Shown: positions 1-64,000 of the stretch, one piece after another
How positions within the stretch are numbered: position 1 is the stretch's first letter
How the letters are laid out: every line of letters starts with the position of its first letter
Source of the DNA: Mobula hypostoma
Taxonomy: Eukaryota
Length of the DNA stretch: 64,000 nt
Assembly: GCF_963921235.1 (NCBI RefSeq)
Contig: NC_086121.1
Span: 44,144,001 to 44,208,000, forward strand
Reading direction: 5' to 3'
The notes under the pieces: model-generated
Database searches by the model: none
Told to the model about the DNA's origin: nothing
The model's input: the letters and a program-made list of their open reading frames with translations, nothing else
Program-made: the position numbers and the translations under genes

Positions 1-139
1 CAATGTAATTAAGGAGGGAGTTCCAGGATTTAGAGTTGGAAATTCAGGAGTTTGTGACCAGTATTAAAGACCAAAATTTTATAAAATTTATAGCATTTTA
101 AGATGGAAGCAGTTCTTGAGATTGAAAAGAAGAGAATTG

Positions 140-682
140 AATCTTCCCAGTGATCAAACATTTTAATTCCGATTCTCATTCCCATTCTGACTTGTCAGTG
201 TATGGTCCCCTCTTGTGCCATGATTAGGCCACCCTCAGGATAGAAGAACAACACCTTATATTTCGTCTGGGTAGCCTCTAACCTGATGGCATGAATATCG
301 ATTTCTTCTTCTGGTTAAAAAAAATTCCTCTCCCACCTTGCTTCTTCTATTCCCATGCAGGGCTCTTACCTCTTACCTCTTCTTACCTGCCTATCACCTT
401 CCCCTGGTGACCCTCTTTCTTTCTTCCCTTTCTCCCATGGTCTACTCTCTTCTCCTATCAGGTTCTTCCTTCTCCATCCCTTTACCTATCCCCCCCCCCA
501 CCAGGTTTCACCTATCACCTTCTAGCTATCCTCCTTCCCCTCTCCCCAACTTTTTATTCTGGCATATTCCCCCTTCCTTTCCAGTCCTGAAGAAGGGTGT
601 TGGCCCAAAACGTTGGCTGTTGGTTCATTTCCATAGGTGCTGCCTGACCTGCAGAGTTCCCCCAGCACTTTGTGTGTGCTAC
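140..682 (+). mobile_element. Penelope-like element, 3' fragment (GIY-YIG C-terminus + pLTR)
   Basis: Degenerate HFNS..HSHSD...EEQHLIFRLG..PDGMNIDF, pyrimidine-rich UTR and degenerate hammerhead motif. Confidence 0.8.
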
Positions 683-1909
683 AAATGAATCTTCTGTTTC
701 TTCTGTTTATAAATCTTACCAGGATTAGCATCTTTTGATGAATAGTGTAGGCAGAACCAATTCTGGAAACCATTTGAAACTTTACATTACATATATTGCT
801 ATAAAAAGCTGTAAACAGCATTTGTAGGAATTTAACACAGAGATATGTGATGGTTTAACAATATATTGAACATTTTGTCCTGATCAAATGCTTTCATCTT
901 GGTTTACAAAACAACATAATTGTGTTTGCTGGTGTCAAAATCTATTGCAAACAATTGATATGATCCTGTGTGGTCCAGAAAGTTAAGACACTTAACTCCA
1001 AGACAAACTGGCTCATTGAATGCAAAATTGGATTGCTAGAAGGATGCTTTTCCCATTGAAAGTCTGAGACCAGAGGTGTACCTCAGAGATCAGTGATGAG
1101 ACCTTTGCTGTTTGCTGTATGCACTAATAACTTGGATTTTGAGAAGCCAAATAAAGGTAGGATATACACAATAAATAGTAAGTCGCGAAGGAATGTCGAT
1201 GAACAAAGAGATCTAGGTGCCCAAGCCCATAATTTCCAGAAAGTGGTAACACAGGTGGTAAAGAAGTTCAAATTCCAAAGTAAATTTTATTATCAAAGTA
1301 CATGTATGTTACCATACACAACCCTGAGATTCATTTTCTTGTGGGCACACTCAGCAAATCTATAGAATAGTAACTATAACAGAATCAGTGAAGGATCAAC
1401 CAGAGTGCAGAAGACAACAAGCTGTGCAAATTCACATTTAAATAAATAGCAATAAATATTGAGAACCTGAGATAGTGAGATAAAGAGTCCTTAAATGAGG
1501 TGATTGGTTGTAGGAAAATTTCAATGATGTGGTAATTGAGTGTAGTTATCCCTTTTTACTCAAGAGCCTGATGGTTGAAGCATAGTAACTATTCTTCATC
1601 CTGGTGGTGTGAGTCCTCAGGTATCAGGGAGCAGCATGACCTGGATGGTGGGGATCTCTGATAATGGAGCCTGCTTCCCTATGACAGTATTTCATGTAGA
1701 TGTGCTCAATGGTTGGACGGGTTTTACCCATGATGGACTGGGCCAAATTGACCACCTTTTGTAGGATTTTGCATTCAAAGGCATTGGTGGTTCCATCCCA
1801 GGCTGTGATGTAGTAAGTCAGTATTCTCTCCATCATACATTTGTAGAAATTTCTCAAAGATTTAGATGTCATGCAAATGTCTGCAGATTTCCAAGGAAAT
1901 AGGTGTGCT

Positions 1910-2328
1910 AACAACAGGAATTCTGCAGATGCTGGAAATTCAAGCAACACACATAAAGGTTGCTGGTGAACGCAGCAGGCCAGGCAGCATCTGTAGGAAG
2001 AGATGCAGTCGACGTTTCAGGCCAAGACCCTTCGTCAGGACTAACTGAAGGAAGAGTGAGTAAGGGATTTGAAAGTTGGAGGGGAAGATCCAAAATGATA
2101 GGAGAAGACAGGAGGGGGAGGGATAGAGCCAAGAGCTGAACAGGTGATAGGCAAAAGGGGATACGAGAGGATCATGGGACAGGAGGTCCGGGAAGAAAGA
2201 CAAGGCGGGGGGGGGACCCAGAGGATGGGCAAGAGGTATATTCAGAGGGACAGAGGGAGAAAAAGGAGAGTGAGAGAAAGAATGTGTGCATAAAAATAAG
2301 TAACAGATGGGGTACGAGGGGGAGGTGG
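1910..2328 (-). mobile_element. Penelope pLTR/3' UTR copy with intact hammerhead motif
   Basis: Near-identical to the reverse complement of 33280-33697. Confidence 0.85.
2008..2041 (-). ncRNA. Minimal type I hammerhead ribozyme motif (Penelope-associated)
   Basis: Reverse complement reads GTC-CTGACGA-AGGGTCTTGGCCT-GAAAC-GTC-GAC. Confidence 0.75.
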
Positions 2329-2679
2329 CTGCCGTGTTTTCTACACAATTGTACTTATGTGCTGGGTCTAGGACAGGTCTTCTGAAATATGAAAAACTGG
2401 GAATTTTAAGTTGCCAACCCTCTCCACCTCTGACCCTCTGATGAGGATCTCTGGTTTCCCTCTCCTGAAGGAGGTTGTTGTTATCTCCCTCCTGTATGCT
2501 GTCATGTACCATTCAACCAGGTCTTCTAATATACAGAGACAAACTACAACAAATTCAGAGTGGATTACATTATTTATGTCATTTATTAACTTACTTGCAA
2601 GGGAAGGTATATTTCCTGTCAAGTTTCATCTGGAAAAAAATAGCTTTAATCTTATGCTTCAACCAAAGCACCTTTATAG

Positions 2680-5600
2680 CAATACACACAAAATGCTGGA
2701 AGAATTTAGCAGGCCAGGCAGCATCTATGGTAAACAGTAAACAGTCGACACTTCAAGCCGAGACTCTTCATCAGGCCTGGCAAAAAGGATGAAAGTTTAA
2801 AGATGAGGAAGGGGGATGAAGAAGTACACGGTGGTAGGTAATAAGTGAAACAGAGAGAGTGGGAGGGCTGAAGTGAAGAGCTGGGAAGCTGATAGGTGAA
2901 AGTGCTGGAGAGAGGGAGCAGCTAGAAAAAAATCATTAGAAGGGAAAAGATGAAATATGAAAGCAAGCTAGCAAATAATATCAAAGTGGATAGTTAAAGA
3001 TTTTTCAAGGATGTTAAAAATAAAAAAGAAATGAGAATGGATATAGGACTGCTAGAAAATGAGGCAGGAGAAATAATAACTGGGGACAAGGAGATGGCTG
3101 ATGAACTAAATGAATATTTTGCATCATTCTTCACTGTGGAAGACACTAGCAGTATGCCTGATGTTGTAGTGTGTGAAGGAACAGAAGTGGCTGCAGTTAC
3201 TGATACAAGAGAGAATGTGCTCAAAAAGCTAAAAGACCCAAAGGTGCATCAGTCACCTGGACCAGAGGAACTTCATCCCAGGTTTCTGAAAGAGGTAGTG
3301 TGAGAGATTGTGATGGCATTAGTAACGATCTTTCAAAAATCATTTGATTCTGGTAAGGTCTTAGAGAACTGGAAAATTGGAAATGTTACTCCACTCTTTA
3401 AGAAAGGAGGAAGGCTACAGAAAGGAAATTATAGACCAGTTAGCCTGACCTCAGTGGTTGGGAAGATGTTAGAGTCAATTGTTAAGGATGAGGTGATGGA
3501 GTGCTTGGTGCCACAGGACAAGATAGTACAAAGTCAACATGGTTTCCTTCAGGGAAAATCCTGCCCGACGAACCTGTTAGAATTCTTCGAGGAGATTACG
3601 AGTAGGATAGATTAAGGAAATGCAGTGGATTTTGTATATTTGGACTTTCAGAAGGCCTTTGACAAGATGCCACACATGAAGCTGCTTACCAGGTTAAGAG
3701 TCCATGGTATTACAGGAAAGTTACTAACAAGGTTAGTGGACTGGCTGATTGGTAGGAGGCAGTGAGTGGGAATAAAAACATCCTTTTCTGGTTGGCTGCC
3801 AGTGACTAGTGGTGTTCTGCAGGAGTTGGTATTGGGACCACTTATTTTTATGCTGTATATAAATGATTTAGATCATGGAATAGATTGCTTTGTTGCCAAG
3901 TTTGCAGATGACATGAAGATTGGTGGAGGGGCAGGTAGTGTTGAGGAAACAGGTAGGTTGCAGAAGGACTTAGACAGATTAGGAGAATGGGCAAGAAAGT
4001 GGCAAATGAAATACAATGTTGGAAAATGCATGGTCCTGCACTTCCGTAGTAGAAATAAATGTATGGACTATTTTCTAAACGGGGATAAAATCCAGGTATC
4101 TGAGATGCACAGGGACTTGGGAGTCCTCCTGCAGAACACCCTGAAGGTTAACTTACTGGTACAGTCAGTGGTGAGGAAGGCAAATGCCATGGTAGCATTC
4201 ATTTCAGGAGGTCTAGAATACAAGAGCAAGGATGTGATGCTGAGGCTTTATAAGGTACTGGTGAGGCCTCACCTTGAGTATTGTGAACAGGTTTGGGCCC
4301 CTCATCTTAGAAAAGATGTGCTGGCAGTGGAGAGGGTCCAGAGGAGGTTCACAAGGATGATTCCAGGAATGAAGGAGTATCATACAACGAATGTTTGATG
4401 ACTCTGGGTCTGTACTCGCTGGAATTCAGAAGGATGAGGGGAGATCTCATTGAAACTTTTCAAATGTTGAAGCACCTAGACAGAGAAGATGTGGAAAGGA
4501 TGTTTCCCATGGTGGAAGAGTCTAGGACATGAGGGCACAGCCTCAAAATAAAGGGGCACCCTTTCAAAACAGAGATGCAAAGAAATTTCTTTAGTCAAAG
4601 GGTGGCGAATTTGTGGAATTTGTTGCCACATGCAGCTGTGGAGGACAGGTCGTTGGGTGTATTTAAGGTAGAGTTTGATCGGTTCTTGATTGGACGTGGC
4701 ATCAAAGGATACAAGGAGAAAGCCAGGATCTGGGGTTGAGGAGGAGATTAAAAAAGGAAGGGCCGGATGGCCTAATTCTGCTCCTATGCCTTATGGTCTT
4801 GTGGTTTTATGGATCCGATAGGAGAGGGTAAAAGACCCTGGAAGAAAAGGAAGTGAGGGAGCACCAGAGGGAGTTGATGGGCAGGCAAGGAGGTGAGGTG
4901 AGAAAGGGAAACAGGAATGGGAATGGTGAAGGGGGTGCAACTACCAGAAGGTTGACAAATCGATATTCAAGCCATCAGGTTGGAGGCTACACAGATAGAA
5001 TATAAGGTGTTGCTGTTCTAACCTGAACATGGCCTCAAGGTGGCAGTAAAAGAAGCCATGGACTGACATGTCGGATTGAGAATAGGAAGATGAATTGAAG
5101 TGGGTTGCCACTGGGAGATCCCGCTTTTTCTAGCAGACAGAGCGTAGGTGTTCGACGAAGCAGTCTCCCACTCTACATCGGGTCTCACAGATATACAAGA
5201 GGCCACACTCAGAGCACCGGGCACAGTATATGACCCAACAGACTCCCAGGTGAAGGACTGTTTAGGGCCCTAAATGATAGTGAGGGAGGAGGTGTAGGGC
5301 CAGGTATTCTACTTGCAGGTAGGGAGGTTGCGGAGAATTATGTGCTGTACACAGAGGTTACTGGGGTCATAGGTGAGGACAAGAGGAACCCTATCCCTGA
5401 TGGGGTGAGAGCAGACGTGCATGCCAAAGAGATGCTGGTGATGGCAGTGTTGATGGTGGAGGAAGGAAAGCCCTTTTCTTTGAAGAAGGAAGATATGTCC
5501 TTAATGCTGGAATTAAAAGCCTCATCCTGAGAGCAGATACAGCAAAGATGGAGGAACTGAAAGAAGGGGATAGCATTTTTGCAAGTGACAGGGTGGGAAG

Positions 5601-5930
5601 AGCTATTGTCCAGGTAGCTGTCAGAATCAATGGGTTTGTAAAAGATATCAGGAGATAAACTCTACAGAGATAGAGACAGAGAGATTGAGAAAGGGGAGGG
5701 AGGTGTCGGAAATGGACCAGGTAAATTTGAGGGCAGGGTGGAAGTTAGAGGCAAAGTTGATGAAGTTGACAAGCTCAGCATGAGTGCTAGAAGCAACCAC
5801 AATGCAGTCGGCAATGTAGCGTAAAGAAAGTTGGGGAGTGATACCAGTGTAAGCTGGGAACATGGCCTGTTCCATGTAGTCAACAAAAAGGAAAGCATAA
5901 CTGGGGTCCACGTGAGTGCCCATGGCTTCA
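2680..5930 (-). mobile_element. Older Penelope-like element (pLTR, GIY-YIG and RT fragments) split by a CR1 insertion
   Basis: MGTHVDPSYAFLFVDYMEQ...LRYIADCI...FINFASNFHPALKFTWSIS (Penelope RT). Confidence 0.8.
2930..4810 (+). mobile_element. CR1 LINE, 5'-truncated ORF2 (RT) with 3' tail
   Basis: NYRPVSLTSVVGK, QHGF, KFADD, RPHLEYCEQVWAPHL motifs with stops; (cttatggt)-like tail. Confidence 0.9.
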
Positions 5931-5934
5931 CATT

Positions 5935-6905
5935 TGCTAAATCTTCTAATGCTGATGCCATGTTAATCAGGTCCGTGCTGTTTTACCAGTTCCATAGGCA
6001 AATATTACCTTTCCCAGGGACAACACTAAGTCCTTTTACTCCAGGGTTAGCATTGTCCTTTGAAGGCATATAGGTCATTCTCTAAATCACTCGTTTCCAA
6101 GTTTATATCCCATCTGCCCCCTGTGAAATTCTGACAGTACCGATAAGGGGAAGAATGGGTTTATGTTTCTTTTCCCCAACATTGTTGCACCAACGTATCC
6201 TGGGCAGAGGTTTTGGACCAATTAAAATAACAGTTCATTTCTGTTCCATTAAAGGGCACACCTGTGCCTGGACCTCCGTACAAACCCAGGCACCACATGT
6301 GCCTGGACCTCCATACAAACCCAGCAGCTTAGGATATTGGTCCTGTTTGCACATTCCTAAGAAAGTGTTCATGGCAGTTACACTTGTCAGAGAAAAAACA
6401 AGGGCTAATCCAATCGCTGTCATTAGGACTCTCAGTGGTTTTATATATTTTTTCACATCTTTAGGCACATTCTTACAGTGAGAAGCGTGAATCCACGATG
6501 GCTTTTCCCTTAACTTAATGGCTATATTAGTAACCAGCAATACCTGAAATGATCCTTCAAATCAAAGTTCCAAACAATTCTTTCTTTTAAATGTTCGCAC
6601 CACCACGTAATCTCTGGGCTCAATGTCGTGGTACTTAGTGTCTGCTCAAGGTTGCTGGGCTTCTATTACCTGTTGATGATATCTGGTAAAACAATAGTTC
6701 AGATTATGCTCATCCAAGTTATGCAGATCCATCTGTTTAACTCCCAGTGGCACATCCAATGGCATGCACAAGGGCAGTCCCATTATGATTTCATGTAGAG
6801 GTTAACCAATGGTTCTATTAGCAGAGGCCCAAATACTCATCTGAACCAAAGGCAGCATCCAAGTCCACTTTAGTCCAGTTTCCTCACACATTTTGCTAAA
6901 TATTG
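5935..6905 (-). mobile_element. Endogenous retrovirus relic: integrase C-terminus followed by env N-terminus (class I, gamma/epsilon-like)
   Basis: Minus strand reads LAKMCEETGLKWTWMLPLV...HEIIMG and EGSFQVLLVTNIAIKLREKPSWIHASHCK, then a hydrophobic leader and, in a shifted frame, NILSCWVCMEV. Confidence 0.75.
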
Positions 6906-6968
6906 TGAGGTTATCCTCAAAGTCACAGTAGAGAGAAGAGTCACCCTAATGCTTCTCTGCTTATCTTT

Positions 6969-7165
6969 GCAACACACACAAAACGCTGGTGGAACACAGC
7001 AGGCCAGGCAGTATCAAAAGGAAGAAGTACAGTTGACCTTTCGGGCCGAGACCCTTTGTGGTCCGAGATGTGGACTGTACTTCTTTCTATAGATGCTGCC
7101 TGGCCTGCTGCGTTCCACCAGCGTTTTGTGTGTGTTGCTTGAATTTTTGGCATCTGCAGATTTTC
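6969..7165. repeat. Fold-back made of two inverted Penelope pLTR termini, inside an RTE-like fragment (6905-7250, minus strand)
   Basis: gcaacacacacaaaacgctggtggaac... versus ...gttccaccagcgttttgtgtgtgttgc; flanking LFNLVIDWAMRQT resembles RTE RT. Confidence 0.7.
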
Positions 7166-7249
7166 TCGTGCCTGCTTATCTTTCATTGTTTGCCTCATAG
7201 CCCAGTCAATCACCAGGTTAAATAATATCACCGACATCACTCAATCTTG

Positions 7250-7570
7250 TTTGATAAGTTATTAACTTCAAACTTTCTGCATGATCACTCAAAGAGTTGA
7301 ACTGCACGTGCATGTAACGAGAGCTGTATAACTCACCTCCTTCTACCTTAGGCCACAAACTTATCAATCAACCCTACTGTGGACCACTTTCTGGAGGTCC
7401 AAGATGCCGACTTCTACAAAAAAGAGATCCGTATGCTCCAGTATGCTCCAAAAGCGCTAGACTAAGTGTGTAAATGTAGGAGGGGATTATGTTGAAAAAT
7501 AAATGTGCTAGGTTTTCTAAAATTGACTCCTCCTACCTTAGGCCATGAACTTACCAATCACCCCTTGTAT
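7250..7570 (+). mobile_element. Non-autonomous mariner-like element
   Basis: KCVNVGGDYVEK* transposase C-terminal motif; repeated terminal motif taggcca..aactta.caatca. Confidence 0.55.
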
Positions 7571-9544
7571 GAAGACAAAACATTACACATATATTGGCTT
7601 TTGCTTGTTTTAAGCAGCTTTTTGCAACAGAAAAAGTTTTTTTGAATTTCACCATCATTTACAAATCTTACAAATGCTACAACATGACATTTATTGGTGA
7701 AATTTGTTGACTCATCAACCTGGATAGAGAACCTGTTGTGTTTCAGTTTATCACACAAAACCTCTTCAGCATCATGTGACATGTCATCAATACATCGACT
7801 TATCGTACTGTTTGAAAGTGGCCTCTTTCTCGCCCGAACAAAAACCATGCAAGAGCCCATCCTTGAGCTACTATATGGGGACGACTGTACTCTTCTCACT
7901 CACTCAGAGGACATTCTACAGGCTGCAGTCACTAAATTTGCCAAGGCTGCAAGGACTTTTGGGTTAATGCTCAGATAAAGAAAACAATGATCCTCCATCA
8001 GAAGCTCCCTCGTGGTGTTTACAATCCACCTCGGGTCATCATTGACGACCACTCTCTCACTACGGTTGAACAGTTCACCTACCTGAGCAGTGCCATCTCC
8101 AACGATGATAATGTATGAAGGGACATTGACAATCGACTCACCAGAGCTTGCAGTGCCTTCAGGTGCCTCCAGAAACGTGTGGAAGAACCACCAGCTGCGT
8201 CCGTCCACAGAAAGCCAGGTGTACAGGGCTACCGTCATCACAACTCTGCTATACGGCTCCAAATCCCGGAGCACCATTAGTACAGATGCCAAGGAAACGT
8301 ACCTCAAGGAAATCGGCTTCCTCAAGCACTTCCATTATCACTGCCTCCACTCCATCATGGGTATCAGCTGGCAGCATCATGTCTCCAACAACAAGTAGCT
8401 CAACTTCCAAGCATTGAAGCCACTTTGCCACTCAGGAATCTCCGCTGGCCAGGCCACGTATCTCGCATGGACAACTCCAGATTACCAAAAGCAGTATTCT
8501 ATGAAGATACTGTGTCAGGGCAAGAGAGATCATGGTGCTTTGGGCAAGAGCTACAAAGGCCAACTTAAGCAGTAGCTCTCTCAGGCAAATATGGAGGTCA
8601 GTGAGTGGCAGCGGCTGGCTTGTGACAGCGACTGCTGGAGAACGCTGATGCAGGAAGTATCCTACTACCCAGGTGCCTGCATCCCAGCTATTCCCGTGTC
8701 CCTACTGCTCCAGAGTCTGCAGATCCAGAATTAGCCTTTACAGACACCAATGATCATGCTGTCACTCCTGAGCATGAAACCTTTTCAATTCCTCGTACTG
8801 CATCTTGTCCTAGCACTATACTCATGATAATCTTACATGTTGGCATATTAGGTTCTCACCAACTTTGTGACTTTTCCTTTTCTGGGTAGTAAGCTCTGCT
8901 ACTAAATAACTTGCATTCTGAGTCTTTTTAATAACTGTGACTTCATCAACAAAAACTTTATTCTGTTTGCTTTGAGATTCCAATAGCTGTTTAAAATAAC
9001 CAGCACTTTTATGTGGCATATGGCTGTGATTTATAGTTAGGTGTCTTTTCAATTTTGCTGGAGCTATTTCTGCGTTTGTAAGTTGTTTGCCACAGACTAG
9101 GCACAATGGAATAGGATAACTCGGATCACCAGTCCATGTAAAATCCATTGGTAAGTAGCTTTCATTGTAAAGACAGACTTTTTTGTGTTCGTTGTTACAC
9201 TAGTGCAGTGAAATGACTCAGAACATTGTAACTCAAATATCACCACAATGGACCATCAGACATGTCTGTAATGCACAGGGGTTAATAAGATGTAAAAATG
9301 GGTGAGTCAATTCAATGCTCAGAAAATGCACTTCACACTCCTCATCAGCCTACCATCCTCCCTTGCATGCAATACAGCACTCTCCAATTATCAGCCTACC
9401 CTTCTCTCCCCTATCTCCTGTCAAACACTGAGAATGGACTCAAACAAATAAACATGGTCCTACTGCGCACTTGCATATTGGGCTGAGAGACCTCTAATGA
9501 GATGTTTTTTTTTAATCTCGCGGAACTCCAACTGAGAAACCCTG
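7570..9544 (-). mobile_element. hAT (Charlie/Buster, SCAND3/ZBED8-like) DNA transposon fragment, interrupted by an RTE
   Basis: PLCLVCGKQL...KLKRHL...H, ASYLVA, PLSNSTISRCIDDM, FSIQVDEST; terminus CAGGGTTTCTCA next to a Charlie-like target gcctagag. Confidence 0.85.
7822..8800 (+). mobile_element. RTE/BovB-like LINE 3' fragment
   Basis: ELLYGDDC...FAKAARTFGL, VYRATVITTLLYGS, FHYHCLHSIMGISWQ. Confidence 0.8.
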
Positions 9545-9870
9545 GCCTAGAGAGAGTGGATGTCCCAAAAATTGGGTGAGTACAGCCTCAGAATAGAGGA
9601 TGTTTATTTAGGACAGAGATGAGGATGAATTTCTTTAGCCAGAGCATGAAGATGCTGTGGAATTCATTGCCATGGATGGCTGTGGAGGCCAAGTCATTGA
9701 GTATATTTAAAGCAGAGGCTGATAGGTTCTTGATTAGTCAGGATGTCAAAGGTTACAGATAGAAGGTAGGAGAATGGGATTCAGAGGTCTAATAAAATCA
9801 TGATGAAATGGTGGAGCAGACTCAATGGACCAAATGGGTAGATTCTGCTTTTATATCTTATGGTCCTATC
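9545..9870 (+). mobile_element. CR1 3' end fragment
   Basis: Homologous to 4490-4810. Confidence 0.75.
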
Positions 9871-10674
9871 GTTGGACTGAACAATCTGAAGAAAAGATTT
9901 TTGTACATGTAAAGTGACAGAAGAGGGAATTACTTGCTCTAAAATGATGATCTCTGGTTGAATGCCCAAGTTGAGCAGTCTTTCATTGATTTTCTTACGG
10001 TTATTCTATAGAATGAAATGATTCTCAGGGCTGTATATGGTGACAGATATGTACTTAGATAATGAATTTACTTTGAACTTTGAAGCTGTTGGCTTTTTTA
10101 GGAAACATTAATTTTATTGCTGCGGAATCTGAGGAAACAAAATGTAGTTACAAGGGACTAAACTATGACTTTTCCGTAGAAGCTTAAGCCCAGATTCAGA
10201 CGTTTCACTGTAGAGATCGTTGGGAGTCCTAACCTATAAAGCATTTGAAAATGGACCAAACATGCATGAACATCACATTGGTTCCCATAGTAACAGTAGT
10301 TTTTTTAACAGAGAAGTGGACAGTCTAATTTCTGGGCTGAAATGCCAGGAAACCGGAATCCTTGTGTAGAGCATTCATTAAATGTCCTCAGAATCCTGGA
10401 GAAGAAAGATTTAGTGGGGTCTGGTCTAGAATAGCAGGGTCAAGTACCTACATACATATGGCAGTTCAGATAGACGCAGGAAGTTGCTCAGAGGGGCATA
10501 GTTACAAAGATGCCCAGTTTACAATTGGTTAGTTATTTTGAGGGGCTGAGAAAGAGTTTGACTCTGCTGAGAAGCTGTGGAAGTTCTACTGATACGTTCA
10601 AAATCCTGAGACTGCATTCAGGGCGGATGACAAATTACCAATAGGGCCTGTGCCCAGAGCACATTATTTACTCA

Positions 10675-11245
10675 CACACTTGGTGGCCACTTTATTAGGT
10701 ACCTCCTGTACATAATAAAGTGGTCTCTGAGTCTCCGCCCGTTGAGTGTCTTCCTCTACCCATCCATTTCAAGGTTCAACGTGTTGTGCATTCAGAGATG
10801 GTCTTCTCCACACCAGTGTAGTAATGCATGTTTATCTGAGTTACTTTTGCCTCTTGTCAGCTTGAACCAGTCTAGCCATTTTTCACTGACCTGTAATTAA
10901 CGGTATTTTTATCCACCAAACTGTCACTCACTGGATTTTTTTTGGTTTATTTTTTGCACCATTCTCTGTCAACTCTAGAGACCGTTGTGGGTGAAAATCC
11001 AAGGAGATTAGCAGTTTCTGAGAAACTCAAACCACCCTGTCTGGCACTAACAAATCATTCCACAGTCAAAGTCACTTGGATCCCATTTCTTCCCCATTCT
11101 GATGTTTGGCCTGAACAACAACTGAACTTCCTGACCATGTCTGCATTCTTTTATGGGCAGAGTTACAGCCTCATGATTGGCTGATTAGATACTTGCATGA
11201 ACAAGCAGGTGTACAGGTGTGCATAATGAAGTGGCCACTTAGTGT
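10675..11245. mobile_element. Tc1-like non-autonomous element with terminal inverted repeats
   Basis: cacttggtggccactttattaggtac ... gtgcataatgaagtggccacttagtg. Confidence 0.7.
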
Positions 11246-11503
11246 TCTGTCTTTTGTCTACTGATGTTAACTTATGTTTGACTTGTTATCATGTCCTCCT
11301 GCTGCTGTTGATGCTGAAAAACAACATTTATATCATGTGTTCATATGTCGATGACAATAAACTTAAACTAGAAAAGATTGTATATTGCATACTGTATTAC
11401 TGCAGATGTAAATTTAATACAAATGTATTTTTCATTCATTTTACAGGATGCTTATATTTAATAGTTCATAACTGAGAATTTTCTTTTCCAGAGTTTGAAG
11501 AAA

Positions 11504-11521
11504 ATGGCTAAAGTATTTTTG
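11504..11521 (+). CDS. First coding exon of the mucin-like gene (exon 11492-11521), MAKVFL, start of signal peptide
   Basis: Acceptor ttttcttttccag, ATG in strong Kozak context (AAAATGG), perfect donor TG|gtaagt, phase 0. Joins in frame to 12867. Confidence 0.7.
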
Positions 11522-12014
11522 GTAAGTTTATCAGCATAGAATAATGTGAAATGGTCATTTTCTGTCCACTGTTTACTCATTAACTCTGTGAAAGGTTTAG
11601 AAAGAGAGATTATGGTGTTTGACACATTTTATGTTGTGAGCTGATCAGGCTGTAGCTTCAAGGGTTAACGAACCTTCCTTGAGGGTCCTGGAAGAAGTTC
11701 TTACTTTCTGGCAGGCTCAAAGGGTTGAATGGCCTTTGCCTGACCCAATTTTTCTGGTAAAGCAATGTGGTATGAATGCATTAGTCAATTACAACAGAGA
11801 TCTACCTTTCCACATTGGGATCCGGGTCCCCTGAACACTGCTGTTCAGAAGGTTGGCTGGTGTTTAGGAACATTTTCTACAGAGAGGGCCCTTCAGATTC
11901 CTCACAACTTCAGCAAACAATTAATCATGCCTTAGATGTCACTGTTTCTTGATTTCCTTTGGGGTTGCAAACTGTTACATCCATTTGGAGGCTGTGAAAT
12001 ATTTTAATCAATAT

Positions 12015-12740
12015 GTTTAGTTAGATAAGGTAGTGAAAAGTACATAGGGGATATGTACTTTCATTAGCCAGGACACAGACTTTAACAGCAGGGAGATTAT
12101 TGTGCAACTTCATAAAACGTTGATTTGGCCACAGCTGGTGAATTGTGTGCATTACTCTGTGGGAGAGTATGAAACAGAAACGTACACATATGCTGGAGAG
12201 GCTGCAGAAGAGGTTCATCAGGAACCCTATAAAACCCTAGTTAGACCACACTTCAAATATTACATTCAGTTCTGGTCACCTCAGTTATAGGAAGGGTGTG
12301 GTAGCTTTAGAGCGGGTGCAGAGGAGATTTACCAAGATGCTGCTTTGATTCTGGAAAATGTCTTATGAGGATAGGCTAAGTGAGCTAGGGCTGTTCTCTC
12401 TGGCGAGAAGGAGGATGTGAGATGACGTGATAAAATTGTACAAGATGTATACCCATTTAGTAGGGTGGAAAAGGCTAATATTTACGAGGGGCATAATTTT
12501 AATGCACAGGGGAGATGTCAGAGATACGTTTTCATACACAGAGAGCAGTGGGTACATGAAAAGCACTGCCCAGTCTGGTGGCAGAGGAAGATACATTAGG
12601 AACATTAAATAAACTCTTAGTTAGGCATATGAATGACAGAAAAGTGGAGGGCAGGTTTAAATTGATTTTAGAGTAAGTTATAAGGTTGAAACAACATCAT
12701 GTAGGGTCTGTACTGTGGCATTGTGCTCTATGTTTTATTG
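12015..12740 (+). mobile_element. Degenerate CR1 3' fragment(s)
   Basis: YKTLVRPHFKYYIQFWSP motif. Confidence 0.7.
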
Positions 12741-12866
12741 CTTCAGATTATTGCAGAATAACAAGATGCGAGTTTCATTTGAGTTACTGAACCAACATTT
12801 TTCGTACTTATTTACAAGCCAAGCATGTTGTGATTTTGTTTCACACAAGTCTTTGTTTAATCCCAG

Positions 12867-12900
12867 GCATTTCTAACTGTTATCATACACTGCATCACCA
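12867..12900 (+). CDS. Second coding exon, AFLTVIIHCIT(+1 nt), hydrophobic core of signal peptide
   Basis: Acceptor ctttgtttaatcccag, donor A|gtaagt, phase 0 to 1. Gives MAKVFLAFLTVIIHCIT, a typical signal peptide, with a phase compatible with all downstream phase-1 exons. Confidence 0.7.
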
Positions 12901-13394
12901 GTAAGTATTACTATTTTTATTTTAACATTTATTACCATTTTTATTAGTTCTGAATATTTTTCAAATGGTAATTAACTGAATTATTTGTTTTTAGAATATT
13001 TTACTGGATATTGCCATGAGTATTTATCTCCCATTCTAAATAATGAAAACTTTGACTACAATATCAATGCTCTTTAAAATTTCATCCAGTACATTATAAA
13101 ATTATGCTAATCAACTTAAAAGTTACAACTGTAGAGGAACAAAATGGTCTTTGTGAAGGACTTAAGATGAATTTTGAACAGTAACTGGGCTTCAATTCTA
13201 TGGATCTGCCTGGTTCCTGAATTGAAACTGTCCAGTGGGAACAAATGTCACATTCTGAGACCTGAGATGAGCTGATAACTTACAAAGCTGGAATCACGCT
13301 CCACTGCTCATCACTACTCTGAATTCCTCAGAGAATGATGTTCACAGCAGGATTTAGACAATATTGTGGAATGGCAAAGTAACCCTTCTACTAC

Positions 13395-13960
13395 AAAAGG
13401 GTGTAATATTGAGACTTTATAAAGCACTGGTGTGGCTTCATTTGGAGTATTGTAAACAGTTTTGGGTCCCTTATTTTCGAAAGGATGTGCAGAAACAGGA
13501 GAGGGTTCAAAGGAGATTCACGAAAATGATTCCAGAATTGAACGGCTTGTCATATGAGGAGCGTTTGCTGGCTCTGGAGGGGCGCCCAAATGGGGAAAGG
13601 CTTTGATAGAGTGGATGTGGAAAGGATGCATCCTATGTTGGGAGAGTTTAAGGCCAGAGGACATGGCCTCAGAAGAGAGGGGCATCCTTTTAGAACAGAG
13701 ATGAAGAGGAATTTCTTTAGCCAGAGAGTGGTGAATCTGTGGAATTCATTGACACAGCCAGCTGTGGAGGCCTGGTATTTTTGTATATTTAAGGCAGAGG
13801 TTGATAGCTTCTTGATTGGTCAGGGCATGAAGCAATACGGGGAGAAGGTAGGAGAATGGAGGTAAGAGGAAAAATGGATCCGCCATGATGAAATGGCGGA
13901 GCAGACTCGATGGCTCAAATGGGCTAATTCTGCTCCTATATCTTATGGTCTTATGGTCTT
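13395..13960 (+). mobile_element. CR1 3' end
   Basis: LRLYKALVWLHLEYCKQFW, FFSQRVVNLWNSL, (cttatggt)n tail. Confidence 0.85.
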
Positions 13961-14754
13961 AAGAGTGCCAATTAATGACCAGCTGCAAAATAAAAAATGA
14001 AGCCCAGCTAGCTTCATCAGGTGTGGAATGATATTACCAGTGCTAAATTCTTCAACAATATAATCCAGAGCAGCTAATGTAGCAATTGCTTCAGGATCTG
14101 AGTTGAGGATGGGTACTCCTACAGTCATAAGCTGGAGGTCATGCAATGGAATATTCCCTACTTGCGGTTATAGGTGCAGTAAAACTGTTGTAACATGAAC
14201 AAGGTCACTGGAGAGACGCAGATGGTAGATATTAAGTGATCTTTTACTCAGAACACACACAAACACACAAGCTGACAGTGTTTTAGAGTCATGAGTGAGA
14301 CAGACAGAGATGCCCCAACTGAATATTACAGCACATTTTTATATGTTAAGAAGCAAAGGTAAGAGGACAATTTCTATAGTTGCAATGCCCTCATAATGCT
14401 TATTTTGAGTCAATCTGTCATTTTCAAATACCTAGATCTTCCCACCAATACACCCAAATTGAGTATTAATTACTGTGGTCTCTGAATCCTATTCATGTAA
14501 TGGGGTATCAATTGCATTCATGCATATGCAGACATATACCAGTTATGTGGATGTTACTTGGTCTGCAATTTACTGTTCTGAGCTGCATTTTGAATTCAAC
14601 CCACAATCCATATACAAATATGAAAAATGGTTGCTAATAATTGGTTGCTAATAATTTAATATTTACTATATAATCCTACTCCAGAATACATCCTAACACA
14701 ACTATGCTCACAGAGATCAAAACTGTCGATATGTAGTTCAATGTCTTTGCACCA

Positions 14755-15980
14755 AATATAGAACATAGAACTGGACAGACCATTCAGCCCATGATGTTGT
14801 GCTGCTCTTGATGCCCATTTATACTAAATATCCTCTACCTGAGTATCATCCATATTCCTCCATTCCATTCACATTTTTGTGTCTGTTTAAAAGCCTCTTA
14901 AACTCCACCATTGAGAAGGACCCAGCACTGATCCCTGTGACACACCAATAGTCACAGGCGTCCAGTCAGAGAGGCAGCCCTCTACTAGTACTGTCTGGGT
15001 TCTTCCAACAATCCAATTTACTACCTCATCTTGAATACTGAGTGACTGAACCTTCTTAATCCCCTTCCCATCCTGGGCCTTGTGAAAGGCCTTATTAAAG
15101 TCCATGTAGACAACATCCACAGCCTTGCCTTCATCCACTTTCCTGGTAACTTCCTCGAAAAACTCTATAAAATCGGTTAGACATGACCTACCATGCACAA
15201 AGCCATGCTGACTATCCTTAATCAGTACATGTCTATTCAAATACTTATACATCTGGTCCTTAGAATACCTTCCAATAACTTTTCCACAACTGATGTCAAA
15301 CTGACTGACTTATAATTTCCTGGTTTATATTTAAGGCCTTTTTTAAATAGTGAAACAACATTGACTATCCTCCAGTCCTCTGTAATTCTCCTGTCACTAA
15401 GGATGTTTTAAGTATCTCTGCTAGGGCCTGGCAATTTCTGCACTTACTTCCCGTTGGTTCCGAGGGAACACTTTGTCAGTCCCCAGGGATTTATCCACCC
15501 TGATTTGTCTCAGGAAAGCAAGCACCTCCTCCTCCAATGTAATTTGTACACGGCCCATCAAGTTGATACTGCTTTGCCTCACTTCCAAATACTCTGTATC
15601 TGTCTCCTGTGTAAATAGAGATGTAAAGAATGCAGTTAAGATCATGGATTTCCATTCTGGTCTTTGAGAGGACCAATTTTGTCCCCAACAACTTCATGCC
15701 TTCTTTTAGCCCCCCTGATTTCTTTTTTAAGGCTTCTCTTACATTTCTTTTACTCCATAAGCACGTCATTTGTTCCTACTTGCTTATACCTGCTATGTAC
15801 CTGCTTTTTTTCTCATAACCAGGGCCTCAAAATCTCTTGAGAACCAAGCTTCCCTACACTTGTTATCTTTATCTTTTATTCTGACAGGCACATGCAAGCT
15901 TTGTACTATCAAAATTTTGTTTCTGAAGGCCTCCCACATTCCAAGTACACCTTTACCAGAAAACAGCCTGTTCCAATCCA
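14755..15980 (-). mobile_element. CR1 fragments
   Basis: SQHGFVHGRSCLTDFIEFFEEV, VYMDFNKAF, QGSVLGP. Confidence 0.85.
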
Positions 15981-16789
15981 GAAGTGTTTTACAGAATCTC
16001 ACAGCATGGCTGAAAATAGGCAGATAGGATAAAATGCAGAGCAATAGAAAGGCATCCATAGTCTGTGCATGAAGTTCAAAGTTCAAAAGTTCAACTTCAA
16101 AGTTCAAAGTGAATTTATTATCAAAGAGCGTATATGTAAACATACATAACCAACGGATTTGTTTACTTGCTGGCATACTCAGTAAATCTGTGGTCAGGTC
16201 ACTCGTCTGAGTGCTATTGGTACCACGTAACCCAGTACTACCTGTCGCATGGTCGGGTGGTCGGCGACTAAACCGGCTCCCCCACCAGGCTTGCCTGATG
16301 AGGAGGGTGGCTGGACACCCTGCAGGACGAAAAACAAGACCTGTCAAAGGGCGGATGAACACTCTCGTAGGGTCAACGGCCATCTAGCAAACACGTGCCG
16401 TGAAGCACGGAAAGGACATCCCTTGCATCGAAGCTTGGTCTGGCCATTCACTGCAACAGAACTTCCCCCAGCTGTCTTGGACCCCACCATGCCACTGGAT
16501 CCAGGAGGGGATGTCGAGAGGGTGGGTCTGGGCCTGTGCAACCCCCTACTCACCTAAAATCCACTCACGCACACACTGTTCCTTTCTGAGGAGTGGGGTA
16601 CCCCACTAACTCACTGAAAGGAACCATCATCATCCTATGGGATGGATAGCCAGAAGAAGAAGACTCAGTAAATCTAAGAAACCATAATTGAATTAATGAA
16701 AGATTGCATCCAACAAGGCAGACAAACAACTAATGTGTAAAAGACAAAATACAAAAGAGAAAATAATAAGGATAAAGTTCAAAGTAAAA

Positions 16790-17165
16790 TCTTTCTTTCT
16801 TTCTTTTATAATCTTTTTATTGATTTTCAAATGTACAGACATAACAACAGTATTAATGCAGAAAGATTGGGATTACATTGTTAATAATTGACATACACAA
16901 TTAAAAACTACAGATAATACAAGTGTATTCGACCTCCCAAACTCTTAGTATGATTGAACATTGTAGAGAAAAAAAAGAAAAAATATCAAAAAAACCCCAA
17001 AGTAAAAAAAAACTAAACTAAACTGAACCAAAAAAAAGAACTAATCTAAACAAACAAATCAAGGCTAGGCTGAGATGTTACATCGAATACATCATTAATA
17101 TCGTTAACTCCACTCCTCCATCCGTATATCCTAGGTTAATAAAAAAGGATTTGGAAAAGGTCAGT
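16790..17165 (-). mobile_element. L1-like 3' end
   Basis: T-rich tail ttctttcttttataatctttttattg, the reverse complement of the tail type seen at 19817-19845. Confidence 0.55.
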
Positions 17166-20100
17166 AAAATCTATTACCAGAATATACATTCAACCCTGAG
17201 ATTCTTCTTCTGTGGGCAAACTTAGCAAATCTATAGAACAGTAACTGTAAACAGGATCAATAGACAACACACTGTGCAAATACAAATATAAATAAATGGC
17301 AATAAATAAGAAGCATAAAATAACAAGATAAAGATTCCATAAAGTGAGACCATCGGTTGTGGAACACCAGAAACCTTGTGTGTGCAGTTATCCACTTTTG
17401 TTCAAGAGCCTGTTGGTAGACGGGAAGAAACTGTTCTTGAACCTGCTGGTGCGAGTCCTGAGGCACTTGAACCTTCTACCACATGGCAGCAGCAAGCAAA
17501 GAGCACGGCCTGGGTGGTGAAGATCTTTGAAGATGGATGCTGTTTTTCTACAACTATGTTTCATGTAGATGTGCTCAATGGTTGGGAAGGCTTTACCTGT
17601 GATGAACTGAGCCAAATCCACTACCTTCTGTAGGATTTTTCACTGAAAGGCATTGGTGTTCCCAAAGCAGGCTGTAATGCAGCCGGTCAGCATGCTTCCC
17701 ACCACATATCTGTGGAAGTTTGCCAAGGTTTTTGATGACATGCCGAATCTCTGTAGTCTCCTGAGGAAGTGGAGGTGCTGTCATGCTTTTTCTTCAATAA
17801 TATTTATATGATGGTCCAGGACAGGTTCACTGAGATCGTGACACCCAGGAATTTAAAGTTATTGACCCTTTCCACCTCTGATCCTCTGATGATTACTGGC
17901 TGATGGTCTTCTAGTTTCCCTCTCCTGAAGTCGATAATCATTTCCTTGGTCTTACTGACTTTGGGTGAGAGGTTGTTGTTATTACATCATTCAGCCAGAT
18001 TTTCAATTTCCCTTCTGAATGCTGATTCATCACCCCTTTGATACAGCCCACAACAGTAGTATCATCAGCCAACTTGAATATGGTGTTGGAGCTGTACATA
18101 GCCACACAGTCATAAGTGTAAAGCAAGTAGAGCAGTGGGCTAAACACAATCTCTGTAGTGCTGCTGTGCTGATGGAGATTGCGGAGGAAATATTTTTGCC
18201 AGAGCGAACTGACTGCAAGTGAGGACATCCAGGATCCAATTGCCTAAGGAAGTACTGAGGCCCAGGTCCTGGAATTTACTGATTAGTTTTGAGGGGATCA
18301 TGGTATTAAATGCTGAGCTATAATCAATAAAAAGCATCCTGATGTTTGCATTTTTGCTGTCCAGATGTTCCAGGGTTGTATGAGTAGCCAATAAGATGGC
18401 ACCTGTTGCCATGGTAGGCAAATTGGAACAGATCCAAGTTGCCACTCTTACAGGAGGTGATATGTTTCAACACCAGCCTCTCAAAGCACTTCATAATTGT
18501 GGATGTACTTCATCATTTTGATCTTAACCAATTTGGGCTAGCGATTCCTATTTTAGGTAACATATTTTTCCTCCCTCTTTTACGGATCGTGCTTTTCAAA
18601 TTTGGAAGACTAAGGGTATTTCACGGTTTTTGGATTTATTTTTAGATGGTTTCCTTATGTCTTTTGAACAATTATCTAATAAATATAATTTATCAAGAAT
18701 ACATTTTTTTAGATATCTACAAGTTAGAAATTTCCTAAGTACTATACTTTCTTCTTTTCCAATGCTTCCTCCTACATACATTTTAGATACTATAATTAAC
18801 CTTAATCCATGTCAGAAAGGTGCATCGGCTATGATTTATAATATTATTATGAAACTTAGGAAAGCTCCATTTGATAAGATTAGGGTAGATTGGGAACAGG
18901 AATTGGGGTCTATCATTTCCGTGGATGACTGGGGGCAGATTTTACGATTAGTCAATACTTCCTCTATCTGTGCTAAACATTCCCTAATTCAATTTAAAGT
19001 TGTTCATAGAGCACATATGTCCAAAGATAAATTAGCTCGCTTTTATTCTCATATTAATCCTTTTTGTGATAGATGTCCGGGGCAGATAGCCTCTTTAACT
19101 CATATGTTTTGGTCTTGTCCTACTCTGGAAACTTTTTGGAGAGACATTTTTAATATTATCTCCAAGGTATTGAATATAGATATCTCTCCTCACCCTATTA
19201 CTGCTATCTTTGGACTACCTAAAATTTCCAGTAATCTTTCTCCTTCAGCCCGTAGAATGATTGCATTTCTTACTTTAATGGCGAAAAGATGTATCTTACA
19301 ACGTTGGAAAGAGCTTAATGCTCCAACCACCTTTTTTTGGTTTTCTCAGACGATATTATGCTTGAATTTGGAGAAAATTAGAAGCAATCTTTATGATTCC
19401 TCACTTAAATTTGAACAGACCTGGAGATCTTTTATTCAATATTTTCATTTAATGTAATTTTTTTTCTCCTTTTTTTTGCTCCATATTAATATACCCTTCT
19501 TGTTTTTTTTTACTGTTTTTAATGGAGGTCGGGATTGAGGACGTGATTTTAAGTTTTTTAACTCTGCTTGGTTCCAAGTTAGCCCATTGCTTTGCTTTGC
19601 TTTTAGTTAGTTGCACGGTGGTTTTTTGGGTTTTTTTTTTCCTTTTCTCTATTGATATATATATATAAAAATTAGTATACTATTATGTTACCTTAGTATG
19701 TTATGTTTAAATTACATTGTTTGTATCATTTTTTTTGTATTAATATCTCCTGTAATTTTATTATATTCTAACAGTGTATTAGTGCCTATATGGCTTACCT
19801 TTTTGTATACTTATTCAATAAAAAGATTTAAAAAGAAAGAAAAGAGACAGGTCACCACACATTTCTTGGGCACCAGTACGATTGAAGCCTGCTTGAACCA
19901 GGTGGGTACCACACACTGCAGGAGTGAGAGGTTGAAGATATCCGTGAATATACCAGCCAGTTAGTCAGCACAGGCCTTCTGTACTTGGCCAGGTACTCAA
20001 TCTGGACCGGATGCTTTCCTTGGATTCAATCTCTTGAAGGTAGCTAACACATCATCTTTAGATACAATGGATCATTGGGAGACGTGGGGATAAGTGATGG

Positions 20101-20760
20101 TTTCTCCCTGTTCTGGTCGTCAAACTGAGCCTAGAAGGCATTGAGCTCATCTGGAGCAAAGCTCAACTTTCCCCTATTTTGTAAGATTTAACTTTTTAGG
20201 AGGTTATGGCATCCCTCACTGATCCCAGTCTATTCTGGAATCTCCACTTCATCTGTGAGAAGGCTTTCCAGAGATCAGAACTGAACCTCTTGTAGCATTC
20301 TTGATCTCCAGACTTGAATGCCTCTGATCTGGCTCTCAGCAAATTCCAGATTTCGTTGTTCATCCAAAGCATCTGACTGGGGAGAATCCTGAACGATTTC
20401 ATAGGGACACACTCATCCACAGTTGTTTTAATAAAGTCTGTTACGGCCCTGATGTAGTCATTCAGGTCCTCAGGTGAGTTCTTGAAAACGGCCCAGTCCA
20501 CTGACTCAAGGTAATCTTTTAACCATTCCTCTGCCTCCTGTGACCATCTCTTAGTTGCCTTAATCTCTGGATCCTTGCTTTTTAGGCTCTGTCTGTATGC
20601 AGCTAGTAGGAGTACAGCCAAATGATCCAACTTGCCAAAATGTGATCTCAGAAAGGAACAATATCCTTATCGTTATGTAGCAGTGGTCCAGTGTGTTGGG
20701 ACCTCTGGTGCAACAGGTTATGTACTGGTGATAACTGGACAGTGCTTTCTTCAGACAAAC
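17165..20760 (-). mobile_element. Rex1/Babar-type element (endonuclease + RT fragments) interrupted by an L1
   Basis: [45 protein letters not shown]. Confidence 0.85.
18507..19845 (+). mobile_element. L1-clade LINE 3' end, relatively young (275-aa open stretch of ORF2 C-terminus)
   Basis: FFRYLQVRNF, LIQFKVVHR, CDRC...LTHMFWSC zinc knuckle; AATAAA plus A-rich tail. Confidence 0.85.
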
Positions 20761-20999
20761 AAATAAATAAATACACAAACAATAAATATTGAGAACATGA
20801 GATGGGTCCTTGAAAGTCACTCCATAGGTTGTGGAAAAAGTTCAGTGACGGGGCAAGTGAAGTTGATTGATATTATCCCCACTGGTTCTAGAGCTTGATG
20901 GTTGAAGGGTGTTAGCTATTCTTGAAGCTGGTGGTGTAAGTCTTGAGGCTCTTGATGGCAAAAGTGAGAAGAGAGCATGACTTGGGTGGTTGGGGTCAT

Positions 21000-22125
21000 T
21001 TACTTGAATTTTCAGAAGACATTTGATAATGTGCCACATATGAGGCTGCCTAATAAGATAAAATCCTATAGCATTCCAGGAAACATACTGGCATGGGTAG
21101 AGGAATGGCTGACAAGTAGGAGACAGTGAGTTGGAATAAAGGAGGCCTTGTCTGGTTGACTGCCAGTGGTGTTCTTCAGGGGTCAATATTGCGACCACTA
21201 CTTTTCATAATATTTACCAATGATTTAGATAATGGAATTGATGACGTTGTGGCAAAACTTGTGGATGATATGAAGATAGGTGGAGGGGTAGGTAGTGCTG
21301 AAGATTGCAGCAGCACTTAGACAAATTGGAAGAATGGGCAAAAAAGTGGCAGAAGGAATCCAGCGGTGGGATATGTATGATAATGCATTTTGGCAAAATG
21401 AACAATAGTGCAGACTATTATCCAAATGGGGAGAAAATTCAAATATCAGAGGTACAAAGGAACTTAGGAGTCCTCGTGCAAGACCCCCGGAAGTTTAATT
21501 TACAGGTTGAGCCATAGTAAAGGAGGCAAATGCAATATTGCCATTTATCTCCAGGGAATAGAATATAAAAACAAGGAGATAATGCTGCACTTGGAGTATT
21601 GTCAATAGTTTTAGGCCCCATATGTCAGAAAGAATGTGTTGTCATTGTAGAGAGTTCAAAGGAGGTTAATGAGGATGATTCCAGGTCTGAAGGGGTTAAC
21701 ATATAAGGAACATTTGGCAGCTTTGGGCCTGTGCTCACTAGAATTTAGAATAATGCAGGGAGATTTCATTGAAAGGTTGATGTAGAGAGGATGTTTCCTA
21801 TGGTGTGGGTATCCAGAACTAGAGGGCACAGCCTCAAAATTGAGGGGAGACCTTTTAGAACAGAAGTAAGGAGAAATTTTTTTTAGCCGGAGAGTAGTAA
21901 ATCTGTGGAATGCTCTGCCACAGATTGTGGTAAGGCCAAGCCTGTGGGTATATTTAAGGTGGAAATTGATAGTTTCCTGATTGGTCAGGGCATCAAAGAT
22001 TATGGTGAAAGGTGGGTGATTGGAGTTGAGTGGGATCTGGAATCAGCCATGATGGTTTGGTGAAGCAGACTCAATGGGCTGAATGGCCTAATTCTGCTCC
22101 TATGTCTTATTGTCTTATGGTCTTA
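21000..22125 (+). mobile_element. CR1 RT/3' fragment
   Basis: SGVLQGSILRPLLF...NDLD...VDDMKIGG; CR1 tail. Confidence 0.85.
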
Positions 22126-22420
22126 TTCATAATTTTATGTTGGGCCCAGCACAAGTCCTCTGAAATGATAACACGGAGGAATTTAAAGTTCCAGATGGCC
22201 TTCACCTTTGATACCCCAACGAGTACTGGACAATGGACTTCAGGTTTCCTCCTCTTCAAGAAAAGCAGGGTGTTCGTTGAGAAATGAATAATTGGGAAAT
22301 GCTGATGTTATTACCCCTAAACTCTCAACCATCAAACTCTTGAACTAAAAGGGAAAACTTTACACAACCTCACTTCCCCATCACTGACCTGTTCCCACAG
22401 CACATGGACACACTTTCAAG

Positions 22421-25100
22421 GACTCAGAGGCTCCATCTTCCTCTCACCCCAACCCTCCCCTCTCCACTGACACCACCAGCCTCCCTTCCCCTCCCCGCTC
22501 TGATCCCACTTCTCATCCTTGCCTGGTCTTTACCATCCCCTCTGACATTCAACTGTCTGAGGCAGAACGCTCTGTCCTCAGTAAGGGCCTCACCTTTGTA
22601 CCCCTTCGCTCACACCTCAGCAAGTTCTGCGTTCTCCATGACGCTGAACTCTTCTTCCGCCGGCTCCGTCTTCGAGCCTACTTCTTTGGCAAGGACTCTC
22701 CCAACCCCACCGATGACCCTTTCTCCCCTCTTCAACCCTCTTCCTCTTCATGGACACCCTGCTCTGGTCTTCTGCCTGCTCTGGATCTCTTTATCGCTAA
22801 CTGCCAACGAGACATCAACCGTCTGAACTCACCGCACCTTGTTCCCATTCCAACCTGACTCCTTCCGAACGCTCTGCTCTCCACTCCCTCCACTCTAATC
22901 CTAACCTTACCATAAAACCCGCCAATAAGAGGGGTGCTGTTGTAGTCTGGCGCACTGACTTCTACCTTGCCGAGGCACAGTGACAACTCGCGGATACCTC
23001 CTCTTATTTACCCCTCGATCATGACCCCACTAATGAGCACCAGGCCATTGTCTCCCACACCATCAACGATTTTATCCACTCAAGGGATCTCCCATCCACT
23101 GCTACCAACCTTATAGTTCCCACACCCAACATTTCCCGTTTCTACCTCCTACCCAAGATCCACAAACCTGCCTGTCCAGGTAGACCCATTGTCTCAGCTT
23201 GCTCCTGCCCCACTGAACACATTTCTGCATACCTCGACACTGTTTTATCCCCCCTCGTGCAATCCCTTCCTACCTATGTTCATGACACTTCTCACGCTCT
23301 GAAACTTTTCGCTGATTTTAAATTCCCTGGCCCCCACCGCTTTATTTTCACCATGGATGTCCAGTCCCAAAATACTTGCATCCCCCATCAGGAAGGTCTC
23401 AAAGCTCTCCGCTTCTTTTTGGATTCCAGACCTAACCAGTTCCCCTCTACCACCACTCTGCTCCGTCTAGCAGAATTAGTCCTTACTCTTAATAATTTCT
23501 CCTTTTGCTCCTCCCACTTCCTCCAAACTAAAGGTGTAGCCATGGGCACCCATATGGGTCCTAGCTATGCCTGGCTTTTTGTTGGCTTTGTGGAACAATC
23601 TATGTTCCGTGCCTATTCTGGTATCTGTCCCCACTTTTCCTTCGCTACATCGACAACTGCATTGGCGCTGCTTCCTGCATGCATGCTGAGCTCGTTGACT
23701 TCATTAACTTTGCCTCCAACTTTCACCCTGCCCTCAAGTTTACCTGGTCCACTTCCGACACCTCCCTCCCCTTTCTAGATCTCTCTCTCTCTCTCTAGAG
23801 AGAGCTTATCTACTGATGTCTACTATAAGCCTACTGACTCTCAGAGCTATCTGGACTATTCCTCTTCTCACCCCGTCTCTTGCAAAAATGCCATCCCCTT
23901 CTCGCAATTCCTCCATCTCCACCGCATCTGCTCTCAGGATGAGGCTTTTCATTCCAGGTTAAAGGAGATGTCCTCCTTTTTTAAAGGAAGGGGCTTCCCT
24001 TCCTCCACCATCAACTCTGCTCTCAAACGCATCTCCCCCATTTCACGCACATCTGCTCTCACTCCATCCTCCCACCACCCCAGTAGGAATAGGGTTCCCC
24101 TTGTCCTCATCTACCACCCCGCCAGCCTCCAGGTCCAACATATTATTCTCCATAACTTCCGCCACCTCCAACGGGATCCCACCACTAAGCACATCTTTCC
24201 CTCCTCCCCACCCCCGCTTTCCGCAGGGATCGCTCCCGACACGAGTCCCTTGTCCATTCGTTCCCCCCCTCATCCTTCCCCACCGATCTCCCTCCTGGCA
24301 CTTATTCTCGTAAGTGGAACAAGTACTACACATGCCCTTACTTACACTTCCTCCCTCACTACCATTCAGGGCCCCAGACAGTCCTTCCAGGTGAGGCGAC
24401 ACTTCATCTGTGAGTCGGCTGGGGTGATATACTGCGTCCGGTGCTCCTGATGCGGCCTTCTATATATTGGCGAGACCCGACGCAGACTGGGAGATCATTT
24501 CGCTGAACACCTATGCTCTGTCCACCAGAGAAAGCAGGATCTCCCAGTGGCCACACATTTTAATTCCACGTCCCATTTCCATTCTGATATGTCTATCCAC
24601 GGCCTCCTCTACTGTCAAGATGAAACCACACTCAGGTTGGAGGAACAACACCTTATATTCCGTCTGGGTGGCCTCCAACTTGATGGCATGAACATTGACT
24701 TCTCAAACTTCCGCTAATGCCCCACCTCCCCCTCGTACCCCATCCGTTATTTATATACACACATTATTTCTCTCACTCTCCTTTTCCTCCCTCTGTCCCT
24801 CTCACTATACCCCTTGCCCATCCTCTGGTTTTTTCCCCCCCCGCCCCTTTCTTTTTTTCTAGGCCTCCTGTCCCATGATCCTCTCATATCCCCTTTGCCA
24901 ATCACCTGTCCAGCTCTTGGCTCCATCCCTCCCCCTCCTGTCTTCTCCTATCATTTTGGATCTCCCTCTCCCACTTTCAAATCTCTTATTAGCTCTTCTT
25001 TCAGTTAGTCCTGACGAAGGGTCTTGGCGCGAAACGTCGACTGTACCTCTTCCTATTGATGCTGCCTGGCCTGCTGCGTTTACCAGCAACTTTTATGGGT
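22421..25100 (+). mobile_element. Penelope-like retroelement with nearly complete RT + GIY-YIG and pLTR (frameshifted)
   Basis: PKIHKP...GRPIVS, FTMDVQS, LQTKGVAMGTHMGPSYA, VIYCVRCS..LYIGETRRRL. Confidence 0.92.
25008..25041 (+). ncRNA. Minimal type I hammerhead ribozyme motif
   Basis: GTC-CTGACGA-AGGGTCTTGGCGC-GAAAC-GTC-GAC (stem II weakened). Confidence 0.65.
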
Positions 25101-26624
25101 GTTTCAAGGACCCTTCATCTCATGTTCTCAATATTTATTGCTTATCAAATTTATTTTTATCGTTTGTATTTGCACAGTTTGTTCTCTTTTGCACACTGGT
25201 TGTCCACCGTGTTGGATGCAGCCTTTCATTCATTTTATTATCGTTATTAGATTTATTGAGTATGCCTGCAGGAAAACAAATCTCAGGGTTGTAAATGGGA
25301 ATATGTATGTATTTGTTTTGATAATTTTACTTTGATCTTTGATATTCATAGGGTCCTTGATATTCTTGGACATAATGCAAAGAATGCTAATGTGTTTTAC
25401 AAGTGGACTCAGATAAAGATGTCTTTCTGTACTTATGGGAAGCTAGAGACCCTTAGAAAATTTACTGCTCGGAATTCACAGTCCCTGATGACTCCCTTTC
25501 AGAAGTTATGTTGTTAGTTGACTGATAAGTGAAGGGTAGTAAGGGAAATGAGCCTGGCTTGGTAATTGGAGTTTTAGTTTTGCAAACAGTGATCACAACT
25601 CCTCCAGATTTAGGATAGTTATGGATAACAATAGGAATCAAGGGAAGAGTGGACCTTGTGATTGAAATGGAAAAGGTGAACTACAACAGCATGAGGAAGC
25701 AGCTGTGGATAGTCGATTTCGAGTAGCTGTTATTGGTTTAGTTCATATATGAAATGTTAGAGTCCTTTGAAGGACAACTGGTCAGAAGCCAGGACCAAAA
25801 TGTTCTTGTGAGGAACACAGATCCGAATGGCAAATTTTAGGATCCTTAGATAGAAGGACTTGATGTAAATTTTGTCTGTTTGTAATGTTTAGGCGGCTGA
25901 AATCTGGTTGGGCTCCAATGGAATATAAAGGATGCAGGAGAGTACATCAACAGGGTATCAGGAGTTCTAAAAATGCCATAAAATATCCTTAGAGAGAAGA
26001 ACTAAGGAAAATCCTGAGGCATTTAATGCAATCTTTATAAAAAAGAGGATGGTTATACCTCTGAAGAACAAAGGAGGGAAATCATACCTGGAGCCAGATC
26101 AGGCGGGTGAGGAACTATATAATTTAGCGCTTTGGCTCAATATTCACCAAGAAGAGAGCATACACTATATTGAGCTCATGGATGGACAGGTATGGTGATG
26201 TTTAAAGCATGAGGCTAATTGGAATGAGAGCAATATTATCAATCTTTTTGGTATCTTCTCTTTCAATTATGATCATAATCACATGAACTGTAACCATCAA
26301 AACAACGTCTTTCAAGAGAAAAGACTTTCTTTACCACCAACTCCACTTTGACAATTTTGATGCCAAATTTATATTCACAACTTGTTACCAACTTGCTTTG
26401 CATGTGATGATGGGAGGTTTGTAGAATGCATTCCACATCAGTTGAAGTCAAGGAAGCATAAATTATACTTGGCACAAATAGTGAATTGTTTAAGACCTAT
26501 TTAAATATTGAGGCAGAATCAGAATCAGCTTTAATATCACTGGCATATGTTGTGAACTTTGTGAACTTTGTGGCAGCAGTACAATACAATACATAATAAC
26601 AGAGAAAAATATGAATTACAGTAA

Positions 26625-29278
26625 GCTTGTTATTTCTTCAAAGAATTCCAACAGGTTTGTCAGGCAAGATTTTCCCATGAGGAAACCACGTTGACTATGG
26701 TCTGTTTTATCATGTACCTGCAAGTACCTGCAGGTTGTGACTTAGGAGCCTGATTGAATTTTTTGAGGATGTAACTAAACACATTGATGAAGGAACAGCA
26801 GTAGATGTAGTGTATATGGATTTCAGCAAGGCATTTGATAAAGTACCCCATGCCAAGCTTGTTGAGAAAGTAAGGAGGCATGGGATCCAAGGGGACATTG
26901 CTTTGTGGATCCAGACTGGCTCACCCACGGAAGGCAAAGAGTGGTTATAGATGGGTCATATTCTGCATGGAGGTCGGTGACCAGTGTTGTGACTCAGGGC
27001 TCTGTTCTGGGACCCCTACTCTTTGTGATTTTTATAAATGACCTGGATGAGGAAGTGGCTGATGACACAAAGGTTGGGGTGTTGTGGATAGTCTGGAGGG
27101 CTGTCAAAGGTTACAATGGGACATCGATAGAATGCAAAACTGGGCTGAAAATTGGCAGATGGAGTTCAACCCAGATAAGTGTGAAGTGGTTCAGTTTGGT
27201 AGGTTAGATATGATGGCAGAATATAGTATTAATGGTAACACTCTTGGCAGTGTGGAAGATCAGAGGGATCTTGGGGTCCAAGTTCATAGGACACTCAAAG
27301 CTGCTACGCAGGTTGACTCTGTGGTTAAGAAGGCATACGGTACATTGGCCTTCATAAACAGTGGGATTAAGTTTAGGAGCTGAGAGGTAATGTTGCAGCT
27401 ATATAGGACCGTGGTCAGTCCCCACTTGGAGCACTGTGCTCAGTTCTGGTCGCTTCAATACAGGAAGAATGTGGAAACCATAGAAAAGGTGCAGAGGAGG
27501 TTTGCAATGCTATTGCCTGGGTTGGGGAGCATGCCTTCTGAGAATAGGTTGAGTAAACTCGGCCTTTTCTCCTTGAAGTGACAGAGGATGAGAGGTGTAT
27601 ATGATGATGAGAGGCATTGATCATGTGGATAGTCAGAGGCTGTTTCCCAGGTCTGAAATGGCTAGAACAAGAGGGCAGATTTTTAACGTACTTGGAAGCA
27701 GGTACAGAGGAGATGTCAGGGGTAAGTTTTTTACTCAGAGTGGTGAGTGCGTGGAATGGGCTGCCGGTGGCGGCGGTGGAGGCTGAGGAAATGATAGGGT
27801 CTTTTAGGAGACTCCTGGATAGGTACATGGAGTTTAGAAAAATAGAGGGCTGTGGGTAAGCCTAGGTAGTTCTAAGGTAAGGACATGATCGGCGCAGCTT
27901 TATCGGCCGAAAGGCCTGGATTGTGCTCTAGGTTTTCTACGTTTCTGTGTTTCTACCCTGAAACCATATCCTTAACAATTGACTCCAACATCTTCTCAAC
28001 CAATGAGTGCAGACTAACTGGTCTCTCATTTGCATTATTCTACCTCTCTTCCTTCTTGAAGAGTGGATCGACATTTGCAATTTTCTAGTCTTCCAGAATC
28101 TAATGATTCTTGAAAGATCAGTATTAAAACTTCCGCAATGTCTTCACCATCTCCTTCAGAACCCTTTGAGTGGATACCACCTGGTCCAGGTGACTTGTAT
28201 ACCTTCAAACCTTTCAGTTTCCCAAGAAGCTTCTCTGTAATATTGACAACTTCAGACACTTTCCTCCTGACACTCTCGAACATCCAGTATACTGCTGGTG
28301 TCTTCCACTGTGAAGACTGATGAACTTCATCCGCTGTTTCCTTGCACCCAATTACAACCTCTCCAGTGTCACTTTCCAGTGCTCCAATATCCACTCTCAC
28401 CTCTCTGTTACACTTTATGTACCTGAAGAAACTTTTCGTACCCTCTTTATTATTGGCTAGTATACTTTTGTATCATCTCATTCTTAATAGTTTTTTGATT
28501 TTGTGAAGAAACTCAATCAAGTTTGTAAGGAACAAATTGCCCTGAACAAAGCCGTGTTGGCTCTCCCAGTACACAACAGTACAAATAACAAATGTCCAGC
28601 TGCAATAATTCCCTTCAACTACTACCCCCAGTCTTTTATAAGCAAACTAGTTCTGAATTCAAGTGACCAATTTGCCACTGATCCCATACACCTTAATCTT
28701 CTCATAAGGAAGATTTTGAAATGCCTTGGTAAAATCCAGGTAGGCAACATCCACAGTTCTAGCTCCATCCATCACCTTTGTCAAAAAACTAATCAAGATT
28801 TGCCCATCCCATGCTGGCTCTCCTTAATTAGTACATGATTTTGTAAATACTCTTAAATTCTACCCCGAAGAATTCTCTCCAGTAACTTCCTTACCATTGA
28901 CATGAGACACACAGGTGTATCATTTCCAGGATTATCTCTTCTTCCCTCTGAATAATGCAACAACATTAGCTACCTGCCAGTCCTCTGGGATGTTGCCTGT
29001 GGCTAGAGATGATGCAAGCATATTGGTCAAGGCCCTAGCAGTCTCTTCTTTTGCCTCTCTCAATAAGCTGTTGTATATCCCATCAGGTCCCGGGGATTTG
29101 TTCATGTTAATTCTCTTTAAGAGACTCAACACTCTCTCCTGATTTATTTCAAAATGCAGTAGCATATCAGAATTTTCACCAATGAACTCCCTATACAAGT
29201 CATTCTCCTTTGTAACCACGGATATAAAGTACTCTGATGGACCTCACCCATGTCCTCCACATCCAAGCTAATATTTCC
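26625..29278 (-). mobile_element. Minus-strand CR1 fragments with a nested plus-strand CR1 (about 26735-27952)
   Basis: KSPGPGGIH, KSPGPDGIY...WQVANVVALF on minus; [28 protein letters not shown] on plus. Confidence 0.85.
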
Positions 29279-29283
29279 AACAG

Positions 29284-29381
29284 GTGTAATGTTGCTGTTG
29301 GATTCTATTGTGAGAACGACCAGCAAAGTGATCAGAGCTGCCAAGATTACAGAATACGATTCACCTGCCCTCCATCATTTT
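29284..29381 (+). pseudogene. Orphan second-half CysD/WxxW exon (CNVAVGFYCENDQQSDQSCQDYRIRFTCPPSF); partner first-half exon missing
   Basis: 98-nt paralog of 51330-51427 with the same aacag|G acceptor and T|gtaagt donor. It starts in phase 2, but I find no phase-2 donor exon upstream. A CR1 fragment abuts the acceptor. Confidence 0.75.
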
Positions 29382-29722
29382 GTAAGTATGGGAAAATGGA
29401 AGTCATGGAGTTCAGAACATCAGCTATAGAATGACGGTTGGATCTTTAGCTGATTTAATGCAGTCTGAGCTGATCATTCCCTCTCCCACCGTCTTACTAA
29501 AGGTATCTATGTTCACTTCTGTATTGTCCAAAATTCCAGTTACCCATATCTTGAACACTCCTTATTTGACACTTCCTGGAGTTTGAGAAAGCCTTGGAAC
29601 CCTGGGTGACAGGTGAGGCCCAGGTGGGAAGAGAAGACACTTCCACAGATAGCCCATGTGATGATTGACTGTCAATAATTTAAAAATTGCTATTAACTGA
29701 ATTGTTTTGTTTCTGCTTTTAG

Positions 29723-29749
29723 GTGCTGTTCTTTCTACTCCAGATACAT
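29723..29749 (+). CDS. 27-nt symmetric microexon, (S/C)AVLSTPDT
   Basis: Same acceptor context as the downstream microexons (ttaactgaattgttttgtttctgcttttag), donor gtgagtatatc, phase 1-1. Confidence 0.75.
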
Positions 29750-30287
29750 GTGAGTATATCCTGTCCACTCTAAATAGGAAGATCTTTGACTAATGTTCAA
29801 CTGCAACTTCAAGCCTCATCTGGCTGTTTTAAGAGCTCCTTGATATGAATTTTATTGAATCGCGCTTCCAACCTCGTAAAATATGGCCATAAGACCTTTC
29901 CTTCTCAAACAATTCGATGCATTTAGATCACTAACCATTCCCTCATTCTGTGGGTTAGTCTGGCACTGGAATTGCAACAATCCAATTGGCGCCCATATTT
30001 TCCATTCATCTGTCACCAGTTCCAAATGGTCAACTTAGATTGACTGCTGTTTAAAAGCAACATCTAGTGACCTATGTATGACTATGTAGAACATGCTTCA
30101 TGCAGAATTATTTACTGATGTCCCTCTGGGTGGGACAGAATATGAAGAAAAAAGAAAACGCATTTAAGTTCCAAAGAGGTCAGGTAGCACCACACTCACA
30201 AACGGAGTTCAGTATTTATCAAAGCAACACACATCAAAGTTGCTGGTGAACGCAGCAGGCCAGGCAGCATCTCTAGGAAGAGGTACA

Positions 30288-30321
30288 GTTGACGTTTCAG
30301 GCCGAGACCCTTCGTCAGGAC
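30288..30321 (-). ncRNA. Minimal type I hammerhead ribozyme motif
   Basis: Reverse complement reads GTC-CTGACGA-AGGGTCTCGGCCT-GAAAC-GTC-AAC. Confidence 0.65.
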
Positions 30322-33300
30322 TAACTGAAGGAAGAGTTAGTAATAGATTTGAAAGTGGGAGGGGGAGGGGGAGATCCAAAATGATAGGATAAGACAGGAG
30401 GGGGAGGGATAGAGCCAAGAGCTGACAGGTGATTGGCAAAGGGGATATGAGAGGATCATGGGACAGGAGGTCCGGGGAGAAAGACAAGGGCGGGGGGGGG
30501 GAACCCAGAGGATGAGCAAGGAGTATAGTCAGAGGGACAGAGGGAGAAAAAGGAGAGCGAGAGAAAGAAAGTGTGTATAAAAATAAATAACGGATGGGAT
30601 ACAAGGGGGAGGTGGGGCATTAGCGGAAGCTGGAGAAGTCAATGTTCATGCCATCAGGTTGGAGGCTACCCAGATGGAATATAAGGTGTTGTTCCTCCAA
30701 CCTGAGTGTGGCTTCATCTCTACAGTAGAGGAGGCCGTAGATAGACATGTCATAATGGGACTGGGATGTGGAATTAAAATGTGTGGCCACTGGGAGATCC
30801 TGCTTTCTCTGGCGGACAAAGCATAGGTGTTCAGCAAAACGGTCTCCCAGTCTGCGTCAGGTCTTGCCAATATATAGGAGGCCACATCAGGAGCACCGGA
30901 CGCAGTATATCACCCCAGCCGACTCACAGGTAAAGTGTCGCCTCACCTGGAAGGACTCTCTGGGGCCCTGAATGGTAGTGAGGGAGGAAGTGTATGGGCA
31001 TGTGTAGCATTTGTTCCGCTTACAAGGGTAAGTGCCAGGAGGGAGATCAGTGGGGAGGGATGAGAGGGACGAGTGGACAAGGGAGTCGAGTAGGGAGCGA
31101 TCCCTGTGGAAAGCAGAGAGTGGGGGGAGGGAAAGATGTGCTTAGTGGTGGGATTCCGTTGGAGGTGGCAGAAGTTACGGAGAATAATATGTTGGACCCG
31201 GAGGCTGGTGGGGTAGTAGGTGAGGACCAGGGGAACCCTATTCCTAGTGGGGTGGCGGGAGGATGGAGTGAGAGCAGATGTGCGTGAAATGGGGGAGATG
31301 TGTTTGAGAGCAGAGCTGATGGTGGAGGAAGGGAAGCCCCTTTCTTTAAAAAAGGAAGACATTTCCCTCATCCTGGAATGAAAAGCCTCATCCTAAGAGC
31401 AGATGGAGACGGAGGAATTGCGAGAAGGGGATGGCATTTTTGCAAGAGACAGGGTGAGAAGAGGAGTAGTCCAGATAGCTGTGAGAGTCAGTAGGCGTAT
31501 AGTAGACATCAGTGGATAAGCTGTCTCCAGAAATAGAGACAGAAAGATCTAGAAAGGGGAGGGAAGTGTTGGAAATGGACCAGGTAAACTTGAGGGCAGG
31601 GTGAAAGTTGGAGGCAAAGTTAATAAAGTCAACGAGCTCAGCATGTGTGCAGGAAGCAGCGCCAATGCAGTCATTGATGTAGCGAAGGAAAAGAGGGGGA
31701 CAGATACCAGAATAGGCACAGAACATAGATTGTTCCACAAAGCCAACAAGGCAGGCAGGCATAGCTAGGACCCATATGGGTGCCCATAGCTGCACCTTTA
31801 GTTTGGAGGAAGTGAGAGAAGCCAAAAGGAGAAATTATTAAGAGTAAGCACTAATTCCGTTAGACGGAGCAGAGTGGTGGTAGAGGGGAACTGATTAGGT
31901 CTGGAATCCAAAAAGAAGTGGAGAGCTTTGAGACCCTCCTGACGGGGGATGGAAGTATATAGGGACTGGACATCCATGGTGAAAATAAAGCGGTGGGGGC
32001 CAGGGAACTTAAAATCATCGAAAAGTTTAAGAGCGTGAGAAGCGTCACGAACATAGGTAGGAAGGGATTGAACAAGGGGGGATAAAACCGTGTCGAGGTA
32101 TGCAGAAACGAGTTCGGTGGGGCAGGAGCAAGCTGAGACAATAAGTCTGCCAGGAAAGGCAGGTTTGTGGATCTTGGGTAGGAGGTAGAAACGGGAAGTG
32201 CGAGGTGTGGGAACTATAAGGTTGGTAGCAGTGGATGGGAGATCCCCTGAGCGGATAAAGTCAATGATGGTGTGGGAGACAATGGCCTGGTGCTCCTTAG
32301 TGGGGTCACGATCGAGGGGTAAATACGAGGAGGTATCCGCGAGCTGTCGCTGTGCCTCAGCAAAGTAGAGGTCAGTACTACCTTCTACCTTCTACCTCCT
32401 ACCCAAGATATAGTTCCCACACCTCGCACTTCCCGTTTCTACCTCCTACCCAAGATCCACAAACCTGCCTTTCCTGGCAGACTTATTGTCTCAGCTTGCT
32501 CCTGCCCCACCGAACTCGTTTCATTCCAGGACTAGGGAGATGTCTTCCTTTTTTAAAGAAAGGGGCTTCCCTTCCTCCACCATCAACTCTGCTCTCAAAC
32601 GCATCTCCCTCATTTCACGCACATCTGCTCTCACTCCATCCTCCCGCCACCCCACTAGGAATAGGGTTCCCCTGGTCCTCACCAACCACCCCACCAGCCT
32701 CCAGGTCCAACATATTATTCTCCGTAACTTCCGCCACCTCCAACGGGATCCCACCACTAAGCACATCTTTCCCTCCCCAACCTGCTTTCCGCAGGGATCG
32801 CTCCCTACGCGACTCCCTTGTCCATTCATCCCCCCCATCCCTCCCCACTAATCTCCCTCCTGGCACTTATCCTTGTAAGCCGAACAAGTGCTACACATGC
32901 CCTTACACTTCCTCCCTTACTACCATTCAAGGCCCTGGACAGTCGTTCCAGGTGAGGCGACACTTCACCTGTGAGTTGGCTGGGGTGATATACTGTGTTC
33001 AGTGCTCCCGATGTGGCCTTCTATATATTGGCAAGACCTGACGCAGACTGGGAGTTCGTCTCACTGAACACCTACGCTCTGTCCGCCAGAGAAAGCAGGA
33101 TCTCCCAGTGGCCACACATTTTAATTCCACATCCCATTCCCATTCTGACATGTCTATCCACGGCCTCCTCTACTGTAAAGATGAAGCCACACTCAGGTTG
33201 GAGGAACAACACCTTATATTCTGTCTGGGTAGCCTCCAACCTGATGGCATGAACATTGACTTCTCCAACTTCCGCTAATGCCCCACCTCCCCGTCGTATC

Positions 33301-33569
33301 CCATCCGTTATTTATATTTATACACACACATTCTTTCTCTCTCTCCTTTTTCTCCCTCTGTCCCTCTGACTATACCCCTTGCCAATCCTCTGGTTCCCCC
33401 CCTTGTCTTTCTCCCCGGATCTCCTGTCCCATGATCCTCTCATATCCCCTTTGCCTATCACCTGTCCAGCTCCTGGCTCCATCCCTCCCCCTCCTGTCTT
33501 CTCCTATCATTTTGGATCTCCCCCTCCCCTTCCCACTTTCAAATCTCTTACTAACTCTTCCTTCAGTTG

Positions 33570-33603
33570 GTCCTGACGAAGGGTCTCGGCCTGAAACGTT
33601 GAC
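33570..33603 (+). ncRNA. Minimal type I hammerhead ribozyme motif
   Basis: GTC-CTGACGA-AGGGTCTCGGCCT-GAAAC-GTT-GAC. Confidence 0.7.
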
Positions 33604-35142
33604 TGTACCTCTTCCTAGAGATGCTGCCTGGCCTGCTGCGTTCACCAGCAACTTTGATGTGTGTTGTTTGAATTTCCAGCATCTGCAGAATTCCTGTAGT
33701 TCAGTATTTATCGAATAGATGATGTGCTCAGAACCTTCCATCAACAACCTGGCAGAAATATCACTGAGAACAGTCATGTTGAGTTGATATGGAAGAAAAG
33801 CCTGACAGTCATAAGTTTTATCAACAGTCTCTGATGAACACTGGCTCAGCTGTTGTCCATTGGAACACCAACGAGTCAATCTTGATTTTAAAGGGAGTAA
33901 TGGGGTTGTGTACTCATCTACATTGTTGAGTCTGTAGAACAACTGGGCAATTAACAAAGGTATAAATTAACACATCCCCAAGAATTGGCCAATTGTTGGA
34001 CAACACAATGATAAATAAAATCTAGCCATTTTTGATGGATGTCTGGACATTTGTCATAGCCGAGACGTCCACCAATAACATTGTTGCTACGCTTGCATTA
34101 GGAGCTGAGCTGAAGCTGCGTGTTCTGCATTCATTTGTTCACCTTCTGACACTTCAAGCACACTCCTCTGATCACTATATTGAAGGAACACATGCAGTGA
34201 CATATTCACTACTCACTGGTGTGGGTGCGCTCATGCTTATGCAGCTCAACACCATTCAGAGTCCAATATATTTCTCTTGCGTCAGCATCCTGAAGCTACA
34301 AATAGTACAATCTGCAGTGCACATTGTAATAACTGATCGTGTTTAACCCCAGCTATGCCTGCCTTTCATTGGCATCGTGGAACAAGCCATGATCTGAATT
34401 TACACTAGTAACACTCCTCAACTCTTTCTCTGCTACGGTGAGGGTGTTGTTTCTGCACCTGTGTGGAAATTACGCAGCATCTCTGGAAAGAAAATCATGT
34501 TGACACCTGAACCTTTAACTTGGAGCTTTGAGTGTGAGTAGGTATTTCCAGTAGGATGGCAGCATGGTCAGATGCAGCAGCTACCTGTGTCCAATCGAAC
34601 TTCTCTTTGTTCATCCTTTATATCTTCTTTTTATGATCGCAGGTCACTGCAAAGTACTGCAGGACTGTCCCATCAGTGAGTTGTTTGATAACGATGGAGC
34701 TGGACTTGTTGCGTATCACTGTTTTGTTTCCACCTGGACTTGTTGCACCATAATGGTGCATGGTGCGAGTGGATGTTTTTATTGGGATTACAAGCCCCTG
34801 TTGAACTTTGGTAATGTGGTATACTGTGGAGCCGTGTTGCCTCAGCATTGGCGAGAACTAGTCCAAATGCATGGGCTTGCATTTTGCATCCACCCAGGAG
34901 AGGAACTGCCGAGGCAATGTTTGGGAAATTCCATGTGGAGTGCTAGAATCCATATTGGGTTGGAACCTGGTGACTCCTTTCAGTGCTGCTCTCCAGTGGA
35001 CCAGAACTTTTCTGAAATTGTAACATATCTGCTATTTGTTCCACAGCATGTGCTATGTGCTGTTGGTAACATATATTGCACCTTGGCCCTGGAAATATGC
35101 TGCTTCATTAGCCGTATTCATATATGGTTATACCATAATTAA

Positions 35143-36033
35143 ACATAGAAAACATAGAAAATAGGTGCAGGAGTAGGCCATTCGGCCCTTCGAGCCTGCA
35201 CCACCATTTATTATGATCATGGCTGATCATCCAACTCAGAACCCTACACCAGCCTTCCCTCCATACCCTCTGATCCCCCTAGCCACAAGGGCTATATCTA
35301 ACTCCCTCTTAAATATAGCCAATGAACCGGCCTCAACTGCTTCCTGTGGCAGAGAATTCCACAGATTCACCACTCTGTGTGAAGAAGCTTCTCCTAATCT
35401 CAGTCCTAAAAGGCTTCGCCTTTATCCTCAAACCGTGACCCCTCGTTCTGGACTTCCCCAACATCGGGAACAATCTTCCTGCATCTAACCGGTCCAATCC
35501 CTTTAGGATTTTATACGTTTCAATCAGATCCCCCCTCAATCTTCTAAATTCCAACGAGTACAAGCCTAGTTCATCCAGTCTTTCTTCATATGAAAGTCCT
35601 GCCATCCCAGGAATCAATCTGGTGAACCTTCTTTATTCTCCCTCTATGGCAAGGATGTGTTTCCTCAGATTAGGGGACCAAAACTGCACACAATACTCCA
35701 GGTGTGGTCTTACCAAGGCCTTGTACAACTGCAGTAGTACCTCCCTGCTCCTGTACTCGAATCCTCTTGCAATGAATGCAGCATACCATTTGCCTTTTTC
35801 ACCGCCTGCTGTACCTGCATGCCCACATTCAATGACTGGTGTATAATGACACCCAGGTCTTGTTGCACCTCCCCTTTTCCTAATCGGCCACCATTCAGAT
35901 AATAATCTCTTTTCATATTTTTGCCACCAAAGTGGATAACTTCACATTTATCCACATTAAATTGCATCTGCCATGAATTTTCCCACTCACCCAACCTATC
36001 CAAGTCACCCTGCATCCTCTTAGCATCCTCCTC
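35143..36033 (-). mobile_element. Young CR1 3' end
   Basis: MIPGMAGLSYEERLDELGLYSLEFRRLRGDLIETYKIL; (tttctatg)n tail. Confidence 0.9.
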
Positions 36034-38498
36034 CTTGAAGTTGAACTTGAACTTGAGATAGGTGCTAACAAAGTTTGAAGAGGTTTTATACAAACTCACA
36101 GCATGGCGGAAAACAGGCAAGTTGGGTAAAATGCTGAGAAATGGAAAGACATCCACATCTGTGCACAAAAGAGAAAAGCAAATTATTTGTTGACTGCTGA
36201 CTGATTGCAAAATACCAATGTTCACAATGACCTTGGTATTCTTGGAGAGAATTCAGTGAAATCTAATGAGCACCTGCAGTATTTAGTGAGGCAAATGCTC
36301 TGTATTACATGTGGATTTAGATAAAGGTGTCTTTCTGTACCTAATGTGGAGATAGTGACACCTTAACTATTGTGTGCAGTGTTAGTCTTATCAAAGAAGA
36401 ATTATTACTTGGAATTCACTGTCCCCGGGTACTCTGTTGTTATGCTAAGGGTAGCAATGGAAATGAGTCTGGCTAGGGGACTGGAGTTTCAGTGCAGAAT
36501 AATCTTACGAACAGTGATCATAACTCTGTCAGATTTAGGATTGTTACGGATGATGATAGGAATTAGGAGAAGATTGGACCTTGGGAGTAAGCGACTAAAA
36601 TGGAAAAACTAGCAAGAACTGCATGAGGAAGCGACTGGGGATAGTAGATATTGAGTAGCTGCTATTGGGCTAGTCCAAATATGAAATGTGGGAGTCATTA
36701 AAGCACCAGTGGTAAGAACACAGACCAAAATATTCCTGTGAGGAACAAAGATGAGATTGGTTGATTTTGGGATCCTTAGACAAACGGACTCAGTGTAAAT
36801 TTAGGCAGAAATCCAAAGGAAATATATGTAAGGTTTAGGAAGCTAAAATCAGTTTGGGCTCCTGCAGAATATGAAGGAAACATGGAAGTGTGTTCACAGG
36901 GAATCATGAGGTCTAAGCGTTGTCAAAAATATCCTCGGTGAGAATAACTAAGGTAAATACTGAGGATTTAATGCAAACATCATAAACAAGAAGGTAGCTG
37001 GATAGATGGTATTACCTTTAGAACAAAGGAGGGAAATTATACCTGCAGACTAATCAAGTGGGTGAAGAATATGTAAGTTTGCTCTTGGGATCAGTAAGTA
37101 CCAAGGAGGACATGGAGCACGTGGAGCTCAGGAACAGGTATGTGACTATCATGAATGATGAGAGCAGCAATTTTCAGTATTAGTCTTTTGGTAACTCCTC
37201 TTTCAGTAATCACACTTCAGTATGTATGCATGCAGGTACTATCTGTGTAGAGAAAAGACCCTCTTTACTACCTACTCCACCTTAATTATTTTGGCACTTG
37301 TTATCCATTTGCTTTGCATGTGACATTGGTAGATTTGTGAATTTCATTTCTCAGCAGTTGAAGGCAAAGTAGGACAGATTATACTTGGCACAAATAGTGA
37401 ACTGCTTAAGACCCACAAAAATATTGAGGCAGAGACGATATTTGACTGGAGGAGATGCAGGAAATATAGACAAGAATTTGGGAGACAGTGACAATTTTGA
37501 GATTAACGATCCACTGGTAATTTCCAGAGCTGGAGGTTTATTGATGACAGGATGGATGACAGGAGTTAAAACATAGACCATAGAACAAAACAGCACAAGA
37601 ACAGACCTTTTGGCCCACTTTGTTATAATCAACCTATTAATATTCAAATAGTCAACAAAACTAATCCCTCTATCTACTGTCACGTGACCGGCAACAATGT
37701 ATATCAATTGAGTCAGGTTTTATACAAACAAACATATATTAAATTCTGCTCAACAATAGCAAATAATATTCAAACGACTAATTTAACCGAAGTTAACTGC
37801 TATATGGCAACTCTGGAACAGTTCTTAAAAGGGTGTATGTGAAAACAGTTCTTAAAGTGGTAAATTCGAACACAGTTTTTAGAATGGTAAATTCGAAAGT
37901 CCAAAAGATTTATACAGTCAATTAGGAGAGACTTTCCTGAAGTAAAGAATTCCTCAAAGACATGACGTTACTGCTGATCCCAGCCGAAACCTGCCTTGTC
38001 CACAGGATTCACAATGATGGAAATAAAATGGTTTAAAGGAACTGACCTTTTCTTCTGGAGAATAGACACTGCACAATCCTTCCTGCTTTTGTCACAATGA
38101 GGTGCTGGGAATGGACCCAAATGCGAGACACAGACACTGAAGTACAAGGAACAGGACTTGACTAGAGCAGGGACGTGACAGGATACAGGCAAGGAGCAGG
38201 GACAAGAACGCAGACTTGGGCTAGGGAAAGGGGGACCAGGACTAGAAACCAAGGGCTAGGAGACAAGGCATCGACTCCGAGTCCGAGACTGGAGAAGGAC
38301 CCAGAACCTGAGACTTGCCTCGGGCTTGGACCCCAGAACCAGGCAAGGACATAACATGGCTTCAGGACAGGACATAGCTGGGGACTAGAGGCCTGAGCTT
38401 GGAGACAGGCTGGGCTCTTTGTCATGAGGCTGGGGTCTCGAGTCTGGAGCTTGGAAGCTGGGGACTTCAGGCTTGTGTTCTTGGAGCTTGGCTTGGGA

Positions 38499-38609
38499 TC
38501 CTCGAGGCTGGCGTTCCCGGAGCTCGGCTGCGGGGTCCTCGAGGCTGGCGTTCCCGGAGCTCGGCTGCGGGGTCCTCGAGGCTGGCGTTCCCGGAGCTCG
38601 GCTGCGGGA
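38499..38609. repeat. GC/CpG-rich 37-bp minisatellite, 3 copies
   Basis: (tcctcgaggctggcgttcccggagctcggctgcgggg)x3. Confidence 0.9.
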
Positions 38610-38759
38610 TCTTCATCTTGAAATGCGGAAGCTGATAACTCGGAGGCTGGAGCTGAGAGATAGACTGGGAACTGAACATCAACATAGGGCTGGAACTTGT
38701 CCTTCGAAAATCCGGGACTCATCGTTAACAGGACATGAACATGAGACAGGACAGTACAG

Positions 38760-39692
38760 TGTTACGTACCCCGTAACTGGGTTGCCAAACCAGCAGAAAT
38801 GGATCACTCAGTTGGAGTCTGGATTACTAGAACTAAGAAACACAGTCATCGAAAGGATAATAAATGCAACAGTTCAGCAATGATAAATACACATGTGCAC
38901 AGAATTAAGATAACAGCATCAATCAAGCTCTATCGTTGTCTAGGGGTAAATGACCAATTTCGAAGTGACACAAAAGTCCAGTTCGATTTAATAGTTCAGT
39001 TTGCAGTAATCGTTGCCATGGCGATGGACAACGTGGGGGGAGGGAGAGAGAGAATGGGAACGACTGATCATTCAGACACGGCTTCCACTCACAGACCGGC
39101 GATATTTCTCACAAGCAGCTTTCGGGCAGGTCCTTGGTGATGTCACCTGAGGTCACCGACTGTGACCCCTCCTCCAGATGCGGTCGATCCTCTGCAGTGA
39201 ACCCGGCACCCAAGCGAGGGTGGACACACACCGGGTTCCCGCTGATCGTACCTTTCCACCCTGTGCGTTTAAGGTCCGATACTTCCCACCGACTCGTGAG
39301 AGGCGCACCGCTTCCAGGGTCTCGTTACCTCGGGTGTCGTGTGTCTTGCCTTAGCGAATCTGTCCCTTTTTATCCCCCTGCTGGGGTATCGCCTGTCCAT
39401 CACTTCAAACAGTTCAAGGTTCAAAGGGGGAGCCGCTCCAGACATCTCTCTCGCCCGTCCCTTCATTACACATCTCCAGATCGCCTGTCCATCACTTCAA
39501 ACAGTTCAGGGTTCAAAGGGGGAGCCGCTCCAGACAGCTCTCTCTCCCGTCCCTTCATTACACATCTCCAGACGCTGCTCCATTGTTCCTTATCTCTCCT
39601 TCCCCTGAGGACAGGTGGCAGACCACTTGCTGATGCCACTGATGCTAACCCAGGCCAGCAAACATCTTAATTTTATGTGTATTCTCGTCACA
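38760..39692. mobile_element. Solo LTR (inner), probable 4-bp TSD ACAG/ATAG
   Basis: acag|TGTTACG...CGTCACA|atag; contains a tandem duplication of about 92 bp (39388-39571). Confidence 0.7.
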
Positions 39693-41784
39693 ATAGACAT
39701 AGAGCCGGGACTTATACTTCGACAAGCCGGGACTCAACCTCTCCACACCAAGGTGGGACAGGTCCACCTGTTGGGTAACAGCAGAACAGCCAGACTTACC
39801 CAACAGAGGCAAAGACAAGACAAGCATGTCCCCCCACAGGGCAACATCAAAACAGCCTGATTTACCCCAATGAGACAAGGACAAGACAAGACATGATCCC
39901 CCCACAGGGCAACAGCACAGCAGAACAGCCTGACTTACCCCACAGAGGCGAGAACAAGACAAGACAGATCCCCCTCAGGGCAATGGCAAAACAGCCTGAC
40001 TTACCCTCACAGAGGCAAGGACAAGAAGAGAAACACCAAAGAACAACAGACAGTTCTATCTCTGCTTCAGCATTGCTCCGAGTCACAGTTACAGCCAGCA
40101 ACCTCCGCTGGTTACGGAAACAGTCAGATCCCTACCTAGCTTGGAGTGGCTGACGGCCACTCAGCTGGCCCAGAAAACAGCCAAATCCATACCGCAAAAA
40201 CTACGCCAACAAGTGGCAACAAGGCTTCGTGAAGCAGTAGTCCTCCAACCAGGCCTAGAGATCACAAATGGTTTCACTAGACTTCCATCAGCAGGTTGCT
40301 CCAAGGGAGACTGACAAGGCAAACCAGCAGCCCACACTCAACGCTAGGCTACTTATATTCAAAGCCCCAAGATGGGAATCAGGTGCCTATGCTTAACTCA
40401 ATCAAACGAGGGACAGCTGGAAGACCAGGAGTCCTGAGTCCATGGACCGGATCATGAACCGGAATGCATACTTCACAGACCGGATCATGACAGCTTTAGC
40501 AGAGGATATCTCAGATGCAGGTCACTTTTTCTTGAACGAAGATTCAATAAAGGTCGATCATCTCCAAAACCACCGAACGATATCAGCTTTACTCGACTCT
40601 GCGAGTTCCTGTACTTTAGTAAGGTCTTCACTCTCCAATACTACTTACAACAGAAAGTAGAACTCCACTTTAAAATAAAACTACGTCATAAGACGAATAC
40701 ACAGCATAACAGAGTATCCGACGAATTAAATAACGAACTAAACTTAAAACTCAACTGGAAAAAACTAACTGCATCACCACAGGGGTCTCCCTTTTATACC
40801 GTGGTGAACATGTCATCACGTGACCTCACACTGGTGGGAAAATTACATTACCCCACTCAATTACATCATGGTCATAAGACAGTCACAAGATAAACATGAG
40901 GTATGTAATACTACACAATGTCTATGTCTTTCCATTTCACTACATTCATATGCCCATCTAAACATCTCTTAAACGTCCCTAATGTATCACCCTCTACCAC
41001 CAACCCAAGCAGTGCATTCCAGGCACCCACCACACTGTGTAAAACAAAACATGCCCCTCACATCTTCCTTCAAATTACTTCCTCTCACCTGAAGTGTGTA
41101 CCCTCTGTTTCTAATTACTTCAACACTGGGAAAAATATACTGTCTGTCTACTCTATGCCTTTCATAATCTTATAAACCTCTATCAGATCCTCACCTAGAC
41201 CGCTGCTCCGAAGAAAATAACACGTTTATCTAAATTCTCATTATAGCACGTGCCCTCTAATTCAGGCAGCATCCTTGTAAACATTATCTGCACCCTCTCC
41301 AAAGCCTCAAGATTCTTCTTCTAATAGGGCAACCAGAACTGTATGTAATACTCCAGATGTGGCCTAACTAGAGTTGTATAAAGCTGCAAAAACCATTGCT
41401 TTACATTTGACCTACCAAGGTGCAACAACTCACATTTTTGTCAGGTTAAACTGCATCTGCTATTTCTCTGCCCATATCTACAACTGATCTATATACTGCT
41501 GCATTCCTTGCCAGTCTTTTATATTATCCTCAACACCAATCTGCTTACTATCTGAAAACTTACTAATCCACCCATCTGGAGTATATTTTCATCCAAGCCA
41601 TTTGTATACATCACAAACAGAAGAGGTCAGCCCAGCACAGATCACTGCAGAACACCACAAATAACAGATCCAGCTAGAATAAATCCCTTCAAACATAATC
41701 TTCTGTCTTCGATGGGCAAGCTAGTTCTGTATCTAAGTGGCCAATTCAGTATTGATCCCATGCACCTTAATCTTCTTGATCAGC

Positions 41785-44700
41785 TTACCATAAGACCACA
41801 AGATAAAAGAGCAGAATTAGGCCATTTGGTGTATCGAGTCTGTTCCACCACTTCATCATACCTGATCCATTTTCCCTCTCAGCCCCAATCTTCTGTCTTT
41901 TCCCTGTATTCCTTTGTGCCCTGACTAACCAAGAATCTATCAACCTCTGTCTTAAATATACTGTACCTAAATACTTGGCCACCACAGCTGCCTGTGGCAA
42001 TGTATTCCACAGATTCACCACCCTCTGGCTAAAGAAATGCCTCTTAACCTCCGTTCTAAAAGGAAGCCCCTCTATTCCGAAGCAGTGTCCTCTGGTCTTA
42101 GAATCTCCTACCACAGGAAACATCCTCTCCACATCCACTGTGTCAAGGCTTTTCATCATTTGATAAGTTTCAATGAGGTCAGCCCTCAATCTTCTGAATT
42201 CCAGTGAGTGCAAACCCAGAGCCATGAAATGCTCTTTATATGTTCAATCTCGGAATCATTTTCGTGAACCTCCATTGAACCCACCCTAATGTCAGTGCAA
42301 CCTTTCTCAGGTAGGGACTTAAAACTGCCCACAACACTTTAAGTTGGATATGGCTCAAGTGCAGAGCAAGAGACGCTGAAGTGGACAGTATCTCAAGGGA
42401 ACGGAATTTCTACACAAGACTCCCAAGTCCCTTTGCACCTCAGCTTTTTGTATTTTCTCCCAATTTAGAAAATAGTCTACCCTTTCATTTCTTTTACCAA
42501 AGTGCATGACTATACACTTTCTGACACTGTGTTCCATTGGCCTTTTCTTTGCCCTCACTCCTCATCTGCCCAAGTTTCCCAGTAGCATCTCTACTTCCAC
42601 AAACCACCTGCTTCTCTACTTATCTTCGTAACATCCGCAAACTTTGCAACAAAGCCATCAATTCCATCATCCAAGTCATCAACATATAACATAGAAAGAA
42701 GTGGTCCCAATGCAGACCCCTGTAGAACACCACTAATCACCAGCAGCCAGCCAGAAATAAGCTCCCTTTATTTTCACTCTTTAACTCTTGCCAATCAGCC
42801 TCTGCTTTAGCCATGCTAGTATCTTTCCTGTAATACCTTGGGCTCTTAACTTGTGTAGCACCTTATCAAATGCCTTCTGAAAATCAAAGTATACAACATC
42901 CACCCATTCTCCTTTGTCAATCTTGCTTGCTACTTCTTCAAAGAATTCCAACAGATCTGTAAGGCAGGATTTCCCCTTCAGGAAACCATGTTGACTACAG
43001 TTTATTTTATCATGTGCCTTCAAGTATTCCGTAACCACACCCTTAACAATTGACTCCAATATCATTCAACCTCTGAGGACAGCCTAATTGTCCTATAATT
43101 TCCTTTATTCTGCCTCTCTCCTTTCTTGAAGAGTGGAGTGACATTGCAATTTTCCAGTCTTCTGGAACCATTTCAGAATCGAGTGATTCTTGAAAGATCA
43201 TTTCTAGTGCCTCCACAATCTCTGTACCATCTCTTACAGACCTCTGTGGTGTACACCATCTAGTCCAGCTGACTTATCGACCTTCAGACCTTTCCCAAGA
43301 ACCTTCGCAGTAGTAATGGCAACTTCACACACTTGCCTCCTGACACTCTCAAACCTCCAGCATACTACTGGTGTTTTCCACTATGAAGACTGATGCAAAA
43401 TACTTATTCAGTTCATCTGCCATTTCCTCGTCTCCATTACTACCTCTCCAAAATCATTTTTTAGCGGTCCGATATCCATTCTCACCTCTTCTATGTGTCT
43501 GGAGAAACTTTTATGGTCCGCCTTCATATTGACTAGGTTACCTTTGTGTTCCATATTTTCTTGCTTACTGACTTTTTAGTTGTCTTCTGTTTGCTCTTGA
43601 AAGCTTTCCAATCCTCTAACATCCCACTAATTTGTTCTATTATATGTTCTCCCTTTGGCTTTTAGGTTGGCTTTGGCTTTTTCCTCTTTAGGATGTATAT
43701 ATTCTGCACCTTCCAAATTTCATTCAGAAATTCCAACCATTGCTGCTCTGTCATTATCCCTGCCTTTTCTTAACCCACTTATGCTTTTCCAATCATTTTT
43801 GGCAATTACCTTTCTCATGCCTCTGTAATTCTCTTTACTGTTCCTGAATACTGATGCATCTGACTTTAGTTTCTCCACAAATTTCAGGGTGAATTCTATC
43901 ATATTATGATCAGAGTTCCTTTATGTTCAGCTCTTTAGTCAATTTAGATTAGATTAGATTAGATTCAACTTTCTTGTCATTGTGGCAAGTACAGATACAA
44001 AGCCAATGAAATGCAGTTAGCATCTGACCGGAATTGCAAAGAATAGTGTTATTTACAAAATAACTGCGAATAAAAAGTAAGTGCTACAGCTCACAAATAT
44101 AAAAGTACTGAGACAATACAATATGGGTGCAATACTGCTTAGCGCTGTGATGAGAGGTTCAGCAGGGTCACAGCCTCAGGGAAGAAGCTCTTCCTATGCC
44201 TGCTGGTGTGGGAGCAGAGGCTCCTGTAGTGCCTACTGGATGGGAGGAGAGTAAAAAGTCCATGGTTAGGGTGAGATGCATCCTTGATAATGCTTTTTGC
44301 CCTGCCCAGGCAGCATTTATGGTAGATGTTCTCAATGGTGGGCAATTGGGTGCCGATAATCCGCTGGGCAGTTTTCACCACACGCTGGAGTGCTTTGCGG
44401 TCCGATACGGGACAATTGCCATACCACACTGAGATGCAGTTGGTGAGTATGCTCTCAATGGTACAGCGGTAAAAGTCCATCAGTATCCTGGGACAGGGGT
44501 GAGGTTTTTTGATGCTCTGTAGCAAATAAAGGTGTTGTTGCGCCTTTTTGACCAGGGTGGAGGAGTTCAGGGACCAGGTGAGATCCTCAGAAATATGGAC
44601 ACCAATGAATTTGAAGCTTGATATACGGTCCACTACAGCTCTGTTGATGTAGATGGGGAGGTGAGTGTGGCTGCTAGAATGCCTGAAGACCACAATGATC

Positions 44701-45960
44701 TCCTTGGTCTTCTGGGTGTTAAGGGCCTGGTTATTGTCGGCACACCATGCGGCCAGGTGCTGGACCTCGTCCCTGTAGGCTGTCTCGTCATCCGCTCTGA
44801 CCACACCAACCACCATGGTGTCGTCTGCGAACTTGATTATGGAGTTAGAACCATGTACAGGAACGCAGTCATAGGCGAAAAGGGAGTACAGAAGAGGGCT
44901 CAGCACACAGCCTTGAGGCACGCCGATGTTTAAGGTGAGTGTGGAGGAGGAGAGGTTGTCTAACTTAACTGATTGGGGTCTGTTAGTCAGAAAGTCCAAG
45001 GTCCAATTGCAGAGGGATGAGCTGATACCAAGCAGATGAAATTTGGCGATCAGCTTGGAGGGGATCACAGTATTGAATGCCGAACTAAAGTCAATGAACA
45101 GCATTCTGACGTAAGCGTTGGGGCTGTCCAGGTAGGTTAGGGCAGAGTGAAGTGCCATGGAGATGGTGTCCTCTGTTGACCTGTTGGTGCGATAGGCAAA
45201 TTGATGGGGATTCAGGGTAGTAGGCGGACAGGATTTCAGATGTGATAGAACCAGTCTCTCAAAGCACTTTTCAATGATTGGGGTGAGTGCAACTGGGCGG
45301 AAGTCATTCAGGCCCGTGGCAGTGAAATGCTTCAGCACTGGCACGATGGTGGTGATCTTGAAGCTTGTGGGATGACTGCCTGGGCCAGGGACAGATTAAA
45401 ATTCTGGTTCATAGCACAACACCCATTCTAGAATATCTGATCTTCTAGTGGGCTCAACCATGAGTTGCTCTAAAAAGCCATCTTGTATGCATTTTGGAAA
45501 TTCCCCCTCGTGGGGTACAGCACCAACCTGATTTTCCCAATCTACCTGCATATTGAAATCTCCCATGCCTATTGTAACAGTGCTCATTTGGAATGCATCT
45601 TCTATCTCCAGTTGTAATTTGCAGACCACATCTTTACTACTGTTTGAGGGTCTGTATATAACTCCCATAAGGGTCTTTTCACCCTTGTAGTTCCTAGCTG
45701 TAGCCACGATTCAGCATTTTCTGATCCTGTCACTTCTTTCTAATGATTTGATTTTCATTTTTTATCAACAGGGCCTCGCCATCCCATCTGCCTTTCAATA
45801 CAGTGTATATCCTTGGACGTTAAGCTCCCAGCTGTAATCTTATTTCAGCCATGATTCAGTGATGGGCACAAGCTCATATGTGCCAATCTGTAACTGTGTT
45901 ACAAGTTCATCTAACCTATTCCATATACTTCATGCATTCAAATATGAAACCTATTCACTC
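41785..45960 (-). mobile_element. Long CR1 (endonuclease to 3' tail), interrupted by Rex1
   Basis: TLMGVIYRPSNS...MGDFNMQVDW, SQHGFLKGKSCLT...DFQKAFDKV, FFSQRVVNLWN. Confidence 0.9.
43945..45396 (-). mobile_element. Young Rex1/Babar non-LTR element; 401-aa open RT frame (44139-45344); (TCTAA)n tail
   Basis: [54 protein letters not shown]. Confidence 0.92.
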
Positions 45961-46337
45961 TTTTCGATATTGTCTAACTTCTAATTGCAACTCATTCTGT
46001 TGACTACAATCTTGTCCTTTCAATAGCCTCTCCTTTCTCGCAGTGACACTGAACACTGCCATGAGGGATCTTGTCAAACACCTCACTAGAAATCCTATAC
46101 ACAACATCCACAGCTCTACCTCTATCAGACACATTTTTCATCTTATTAACAAACTCAGTCAATTAAGTCAGACACGACTTGCCCCACACAAAGCTACGCT
46201 GGCTCTCCCTAATTAGGACGTGGTTTTAAAAATGCTCATGAATCCTACACCTAAGAATTCTTTCCAGTAACTTCCATGCCACTGACCTGAGACACACAGG
46301 TGTATCATTTTCAGGATTATCCCTTGTTCCCTCTGAA

Positions 46338-47015
46338 TAGATTAGATTAGATTATGAGGGCACTCAGTCCTCGTTTATTGTCATTTAGAAATGCATGCAT
46401 TAAAAAATGATACAATGTTCCTCCAGAATGATATCACAAAAATACGCAGGACAAACCAAGACTAAAACTGACAAAACCACATATTTATAACATATAGTTA
46501 CAACAGTGCAAAGCAATACCGTAATTTGATAAAGAGCAGACCACGGGCACGGTAAAAAAAAGTCTTAAAGTCCCGATAGCCCCATCATCTCTCGCAGACG
46601 GTAGAAGGGAGATATTCTCCCTGCCATGAACCTCCAAGCGCCGCAAACTTGCCGATGCAGCACCATTGGAAGCACACAACCGCAGCGGACTCTGAGTCCG
46701 TCCGAAAATTTCGAGCCTCCAACCAGCCCTCCGACACCAAGCACCGAGAACCATCCTCTGCCAAATGCTTCGACCCCAACCCGGCCGCTGAGCAACAAGC
46801 AAAGCCGAGGACTCGGGGCCTTCCCCTCCGGAGATTCTGGATCACACAGTTGCAACAGCAGTGAAGCAGACATTTCAGAAGTTTCACCAGATGTTCCTCC
46901 GTGCTCTCACATCTGTCTCCATCAAATCAGGATTGTGCACGGCACCCTACTTGACAGATAACAGACATCACCACCGGAGTGGCCGCTGCGAGTTGCGTTG
47001 CGCCTCCATCTTCTC
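46338..47015 (-). mobile_element. Non-autonomous retroposon with (TCTAA)n tail and AAGATGG 5' motif
   Basis: Tail agattagattagatt matches the Rex1 tail at 43945; CpG-rich body without RT. Confidence 0.55.
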
Positions 47016-47137
47016 CTCTTCTCAAAATAACGGAGCAACCTGCCAGTTTTCTGAGATGATGCCTGTGGCTAGACAGAACAAAAGATATTGGTCAGCAGTC
47101 TCTTCTCTTATCTTTCTCAATAAACTGCTGTATATCC

Positions 47138-49307
47138 TTTCATAATCACGGATTCGGCAGTGCATCAGATTCGGCAATTGCACTGGTGAATATGCACATG
47201 TCAGCTAATTATTATTTCATTGTGATAGTATTGGACCCAGCGGAGAGAGAGCAGCTGACCTTGGCCATGAGATTCATTCGTCAGAGTGATCCGTCGAGAC
47301 AGCAATATTCCGTTGAATTCCTATGTATGAACTCATGTTTCTGTCTCCAGCGTGACAGAAGGATTTTGCCAAGTAATTGACCCAGGAAAGTTTGAACAGT
47401 GATGTTTTGACATTGGTGGCTTGAGGAGAGGGTGCCTTCTATTCTCAGTGCATGTCCTGACTCTACATTCCGAGAGTCCCAAGTCTATATACCGAGCTTC
47501 TCTAGTCTACATTACGTTTCTCCGGTATCTATTCCAAGCTTTTCAAGTCACAAGTACACAGGTTCCCAGCATTGTGGTCCCATGACTCAGATCTGCATTA
47601 CAAATGAGCGCTTCGAGCAAGCTTTTCAATTGATTCAACAAATCGTCATTCAAGTCAATAGTGTAAATTCTGGAAGAGCCCTACTCCAAAAGCTGAACCC
47701 TGGCTGGAGTGTACAAGTACACAAGTAAAGTAACCCAATCAAGAGTATTTTTAGCCCCTTGATGCAAGTCATGGTACAGACTGGGAACATTGAATTTTTA
47801 TGTAGCAACTTAAAACAGATTGATAGAGAACCACCTAGCTTAGCGATGAAAGAAAGCTGTTTATGCTGTCTTGATCTGTAAAATTGAGTATATCCTAATT
47901 GTGTCTGGAAAAAATAGTGAACAGTAAAACACTGTGAACAAGATTTGAAAAGGTTCCTTCTCTAGGTTTCAAGTTTCATGGTTTCAAGGTTTTCCAAAGA
48001 CTTTTCTCTATGTTCCCAGGGTTTTCATTTCCCAATCATTTCCAAGGCTTAATATGTTTAGTGTTTTTCAATGTCCGCCCCATCTCAGACTCCCAAGCCA
48101 CCCTCTGGCCCCGCCCGAGGTTTCTTGATTTCTGTCTGTGAGGGTTCCCAGGCCCCTCAGGATTCCCCGGTCACTCAGTCTGTTGGGGTACCCAGGCCCC
48201 TCAAGATTTCACCGGTCTCTCAGTCTGTTGGGGTTCCCAGGCCCCTCAAGATTCCCCAGTCTCTCAGTCTGAAGGGGATTCCCAGGCCCCTCAAGATTCC
48301 CCGGTCTCTCAGTCTGTTGGGGTTCCCATGCCTCTCTCTCGTTCCCCAGGTCTCTCGAGTTTTTAGATCTTCCTGGGACACCAGGTGCCAGCTGTAAAGA
48401 AGGGGGTTTTGTGGTGACTTCAGACCTGTGCAAGGCATCAGAGAGCTTTTGGGCTCTGGGGTTTTTAGATCACCTGAATTGGTTAATTGTTGCTTAAAAG
48501 TTATTAATGGTTTTAGTTTCTTGTGTTTTTCTCGAGCGACTCGCTCTTTGTAATGCAGTTTCTGGTGCTTTCTGTTTAAGTTTATTTTGATAAATTCAGA
48601 TTCTGTGTTCATTTTATTCTTGAAGCAGATGCTGTATTACCTCCAATCGGAGGGTCCTTGTTTTGAGAATGATTTGTCTCACGGTGTCACTTGGTTGAGT
48701 TACCTCTGTCTAAGCTCTTGTTTTTTCTTTCTCTACATGGAAGTCTTTGGCTCTGATATTGGCAGTGCACACCATGACACTTATCTACCAGCATCACTGA
48801 AGGACACCTTGGACAAGTCCCTCTTTCGGGACTTCCAATGGACATGGGTCTGTGGCGCCTCAGGGGCTGCGCCTAGAGATGAGGGCCCAGTCACAACCAC
48901 AGATTCAGCAGCGCATCAGATTCGGCAATTGCGCTCGTGAATATGCACACGTCAGCTAATCATGATTTCATTGTGATAGTATTTAACTCCATTCATTCCG
49001 TCGTAGTATTTGTCAAGACTTGGACATAGCTACGCTTTGTTATCTACATTTCGCTTTGCCCGAGAAATTGGACTGTTGAGTTAACTGACTCTGGAGACTA
49101 GCGATATTTGTTTTATTCTTAGTTGTTCTTTTCAGCTGCAGTGTAGGCTTTATTTTCCATTCGAGAATTTTTGTGAATGGCCCTGTTTTGGCCTAGCGTT
49201 TATTGTTTTCTTTTCCCTATAACACTGTTCGCATTAAAGTCTGTGAACTATCGACTTGCTTCAGTGTCTCTCACTCCGCACTTGGGCCATATCCGAACCA
49301 GATGACA
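47138..49307 (+). mobile_element. Degenerate LTR retroelement remnant (Gypsy-like)
   Basis: Direct repeat of about 70 bp (47163-47232 / 48914-48983), terminus GATGACA, imperfect TSD tatcc/tattc, internal tandem repeats of about 42 bp (48140-48330). Confidence 0.5.
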
Positions 49308-49921
49308 TATTCCACCAGACACCATGGACTTACCCACTTCAGTGCTCTTTAAGAGATCCAACATCTCACCTCACTTACATCAAAATGCCCTAGCATGTTA
49401 CTATATTTGGCAATGAACTCCCTATCCTGCAAGTCATTCTTTTTCGTCACTACTCATTAAGGAACTCACCCACATCCTCCACATCCAGCTGAATGTTTCC
49501 CCTCTATTGTTGAGGGGTTCAACCTTCTCCCCACTTACCCTCTTCCTCCTGATGTATGTATAGAATGCCTGAGGACTCTCTTTATTCCCCTTTGCCAATG
49601 ATTTTTCATGGCCCCCTCTGGGTTTTCTAATTTTTTTTGAGTTTGTTTCTGGCTTACTTGTAATCCTTAAGGGTTGTGCTTGATCTTATCTTCCTGAGCT
49701 TTTACTTCTTATCTAAATTCACCACCTCTCTCAGTATCCAAAGTTCTCTTCCATTACCATCTTTGTCCCTTCTTCTGACAGGAACATAATGTACCTGTTT
49801 TGTACTGTGGGAAGTCGGTCTTTAAACACACTCCACAGGTTGGATATGGACATACACAAAAATGCTGTTCCTAATTCACTGTCCACAGTTCCTGCCTAAT
49901 GCTCTCTGAATTTGCCCTGCT

Positions 49922-50630
49922 TGTCGCGGAGAGAACGGGTGAACCCAAACGCAGGACACTGACACAGAGGTAGCGTAATCAGAAGTGTGTTTATTAATAG
50001 TTGCAGGGAAGGCCGGGGAGCGGGGATTAGATAGAGGAAAGCGGAGGAGTGAGCGAGGCTGGTCCGTGGATCAAAACCGGGTCGCTACAGTGAGAACACG
50101 GCAATTAACCACTAAGCCAGCGGAGAATGTAGACGGACGGCGAGATGAGGCACAGCCGGGATGCAGACAAGGGGATGAGCGTGGCTGGGGGAGAGCTGCG
50201 GGCGACATGCCATGCTCCTGTTAACTGAGACTGGGTTAACACGGGCAAACAGCGCGGGAACAGAACTTAGAACACACAATTCTAAGCAGTCGAGAGACAC
50301 GGTTAACACCGGCAAACAGCACGGATGAACGGAAGAGCAGGAGGCAGGCAAAACTTTTCTTGACACAGGGCACTGCTGGAGCTGAACGGCAAACAGGAGA
50401 CAGGCAGCAGGCAACACTTATCTTGACACGGAGCGTTAAATGGAAAGACCAACGGCAGGCAATACTTATCACACTGGCTGAAGCAACAATCTGGCAACGA
50501 GTGGATGCAAAGCCAGGGATTTTATGCTGCAGGTTTAGATGAGAATCACGTGCCACAATCCAGGAGCCCAGGAGAACATGGGAAAAGAGAATAAGGAGAA
50601 TAAGAGGAATTAACAGTTGGGACCGTGACA
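49922..50630. mobile_element. Solo LTR with 5-bp TSD CTGCT
   Basis: ctgct|TGTCGCGG...CCGTGACA|ctgct; 8-bp inverted termini; CpG-rich, so probably young. Confidence 0.88.
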
Positions 50631-51043
50631 CTGCTCTTATTTAATACTCTCCCATGGGTTTCAGACTTAAGCTTAACGATAGCTATCTTAAAAATTAACT
50701 GTTTGTAGTCACTTTTCCCTGACTGCTCAGCCACTGAACATTCGGTCAAATGGCCAGGCTCATTCAACAGCAGATCCAGTACAGTACCTGTCTTGTTGGA
50801 AGGGGTCAGGACCTGCTCTGGGAGCTGAGTGGAAACAGTCCCATCAGTCACTATGGGACAGGAAGAGTAAAGGAAAGTGACCAGTACATCATTTATCATT
50901 GACACATTGCGGTCTCATCTGCAAGTTGATATGATACATTTTGATGCAGAATGTATGCTATGCTCGACAATGTCAGCAGATAAGTTCCACCAAAATGTGT
51001 TCACTATTAATGTAAAGTTTTAACGTTTTTTTCTCATCTTCAG

Positions 51044-51221
51044 CAAAAATATGCAAAACTGAATGGTTTAACATTGATGACCCATCAGGAGAGGGAGATT
51101 ATGAAGTTTTTAACCATCTGTATATTCAATTTCCCAACCGCATCTGCCTTTATCCAATCACCTGTGAGGTGGAGACAACATCAGGGGTTCCAGCCTCACA
51201 GACTGGAGAGAACATTGAACC
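51044..51221 (+). CDS. CysD/Mucin2_WxxW domain exon A (KICKTEWFNIDDPSGEGDYEVFNHLYIQFPNRICLYPITCEVETTSGVPASQTGENIE)
   Basis: Acceptor tttttttctcatcttcag, donor CC|gtacgt. The WF-x-x-D-D-P-S-G-x-G-D-Y-E and C-x-x-P motifs are characteristic of MUC2/MUC5/CILP CysD domains. Confidence 0.9.
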
Positions 51222-51329
51222 GTACGTAACAAAGCTGCTCATATTGTTTCACAAATATTACTTCATTCCAAAAAGCATTGAGAGCTTCTTCAATGACTCC
51301 ATTACATGTTCCTTCTCTGTGGTGAACAG

Positions 51330-51427
51330 GTGTAATGTTGCTCGTGGATTCTTCTGTAAGAACGACGATCAAAGTGATCAGATGTGCCAAGACTACAGAA
51401 TACGATTCACCTGCCCTCAATCACATT
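51330..51427 (+). CDS. CysD/Mucin2_WxxW domain exon B (CNVARGFFCKNDDQSDQMCQDYRIRFTCPQSH)
   Basis: aacag|G acceptor, T|gtaagt donor, phase 2 to 1. Motif G-x-x-C-x-N-x-x-Q...C-x-D-Y-x-I-R-F-x-C matches the CysD C-terminal half. Confidence 0.9.
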
Positions 51428-52443
51428 GTAAGTATGGGTAAATGCAAGTTATAGAGAGCTCAGAACATAAGTTTTAGAAAAAAATGTGGACCTCCAGGTG
51501 ATTTAATGTGGTCTGAGCTGATCAATCCCTCTGCCACCCTCTTACTATAGCTATCTATGCTCACTTCCATGTAACCATGTAAAGAGAATCTTTCAAGAGA
51601 AAAGACCTCCTTTATTACCTGCTCCAATGCCAAAGACAGCTGATCCATTTGGAGACCCAAACCGCCCACAACTTATTTCCCATGTGCATTACACATGCCA
51701 CTGACAGCTTTGTGGATACCATTTCACACCTATTGAAGGCAAAGGAGTGCAGATTGTACTTGTCACAGATAATGGCTGATGAGGCACATTGAAGTATTGA
51801 TGGAGAGATGATGTGTGAATAAAGGAGGAGATATTGTTAGAAGGAGATATAGCAAACATGGACAAGAATTTGGATGACAATGACAATTCTGATTCTGATA
51901 ATCCGCTGGTAATACGGAAAGCTGGAGCTCTATTGAGGACAGTGTGGACGACGGCATTTGCGAAGGGGTCAGGACCAGTTCTGGAGCTGAGGGGAAACAG
52001 ATCGTCACATCAGCCATCATGGAACACGAGGGGTAAAGTGAAGTGAGCAGCACATCAGTGATTCCGTAACACATTGGGATCTCATGTGCAAGTTGATGTC
52101 ATGCATTCTGATACAAAATATTGTTGCATGTCTACTGTGCTCAACTTAGACAGCAGATGAGTACCTCCAGAATGTGTATTCATTATTAATGTAATTCTTA
52201 TTTCCCATAATCAGTCAGTAGCTGCAAAACATGAATGGACCAATGGTGGTCATAGATTTCAGAACATAAGCTTTGGAAGAAGAAGGGTTGAACAGTCAGC
52301 TGATTTAATGTGTTCAGAACTGAATATTCACTCTCCCGCCTTCTTACCATAGCTATCATATCAGCTAGGTGATGATTGACGTATGTAAACTGTCACTACT
52401 TTTCAAATTTTAATTAACTGAATTGCTCTGTTTCTGCTTTTAG

Positions 52444-52467
52444 GTCCCACACCTGCAACAACTACAG
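52444..52467 (+). CDS. 24-nt microexon type A, (C)PTPATTT
   Basis: tttctgcttttag|GTCCCACACCTGCAACAACTACAG|gtgaga; phase 1-1. Confidence 0.85.
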
Positions 52468-53098
52468 GTGAGAATATTCTTCCTATTCTAATGGGATAAA
52501 CTTTGACTACTGTAAAAATGCTCCATGAATTCTCATCGTCTATGTTTTTAAGAGCTCATTGATTAAGGCTAGCTTGAAACACAGCAACAATCTTTCCATC
52601 TGAAACAATGAGGTACATTCAGAACCTCAACCAGTCCTTCATTCTCTGCGTCAGTCCGGCCAAGGAACTGCAGAAGTCCAGTGGACTCCCATGCTGTCCT
52701 ATTCCCGTATCTCAAGTTCCAAGTGGTTAACTTAGATTGCCTGCTGTTTAAAAGCAACATTGAACAACCTATGTGCTATCTTGCAAAATATGCTAACTGC
52801 AAACATATTTACAAAATACCCTGTATGAGCAATGGGATAGAATGAAGATGCTAACACATGTAAATTCCAAGGTAGTCATTTAGTCCAAAAATGTAGTCAC
52901 GCCAACCTTGAATACTCCTTATATTAGAATGATTTCAAAGCAAGAATGCACAACCTCCACTCCAGATTTGTGGTACCAGAGCTGACTGTTGAGCCTGTTG
53001 TGTGATGTGAGGACTCCTCCACAGGGTGATGGTTGATCTTTAAAATGTCAATACTTTTCAAATTATAATGTAATGAACTGTTTTCTTTCTGCTTTTAG

Positions 53099-53122
53099 GT
53101 GCAAGGTCCACTACAGCTCCCA
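53099..53122 (+). CDS. 24-nt microexon type B, (G)ARSTTAP
   Basis: ttctgcttttag|GTGCAAGGTCCACTACAGCTCCCA|gtgagt. Confidence 0.85.
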
Positions 53123-53807
53123 GTGAGTAAATCCTTGCCATTCTAAATATTGCAAACATTGACTCCAGTACAAAAGCTCCATCAAACAACATCGTGCCTG
53201 GTTTGAAGGCTGCTTGAGAGTAATAAACTTGCAACGTAGTTACAACAAAACGACAATATAGTCATGAGACATTTCCTTCTAAAGCAATTAGATGCATTGA
53301 AATCATCTCATTTCATTTGTCTTCATTATCTACATTAGTCTGGCAGATGAATCACAATTGTCTAGTGGCATCTCATGCTGTTGCCTTCACCTATCGCCAG
53401 GTCCAAGTGGTCAACTGAGATTTGACTGCTGCTTGATACGAACGTCACTGGACCTATGTGTTACCAGGTGCAACGTGCATTATGTAGACGTATCTACAGA
53501 AGTCCTTGAAAGAGGGACAGATAACAATTAATAGGTGAAAACATTGTAATACCAAAGAGGTCTGTTAGTTCAGGACACCAAGACTTAGCACTCTCAAAAC
53601 TGTATTCAGTAGGAATTGAACAGATGAAGTGCTCAACGTCATCCATCAACAAACTGTTAGAAATAACACTGAGAGTACACACATTGAGTCAACATGAAAA
53701 TAAAAGTTTTACGGTCTTAGATGTTATCAATTGTCTTTCATGAAGACCGGCTCATCTATTGTCCATTTTTAAAATGTCAATACTTTTCAAATTATAATGT
53801 AATGAAC

Positions 53808-54367
53808 TGCCCCATTCTGTTTTGCAGCTACTGACTGAAGATGCAAAGTAAGAATTACATTCAGACTTCTTGAGAGCTTGTTATGCTCCTTCTCTGCTTC
53901 ATTATCTGCAAGAGCGGATATAACAGACGTAAGCCTGAAAACTGACATGTCTTTAAAGGGAGTAATGGTGTTGTCTGCTCATCTCCATAGCTCATACTTC
54001 TAATAACGAAGACTGCAGCAACAACTGGACAATTATGAAGACTGGCTCAAAAAGATACAAATTTAATCTTCCCCAAACAAGTGTGACTAATGAGCAACAC
54101 GAAAAGCATCTAAGTGCAACATTCTTTAGCTAGACATATTTACAGAATTCCCTGTGAGGGTATGGGAAGTTTTTATATCATTGGAAGAAACAAATTCTTA
54201 ATTCAGTCAAAAAGCAAAAGCAAGTATACACAAGCACTTGGGAACTGAAGGCAGTTTGCGCTCTTGCAGATAATGAAGCAGAGAAGGAGCATAACAAGCT
54301 CTCAAGAAGTCTGAATGTAATTCTTACTTTGCATCTTCAGTCAGTAGCTGCAAAACAGAATGGGGCA
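53808..54367. repeat. 109-bp inverted repeat (53808-53916 / 54259-54367)
   Basis: tgccccattctgttttgcagctact...atctgcaagagcg is the reverse complement of cgctcttgcagat...aaacagaatggggca. Confidence 0.9.
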
Positions 54368-54978
54368 ATGCTGGTTATAGATTTAAGAACATAAGCCTGA
54401 AAAGAAAAGCGGGAGTCAGCTGGCCTAATGTCTTCAGAACCGATCAGTGACTCTCAGACCCTCTTACTATCGCTATCTATTCTCACTTCCATATTGTCCA
54501 AAAAACTAGTCAGTCCTGTCTTGAACACTCCTTATCATACCCTTCTTTTGGATTCAGAATGCCTGATACCCATACCAGTTTGTGGTGCCGTGGGGTCAGT
54601 TGAAGTCATTGTTGAATAGAAGACACTTCCACTCATTGCCCGGGGGATGATTGACAAACATAAACAGACTGTCAGCTGATTTAACGTCTTCAGAGTTGAT
54701 CATTCATTCTGCCACCATCTTGCTATAGTTATCAATGCTCATATCTATATTGTCCAAAATTCTTGTAACCGCTGTCTTGAATACTCCTTACTGTCCAAAT
54801 TCTTTGGGATTGAGAATGCCTTACACCTACTCCTGTTTTGTGGTGCCGTGGGTGACAATTGAACCCCTTGCGGAGAGAGAAGACTCTCCCACATTATGGC
54901 CGGGTGATGGTTGACATATATAAATAGATAATAACTTTCAAATTATAATTAACTGAACTTTTTTCTTTTTGCTTTAAG

Positions 54979-55002
54979 GTACTGCTTCTACCACAACTCC
55001 AG
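54979..55002 (+). CDS. 24-nt microexon type C, (S)TASTTTP
   Basis: tttttgctttaag|GTACTGCTTCTACCACAACTCCAG|gtgagt. Confidence 0.85.
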
Positions 55003-55626
55003 GTGAGTATATCCTTCCTATTCTAAAAGCGTAACTGTGACTGCAGTATAATGGCTCTGGCAAGCCTCATCGTTTGCATTTCAAGAGCTCCTTGATTATA
55101 ATTAATGTGAAACACAGCTACAGCTTTTTCTCCCGCAGCAATTGGATTCATTTAGATCATCAACCAGTCCGTTATTTTCTGGGTCGGTACAGAACAGGAA
55201 TTTCACGAGTCAAGTGGGCTCCGATGCCATTTCATTCCCCTTTCGCCAGTTCCAACTTTCTCTGACTGCTGTTTGAAAGCAATCTCTAGTGAACTATGTG
55301 CATCTGTGTACAACATGATTTATGCAGACATATTTACAAAACTCCCTGTGGGTGGGACAGGATAGAATGAGGTTGCAAATTCATTTATCTCCGAAGTGTT
55401 CATGTGGTCCAGGAATCCAGTCACCCCAACCTTAAGCAAGCCTTATTTGACCGTGCTTTTGCAGCAAGAATGTTTAACCTTCTCTCCCCGTTAGTGGGCC
55501 GAGGTAATTGCTGAACCTGCCGTGTGATGTGAGGACTCCACAGTTTAGCAGTATAATAGCTGACCTCTAATAAATGTCAATGGTTTTCAAATTATAATTA
55601 AATAAATTGTTTTTTTCTGCTTTCAG

Positions 55627-55650
55627 GTGCTAGTTCTACTGCGACTCCTA
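55627..55650 (+). CDS. 24-nt microexon type D, (G)ASSTATP
   Basis: tttctgctttcag|GTGCTAGTTCTACTGCGACTCCTA|gtgagt. Confidence 0.85.
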
Positions 55651-56823
55651 GTGAGTATATCTTTCAAATCCTAAGTATTGCAAATTATAACTGCCGTTCA
55701 AAAGCTCCATCGAATGGCATCGTGTCAAGCTTGAAGAATTTTTTGACCTTAATAATCTTGAAACAGAGAGTTGGTCTTTTTAGCAAACAATAATTGCTGC
55801 TTGTAATTGCCAGTCTTTGAGAACTTCCACGTTTCATTCAGAAGTAATATATTTAGGTCATTGCTCTGCTACGGGAAGTTAGGGAACTGTGTCTTGCTTC
55901 ATGATTGGAGTTTTCAGTGAACAAATTTTTTGTGGACAATGGTCGCAAATCGATCAGATTTAGCATTGTTTTGGTGACCGTCAATTTCAGGTGAAGACTG
56001 AAATCATGAGAAAGTGACACACAGGGGAAAAGCTAGGCACAGTAGCACAAGGAAACAGCTGAGGAGGGAAGATATGGAGAATCTGTTATTGGATTCACCC
56101 ACATCTGACATGTACGAGTCATTTGAATGCCAGCTGGTCAGAACTCAGAAACAAAATTTTCCTGTGAGGAACAAAGACAACTATGCAAAATTTTCATATC
56201 ATTAGGACACAAGAGTTCCAAATTCAGTAGAAAACAAAAAAAAGTATGCATTCTTTAATAGGACAATTGTGATACTGATGATAAGCTGATAATAATGAAA
56301 GCCGGAGGTTTATTGAGGAGAGGGTGTACAAAGCAGGTATGAAGGGGTCAGGATCAGTTCTGGAGTTGAAGGGATATTGTTCTTGTCAGTAGCCACCATT
56401 GGACAAGATGGGTTCGGGAAACTGAACAGCACATCAGAGATTGCCTAACACTTTGCGCTCTCATATGCAAGTTGATGTAATGCATTCTGATACCAAATAT
56501 ATTTCTGACTGTATATTCTGCTTGTATACACAGCAGATGAGTCCCATCAGGAAATGCATTTAATATTAATGTAATTCTGATTTCCCATAATCAGTCAGTA
56601 GCTGCAAAACATGAATGGGCCAATGGTGGTCATAGATTTCAGAACATAAGCCTTGGAAGAAGAAGGGTTGAACAGTCAGCTGATTTAATGTGTTCAGAAC
56701 CGAACATTCACTCTCCCGCCTTCTTACCATAGCTATCATATCAGCTGGGTGATGATTGATGTATCTAAACTGTCACCACTTTTCAAATTTTAATTAACTG
56801 AATTGCTCTGTTTCTGCTTTTAG

Positions 56824-56847
56824 GTCCCACACCTACAACAACTACAG
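56824..56847 (+). CDS. 24-nt microexon type A, (S)PTPTTTT
   Basis: tttctgcttttag|GTCCCACACCTACAACAACTACAG|gtgaga. Confidence 0.85.
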
Positions 56848-57488
56848 GTGAGAATATTCTTCCTATTCTAATGGGATAAACTTTGACTACTGTAAAAATG
56901 CTCCATGAGTCCTCATCATCTATGTTTTTAAGAGCTCATTGATTAAGGCTAGCTTGAAACACAGCAACAATATTTTCTTCTGAAACAATGAGATACATTC
57001 AGAACCTCAACCAGTCCTTCATTCTCTGCGTCAGTCCGGCCAAGGAACTGCAAAAGTCCAGTGGACTCCCATGCTGTCCTATTCCCGTATCTCAAGTTCC
57101 AAGTGGTTAACTTAGATTGTCTGCTGTTTAAAAGCAACATTGAGCAACCTATGTGCTATCTTGCAAAAAATATGCTAACTGCAAGCATACTTACAAAACA
57201 CCCCGTATGAGCAATGGGATAGAATGAACATTCTAACACGATTAAATTCTAAAGTAATCACTTAGTCCAAAAAAGTTGTCACACAAACCTTGAATAATCC
57301 TTATATTAGAATGATTTCAAAGAAAGAATGCACAACCTCCACTCCAGATTTGTGGTACCAGAGTTGACTATTAAGCCTGTTGTGTGATTTGAGGACTCCT
57401 CCACAGCCTGGCAGGGTAATGGTTGATCTTTAAACTGTCAATATTTTTCAAATTTTAATGTAATGAACTATTTTCTTTCTGCTTTTAG

Positions 57489-57512
57489 GTGCAAGTTCCA
57501 CTACAGCTCCCA
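57489..57512 (+). CDS. 24-nt microexon type B, (G)ASSTTAP
   Basis: ttctgcttttag|GTGCAAGTTCCACTACAGCTCCCA|gtgagt. Confidence 0.85.
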
Positions 57513-59203
57513 GTGAGTATATCCTTCCCATTCTAAATATTGCAAACTTTGACTACAGTACAAAAGTTCCATCAAGCAACATCGTGTCTAGTTTGAAGGG
57601 CTGCTTCATAAATTTGCAACACAATTAGAATGCAACAGCAGCATTTTCACGGGACATTTCCTTCTGAAGCAATTAGATGCATTGAAATCATTTCATTTAA
57701 TTTGTCCTTCATTATCTACATTAGTCTGGCAGAGGAATCACAATTGTCTAGTGGCATCTCATGCTGTTGCCTTCAGCTATCGCCAGGTCCAAGTGGTCAA
57801 CTGAGATTTGACTGCTGCTTGATACGAAGATCACTGGACCTATGTGCTACCAGGTGCAACGTGCGTTATGTAGACGTATCTACAGAAGTCCCTGAGAGAG
57901 GGACAGATAACAATTAATATGTGAAGACAGTATAATTCCAAAGAGGTCTGTTAGTTCAGGGCACCAAGACTTACCACTCTCAAAATTGTATTCGGAAGGA
58001 ATTGGACAGATGAACTGCTCAATGTCATCCATCAACAAACTGTTATAAATAGCACTGAGAGGAGACATGTTGAGTAAACATGAAAATAAAAGTTTTACGG
58101 ATTTAGATGTTATCAATGGTCTTTCATGAACACCGGCTCATCTATTGTCCACTGGTCTCAAACAAAACTGACTCGACTTTAAAGAGAGTAATGGTGTTGT
58201 CTGCTCATCTCCATTGCTCATACTTCTAATAACGAAGACTGCAGCAACAACTGGACAATTATGAAGACTGGATCAAAAAGATGCAAATTTAATCTTCCCC
58301 AAACAAGGGTGACTAAAGAGCAACACAATAAGCATCCAAGTGCAACATTCTTTAGCTAGAGATTTCTACAGAGATCACTGTGAGAGTATGGGAAGTTTTT
58401 ATATCGTTGGAAGAAACAAGTTCTTAATTCAGTCAAAATGCAAAAGCATGTCTACACAAGCACTTACCAACTTAAGGCGGTTTGCGCTCTTGCAGGAAAT
58501 GAAGCAGCGAAGGAGCATAATAAGCTATCAAGAGGTCTGAAGTCATTCTTACTTGGCATCTTCAGTCAGCAGCTGCAAATCAGAATGGGGCAATGCTGGT
58601 TATAGATTTCAGAACATAGCCTGAAAAGAAAAGCTGGATGTCAGCTGCTTTAATATCTTCAGAACCGATCAGTGACTCTCAGACCCTCTTACTATAGCTA
58701 TCTATTCTCACTTCCATATTGTCCAAAAAACTAGTCAGTACTGTCTTGAACACTCCTTATCATACCCTTCTTTTGGATTCAGAATGCCTGATACCCACAC
58801 CGGTTTTGTGGTGCTCTGGTGTCAGTTGAAGTCCTTGTCAAATAGAAGACTCTTCCATTTATTGGCCGGGGGATGATTGATAAATATAAATAGACTGTCA
58901 GCTGATTTAATGTTTTCAGAGCTGATCACACAGTCTGACACCTTCTTCCTTTAGGTATTAATTCTCACTTCTGAACTGTCCAAAATTCTTGTAACCGCTG
59001 TCTTGAACACTCCTTACTGTCCAATTCTTTGGGATTGAGAATGCCTTACACCTACTCCTGTTTTGTGGTGGCGCGGGTGACAATTGAAGCATTTGTGGAG
59101 AGAGAAGACTCTCCCACATTATGGTCGGTGATGATTGACATATATAAACAGATAATAATTTCCAAATTATAATTAACTGAACTTTTTTTCTTTTTGCTTT
59201 AAG

Positions 59204-59227
59204 GTACTGCGTCTACTACAACTCCAG
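59204..59227 (+). CDS. 24-nt microexon type C, (S)TASTTTP
   Basis: tttttgctttaag|GTACTGCGTCTACTACAACTCCAG|gtgagt; differs from 54979 only at synonymous positions. Confidence 0.85.
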
Positions 59228-59851
59228 GTGAGTATATCCTTCCTATTCTAAAAGCGTAACTGTGACTGCAGTAAAAAGGCTCTGTCAAGCCCCATTGTTT
59301 GTATTTCAAGATCTCCTTGATGACAATTAATGTGAAACACAGCTCCATCTTTTCCTCCTGCAATAATTGGATGCATTTAGATCATCAACCAGTCCGTAAT
59401 TTTCTGGGTCAGTACAGAGCAGGAATTTCATGAGTCAAGTGGGCTCCGATGCCATTTAATCCCCCTTTCGCCAGTTCCAAGTGGTTAACTTTCACTGACT
59501 GCTGTTTGAAAGCAATGTCTAGTGAACTATGTGCATCCTTGTCGAACAGTCTTTATGCAGACATATTTACAAAATTCCCTGTGGGTGGGACGGGATAGAA
59601 TGAGGTTACAAATTCATTTATCTCCGAAGTGTTCATGTGGTCCAGGAATCCAGTCACCCCAACCTTAAGCAAGCCTTATTTGACCGTGCTTTTGCAGCAA
59701 GAATGTTTAAACTTCTCTCCCGATTAGTGACCCGAGGCAAATGCTGAACCTGCCATGTGATGTGAGGACTACACAATGTAAAAGCTGACCTTTAATAACT
59801 GTCAATGGTTTTCAAATTATAGCTAAATAAATTGTTTGTTTCTGCTTTCAG

Positions 59852-59875
59852 GTGCTGGTTCTACTGCAACTCCTA
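59852..59875 (+). CDS. 24-nt microexon type D, (G)AGSTATP
   Basis: tttctgctttcag|GTGCTGGTTCTACTGCAACTCCTA|gtgagt. Confidence 0.85.
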
Positions 59876-61095
59876 GTGAGTATATCTTTCAAATCTTAAA
59901 CATTGCAAATTTTAACTGCAGTTCAAAGCTCTATCGGACGATATTGTGTCTAGCTTGAAGGGTTTTTTGACTTTAATAATCTTGAAGCAGAGAGTTGGTC
60001 TTCTTAGCAAACAATAATTGCTGCATATATTTGCCAGTCTTTGAGAACTCCCAGGTTTCATTCAGAAGTGATATATTTAGGTCATTGCTGTACTAGGGGA
60101 AGTTAGGGAACTGTGTCTTGCCTTGTGATTGGATTTTTCAATGAACAAATTTTTTGTGGACAGTGGTTGAAAATCGATCAGATTTAGCATTGTTTTGGTA
60201 ACGATCAGTTTCAGGTGAAGACTGAAATCATGAGAGAGTGAAACAAAGGGGAAAAGCTAGGCACAGTAGCACAAGGAAACAGCTGAGGAGGGAAGATATG
60301 GAGAATCTGTTGCTGGGTTCATCCATATCCGACATGTACGAGTCACTTGAAGCCAAGCTGGTCAGAACTCAGGAACAAAATTTTCCTGTGAGGAACAAAG
60401 AAAACTATGCAAAATTTTCATATCATTGGGACACAGGAGTTCCAAATTCAGTAGAAAGCAAAAAAAATGTATGCGTTCTTTTAGAGGACAATTGTGAAAC
60501 TGATGATAAGCCGATAATAATGAAAGCTGGAGGTTGATTGAGGAGAGGGTGTACGAAGCACATGTGAAGGGGTCAGGATCAGTTCTGGAGTTGAGGGAAT
60601 ATTGTTCTTGTCAGTAGCCAGCATTGGACAAGATGGGTTCGGGAAACTGAACAGCACATCAGAGATTGCCTAACACATTGCGCTCTCATATGCAAGTTGA
60701 TGTAATGCATTCTGATGCCAATCTATTTCTGCATGTATATTCTGCCTATATAGACGGCAGATGAGTACAATCAGAAAATGCACTTAATATTAACGTAATT
60801 CCTGTTATCCTCAATACTGAATGGGGCAATGGTGATTATTGATTTCAGAACATGTCTGAAGAGAAAAGTTGTACTGTCAGCTGATTTAATGTCTTCAGCG
60901 TTGATCAATCACTCTGCCACTCTCTTACTACAGAATGCCTTACACACACTCCTGTTTTGTGGTGCCGTGGGTGACAATTGAAGCCCTTGTGGAGAGAGAA
61001 GATGCCCACATTATGGCCGGGTGATGATTGACATATATAAACAGATAATAATTTTCAAATTATAATTAACTGAACATTTTTCTTTTTGCTTTAAG

Positions 61096-61119
61096 GTACT
61101 GCTTCTACTACAACTCCAG
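61096..61119 (+). CDS. 24-nt microexon type C, (S)TASTTTP
   Basis: tttttgctttaag|GTACTGCTTCTACTACAACTCCAG|gtgagt. Confidence 0.85.
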
Positions 61120-61743
61120 GTGAGTATATCATTCCTAATCTAAAAGCATAACTGTGACTGCAGTAAAAAGGCTCTGTCAAGCCTTATCATTTATATTTCA
61201 AGCGCTCCTTAATTTTCAACAATGTGAAACACAGCTACAACTTTTCCTCCTGCAACAATTGGATGCATTAAGATCATCAACCAGTCTGTTATTTTCTGGG
61301 TCGGTACAGAACAGGAATTTCACCAGTCAAGTGGGTTCCGATGCCATTTCATTCCCCTTTCGCCAGTTCCAAGTGGTTAACTTTCACTGACTGCTGTTTG
61401 AAAGCAATGTCTAGTGAACTATGTGCATCCTTGTCGAACAGTCTTTATGCAGACATATTTACAAAATTCCCTGTGGGTGGGACGGGATAGAATGAGGTTG
61501 CAAATTCATTTATCTCCGAAGTGTTCATGTGGTCCAGGAATCCAGTCACCCCAACCTTAAGCAAGCCTTATTTGACCGTGCTTTTGCAGCAAGAATGTTT
61601 AAACTTCTCTCCCGATTAGTGACCCGAGGCAAATGCTGAACCTGCCATGTGATGTGAGGACTACACAATGTAAAAGCTGACCTTTAATAACTGTCAATGG
61701 TTTTCAAATTATAGCTAAATAAATTGTTTGTTTCTGCTTTCAG

Positions 61744-61767
61744 GTGCTGGTTCTACTGCAACTCCTA
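61744..61767 (+). CDS. 24-nt microexon type D, (G)AGSTATP
   Basis: tttctgctttcag|GTGCTGGTTCTACTGCAACTCCTA|gtgagt. Confidence 0.85.
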
Positions 61768-62987
61768 GTGAGTATATCTTTCAAATCTTAAACATTGCAA
61801 ATTTTAACTGCAGTTCAAAGCTCTATCGGACGATATTGTGTCTAGCTTGAAGGGTTTTTTGACTTTAATAATCTTGAAGCAGAGAGTTGGTCTTCTTAGC
61901 AAACAATAATTGCTGCATATATTTGCCAGTCTTTGAGAACTCCCAGGTTTCATTCAGAAGTGATATATTTAGGTCATTGCTGTACTAGGGGAAGTTAGGG
62001 AACTGTGTCTTGCCTTGTGATTGGATTTTTCAATGAACAAATTTTTTGTGGACAGTGGTTGAAAATCGATCAGATTTAGCATTGTTTTGGTAACGATCAG
62101 TTTCAGGTGAAGACTGAAATCATGAGAGAGTGAAACAAAGGGGAAAAGCTAGGCACAGTAGCACAAGGAAACAGCTGAGGAGGGAAGATATGGAGAATCT
62201 GTTGCTGGGTTCATCCATATCCGACATGTACGAGTCACTTGAAGCCAAGCTGGTCAGAACTCAGGAACAAAATTTTCCTGTGAGGAACAAAGAAAACTAT
62301 GCAAAATTTTCATATCATTGGGACACAGGAGTTCCAAATTCAGTAGAAAGCAAAAAAAATGTATGCGTTCTTTTAGAGGACAATTGTGAAACTGATGATA
62401 AGCCGATAATAATGAAAGCTGGAGGTTGATTGAGGAGAGGGTGTACGAAGCACATGTGAAGGGGTCAGGATCAGTTCTGGAGTTGAGGGAATATTGTTCT
62501 TGTCAGTAGCCAGCATTGGACAAGATGGGTTCGGGAAACTGAACAGCACATCAGAGATTGCCTAACACATTGCGCTCTCATATGCAAGTTGATGTAATGC
62601 ATTCTGATGCCAATCTATTTCTGCATGTATATTCTGCCTATATAGACGGCAGATGAGTACAATCAGAAAATGCACTTAATATTAACGTAATTCCTGTTAT
62701 CCTCAATACTGAATGGGGCAATGGTGATTATTGATTTCAGAACATGTCTGAAGAGAAAAGTTGTACTGTCAGCTGATTTAATGTCTTCAGCGTTGATCAA
62801 TCACTCTGCCACTCTCTTACTACAGAATGCCTTACACACACTCCTGTTTTGTGGTGCCGTGGGTGACAATTGAAGCCCTTGTGGAGAGAGAAGATGCCCA
62901 CATTATGGCCGGGTGATGATTGACATATATAAACAGATAATAATTTTCAAATTATAATTAACTGAACATTTTTCTTTTTGCTTTAAG

Positions 62988-63011
62988 GTACTGCTTCTAC
63001 TACAACTCCAG
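62988..63011 (+). CDS. 24-nt microexon type C, (S)TASTTTP
   Basis: Copy of 61096-61119, exactly 1892 bp downstream. Confidence 0.85.
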
Positions 63012-63635
63012 GTGAGTATATCATTCCTAATCTAAAAGCATAACTGTGACTGCAGTAAAAAGGCTCTGTCAAGCCTTATCATTTATATTTCAAGCGCTCC
63101 TTAATTTTCAACAATGTGAAACACAGCTACAACTTTTCCTCCTGCAACAATTGGATGCATTAAGATCATCAACCAGTCTGTTATTTTCTGGGTCGGTACA
63201 GAACAGGAATTTCACCAGTCAAGTGGGTTCCGATGCCATTTCATTCCCCTTTCGCCAGTTCCAAGTGGTTAACTTTCACTGACTGCTGTTTGAAAGCAAT
63301 GTCTAGTGAACTATGTGCATCCTTGTCGAACAGTCTTTATGCAGACATATTTACAAAATTCCCTGTGGGTGGGACGGGATAGAATGAGGTTGCAAATTCA
63401 TTTATCTCCGAAGTGTTCATGTGGTCCAGGAATCCAGTCACCCCAACCTTAAGCAAGCCTTATTTGACCGTGCTTTTGCAGCAAGAATGTTTAAACTTCT
63501 CTCCCGATTAGTGACCCGAGGCAAATGCTGAACCTGCCATGTGATGTGAGGACTACACAATGTAAAAGCTGACCTTTAATAACTGTCAATGGTTTTCAAA
63601 TTATAGCTAAATAAATTGTTTGTTTCTGCTTTCAG

Positions 63636-63659
63636 GTGCTGGTTCTACTGCAACTCCTA
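63636..63659 (+). CDS. 24-nt microexon type D, (G)AGSTATP
   Basis: Copy of 61744-61767, exactly 1892 bp downstream. Confidence 0.85.
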
Positions 63660-64000
63660 GTGAGTATATCTTTCAAATCTTAAACATTGCAAATTTTAAC
63701 TGCAGTTCAAAGCTCTATCGGACGATATTGTGTCTAGCTTGAAGGGTTTTTTGACTTTAATAATCTTGAAGCAGAGAGTTGGTCTTCTTAGCAAACAATA
63801 ATTGCTGCATATATTTGCCAGTCTTTGAGAACTCCCAGGTTTCATTCAGAAGTGATATATTTAGGTCATTGCTGTACTAGGGGAAGTTAGGGAACTGTGT
63901 CTTGCCTTGTGATTGGATTTTTCAATGAACAAATTTTTTGTGGACAGTGGTTGAAAATCGATCAGATTTAGCATTGTTTTGGTAACGATCAGTTTCAGGT

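Follow-up and report, generated by a model that had tools for sequence, protein, structure and literature searches.

A probable batoid member of the si:dkey-205h13.2 family of VWD-less CysD proteins, with a derived architecture

The window analysed here, a stretch of 64,000 nucleotides of Mobula hypostoma DNA, contains a gene that is very probably a batoid member of the VWD-less family of proteins composed of a signal peptide and a CysD array, of which zebrafish si:dkey-205h13.2 is the type; its architecture is derived and its translation start lies most likely at 11504. The encoded protein belongs to a known fish family, within which it has been locally remodelled, and is not a novel kind of protein. 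The gene is already annotated as the NCBI model XP_062888954.1 (Mobula hypostoma LOC134337692; P0020), and residues 133-307 of this model correspond to the spliced exon chain described below, with 175 residues identical. The window would contain the 5' two thirds of LOC134337692, for which a gene range of 194.5 kb is recorded, and the C-terminus lies outside the window. The model is 339 aa in length and is frameshifted at its 3' end, where a frameshifted splice choice is responsible for a premature stop.

Exon chain, splicing and the CysD domain

The gene is read on the forward strand and the following features were located within the window.

11492..11521, + strand: first coding exon, 30 nt, comprising a 12 nt leader, the ATG at 11504 and 18 coding nt (MAKVFL); acceptor ttttccag, donor gtaagt
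12867..12900, + strand: second exon of the predicted signal peptide, 34 nt, ending in phase 1 and encoding AFLTVIIHCIT; last bases CCA
29286..29381, + strand: orphan half-exon, the remaining second half of a lost first CysD, aligned to 51330-51427; open, splice sites intact, skipped in the transcripts seen
29723..29749, + strand: linker microexon, 27 nt, phase 1-1, (S)AVLSTPDT(S)
51044..51221, + strand: CysD (Mucin2_WxxW) exon 1, 178 nt; joint 51221>51330 in four runs; PF13330 at 76.9 bits
51330..51427, + strand: CysD exon 2, 98 nt, ending in phase 1, with the GT of the next exon completing the last Cys codon
52444..63659, + strand: twelve 24-nt PTS microexons, starting at 52444, 53099, 54979, 55627, 56824, 57489, 59204, 59852, 61096, 61744, 62988 and 63636; first joints seen in RNA

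The initial annotation of this DNA had proposed that coding exons of 18 nt and 34 nt splice in phase to a 27-nt exon and then to the CysD exons, and this chain is borne out by the canonical splice sites present at all of the exons described, by the open frame and by the match to XP_062888954.1. The end of the first coding exon was corrected to 11521. Phases along the chain run 0, 1, 1, 2, 1, with each later 24-nt microexon in phase 1-1, and the joined chain forms a 214-aa open frame over 17 exons in which every splice site is intact. Its translation begins MAKVFLAFLTVIIHCIT-S-AVLSTPDT-S-KICKTEW...

Evidence from RNA comes from spliced contigs of four runs (X1-X4), all belonging to one study, which contain the GT..AG joints 51221>51330, 51427>52444 and 52467>53099. 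Directly before 51044 the X1 and X3 contigs carry CCA and then the complete 27-nt exon. A junction of 51044 to other upstream exons, named in the initial annotation as a refuting outcome, is not what these contigs contain. CCA is the end of exon 12867-12900, whereas TTT closes the orphan half-exon, which is therefore not the upstream partner of the 27-nt exon. The link between 12867-12900 and the 27-nt exon is based on the public gene model, on the three RNA bases (CCA) and on a loose end with room for both signal-peptide exons; the X1 contig has about 91 more bases upstream.

The Mucin2_WxxW domain expected by the initial annotation was recovered by Pfam as the only domain of the gene model (PF13330, 76.9 bits against a cutoff of 22.4). 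This CysD begins at residue 28 of the Met-11504 protein and retains every invariant residue of the family, and the first Trp of its WxxW motif is replaced by Lys (KTEW). The predicted model of the domain has a pLDDT of 92.6 and its sequence matches in the PDB are the CysDs of MUC5B, MUC5AC and MUC2, to which the model is also similar in fold (TM 0.70-0.76).

Predicted signal peptide and translation start

Translation most likely starts at 11504, and the first ~17 residues would then form a cleavable signal peptide. Over residues 1-13 of the Met-11504 protein, Kyte-Doolittle values of 2-3 mark a hydrophobic core; residue 3 is a Lys, and positions 15-19 are occupied by small residues. Homologous N-termini are found in the stingray Hemitrygon and the skate Amblyraja (MAKVFLAFLTVIIHCIT in the window, MAKVLLVFLTVIIHCTT in Hemitrygon and MVKAFLVFITIVKLCT in Amblyraja), and Amblyraja radiata retains both predicted signal-peptide exons together with their splice sites, with matches at 25/30 exon and 25/30 flank bases for the first and at 26/34 exon and 26/30 flank bases for the second.

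The NCBI model reads differently at this point, passing through the first coding exon as SLKK-MAKVFL. It places the start in upstream exons, giving an open, in-frame extension of 132 residues before MAKVFL from exons outside the window. If this extension is translated, the hydrophobic stretch would be internal, either as an ordinary segment or as an uncleaved signal anchor. The first coding exon carries a conserved acceptor, which implies at least one non-coding or upstream exon outside the window, and the ~91 extra upstream bases of the X1 contig can also be counted in favour of an upstream start. Against this, the extension is rich in G, R, L, S and A and lacks any Pfam domain. It is missing in the paralogue and in the stingray, skate and shark proteins, all of which begin at the homologous Met, and a similar spurious extension with TE-like sequence occurs in a Chiloscyllium model. 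Moreover, positions -3 and +4 relative to the ATG at 11504 are occupied by A and G, respectively. An upstream start is considered highly unlikely.

The 132-residue extension of XP_062888954.1 has no match anywhere in the window. A tblastn match at 19902-20039 to the Chiloscyllium model was discarded; it is TE-like, contains a stop and falls inside the spurious N-terminal extension of that model.

The lost first CysD and the PTS microexon array

Three features are specific to the ray gene: the first CysD has been lost, an old inter-CysD linker has been reused at the N-terminus and the PTS microexon array has been enlarged. The ancestral form was probably SP-CysD1-linker-CysD2-linker and so on. 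CysD1 would have lost its first half-exon, with the second half being skipped, and the former inter-CysD linker exon would in this way have come to lie directly after the signal peptide as an N-terminal linker.

The stingray orthologue has its CysD1 at the position of the orphan half-exon. With an identity of 26/33 in each comparison, the orphan is equally close to CysD1 of Hemitrygon, to CysD2 of Hemitrygon and to the CysD of the window, so that it is position and not sequence that assigns it to CysD1. No RNA contig of X1-X4 shows a joint to it, and a search of the Mobula runs with five sampled words from it returned values of 0-0.2, which is a weak negative. A remnant of the first half-exon of CysD1 was sought upstream of 29286, where the sequence is unrelated. 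The 27-nt linker matches AAPPTPDTS, which lies between both CysDs of the Hemitrygon protein (P0012). The comparison can be extended along the N-terminus of Hemitrygon akajei XP_072887756.1 and Hypanus sabinus si:dkey-205h13.2, which share the predicted signal peptide; in Hemitrygon, CysD2 and the linker that precedes it (..TPDTSKICKTEWFNIDDPSGEGDYE) match the linker and CysD of the window. In contrast to the window gene, both stingray proteins have an intact CysD1 between signal peptide and linker, and their linkers are short.

The DNA between these exons had been attributed in the initial annotation to transposable elements and duplicated intron. LINE-type reverse transcriptase ORFs do occur in the long introns, and a duplication is present but is only modest in extent (29279-29519 against 51325-51567, 83.5% identical).

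After the CysD, T, S and P make up 71% of 94 residues, and the PTS sequence derived from microexons amounts to at least 96 residues. The array extends past the end of the window, and fossil CysD exon starts persist in the microexon introns. It is likely that the downstream CysD exons decayed as the linker microexons multiplied. The secreted product would then begin with a linker of 10 residues, followed by one CysD and by a PTS tail open to O-glycosylation, with one octapeptide for each 24-nt microexon.

The single CysD noted in the initial annotation holds for the part of the gene within the window and is a derived local state, since the stingray orthologue has the order SP-CysD1-linker-CysD2-PTS and a paralogue has seven CysDs. 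The protein may be larger, with further CysD-PTS units, comparable to the seven of the paralogue, past position 64000 and the solitary CysD an effect of the window end, a possibility of appreciable weight but less likely than not. The array leaves the window within a gene range of 194.5 kb, the neighbouring skate gene model of 2649 aa contains WxxW domains only and the early stop of the NCBI model stems from its splice choice. On the other hand, twelve successive microexons follow the CysD within the window, and the intervals between them contain no more of a CysD than fossil exon starts; judged by its length, an X4 contig of 556 nt reaches ~346 nt beyond the CysD.

The paralogue in question is the Mobula hypostoma protein XP_062888950.1 ('mucin-2-like', 861 aa). 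Its first 27 residues, which cover the predicted signal peptide and the linker, are identical to those of the window gene, its CysD is 98% identical and it has the same types of microexon. It differs in possessing seven CysDs, with exactly three microexons (24 aa) after each, whereas CysD exons are gone from the repeat units of the window gene. This close resemblance, together with the lost half-exon and the fossilised CysD exons, would also suit a duplicate of the paralogue that is still transcribed but is decaying and has no separate function. The microexons of two ABCD units differ at 6/96 bases, as compared to ~10.5% in the flanking intron, which is too few to prove selection, and to that extent the array is compatible with decay. 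Such a duplicate is nevertheless unlikely, as 214 aa remain open across 17 exons with all splice sites intact, splicing is correct in four runs and the CysD combines all of the invariant family residues with a confident fold.

Family placement, possible function and comparison with known systems

The zebrafish protein si:dkey-205h13.2 ('muc5AC') is a product of neuromast support cells that is needed for cupula growth, and skate and catshark homologues have been listed (PMC11765562). A signal peptide followed by one or more CysDs, without VWD, is the published plan of this family and the lateral line is its known site of expression (PMC11765562). Its members occur in sharks, skates, teleosts and lizards. 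Those closest to the window CysD come from sharks, skate and stingray, and the top ones consist of CysDs only and bear the name si:dkey-205h13.2 in sharks and a stingray. In a tree of 67 CysDs, the window CysD nests in a clade of batoids and sharks (98/93) and the MUC5AC CysDs are found on a separate branch (100/100). The initial annotation had regarded the gene as lineage-specific, a view that has to be given up, since the same plan occurs in the published zebrafish family and the window CysD lies inside the shark, skate and stingray clade. What had appeared to be a lineage-specific new mucin belongs to a family in which the only member studied forms the neuromast cupula. Family relatives terminate directly after the last CysD. 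Errors of annotation are seen throughout the family, in that 5' leaders are taken as coding, genes are split in two and C-termini represent intron read-through.

The product may be a gel or matrix glycoprotein, the single CysD of which would dock non-covalently onto CysD-rich partners such as the seven-CysD paralogue, and lateral-line-type secretions would be its probable site. The skin or mucus protein suggested in the initial annotation is a conjecture. The linkers between CysDs form a series, from none in sharks through 7 aa in skates, ~9 aa in stingrays and 24 aa in the Mobula paralogue to at least 96 aa in the window gene, where the CysDs have decayed. A speculative and rather doubtful extension is that, in myliobatiform rays, a lateral-line matrix protein built purely as a chain of CysDs is turning into a true PTS mucin through multiplication of linker microexons. 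The product, with its single CysD, could then dock on CysD networks as a monovalent glycan brush or chain cap, and might be a core protein of the gel of lateral-line canals or of the ampullae of Lorenzini. To our knowledge, the mucin-like protein scaffold of ampullary gel is still undefined. Batoid lateral-line or ampullary gels are places in which to seek the protein. The locus itself is a clear stepwise case of change in domain architecture, involving exon loss, exon skipping and microexon amplification.

Gel-forming mucins (MUC2/5AC/5B/6/19) place D1-D2-D'-D3 assemblies of VWD, C8 and TIL before their CysD and PTS regions and carry VWD4, VWC and a cystine knot at the C-terminus; in CILP, TSP1 and Ig domains come after the WxxW domain. 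The absence of VWD, C8 and TIL exons before the CysD, reported in the initial annotation, was confirmed for the window by tblastn with ~200 fetched proteins, including full-length VWD-bearing mucins of the MUC5AC type, which revealed no VWD, C8, TIL or CK exon. Matches at E<0.01 were confined to 29.3 kb and 51.0-51.4 kb, apart from intron read-through tails and one TE-like piece; the VWD-bearing mucins themselves matched the CysD exons only, and the predicted signal peptide is spliced to the CysD via one 27-nt exon. VWD is likewise absent from the transcripts seen. The window could in principle hold the middle of a MUC2/5-type gel-forming mucin or of a CILP-type protein with its other domains lying outside, as is hinted at by automated naming, in which the paralogue is 'mucin-2-like' and the relatives in skate and Hemiscyllium are 'cartilage intermediate layer protein 1-like'. 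This is extremely improbable and already largely refuted. In transcripts as well as in four species, the CysD is directly preceded by a start codon and predicted signal peptide, and the relatives, including the 2649-aa skate protein, have Pfam PF13330 only. The exclusion of a MUC2/5 orthologue in the initial annotation is supported, as is that of CILP with regard to what follows the CysD.

With MUC2, MUC5AC and MUC5B the window gene shares the CysD fold and a PTS region adjoining the CysD. It differs from them in the lack of D1-D3 VWD before the CysD, in its separate CysD clade, in having KTEW for WxxW and in a PTS region that is derived from microexons, whereas theirs is encoded by one large exon. 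CILP and CILP2 likewise have an N-terminal WxxW-type domain after the signal peptide, but in the window gene this domain is spliced to PTS microexons in the RNA of four runs and is followed by no CILP-type exon such as TSP1 or Ig, the CILP side of the comparison being general knowledge. The squamate 'mucin-2-like' CysD proteins (such as Podarcis muralis XP_028597936.1) are comparable in plan, with a signal peptide, CysD, P/T/S-rich linkers of 70-270 aa between CysDs and no VWD; they differ in having several CysDs and other linker repeats.

The system to which the window gene belongs is that of si:dkey-205h13.2 and its shark, skate and stingray homologues. All have a predicted N-terminal signal peptide directly before CysD and lack VWD, VWC and CK (for the window gene, as far as the window and the transcripts seen extend), the CysD clade tracks the species tree and the two-exon structure of the CysD is also found in skate. 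Whereas the zebrafish and shark proteins consist of back-to-back CysDs (6 to 27), essentially without PTS, the window gene combines one intact CysD with at least 96 PTS residues.

A spliced CysD–PTS transcript

The window is CpG-depleted vertebrate DNA of around 42% G+C with zero N runs, and canonical splice sites are found at every exon claimed in the initial annotation. The exons, given with their strand, are as follows.

Exons of the spliced chain
11492–11521, +, exon 1: strong acceptor ttttcttttccag, ATG at 11504, 18 coding bases
12867–12900, +, exon 2: 34 nt, phase 1 at its end
29723–29749, +, 27-nt exon: microexon-type acceptor ctgcttttag, donor gtgagt
51044–51221 and 51330–51427, +, CysD exons: separated by a phase-2 intron of 108 nt
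52444 to 63659, +, microexon array: twelve 24-nt exons, each phase 1-1

The ATG at 11504 has a favourable context, with A in position -3 and G in position +4. The 27-nt exon, for which the initial annotation named no position, is the sole candidate between 12.9 and 51 kb with both a microexon-type acceptor and a gtgagt donor. The spliced chain forms an open frame of 214 amino acids, reading MAKVFLAFLTVIIHCIT, S, AVLSTPDT, S, CysD and PTS (a Pro/Thr/Ser-rich stretch), in which the CysD spans 92 residues with 8 Cys, and T, S and P make up 71% of the 94 residues that follow it. As far as the end of the seventh microexon the chain is identical to residues 133–307 of XP_062888954.1 (P0020), 'uncharacterized protein LOC134337692' of Mobula hypostoma, which came up when 1.8 billion proteins were searched without a profile.

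This gene model starts 132 residues upstream of the MAKVFL Met, in exons outside the window. The extension is G/R/L/S/A-rich, without domains and missing from all orthologues, and is probably leader taken for coding. At its 3' end the model uses the donor at 59256 and from there reads microexons 61096, 62988 and 63636 in the wrong frame (YCFYYNSR...), until a stop codon arises at the junction to the next microexon. Both ends of the model look like annotation artefacts. The gene range (194.5 kb) extends beyond the window, and the single CysD is a count within the window only.

The RNA evidence comes from four runs of one study, guessed to be RNA and identified as such because their joints are GT..AG with the introns missing. 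Words of 51044–51427 are present at 52–65% in the four runs, as expected of spliced RNA, and contigs aligned on 47800–53700 carry the GT..AG joints 51221>51330, 51427>52444 and 52467>53099. In two of the runs (X1 and X3) the 30 letters preceding 51044 are CCA and the entire 27-nt exon. Exon 12867–12900 ends in CCA and an orphan CysD half-exon at 29286–29381 in TTT, which rules out the orphan as upstream partner. Unaligned contig ends of 182 and 120 nt are long enough for the 27-, 34- and 30-nt exons together with 91 or 29 nt of further upstream exon. The proposed order, from signal peptide (SP) exons through the 27-nt exon to CysD and PTS, is confirmed. What is shown is a spliced transcript in which a start codon and a hydrophobic N-terminus lead into one CysD and a tail rich in T, S and P; polymerising D domains are absent from the window.

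Short contigs of the four runs also stack on both strands at 48965–49300 and 50374–50650 (summed depth at most 111), where loose ends are numerous and many joints are non-canonical. These pile-ups look like transcripts of repeat families that map to the intron and not like exons of the gene.

Identity and family of the CysD protein

The window CysD scores 76.9 bits against the Pfam profile PF13330 (Mucin2_WxxW; cutoff 22.4), and its phmmer matches are the solved CysDs of MUC5B, MUC5AC and MUC2. A structure predicted from 23 family domains (pLDDT 92.6) superimposes on these three with TM values of 0.70–0.76, nothing else being significant. As judged by profile and modelled fold, the domain is a genuine CysD. 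At 51052–51063 it reads KTEW, with Lys replacing the first Trp of WxxW. The family alignment has K-T-x-W in cartilaginous-fish and lizard members against W-x-x-W in those of teleosts and in human mucins, so that the cartilaginous-fish and lizard lineages lack the CysD's canonical Trp for C-mannosylation.

The closest relatives are proteins of SP and CysDs only. They include 'si:dkey-205h13.2' entries from Stegostoma, Rhincodon, Chiloscyllium, Scyliorhinus and Hypanus sabinus, models from Leucoraja and Amblyraja, many teleost 'mucin-5AC-like' and lizard 'mucin-2-like' proteins and one limpet protein. Automatic names such as 'mucin-2-like' and 'CILP1-like' reflect the WxxW domain only. The published account of zebrafish si:dkey-205h13.2 gives it an SP, six CysDs and no VWD and places its expression in the support cells of neuromasts; cupulae of normal length and a normal startle response depend on it, and the homologues listed there include a skate protein with 27 CysDs and a catshark protein with 19 (PMC11765562). 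A tree built from 67 CysDs places the window domain next to the Mobula paralogue and Hemitrygon CysD2 within a batoid clade, itself within a batoid and shark clade (98/93), and the MUC5AC CysDs lie beyond a 100/100 branch.

The initial interpretation is therefore supported in part: the tree upholds the statement that this is not a MUC2/5 orthologue, and the description as lineage-specific has to be given up in view of the SP and CysD relatives in sharks, skates, stingray, teleosts, lizards and limpet and the published zebrafish member. The gene was annotated before and its family is published; its form, with one CysD and a microexon-encoded PTS, is locally derived.

Absence of VWD from the window and the putative role of the product

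About 200 proteins, including the full-length MUC5AC-type mucins P0009, P0014 and P0119 (with CGLCG-type D domains), were compared with the window by tblastn. At E<0.01 the VWD-bearing mucins gave no VWD match in the window, and matches were limited to the CysD exons (51.0–51.4 kb) and the orphan half-exon (29.3 kb), to tails of intron read-through and to one TE-like piece. Mucin2_WxxW is the only Pfam domain in the gene model and its relatives. Within the long introns there are reverse-transcriptase ORFs of LINE type (3766–4395, 18630–19454 and, on the minus strand, 44139–45341). An inverted retroelement pair of about 2.1 kb and about 91% identity (22954–25103, +, and 30226–32376, -), with a further repeat match between 23947–25103 and 32519–33665, brackets the orphan half-exon and the 27-nt exon within the long intron.

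By analogy with the family and with CysD biology, the protein would be secreted and O-glycosylated. Lacking VWD or CK, it would be unable to form covalent mucin polymers, and its single CysD may act as one non-covalent docking site; with one such site, the product would decorate or cap networks built on CysDs (the 7-CysD paralogue's, for example) and would not cross-link them. Placing it in the lateral line or the ampullae is a guess based only on the zebrafish protein.

Origin of the architecture and comparison with related genes

In support of the exon chain, Amblyraja radiata shares the two SP exons, acceptor and donors included (exon identity 25/30 and 26/34; flanks 25/30 and 26/30); the next exons there are a linker of 21 nt and a CysD in two parts. 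In Hemitrygon akajei XP_072887756.1 (P0012) the order is SP(MAKVLLVFLTVIIHCTT)-TTAQT-CysD1-AAPPTPDTS-CysD2-PTS, of which '..TPDTSKICKTEWFNIDDPSGEGDYE' corresponds to the window linker and CysD. The 27-nt exon is therefore the old CysD1–CysD2 linker and the window CysD is CysD2. The orphan half-exon, lying 342 nt upstream of the 27-nt exon, is by position CysD1 exon 2; its partner, CysD1 exon 1, is gone. Spliced in on its own, the orphan would disrupt the reading frame: it requires phase 2, and the SP exon leaves phase 1. Further downstream, fossil starts of CysD exon 1 (cttcag TCAGTAGCTGCAAAAC.GAATGG) survive in the microexon-unit introns, near 52.2, 54.3 and 58.6 kb.

The models P0004, P0012, P0020 and P0199 (Mobula, Hemitrygon, Leucoraja) end ..GEYI(L/A)PI(L/V).., which is translated intron immediately beyond a microexon donor (G|gtgagtatatcctg; window 29750–29780, 55003–55031 and 57513–57565). 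Such ends are a recurrent artefact of read-through, or retained-intron ends, and not a true C-terminal motif.

The 7-CysD paralogue XP_062888950.1 (P0004) and the gene studied here share one 47.2-Mb M. hypostoma chromosome, with ranges of 108.5 and 194.5 kb, identical SP and linker and CysDs 98% identical. Close behind each lies a small model (379 and 232 aa) that has no Pfam match; these two may be additional pieces of the arrays, consisting of PTS only. In Amblyraja radiata (CM021396.1, region L001, 9989–22147) a 163-aa 'CILP1-like' model comprises SP and first CysD. Two kb downstream of it, within the CysD array, begins a 2649-aa model with WxxW domains only; annotation has probably divided a single gene into these two. 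The CysD units here are of about 2.3 kb, each followed by a 21-nt GVTEPP microexon (12366, 14607 and 16973 in L001).

The linkers form a series, from none in sharks through the 21-nt microexon (GVTEPP) of skates and about 9 aa in Hypanus to the three microexons (24 aa) behind each of the seven CysDs of the Mobula paralogue, and ending with at least 12 microexons behind one CysD in the window gene. The lizard relatives, likewise without VWD, have long P/T/S-rich linkers too.

What the first reader, a model, noticed from the sequence alone, without database searches (positions are those of the whole stretch)
52195..58600. Microexon repeat units descend from CysD modules: fossil CKTEW exon starts remain in the introns
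Seen: the intron upstream of CysD exon A (50800-51043) is homologous to 51960-52215 and 56340-56595. At the equivalent position these read cag-TC AGT AGC TGC AAA ACA (T)GAA TGG, matching exon A's cag-CA AAA ATA TGC AAA ACT GAA TGG (C-K-T-E-W). They then run directly into sequence homologous to the intron after exon B (cagaacataag...gatttaatg). Copies at 54341-54373 and 58566-58598 keep the catcttcag acceptor and a 33-nt in-frame SSCK(T/S)EWGNA before a weak gttata donor. Copies at 52215 and 56595 carry a +1 insertion giving TGA. Inference: an ancestral [CysD + linker microexon]n gene lost its CysD exons by deletion, and the linker exons amplified into a new mucin domain.
Basis: partly seen in the sequence, partly recalled or inferred. 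Interest (0 to 1): 0.72.

Follow-up and report, generated by a model that had tools for sequence, protein, structure and literature searches.

The report
Deleted CysD domain fossils in introns
In a devil-ray gene for a secreted cysteine-domain (CysD) protein, one CysD domain was cut out by a small deletion. The leftover unit was then copied many times, building a mucin-like stretch from 24-base exons, and each copy still carries the same scar of the lost domain in an intron.

Summary

**What is there.** The window carries Mobula hypostoma LOC134337692. Its parts are a signal peptide, a 27-nt exon, one intact two-exon CysD (51044-51221, 51330-51427), and then at least 12 PTS microexons of 24 nt.

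**The relics.** Six intronic relics (52215, 54341, 56595, 58566, 60816, 62708) join the first 23 nt of CysD exon A to position +11 of the intron after exon B. The junction is the same ATGG microhomology in all six, equal to a 371-nt deletion. An identical junction in all six means one deletion followed by tandem amplification (units 89% and 98.5% identical), not repeated losses.

**Relatives.** Related rays keep the predicted ancestral form:
- The thorny skate has [CysD + 21-nt microexon]n.
- A ray-derived contig (L001) has an intact CysD exactly where the window has relic F1.
- A Mobula paralogue encodes [CysD + 3 microexons] x7.

**RNA.** RNA contigs splice the microexons in order and skip every relic they cross (F1-F3).

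**Family.** The gene belongs to the signal-peptide plus CysD-only family (zebrafish si:dkey-205h13.2, the neuromast cupula mucin). It is not a VWD-type gel-forming mucin.

The same stretch was also noted elsewhere in this scan (microexon array, array hierarchy, orphan exon).

The parts
11492..11521 (+). Exon with the start codon (ATG 11504), encoding MAKVFL
   Evidence: tblastn of P0022/P0002; sequence read
12867..12900 (+). Signal-peptide exon 2 (AFLTVIIHCIT), ends in phase 1 with ..CCA
   Evidence: The RNA contig loose end CCA|GTGCTG.. joins it to 29723
29284..29381 (+). Orphan CysD exon B of a first CysD whose exon A is missing. Not used in the RNA contigs
   Evidence: tblastn 79% to exon B; sequence. 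In the RNA the exon upstream of 29723 ends CCA, not TTTT
29723..29749 (+). 27-nt linker microexon (AVLSTPDT), spliced to CysD exon A across a 21-kb intron
   Evidence: loose ends at 51044 in four RNA runs; P0022
50799..51043 (+). Upstream-intron block U of the intact CysD, ending in the acceptor catcttcag
   Evidence: blastn to 51962, 56341, 60566, 62458; A1
51044..51221 (+). CysD exon A (phase 1)
   Evidence: Pfam PF13330 positions 2-57, 34.8 bits; splice joint 51221>51330 in four runs
51330..51427 (+). CysD exon B (ends in phase 1)
   Evidence: Pfam PF13330 positions 59-88, 33.5 bits; joint 51427>52444
51428..51570 (+). Downstream-intron block D of the intact CysD. ATGG at 51434-51437 is the distal deletion microhomology
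51962..52357 (+). Relic F1: U 51962-52214, exon A remnant 52215-52238 (+1 base, TGA 52232-52234), D 52239-52357
   Evidence: L001:14-660 aligns up to 52238 and then continues as an intact exon
52444..52467 (+). Microexon A (PTPATTT)
53099..53122 (+). Microexon B (ARSTTAP)
53808..53916 (-). 100% identical inverted copy of 54259-54367 (includes a reversed relic), next to a 41-nt 100% copy of 53040-53080
54314..54492 (+). Relic F2: last ~27 nt of U with acceptor, open 33-nt remnant 54341-54373 (SSCKTEWGNA), D block to 54492
   Evidence: Skipped by joint 53122>54979
54979..55002 (+). Microexon C (TASTTTP)
55627..55650 (+). Microexon D (ASSTATP)
56341..56737 (+). Relic F3: U, exon A remnant 56595-56618 (+1 base, TGA), D
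   Evidence: Skipped by joint 55650>56824
56824..56847 (+). Microexon A' (PTPTTTT)
57489..57512 (+). Microexon B' (ASSTTAP)
   Evidence: P0022
58542..58717 (+). Relic F4: acceptor, open 33-nt remnant 58566-58598 (SSCKSEWGNA), D
59204..59227 (+). Microexon C'
59852..59875 (+). Microexon D'
60566..60933 (+). Relic F5: U, truncated remnant ACTGAATGG 60816-60824 (acceptor and first 14 nt lost), D
61096..61119 (+). Microexon C''
61744..61767 (+). Microexon D''
62458..62825 (+). Relic F6, identical to F5 (remnant 62708-62716)
62988..63011 (+). Microexon C'''
63636..63659 (+). Microexon D'''

Best explanation
The window holds the 5' part of a Mobula hypostoma gene of the 'signal peptide + tandem CysD' family. 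The ancestral gene alternated two-exon CysD modules with short phase 1-1 linker microexons.

In one module a 371-nt genomic deletion between two ATGG microhomologies removed almost the whole domain. The proximal ATGG lies 20-23 nt into exon A; the distal one lies at +7 to +10 of the intron after exon B. What remained was the acceptor, the first 23 nt of exon A, and the downstream intron.

This CysD-less unit (relic plus two microexons) was then duplicated in tandem several times. First came AB/CD half-units (about 70-78% identical), then ABCD blocks (89%), then CD units of 1893 bp (98.5%). The result is a PTS-rich, mucin-like region with one octapeptide per 24-nt exon.

The relics are non-functional intron sequence. 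The RNA contigs skip every relic they cross (F1-F3), two relics have a stop codon, two lost their acceptor, and none has a usable donor.

Shown here: the homology, the shared junction, the splicing pattern, and the alternating architecture in relatives. Inferred: the order of events, the microhomology-mediated mechanism, and O-glycosylated mucin function.
For: - Flank homology and register of the exon A start.
- One junction in six copies, against 0.01 expected by chance.
- A virtual deletion product of the intact unit aligns end to end with the relics at 70-76%.
- Contig L001 is collinear with window 51593-52238 and continues as an intact CysD. Its exon A start (TCAGTACCTGCAAAACCGAATGG) matches the relics at 21-22 of 23 positions. 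It is followed by a 24-nt microexon homologous to microexon B.
- Skate locus L002 has signal-peptide exons homologous to the window's, then three [CysD + 21-nt microexon] units. Its microexon flanks match the window's at up to 90%.
- Mobula paralogue P0002 encodes [CysD-PTPATTT-NASTTSP-AGSTATP] x7.
- Nested unit identities.
- RNA contigs from four runs join 29749>51044, 51221>51330, 51427>52444, 52467>53099, 53122>54979, 55002>55627 and 55650>56824 with GT..AG ends, so relics F1-F3 are skipped.
- CysD identity by Pfam PF13330.
- Family names and function.
Against: - No genomic DNA could be fetched for the closest relatives (Mobula paralogue, Hemitrygon, Hypanus). The species in which the deletion arose is therefore unknown.
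- The source species of L001 is not known.
- C-type relics (F2, F4) show clear upstream-intron homology for only about 30 nt. Further upstream the alignment score is about 3 sd above shuffles.
- The intact CysD is followed directly by relic F1 with no microexon between them. This needs an extra rearrangement that I did not resolve.
- Logan contigs drop rare variants, so low-level inclusion of the 33-nt remnants is not excluded.
Confidence: 0.9

Rival explanations
1. The similarity comes from a dispersed repeat (a transposable element) that happens to lie next to the CysD exons and in the microexon introns.
For: A neighbouring spacer block (51570-51952) also has copies at 26289-26483 and 37241-37560.
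Against: All copies lie inside this one gene, on the + strand and in unit order. The blocks flank intact CysD exons in the same order in a skate and in contig L001. The similarity includes 23 nt of coding exon in register with the acceptor. No hits exist elsewhere in the 64-kb window.
Confidence: 0.02
2. Each unit lost its own CysD independently. Recurrent deletion at the same ATGG microhomology, or later gene conversion, made the junctions look alike.
For: The ATGG microhomology is present in the intact copy, so recurrence is mechanistically possible. Tandem arrays do undergo conversion.
Against: Six copies share the junction and the sequence following it, which differs from both intact introns in the same way (GGCAATGsTG against GTAAATGCAA and GAAAATGGAA). 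Unit identities form a simple nested duplication hierarchy.
Confidence: 0.05
3. The open 33-nt remnants at 54341-54373 and 58566-58598 are still used as rare cassette exons, inserting SSCK(T/S)EWGNA with a free cysteine into the mucin domain.
For: They keep a good acceptor, are in frame and phase 1-1, and are open in both copies.
Against: Joint 53122>54979 skips the first remnant in three RNA runs. The donor is GTTATA. An open 10-codon frame is expected by chance about 60% of the time. The four other relics are dead: two have TGA and two lost the acceptor.
Confidence: 0.04
4. Reverse direction: the short form is ancestral, and the CysD exons were inserted into one copy.
For: None beyond the formal symmetry of an indel.
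Against: CysD modules with the same two-exon structure and the same flanks are present in skates, stingrays and sharks. The domain is ancient in bilaterians (PMC4948705). The remnant is a truncated coding start that encodes no domain.
Confidence: 0.01

Closest known systems
Zebrafish 'Mucin-5AC' (si:dkey-205h13.2), the neuromast cupula protein, and its fish homologues (PMC11765562)
   Same: It has a signal peptide followed directly by CysD (WxxW) modules, with no VWD domains. The shark and ray relatives of the window's CysD carry this name. The skate homologue has many CysD copies (27 in the paper; L002 here).
   Different: The described members are chains of CysD without PTS. Here all but one CysD in the window is gone, replaced by a PTS array of 24-nt microexons that carry CysD relics.
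Gel-forming mucins MUC2 / MUC5AC / MUC5B
   Same: CysD domains (PF13330) are interspersed with PTS sequence.
   Different: In those mucins the PTS lies in one large exon, flanked by VWD-C8-TIL and CK domains. Here the signal peptide is spliced straight to linker and CysD, and the PTS is split into 24-nt exons.
Chicken Muc13 PTS domain encoded by multiple exons (PMC1552070)
   Same: One PTS repeat per exon, and the array arose by exon duplication.
   Different: Muc13 is a transmembrane SEA mucin. No domain relics were reported there. The exons here are only 24 nt.
Mucin origin by gain of exonic PTS repeats in non-mucin genes (PMC9417175)
   Same: A non-mucin secreted protein acquires a PTS repeat domain by repeat amplification.
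   Different: Those cases are repeats within an exon in mammals. Here whole exon-intron units amplified, after a domain deletion that left a datable scar.

Membership tests
CysD / Mucin2_WxxW domain (PF13330) | Match to the Pfam profile above the gathering score | tested here: met
   Exon A scores 34.8 bits (profile positions 2-57) and exon B 33.5 bits (59-88), against a cut-off of 22.4
Signal peptide + CysD-only family (si:dkey-205h13.2 / fish cupula 'Mucin-5AC') | The closest relatives are named members of the family | tested here: met
   P0001 cluster (Stegostoma, Rhincodon, Chiloscyllium) and Hypanus P0157 are named si:dkey-205h13.2
Signal peptide + CysD-only family (si:dkey-205h13.2 / fish cupula 'Mucin-5AC') | N-terminal signal peptide joined directly to CysD, with no VWD/C8/TIL | tested here: met
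   RNA contigs join 12900>29723>51044. P0022, P0002 and P0009 start MAKV(F/L)L... and then CysD. No signal-peptide predictor was run.
Signal peptide + CysD-only family (si:dkey-205h13.2 / fish cupula 'Mucin-5AC') | Orthologous locus in another batoid | tested here: met
   Skate L002 9920-10082 and 10847-11157 match the window's signal-peptide exon regions 11426-11574 and 12808-13120. CysD units follow.
Signal peptide + CysD-only family (si:dkey-205h13.2 / fish cupula 'Mucin-5AC') | Expression in lateral-line neuromast support cells | not testable with these tools
   The RNA runs that hold the transcript are coded and give no tissue
Gel-forming mucin (MUC2/MUC5 type) | N-terminal VWD-C8-TIL assemblies | tested here: not met
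   The transcript runs from signal peptide to linker to CysD. No such exons were found between 11492 and 51044 by homology.
Deletion relic of an exon (pseudo-exon) | Collinear homology of both flanks with an intact unit, with a coding remnant in register | tested here: met
Deletion relic of an exon (pseudo-exon) | Not included in mature RNA | tested here: met
   Joints 51427>52444, 53122>54979 and 55650>56824 skip F1, F2 and F3. Contigs only, so rare isoforms are not excluded.
Mucin (PTS) domain | Long Pro/Thr/Ser-rich repeat that is densely O-glycosylated | tested here: inconclusive
   Twelve octapeptides rich in T/S/P/A are encoded and spliced. Glycosylation cannot be tested here.

The most novel reading that the evidence does not exclude
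The batoid cupula-type CysD gene records, stage by stage, the birth of a true mucin domain:
- CysD-only chains in sharks.
- CysD plus one microexon linker in skates and stingrays.
- In devil rays, a microhomology-mediated deletion of a CysD, followed by runaway amplification of the 24-nt linker exons. Every unit still carries the deletion scar, and a sister gene on the same chromosome amplified the intact [CysD + 3 microexons] unit instead.

If so, this would be a naturally replicated and datable example of exon-level 'mucinisation'. It would also be a vertebrate gene that constitutively splices dozens of consecutive 24-nt exons.
Probability: 0.55. Interest if true: 0.65.

Novelty: new variant of a known kind. 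Interest (0 to 1): 0.55.

Why it matters
How mucin (PTS) domains arise is an active question. Known cases are repeats that expand inside one exon.

Here the route is different and leaves a readable record. A structured domain was deleted, its scar was copied along with the linker microexons, and intermediate architectures survive in related rays and in a paralogue. That lets the order of events be tested by comparing genomes.

The case also shows a practical problem. NCBI gene models break this gene into at least three fragments and give one of them an out-of-frame tail, because the predictor cannot follow arrays of 24-nt exons. Mucin-like genes of this build are probably under-annotated in vertebrate genomes.

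Tried and rejected
Unit-by-unit comparison with the closest relatives was therefore not possible.
- A search for exon A of the first CysD upstream of 29284 found nothing.
- Clear homology between the C-type relics and the upstream-intron block beyond about 30 nt was not established. The alignment score was 64.5 against shuffles of 38 +/- 8, maximum 60.
- Pfam on the orphan exon B gave nothing because I gave coordinates one base out of frame. The tblastn match stands.
Searches for microexon-built mucins returned no paper that uses the word microexon.
- A scan-wide search for other CysD notes in this genome found only notes on this window.
- The dispersed-repeat, reverse-direction and live-cassette-exon readings were considered and rejected, as set out under the rival explanations.
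Full report
**The sequence**

The region is a vertebrate gene on the + strand.
- Exon A (51044-51221) and exon B (51330-51427) together encode a 92-residue CysD domain.
- Each half matches Pfam Mucin2_WxxW above the gathering score.
- Downstream lie twelve 24-nt exons. All start with GT, all are phase 1-1, and each encodes a Thr/Ser/Pro/Ala octapeptide.

**Checking the observation**

A self-comparison shows two homologous blocks.
- The 245 nt upstream of exon A (block U, 50799-51043) recur at 51962, 56341, 60566 and 62458. The best match is 74% identity, E 1e-36.
- The first 140 nt of the intron after exon B (block D, 51428-51570) recur after each of these, and also at 54357 and 58582.

Alignments A1 and A2 put the acceptor and the exon A start in register. 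They then show every copy passing from ..GAATGG straight into the D block.
- The intact copies read GTAAGTATGG|GTAAATGCAAGTTATAGA.. there.
- The relics read ..GAATGG|GGCAATGCTGGTTATAGA...

The breakpoint therefore lies in an ATGG present both in exon A (51063-51066) and in the intron (51434-51437). That is a 371-nt deletion in the coordinates of the intact copy.

Further checks:
- The junction motif occurs six times on the + strand, against 0.01 expected. The exon core motif occurs four times, against 0.08 expected.
- A virtual deletion product built from the intact unit aligns end to end with the four long relics at 70-76% identity.
- Two further relics (60816, 62708) have lost the acceptor and the first 14 nt.

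**Not a dispersed repeat**

- Outside the array, the U and D blocks hit only the other CysD remnant at 29.3 kb.
- A spacer block upstream of U (51570-51952) and pieces of the microexon introns do have weak copies at 25498-26483, 30018-30187, 33694-33923 and 36437-37560.
- These copies all lie inside this gene's long introns, on the + strand and in unit order. They look like the skeleton of further decayed units, not like a mobile element.

**What the gene is**

An exhaustive profile search with exon A found two Mobula hypostoma proteins on one 47-Mb chromosome.
- P0022 (XP_062888954.1) matches the window's exons exactly, including the order of seven microexons. The window is therefore this locus, or a near-identical genome.
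- Its product starts with a signal peptide. The exons are 11492-11521 and 12867-12900, then the 27-nt exon 29723-29749, then the CysD.
- There are no VWD domains.
- More distant relatives in sharks and rays are named si:dkey-205h13.2. In zebrafish this is the neuromast cupula protein made only of a signal peptide and CysD modules, with a 27-CysD homologue in a skate (PMC11765562).

**RNA**

Four runs of the same species hold about two thirds of the sampled words of the 411-nt query around the CysD, which equals the exonic share.

Their contigs, laid on 51000-56999, show GT..AG joints:
- 51221>51330
- 51427>52444
- 52467>53099
- 53122>54979
- 55002>55627
- 55650>56824

The loose ends before 51044 read ..CCA + the 27-nt exon. 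From this:
- The microexons are spliced in order.
- Relics F1, F2 and F3 are skipped.
- The orphan exon B at 29284-29381, which ends ..TTTT, is not used.
- Some contigs carry microexon variants absent from the window, so the array continues beyond 64000.
- These are contigs, so rare isoforms cannot be excluded.

- Thorny skate locus L002 has signal-peptide exon regions homologous to the window's. It then has three units of [two-exon CysD + 21-nt microexon GVTEPP] about 2.3 kb apart. Its microexon flanks are up to 90% identical to the window's, and a copy of block U lies upstream of a CysD.
- The Leucoraja and Hypanus proteins alternate CysD and a 7-8 residue linker.
- The 1682-nt contig L001 is the most telling.
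  - Its bases 14-660 align with window 51593-52238, that is spacer, U and relic F1 up to GAATGG.
  - It then continues as an intact exon A, intron, exon B and D block, followed by a 24-nt microexon homologous to microexon B.
  - Its exon A start differs from the relics at one or two of 23 positions. The lost module was therefore of this 'STCKTEW' type, not a copy of the surviving 'KICKTEW' CysD.
- The Mobula paralogue P0002 (XP_062888950.1) encodes the signal peptide, the linker, and then [CysD-PTPATTT-NASTTSP-AGSTATP] seven times. The same genome therefore amplified the intact unit in one gene and the deleted unit in the other.

**History inferred**

Unit identities are nested:
- Single microexon units: about 66%.
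- AB against CD half-units: 70-78%.
- ABCD blocks 51882-56261 against 56262-60486: 89%.
- 1893-bp CD units from 59038 on: 98.5%.

Because all relics share one junction, a single deletion preceded all these duplications. The junction is not at a splice site, which rules out an RNA-mediated origin. The 4-nt microhomology fits end joining or replication slippage, but that step is inference.

Hemitrygon P0009 already has three consecutive microexons after its second CysD. This hints that CysD-less runs predate the devil ray lineage, but no DNA was available to test it.

**Extent of the gene**

The look-ups place a 232-residue model without Pfam hits 458 nt after P0022. P0077 (LOC134337694) lies about 2 kb after that model. 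P0077 encodes seven more D/C microexons and then another CysD starting INICKTEW. Most likely these are fragments of one gene of the form CysD - long microexon PTS - CysD. This is inference from gene order and content.

**Comparison with what is known**

- CysD domains between PTS stretches are typical of MUC2 and MUC5 (PMC4948705), but this gene fails the VWD criterion for that family.
- A PTS domain with one repeat per exon is known from chicken Muc13 (PMC1552070).
- A mucin domain gained by repeat expansion in a non-mucin protein is described for mammals (PMC9417175).
- I found no report of intronic CysD relics, or of a 24-nt microexon PTS array in this family.
- I file it as a new variant of a known kind.

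**Verdict**

The refinements are a single deletion, a different parent module, and a different gene family. The relics are evolutionary scars without evident present function. Their value is as a dated record of how a mucin-like domain was assembled.

Noticed in passing
window 29284-29381: The orphan CysD exon B keeps an open frame, an acceptor and a GTAAGT donor. The RNA contigs nevertheless join 12900 directly to 29723, so it is skipped. Its exon A is missing. A spacer-block remnant lies at 25498-26483, upstream of repeat-like sequence.
   Followed up: partly
window 53769-53916: A composite insertion found only in the first ABCD block. It consists of a 41-nt 100% copy of 53040-53080, followed by a 109-nt 100% inverted copy of 54259-54367 that includes a relic. 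It is either a very recent templated insertion or an assembly artefact.
   Followed up: partly
window 54415-54928 and 58639-59152: An internal tandem duplication of about 257 nt of the intron between relic and microexon C (74-76% identity). It is present in both ABCD blocks, so it is older than their duplication.
   Followed up: partly
window 30018-30187, 33694-33923, 36437-36876, 37241-37560: The 21-kb intron between 29749 and 51044 contains weak, collinear, + strand copies of microexon-unit introns and of the spacer block. This suggests at least one more unit decayed there.
   Followed up: partly
window 59850-63659 and NCBI models XP_062888954.1, LOC134337694: The public gene models appear to split this gene into three. 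One model ends with microexons read out of frame (YCFYYNSR..) and with intron read-through (GEYILPILKA).
   Followed up: partly
window 51000-56999 (RNA contigs): Contigs carry microexon variants that are not in the window, such as one with ACTGCTTCTACAATGACTAC. The array therefore extends beyond base 64000 with diverged units.
   Followed up: no
window 38469-40026 and 48134-48336: GC-rich tandem repeats (periods 37, 92, 66 and 45/89 nt) lie inside the long intron. They are probably parts of inserted elements.
   Followed up: no
L002 17000-22147: The skate CysD array is interrupted after its third unit by retroelement-like ORFs on the opposite strand. The annotated 2649-residue product continues beyond the locus.
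   Followed up: no

What the first reader, a model, noticed from the sequence alone, without database searches (positions are those of the whole stretch)
52444..63659. Mucin PTS domain built from an array of 24-nt symmetric microexons, one octapeptide per exon
Seen: twelve 24-nt exons, all phase 1-1, each with a pyrimidine-tract acceptor and a GTGAG(T/A) donor, spaced 0.65-1.9 kb apart. They splice to PTPATTT-GARSTTAP-STASTTTP-GASSTATP-SPTPTTTT-GASSTTAP-STASTTTP-GAGSTATP-... with no indels or stops, while the flanking introns carry indels. Type C copies differ only at synonymous sites. Established: human MUC2/MUC5AC/MUC5B encode PTS repeats in one giant exon, and the MUC5AC unit is also an octapeptide (TTSTTSAP). 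Repeat-per-exon designs are known from Xenopus FIM integumentary mucins and Schistosoma SmPoMuc/MEG genes. Inference: any subset of exons can be skipped in frame, giving a combinatorial, length-variable O-glycosylated mucin. Gene predictors would probably miss it.
Basis: partly seen in the sequence, partly recalled or inferred. Interest (0 to 1): 0.92.

Follow-up and report, generated by a model that had tools for sequence, protein, structure and literature searches.

The report
Devil-ray mucin domain made of microexons
A secreted CysD-domain glycoprotein gene of the devil ray Mobula hypostoma builds its sugar-carrying mucin stretch from a long tandem array of 24-base exons, one eight-residue repeat per exon; this is a rare gene design that automatic annotation has only partly captured.

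Summary
Twelve 24-nt, phase 1-1 exons lie at the stated coordinates (ABCD ABCD CD CD). Each has a pyrimidine-tract acceptor and a GTGAG(T/A) donor.

They follow a two-exon CysD/WxxW domain (51044-51427) that ends in phase 1, so the Pro/Thr/Ser frame is the one the gene dictates. The window is Mobula hypostoma. It then loses the frame at an alternative donor.

Homologous exon arrays with the same flanks occur in the stingray Hemitrygon akajei. In the skate Leucoraja erinacea they appear as single 21-nt linkers between CysD modules. Introns keep fossils of deleted CysD exons, so the array grew from CysD-plus-linker units.

The gene is not a VWD gel-forming mucin. It belongs to the signal-peptide-plus-CysD family of the zebrafish lateral-line cupula mucin (si:dkey-205h13.2), which was described as lacking PTS.

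Repeat-per-exon mucin domains are known (chicken Muc13, SmPoMuc). I class this as a new variant of a known kind. Transcript support per junction and combinatorial skipping remain untested.

The earlier scan notes I found concern this same stretch, not other DNA.

The parts
11492..11521 (+). Exon carrying the likely start codon (ATG at 11504) and the first six signal-peptide residues (MAKVFL). The donor is GTAAGT.
   Evidence: tblastn of P0018 against the window; sequence read.
12867..12900 (+). Second signal-peptide exon (AFLTVIIHCIT), ending in phase 1.
   Evidence: 100% tblastn match to P0018 and P0002; sequence read.
29283..29381 (+). Orphan second exon of a first CysD copy. Its splice sites are intact but its partner first exon is absent from the window. 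The Mobula RefSeq models skip it.
   Evidence: tblastn at 81% to CysD exon 2; sequence; no exon-1 homologue elsewhere in the window; absent from P0018 and P0162.
29725..29751 (+). 27-nt phase 1-1 linker microexon Z (AVLSTPDT). It is homologous to the 24-nt exons, flanks included.
   Evidence: Sequence; alignment A1; present in P0018, P0002 and P0162 as S-AVLSTPDT-S.
51044..51221 (+). CysD/WxxW domain, first exon (phase 1 to phase 2).
   Evidence: Pfam PF13330, E=2.8e-08 for this exon alone.
51330..51427 (+). CysD/WxxW domain, second exon. It ends in phase 1 with a T that needs GT from the next exon to make the last conserved Cys.
   Evidence: Pfam PF13330, E=7.2e-08; sequence; P0018 reads ...QSHC-PTPATTT.
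52444..52467 (+). Microexon A1 (PTPATTT).
   Evidence: in P0018.
53099..53122 (+). Microexon B1 (ARSTTAP).
   Evidence: in P0018.
54979..55002 (+). Microexon C1 (TASTTTP).
   Evidence: in P0018.
55627..55650 (+). Microexon D1 (ASSTATP).
   Evidence: in P0018.
56824..56847 (+). Microexon A2 (PTPTTTT).
   Evidence: in P0018.
57489..57512 (+). Microexon B2 (ASSTTAP).
   Evidence: in P0018.
59204..59227 (+). Microexon C2 (TASTTTP). The RefSeq model uses an alternative donor 29 nt downstream (exon runs to 59256), which shifts the frame.
59852..59875 (+). Microexon D2 (AGSTATP).
61096..61119 (+). Microexon C3 (TASTTTP).
61744..61767 (+). Microexon D3 (AGSTATP).
62988..63011 (+). Microexon C4 (TASTTTP).
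63636..63659 (+). Microexon D4 (AGSTATP). The array runs on past the end of the window.
   Evidence: the gene range of P0018 is 194.5 kb; further exons in L002.
52195..52258 (+). Fossil of a deleted CysD module in the intron before A1. The acceptor and a frameshifted CKTEW start remain, flanked by homologues of the CysD up- and downstream introns. Paralogous fossils lie near 56575-56638, 54330-54370 and 58560-58600.
   Evidence: blastn; pattern search; alignment A2.
52401..52445 (+). About 45 nt of acceptor-flank element (putative branch point, pyrimidine tract, AG) that recurs before every microexon. It is 82-92% identical to the skate linker-exon flank, while the rest of the intron is unalignable.
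   Evidence: Alignment A1; skate-versus-window blastn.

Best explanation
The twelve 24-mers are real coding microexons of one very large gene of Mobula hypostoma. RefSeq covers it as LOC134337692 and, probably, the next two LOCs.

What the gene encodes: a secreted protein made of a signal peptide, a 27-nt linker exon, a two-exon CysD/WxxW domain, and then a long Thr/Ser/Pro/Ala-rich stretch. That stretch is assembled from phase 1-1 microexons, one octapeptide each, and ends in another CysD.

How the frame is set: every module boundary is in phase 1. The CysD second exon ends with T, and every microexon begins with GT. The junction codon is therefore TGT (the last CysD cysteine), GGT or AGT, depending only on the last base of the upstream exon.

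How the array arose (inferred): the ancestral tandem unit was CysD plus a linker microexon, as skates still have it. In the stingray and devil-ray lineage the CysD exons were deleted from most units, leaving fossils in the introns. The remaining exon-plus-intron units of about 0.65-1.9 kb were then amplified in blocks (ABCD of 4.4 kb, CD of 1.9 kb).

What the product does (inferred): it is an O-glycosylated mucin-like polymer whose CysD domains provide cross-linking. By family membership it most likely contributes to a sensory or epithelial gel such as the lateral-line cupula.

Shown versus inferred: the anatomy, frames, homology and the existence of the RefSeq models are shown. Splicing of every exon, glycosylation, tissue and function are inferred.
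For: Anatomy in the window:
- Twelve exons with uniform strong splice signals. The strict pattern gives 8 matches against 0.15 expected.
- The upstream CysD is confirmed by Pfam. Its phase-1 end fixes the PTS frame.

Predicted proteins:
- P0018 (XP_062888954.1, M. hypostoma) matches the window exon by exon. It reads ...QSHC-PTPATTT-G-ARSTTAP-S-TASTTTP-G-ASSTATP-S-PTPTTTT-G-ASSTTAP-S-TASTTTP.
- M. birostris XP_072101263.1 links the signal peptide, CysD, microexon chain and terminal CysD in one model.
- M. hypostoma XP_062888956.1 shows the chain entering the terminal CysD in the same frame.

Other species:
- The H. akajei locus L001 holds at least 29 homologous 24-nt exons with the same acceptor and donor context, including 16 identical CD units of 1983 bp.
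- The skate locus L003 has a 21-nt linker exon with the homologous flank in every ~1.96-kb CysD unit.

Coding signature:
- Exon lengths of 21, 24 and 27 nt all differ by multiples of 3.
- Codon position 2 is C in 87% of codons and is the least variable position (diversity 0.18, against 0.38 and 0.33 at positions 1 and 3) across 18 distinct exon sequences.
- The acceptor flank is 82-92% identical between skate and devil ray, while the rest of the intron no longer aligns.

Origin and family:
- Fossil CysD starts sit in the introns.
- The signal-peptide-plus-CysD-only family is described in PMC11765562.
Against: - No transcript reads could be examined, and the evidence behind the Gnomon models is not visible with these tools.
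- The same models go out of frame after the seventh microexon through an alternative donor. In M. hypostoma they also split the locus into several genes, so they are imperfect witnesses.
- Exons are not more conserved than introns. Between the ABCD paralogues exons differ at 6.3% and introns at 9.9%. Between Mobula and Hemitrygon overall identity is about 85%, the C exon is 96-100% identical and the D exon 83-88%.
- Half of the paralogue differences in the exons are non-synonymous.
- Openness of the PTS frame is partly a by-product of composition: a second frame is also open.
- My search of the 5.8-billion-protein collection found no transcript-derived protein with the chain apart from RefSeq models.
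Confidence: 0.8

Rival explanations
1. The array is used combinatorially. Regulated skipping of individual 24-nt exons gives a ladder of mucin-domain lengths and sequences within one animal.
For: - All exons are phase 1-1 and all begin with GT, so every subset is in frame and junctions can only be Gly, Ser or Cys.
- The RefSeq models contain fewer exons than the genome. P0018 jumps from C2 to C-type and D-type exons without the intervening D exons.
- The M. birostris model lacks counterparts of A1 and D1.
- The same idea was raised for chicken Muc13 (PMC1552070).
- The pyrimidine tracts carry UCUU and UGC motifs of the kind bound by microexon regulators. This point rests on my own knowledge and was not tested.
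Against: - Splice sites are uniformly strong and nearly identical from exon to exon, which suits constitutive inclusion.
- Missing exons in the models can equally come from ambiguous read mapping among near-identical repeats (CD3 and CD4 are identical) or from genuine genomic differences between species.
- No isoform data were available.
Confidence: 0.25
2. The microexons are decaying pseudo-exons. The real transcript ends soon after the CysD, as in the models that stop with ...GEYILPIL intron read-through. On this reading the chains in RefSeq are prediction artefacts that spread from one species to another by protein alignment.
For: - Several models end by reading into the intron after a microexon: P0002, P0010 and P0163.
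- There is no excess exon conservation.
- One CysD copy in the window is already broken.
Against: - All 12 exons here, 13 more in L002 and at least 29 in H. akajei keep AG, GT, length and frame.
- The chain re-enters a terminal CysD exon in the correct phase.
- Length changes between lineages are multiples of three.
- The C at codon position 2 is constrained.
- The acceptor flank is conserved between skate and ray while the surrounding intron has diverged beyond alignment.
Confidence: 0.1
3. The exons are real but are read in the other frame seen in the RefSeq tails (YCFYYNSR / CWFYCNS). That would give a Tyr/Cys-rich repeat rather than a mucin domain.
For: The M. hypostoma and M. birostris models both switch to this frame through the donor 29 nt downstream of a C-type exon.
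Against: - In M. hypostoma this frame meets five stops within the twelve exons of this window: a TAG at four D-to-next-exon junctions, plus one inside D1. It also meets stops in L002.
- It needs a compensating odd exon to re-enter the terminal CysD.
- The phases of the CysD exons at both ends dictate the PTS frame.
Confidence: 0.03

Closest known systems
Fish 'Mucin-5AC' / si:dkey-205h13.2, the zebrafish lateral-line cupula mucin and its cartilaginous-fish homologues (PMC11765562)
   Same: - A signal peptide is followed directly by tandem CysD/WxxW domains.
- PF13330 is the only Pfam domain, with no VWD, VWC or CK.
- NCBI names the shark homologue (55% identical in the CysD) si:dkey-205h13.2.
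- The two-exon CysD module with phase 1 / 2 / 1 is shared with shark and skate genes.
   Different: - That family was described as having no PTS between the CysD domains.
- Here one to many linker microexons sit between CysDs, and in devil ray and stingray they form long PTS arrays.
- Orthology as opposed to paralogy was not resolved, and expression is unknown.
Chicken and zebrafish Muc13 PTS domain encoded by multiple exons (Lang et al. 2006, PMC1552070)
   Same: One repeat unit of the mucin domain per exon. The authors already proposed that splicing could set the length of the mucin domain.
   Different: - Muc13 is a transmembrane SEA/EGF mucin.
- Its repeat is 20 residues (about 60 nt) with at least 12 exons.
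- Here the unit is 8 residues (24 nt), the protein is a secreted CysD protein, and the array appears to run for 100-200 kb.
Schistosoma mansoni SmPoMuc (Roger et al. 2008, PMC2576457)
   Same: Tandem genomic repeats of about 1 kb, each holding one 27-bp exon that encodes a 9-residue mucin repeat, with up to about 20 units per gene. This is almost the same architecture.
   Different: It is a flatworm gene family with no CysD, so the resemblance is clearly convergent. Its polymorphism is generated by recombination, trans-splicing and aberrant splicing in a host-parasite context.
Gel-forming mucins MUC2 / MUC5AC / MUC5B
   Same: CysD domains are interspersed with Thr/Ser/Pro-rich O-glycosylation sequence.
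   Different: In those genes the PTS and CysD lie in one giant central exon (PMC1552070, PMC6269512) and are flanked by VWD assemblies and a CK domain. None of these features is present here.

Membership tests
VWD-type gel-forming mucins (MUC2/5AC/5B/6/19) | N-terminal VWD-C8-TIL assemblies and C-terminal VWC/CK domains | tested here: not met
   P0018, P0002 and P0162 start with a signal peptide followed directly by CysD. Pfam finds only PF13330. The M. birostris model ends in a CysD. No VWD-like ORF was seen in the window.
VWD-type gel-forming mucins (MUC2/5AC/5B/6/19) | PTS and CysD encoded in one large central exon | tested here: not met
   The CysD is split into two exons and the PTS into 24-nt exons.
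Signal-peptide + CysD-only secreted proteins (fish Mucin-5AC / si:dkey-205h13.2) | Signal peptide followed directly by CysD/WxxW domains, with no other domain type | tested here: met
   MAKVFLAFLTVIIHCIT-S-AVLSTPDT-S-KICKTEW.... PF13330 is the only domain. The signal peptide was judged by inspection only.
Signal-peptide + CysD-only secreted proteins (fish Mucin-5AC / si:dkey-205h13.2) | CysD domains abut without PTS sequence (as described in PMC11765562) | tested here: not met
   At least 96 residues of PTS follow the CysD in the window. P0002 has 24-residue PTS linkers between seven CysDs. Shark homologues do abut.
Signal-peptide + CysD-only secreted proteins (fish Mucin-5AC / si:dkey-205h13.2) | Expression in neuromast support cells and a role in the cupula | not testable with these tools
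   No expression data for Mobula were available. The zebrafish data are in PMC11765562.
Repeat-per-exon mucin domains (Muc13 of chicken/zebrafish; SmPoMuc) | Each exon encodes one repeat unit, and exon plus intron form a tandem genomic repeat | tested here: met
   Thirteen homologous exon-plus-flank units (alignment A1). Higher-order repeats of 4380 and 1892 bp.
Repeat-per-exon mucin domains (Muc13 of chicken/zebrafish; SmPoMuc) | Transcripts that contain the chained exons | tested here: inconclusive
   RefSeq Gnomon models in three species contain the chains, but their RNA evidence cannot be inspected. I found no independent transcript-derived protein.
Microexon genes in the schistosome sense (MEGs) | Most of the coding sequence lies in symmetric exons of 36 nt or less, with variation through exon skipping | tested here: inconclusive
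   Symmetric 21-27-nt exons are shown. The CysD exons are of normal size, skipping was not tested, and there is no sequence relationship.

The most novel reading that the evidence does not exclude
In stingrays and devil rays a whole mucin domain was invented from an inter-domain linker microexon. CysD exons were deleted from CysD-plus-linker units, and the leftover 24-nt exon units were amplified to perhaps a hundred or more copies across 100-200 kb. The cell could then set the length and composition of an O-glycosylated sensory-gel (cupula or ampullary) or skin mucin by regulated microexon inclusion, rather than by allele length.
Probability: 0.25. Interest if true: 0.8.

Novelty: new variant of a known kind. 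Interest (0 to 1): 0.6.

Why it matters
- Mucin domains are textbook single-giant-exon sequences. Here is a vertebrate counter-example at the extreme: 8 residues per exon, each followed by about 1 kb of intron. Its origin can be traced from skate (one linker exon per CysD), through fossil CysD exons, to ray arrays.
- It adds a PTS-bearing branch to a protein family that has just been tied to the lateral-line cupula.
- It gives a natural system for asking how the spliceosome handles long runs of near-identical microexons.
- It shows concretely where current annotation fails: frame loss, one gene split into three LOCs, and models ending in intron read-through.
- If inclusion is regulated, mucin length could be tuned by splicing.

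Tried and rejected
- Tandem Repeats Finder saw nothing, because its longest period is 500.
- Testing for purifying selection by exon-versus-intron identity, both within the window and against Hemitrygon, was uninformative. Introns are about 85-90% identical and the exons are too short.
- Frame openness is a poor discriminator. C at codon position 2 automatically keeps a second frame open.
- I looked for further PTS microexons or VWD exons in 1-50 kb of the window. I found only the 27-nt exon Z and an orphan CysD exon among LINE fragments.
- A search of the 5.8-billion-protein collection with the spliced product returned only RefSeq models and one genomic Logan contig, and no transcript-derived chain.
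- DNA for the rest of the M. hypostoma gene, the M. birostris gene and the zebra-shark (Stegostoma tigrinum, P0001) gene could not be fetched because the gene ranges exceed 100 kb. The tongue-sole protein was not on record.
- Literature searches for vertebrate mucin microexons and for ampullary-gel proteomes gave no description of this gene.
- I rejected the MUC2/MUC5AC assignment and the Tyr/Cys-rich alternative frame, for the reasons given under the rival explanations and the membership test.

Full report
**1. Checking the observation**

A mechanical scan for AG + 24 nt + GTRAG finds twelve Thr/Ser/Pro-coding hits on the + strand between 52444 and 63659 and none anywhere else in the 64 kb.

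- Their starts are 52444, 53099, 54979, 55627, 56824, 57489, 59204, 59852, 61096, 61744, 62988 and 63636.
- Each begins with GT, ends in G or A, follows a pyrimidine tract (TTTCTGCTTT[T/C/A]AG) and is followed by GTGAGT or GTGAGA.
- The stricter pattern YAG-GT-N22-GTGAGW gives 8 hits against 0.15 expected from shuffles. The four C-type exons use an AAG acceptor and so fall outside that pattern.
- Read in phase 1, the chain is PTPATTT-G-ARSTTAP-S-TASTTTP-G-ASSTATP-S-PTPTTTT-G-ASSTTAP-S-TASTTTP-G-AGSTATP-S-(TASTTTP-G-AGSTATP) twice more. It is 57% Ser+Thr and 15% Pro.
- The order is ABCD ABCD CD CD, with repeat periods of 4380 and 1892 bp.

**2. What surrounds the exons**

Just upstream lies a CysD/WxxW domain (Pfam PF13330) split into two exons, 51044-51221 and 51330-51427. 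The second exon ends with a single T in phase 1. The GT that opens the next exon completes TGT, the last conserved cysteine of the domain. This fixes the reading frame of the microexons as the PTS frame. It also explains why every microexon starts with GT: the junction codon is TGT, GGT or AGT according to the last base of the upstream exon.

Further upstream I found:

- A homologous 27-nt phase 1-1 exon at 29725-29751 (AVLSTPDT).
- An orphan second exon of another CysD copy at 29283-29381.
- Two signal-peptide exons at 11492-11521 and 12867-12900. The latter also ends in phase 1.

Most of the rest of 1-50 kb consists of LINE-like reverse-transcriptase fragments.

**3. Outside evidence**

A HMMER search with the CysD reading frame returned two near-identical proteins.

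- P0018 is XP_062888954.1, 'uncharacterized protein LOC134337692' of Mobula hypostoma. Mapped back, it matches the window exon by exon. It contains MAKVFLAFLTVIIHCIT-S-AVLSTPDT-S-[CysD]-C-PTPATTT-G-ARSTTAP-S-TASTTTP-G-ASSTATP-S-PTPTTTT-G-ASSTTAP-S-TASTTTP.
- After C2 the model uses a donor 29 nt further on (…G-EYILPILKA). The remaining exons are then read out of frame (YCFYYNSR, CWFYCNS) until a TAG. I regard that tail as unreliable. In this frame the twelve exons contain five stops.
- Other models tell the same story. XP_062888950.1 ('mucin-2-like', same chromosome) is seven repeats of CysD plus three microexons.
- XP_062888956.1 (LOC134337694, two genes downstream) shows a chain of seven microexons entering a terminal CysD in phase.
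- M. birostris XP_072101263.1 joins the signal peptide, CysD, microexon chain and that terminal CysD in one 100-kb gene.
- The M. hypostoma model spans 194.5 kb, and the 10 kb before LOC134337694 is still microexon array. The array therefore continues far beyond the window, and the three M. hypostoma LOCs are probably one gene. This last point is inference.

**4. Other species**

- *Stingray.* The red stingray Hemitrygon akajei has an orthologous model (P0010) that ends …C-TASTTTP-G-ASSTVTP-S-TTSITTP. Its locus L001 holds at least 29 homologous 24-nt exons with the same flanks, including 16 identical CD units of 1983 bp.
- *Skate.* In Leucoraja erinacea each ~1.96-kb unit consists of the two CysD exons plus one 21-nt linker exon (GVTEPP) with the same GTGAGTAT donor. 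Between skate and devil ray the introns no longer align. The exception is about 45 nt upstream of the microexon, which is 82-92% identical for the A, C, D and Z types alike.
- *Shark.* In Hemiscyllium ocellatum the CysD modules have the same phase 1 / 2 / 1 structure but abut directly, T|GC supplying the cysteine, with no linker exon.

**5. Is there a coding signature?**

Simple conservation tests are uninformative.

- The ABCD paralogues differ at 9.9% in introns and 6 of 96 positions in exons, with 19 intron indels.
- Mobula and Hemitrygon CD units are about 85% identical throughout.

Three other features are informative.

- Exon lengths in different lineages are 21, 24 and 27 nt, always differing by multiples of three.
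- Across 18 distinct exon sequences, codon position 2 is C in 87% of codons and is the least variable position. This is the pattern expected if Ser/Thr/Pro/Ala (NCN) is what selection keeps. These sequences share descent, so this evidence is supportive rather than decisive.
- Every one of more than 50 copies examined keeps both splice sites and the frame.

**6. Origin**

The introns before A1, A2, C1 and C2 contain a recognisable acceptor plus a TGCAAAAC(A)(T)GAATGG 'CKTEW' start of a CysD first exon. This is flanked by homologues of the introns on either side of the intact CysD, and about 400 bp in between is deleted. Homologues of the CysD flanks also lie in the D-to-C introns.

The ancestral unit was therefore CysD plus linker exon(s). 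Loss of CysD from units, followed by block amplification, produced the array. The most recent step is very recent: CD3 and CD4 are identical over 1013 nt and CD2 differs by 1.7%. This confirms two earlier scan notes on the same stretch (fossil CKTEW starts; the GT rule), both of which I re-tested here.

**7. What it is and how it works**

The protein is a signal peptide followed by CysD domains and PTS, with no VWD, VWC or CK domains. It is therefore not a MUC2/MUC5AC-type gel-forming mucin.

It belongs with the signal-peptide-plus-tandem-CysD proteins. NCBI names the shark members si:dkey-205h13.2. The zebrafish member is a neuromast support-cell product needed for normal cupula length (PMC11765562). 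That paper describes the fish family as lacking PTS; the ray genes are an exception.

My best reading, at confidence 0.8, is a secreted, heavily O-glycosylated CysD-cross-linked polymer whose mucin domain is spliced together from microexons. The tissue (cupula, ampullary gel, skin) and orthology to the cupula mucin are open.

Combinatorial skipping is permitted by the design and hinted at by models that contain fewer exons than the genome. Mapping ambiguity among identical repeats explains that equally well, so I give it 0.25.

**8. Novelty**

Repeat-per-exon mucin domains have been described.

- Chicken and zebrafish Muc13 has a 20-residue repeat per exon. The authors proposed that splicing could control mucin-domain length (PMC1552070).
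- SmPoMuc has a 27-bp exon in each ~1-kb tandem unit (PMC2576457).

The exons here are also partly present in RefSeq. I found no description of a microexon-built PTS in a CysD protein, nor of its derivation from linker exons. I therefore class it as a new variant of a known kind, of moderate-to-high interest for mucin biology, microexon splicing and annotation practice.

Noticed in passing
window 29283-29381 (and 26700-29220): There is an orphan second exon of a first CysD copy with intact acceptor and donor. No matching first exon exists in the window. LINE-like reverse-transcriptase sequence fills the space upstream to within about 60 nt. The exon needs a phase-2 partner, so including it after the phase-1 signal exon would shift the frame; the Mobula models skip it. 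In H. akajei this first CysD is complete (P0010).
   Followed up: partly
window 53808-53916 and 54259-54367: A perfect 109-nt inverted repeat (100% complementary, 342 nt apart) lies in the B1-to-C1 intron and is absent from the paralogous B2-to-C2 intron. The left arm abuts a duplicated B-type acceptor flank (about 53760-53810) that has no exon. This is either a very recent inverted duplication or an assembly artefact.
   Followed up: partly
window 59228-59256: An alternative donor (AAAGC|GTAACT) lies 29 nt downstream of C-type exons. RefSeq models of both Mobula species use it, which shifts the frame. It may be real unproductive splicing or a modelling artefact.
   Followed up: no
window 61096-64000: The CD3 and CD4 units are identical over the 1013 nt available, and CD2 differs from CD3 by only 1.7% with no indels. 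This points to very recent unit duplication or gene conversion, or to uncertain copy number in the assembly.
   Followed up: partly
L001 (Hemitrygon akajei) 60000-89766 and 110800-118763: There are sixteen identical ARSTEPP exons at an exact 1983-bp period, each paired with a TASTTTP exon. A second run of ARSTETP exons has a 1985-bp period. A block of four microexons is duplicated at about 50.4 kb and about 101 kb. The arrays are homogenised within species but differ between species.
   Followed up: partly
window, about 7-9 nt upstream of each microexon AG (e.g. 52434-52436): An invariant TGC sits inside the pyrimidine tract (TTTCTGCTTT) in all 13 Mobula copies. The skate flank has CTCC there instead. 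From memory, the position resembles UGC enhancers of SRRM4-type microexons. This was not tested.
   Followed up: no
window 55990-56500, 60220-60720, 62110-62610 (also 51560-52120): The D-to-A and D-to-C introns share a roughly 500-bp insert with a 103-codon open frame. The same insert is present in the Hemitrygon unit, so it is probably an old transposon fragment that was amplified along with the unit.
   Followed up: no
L002 (M. hypostoma OY992618.1, 44248346-44280684): RefSeq splits what is one gene in M. birostris into LOC134337692, a 232-residue gene and LOC134337694 in M. hypostoma. Thirteen further in-frame 24-nt exons lead into a divergent terminal CysD.
   Followed up: partly
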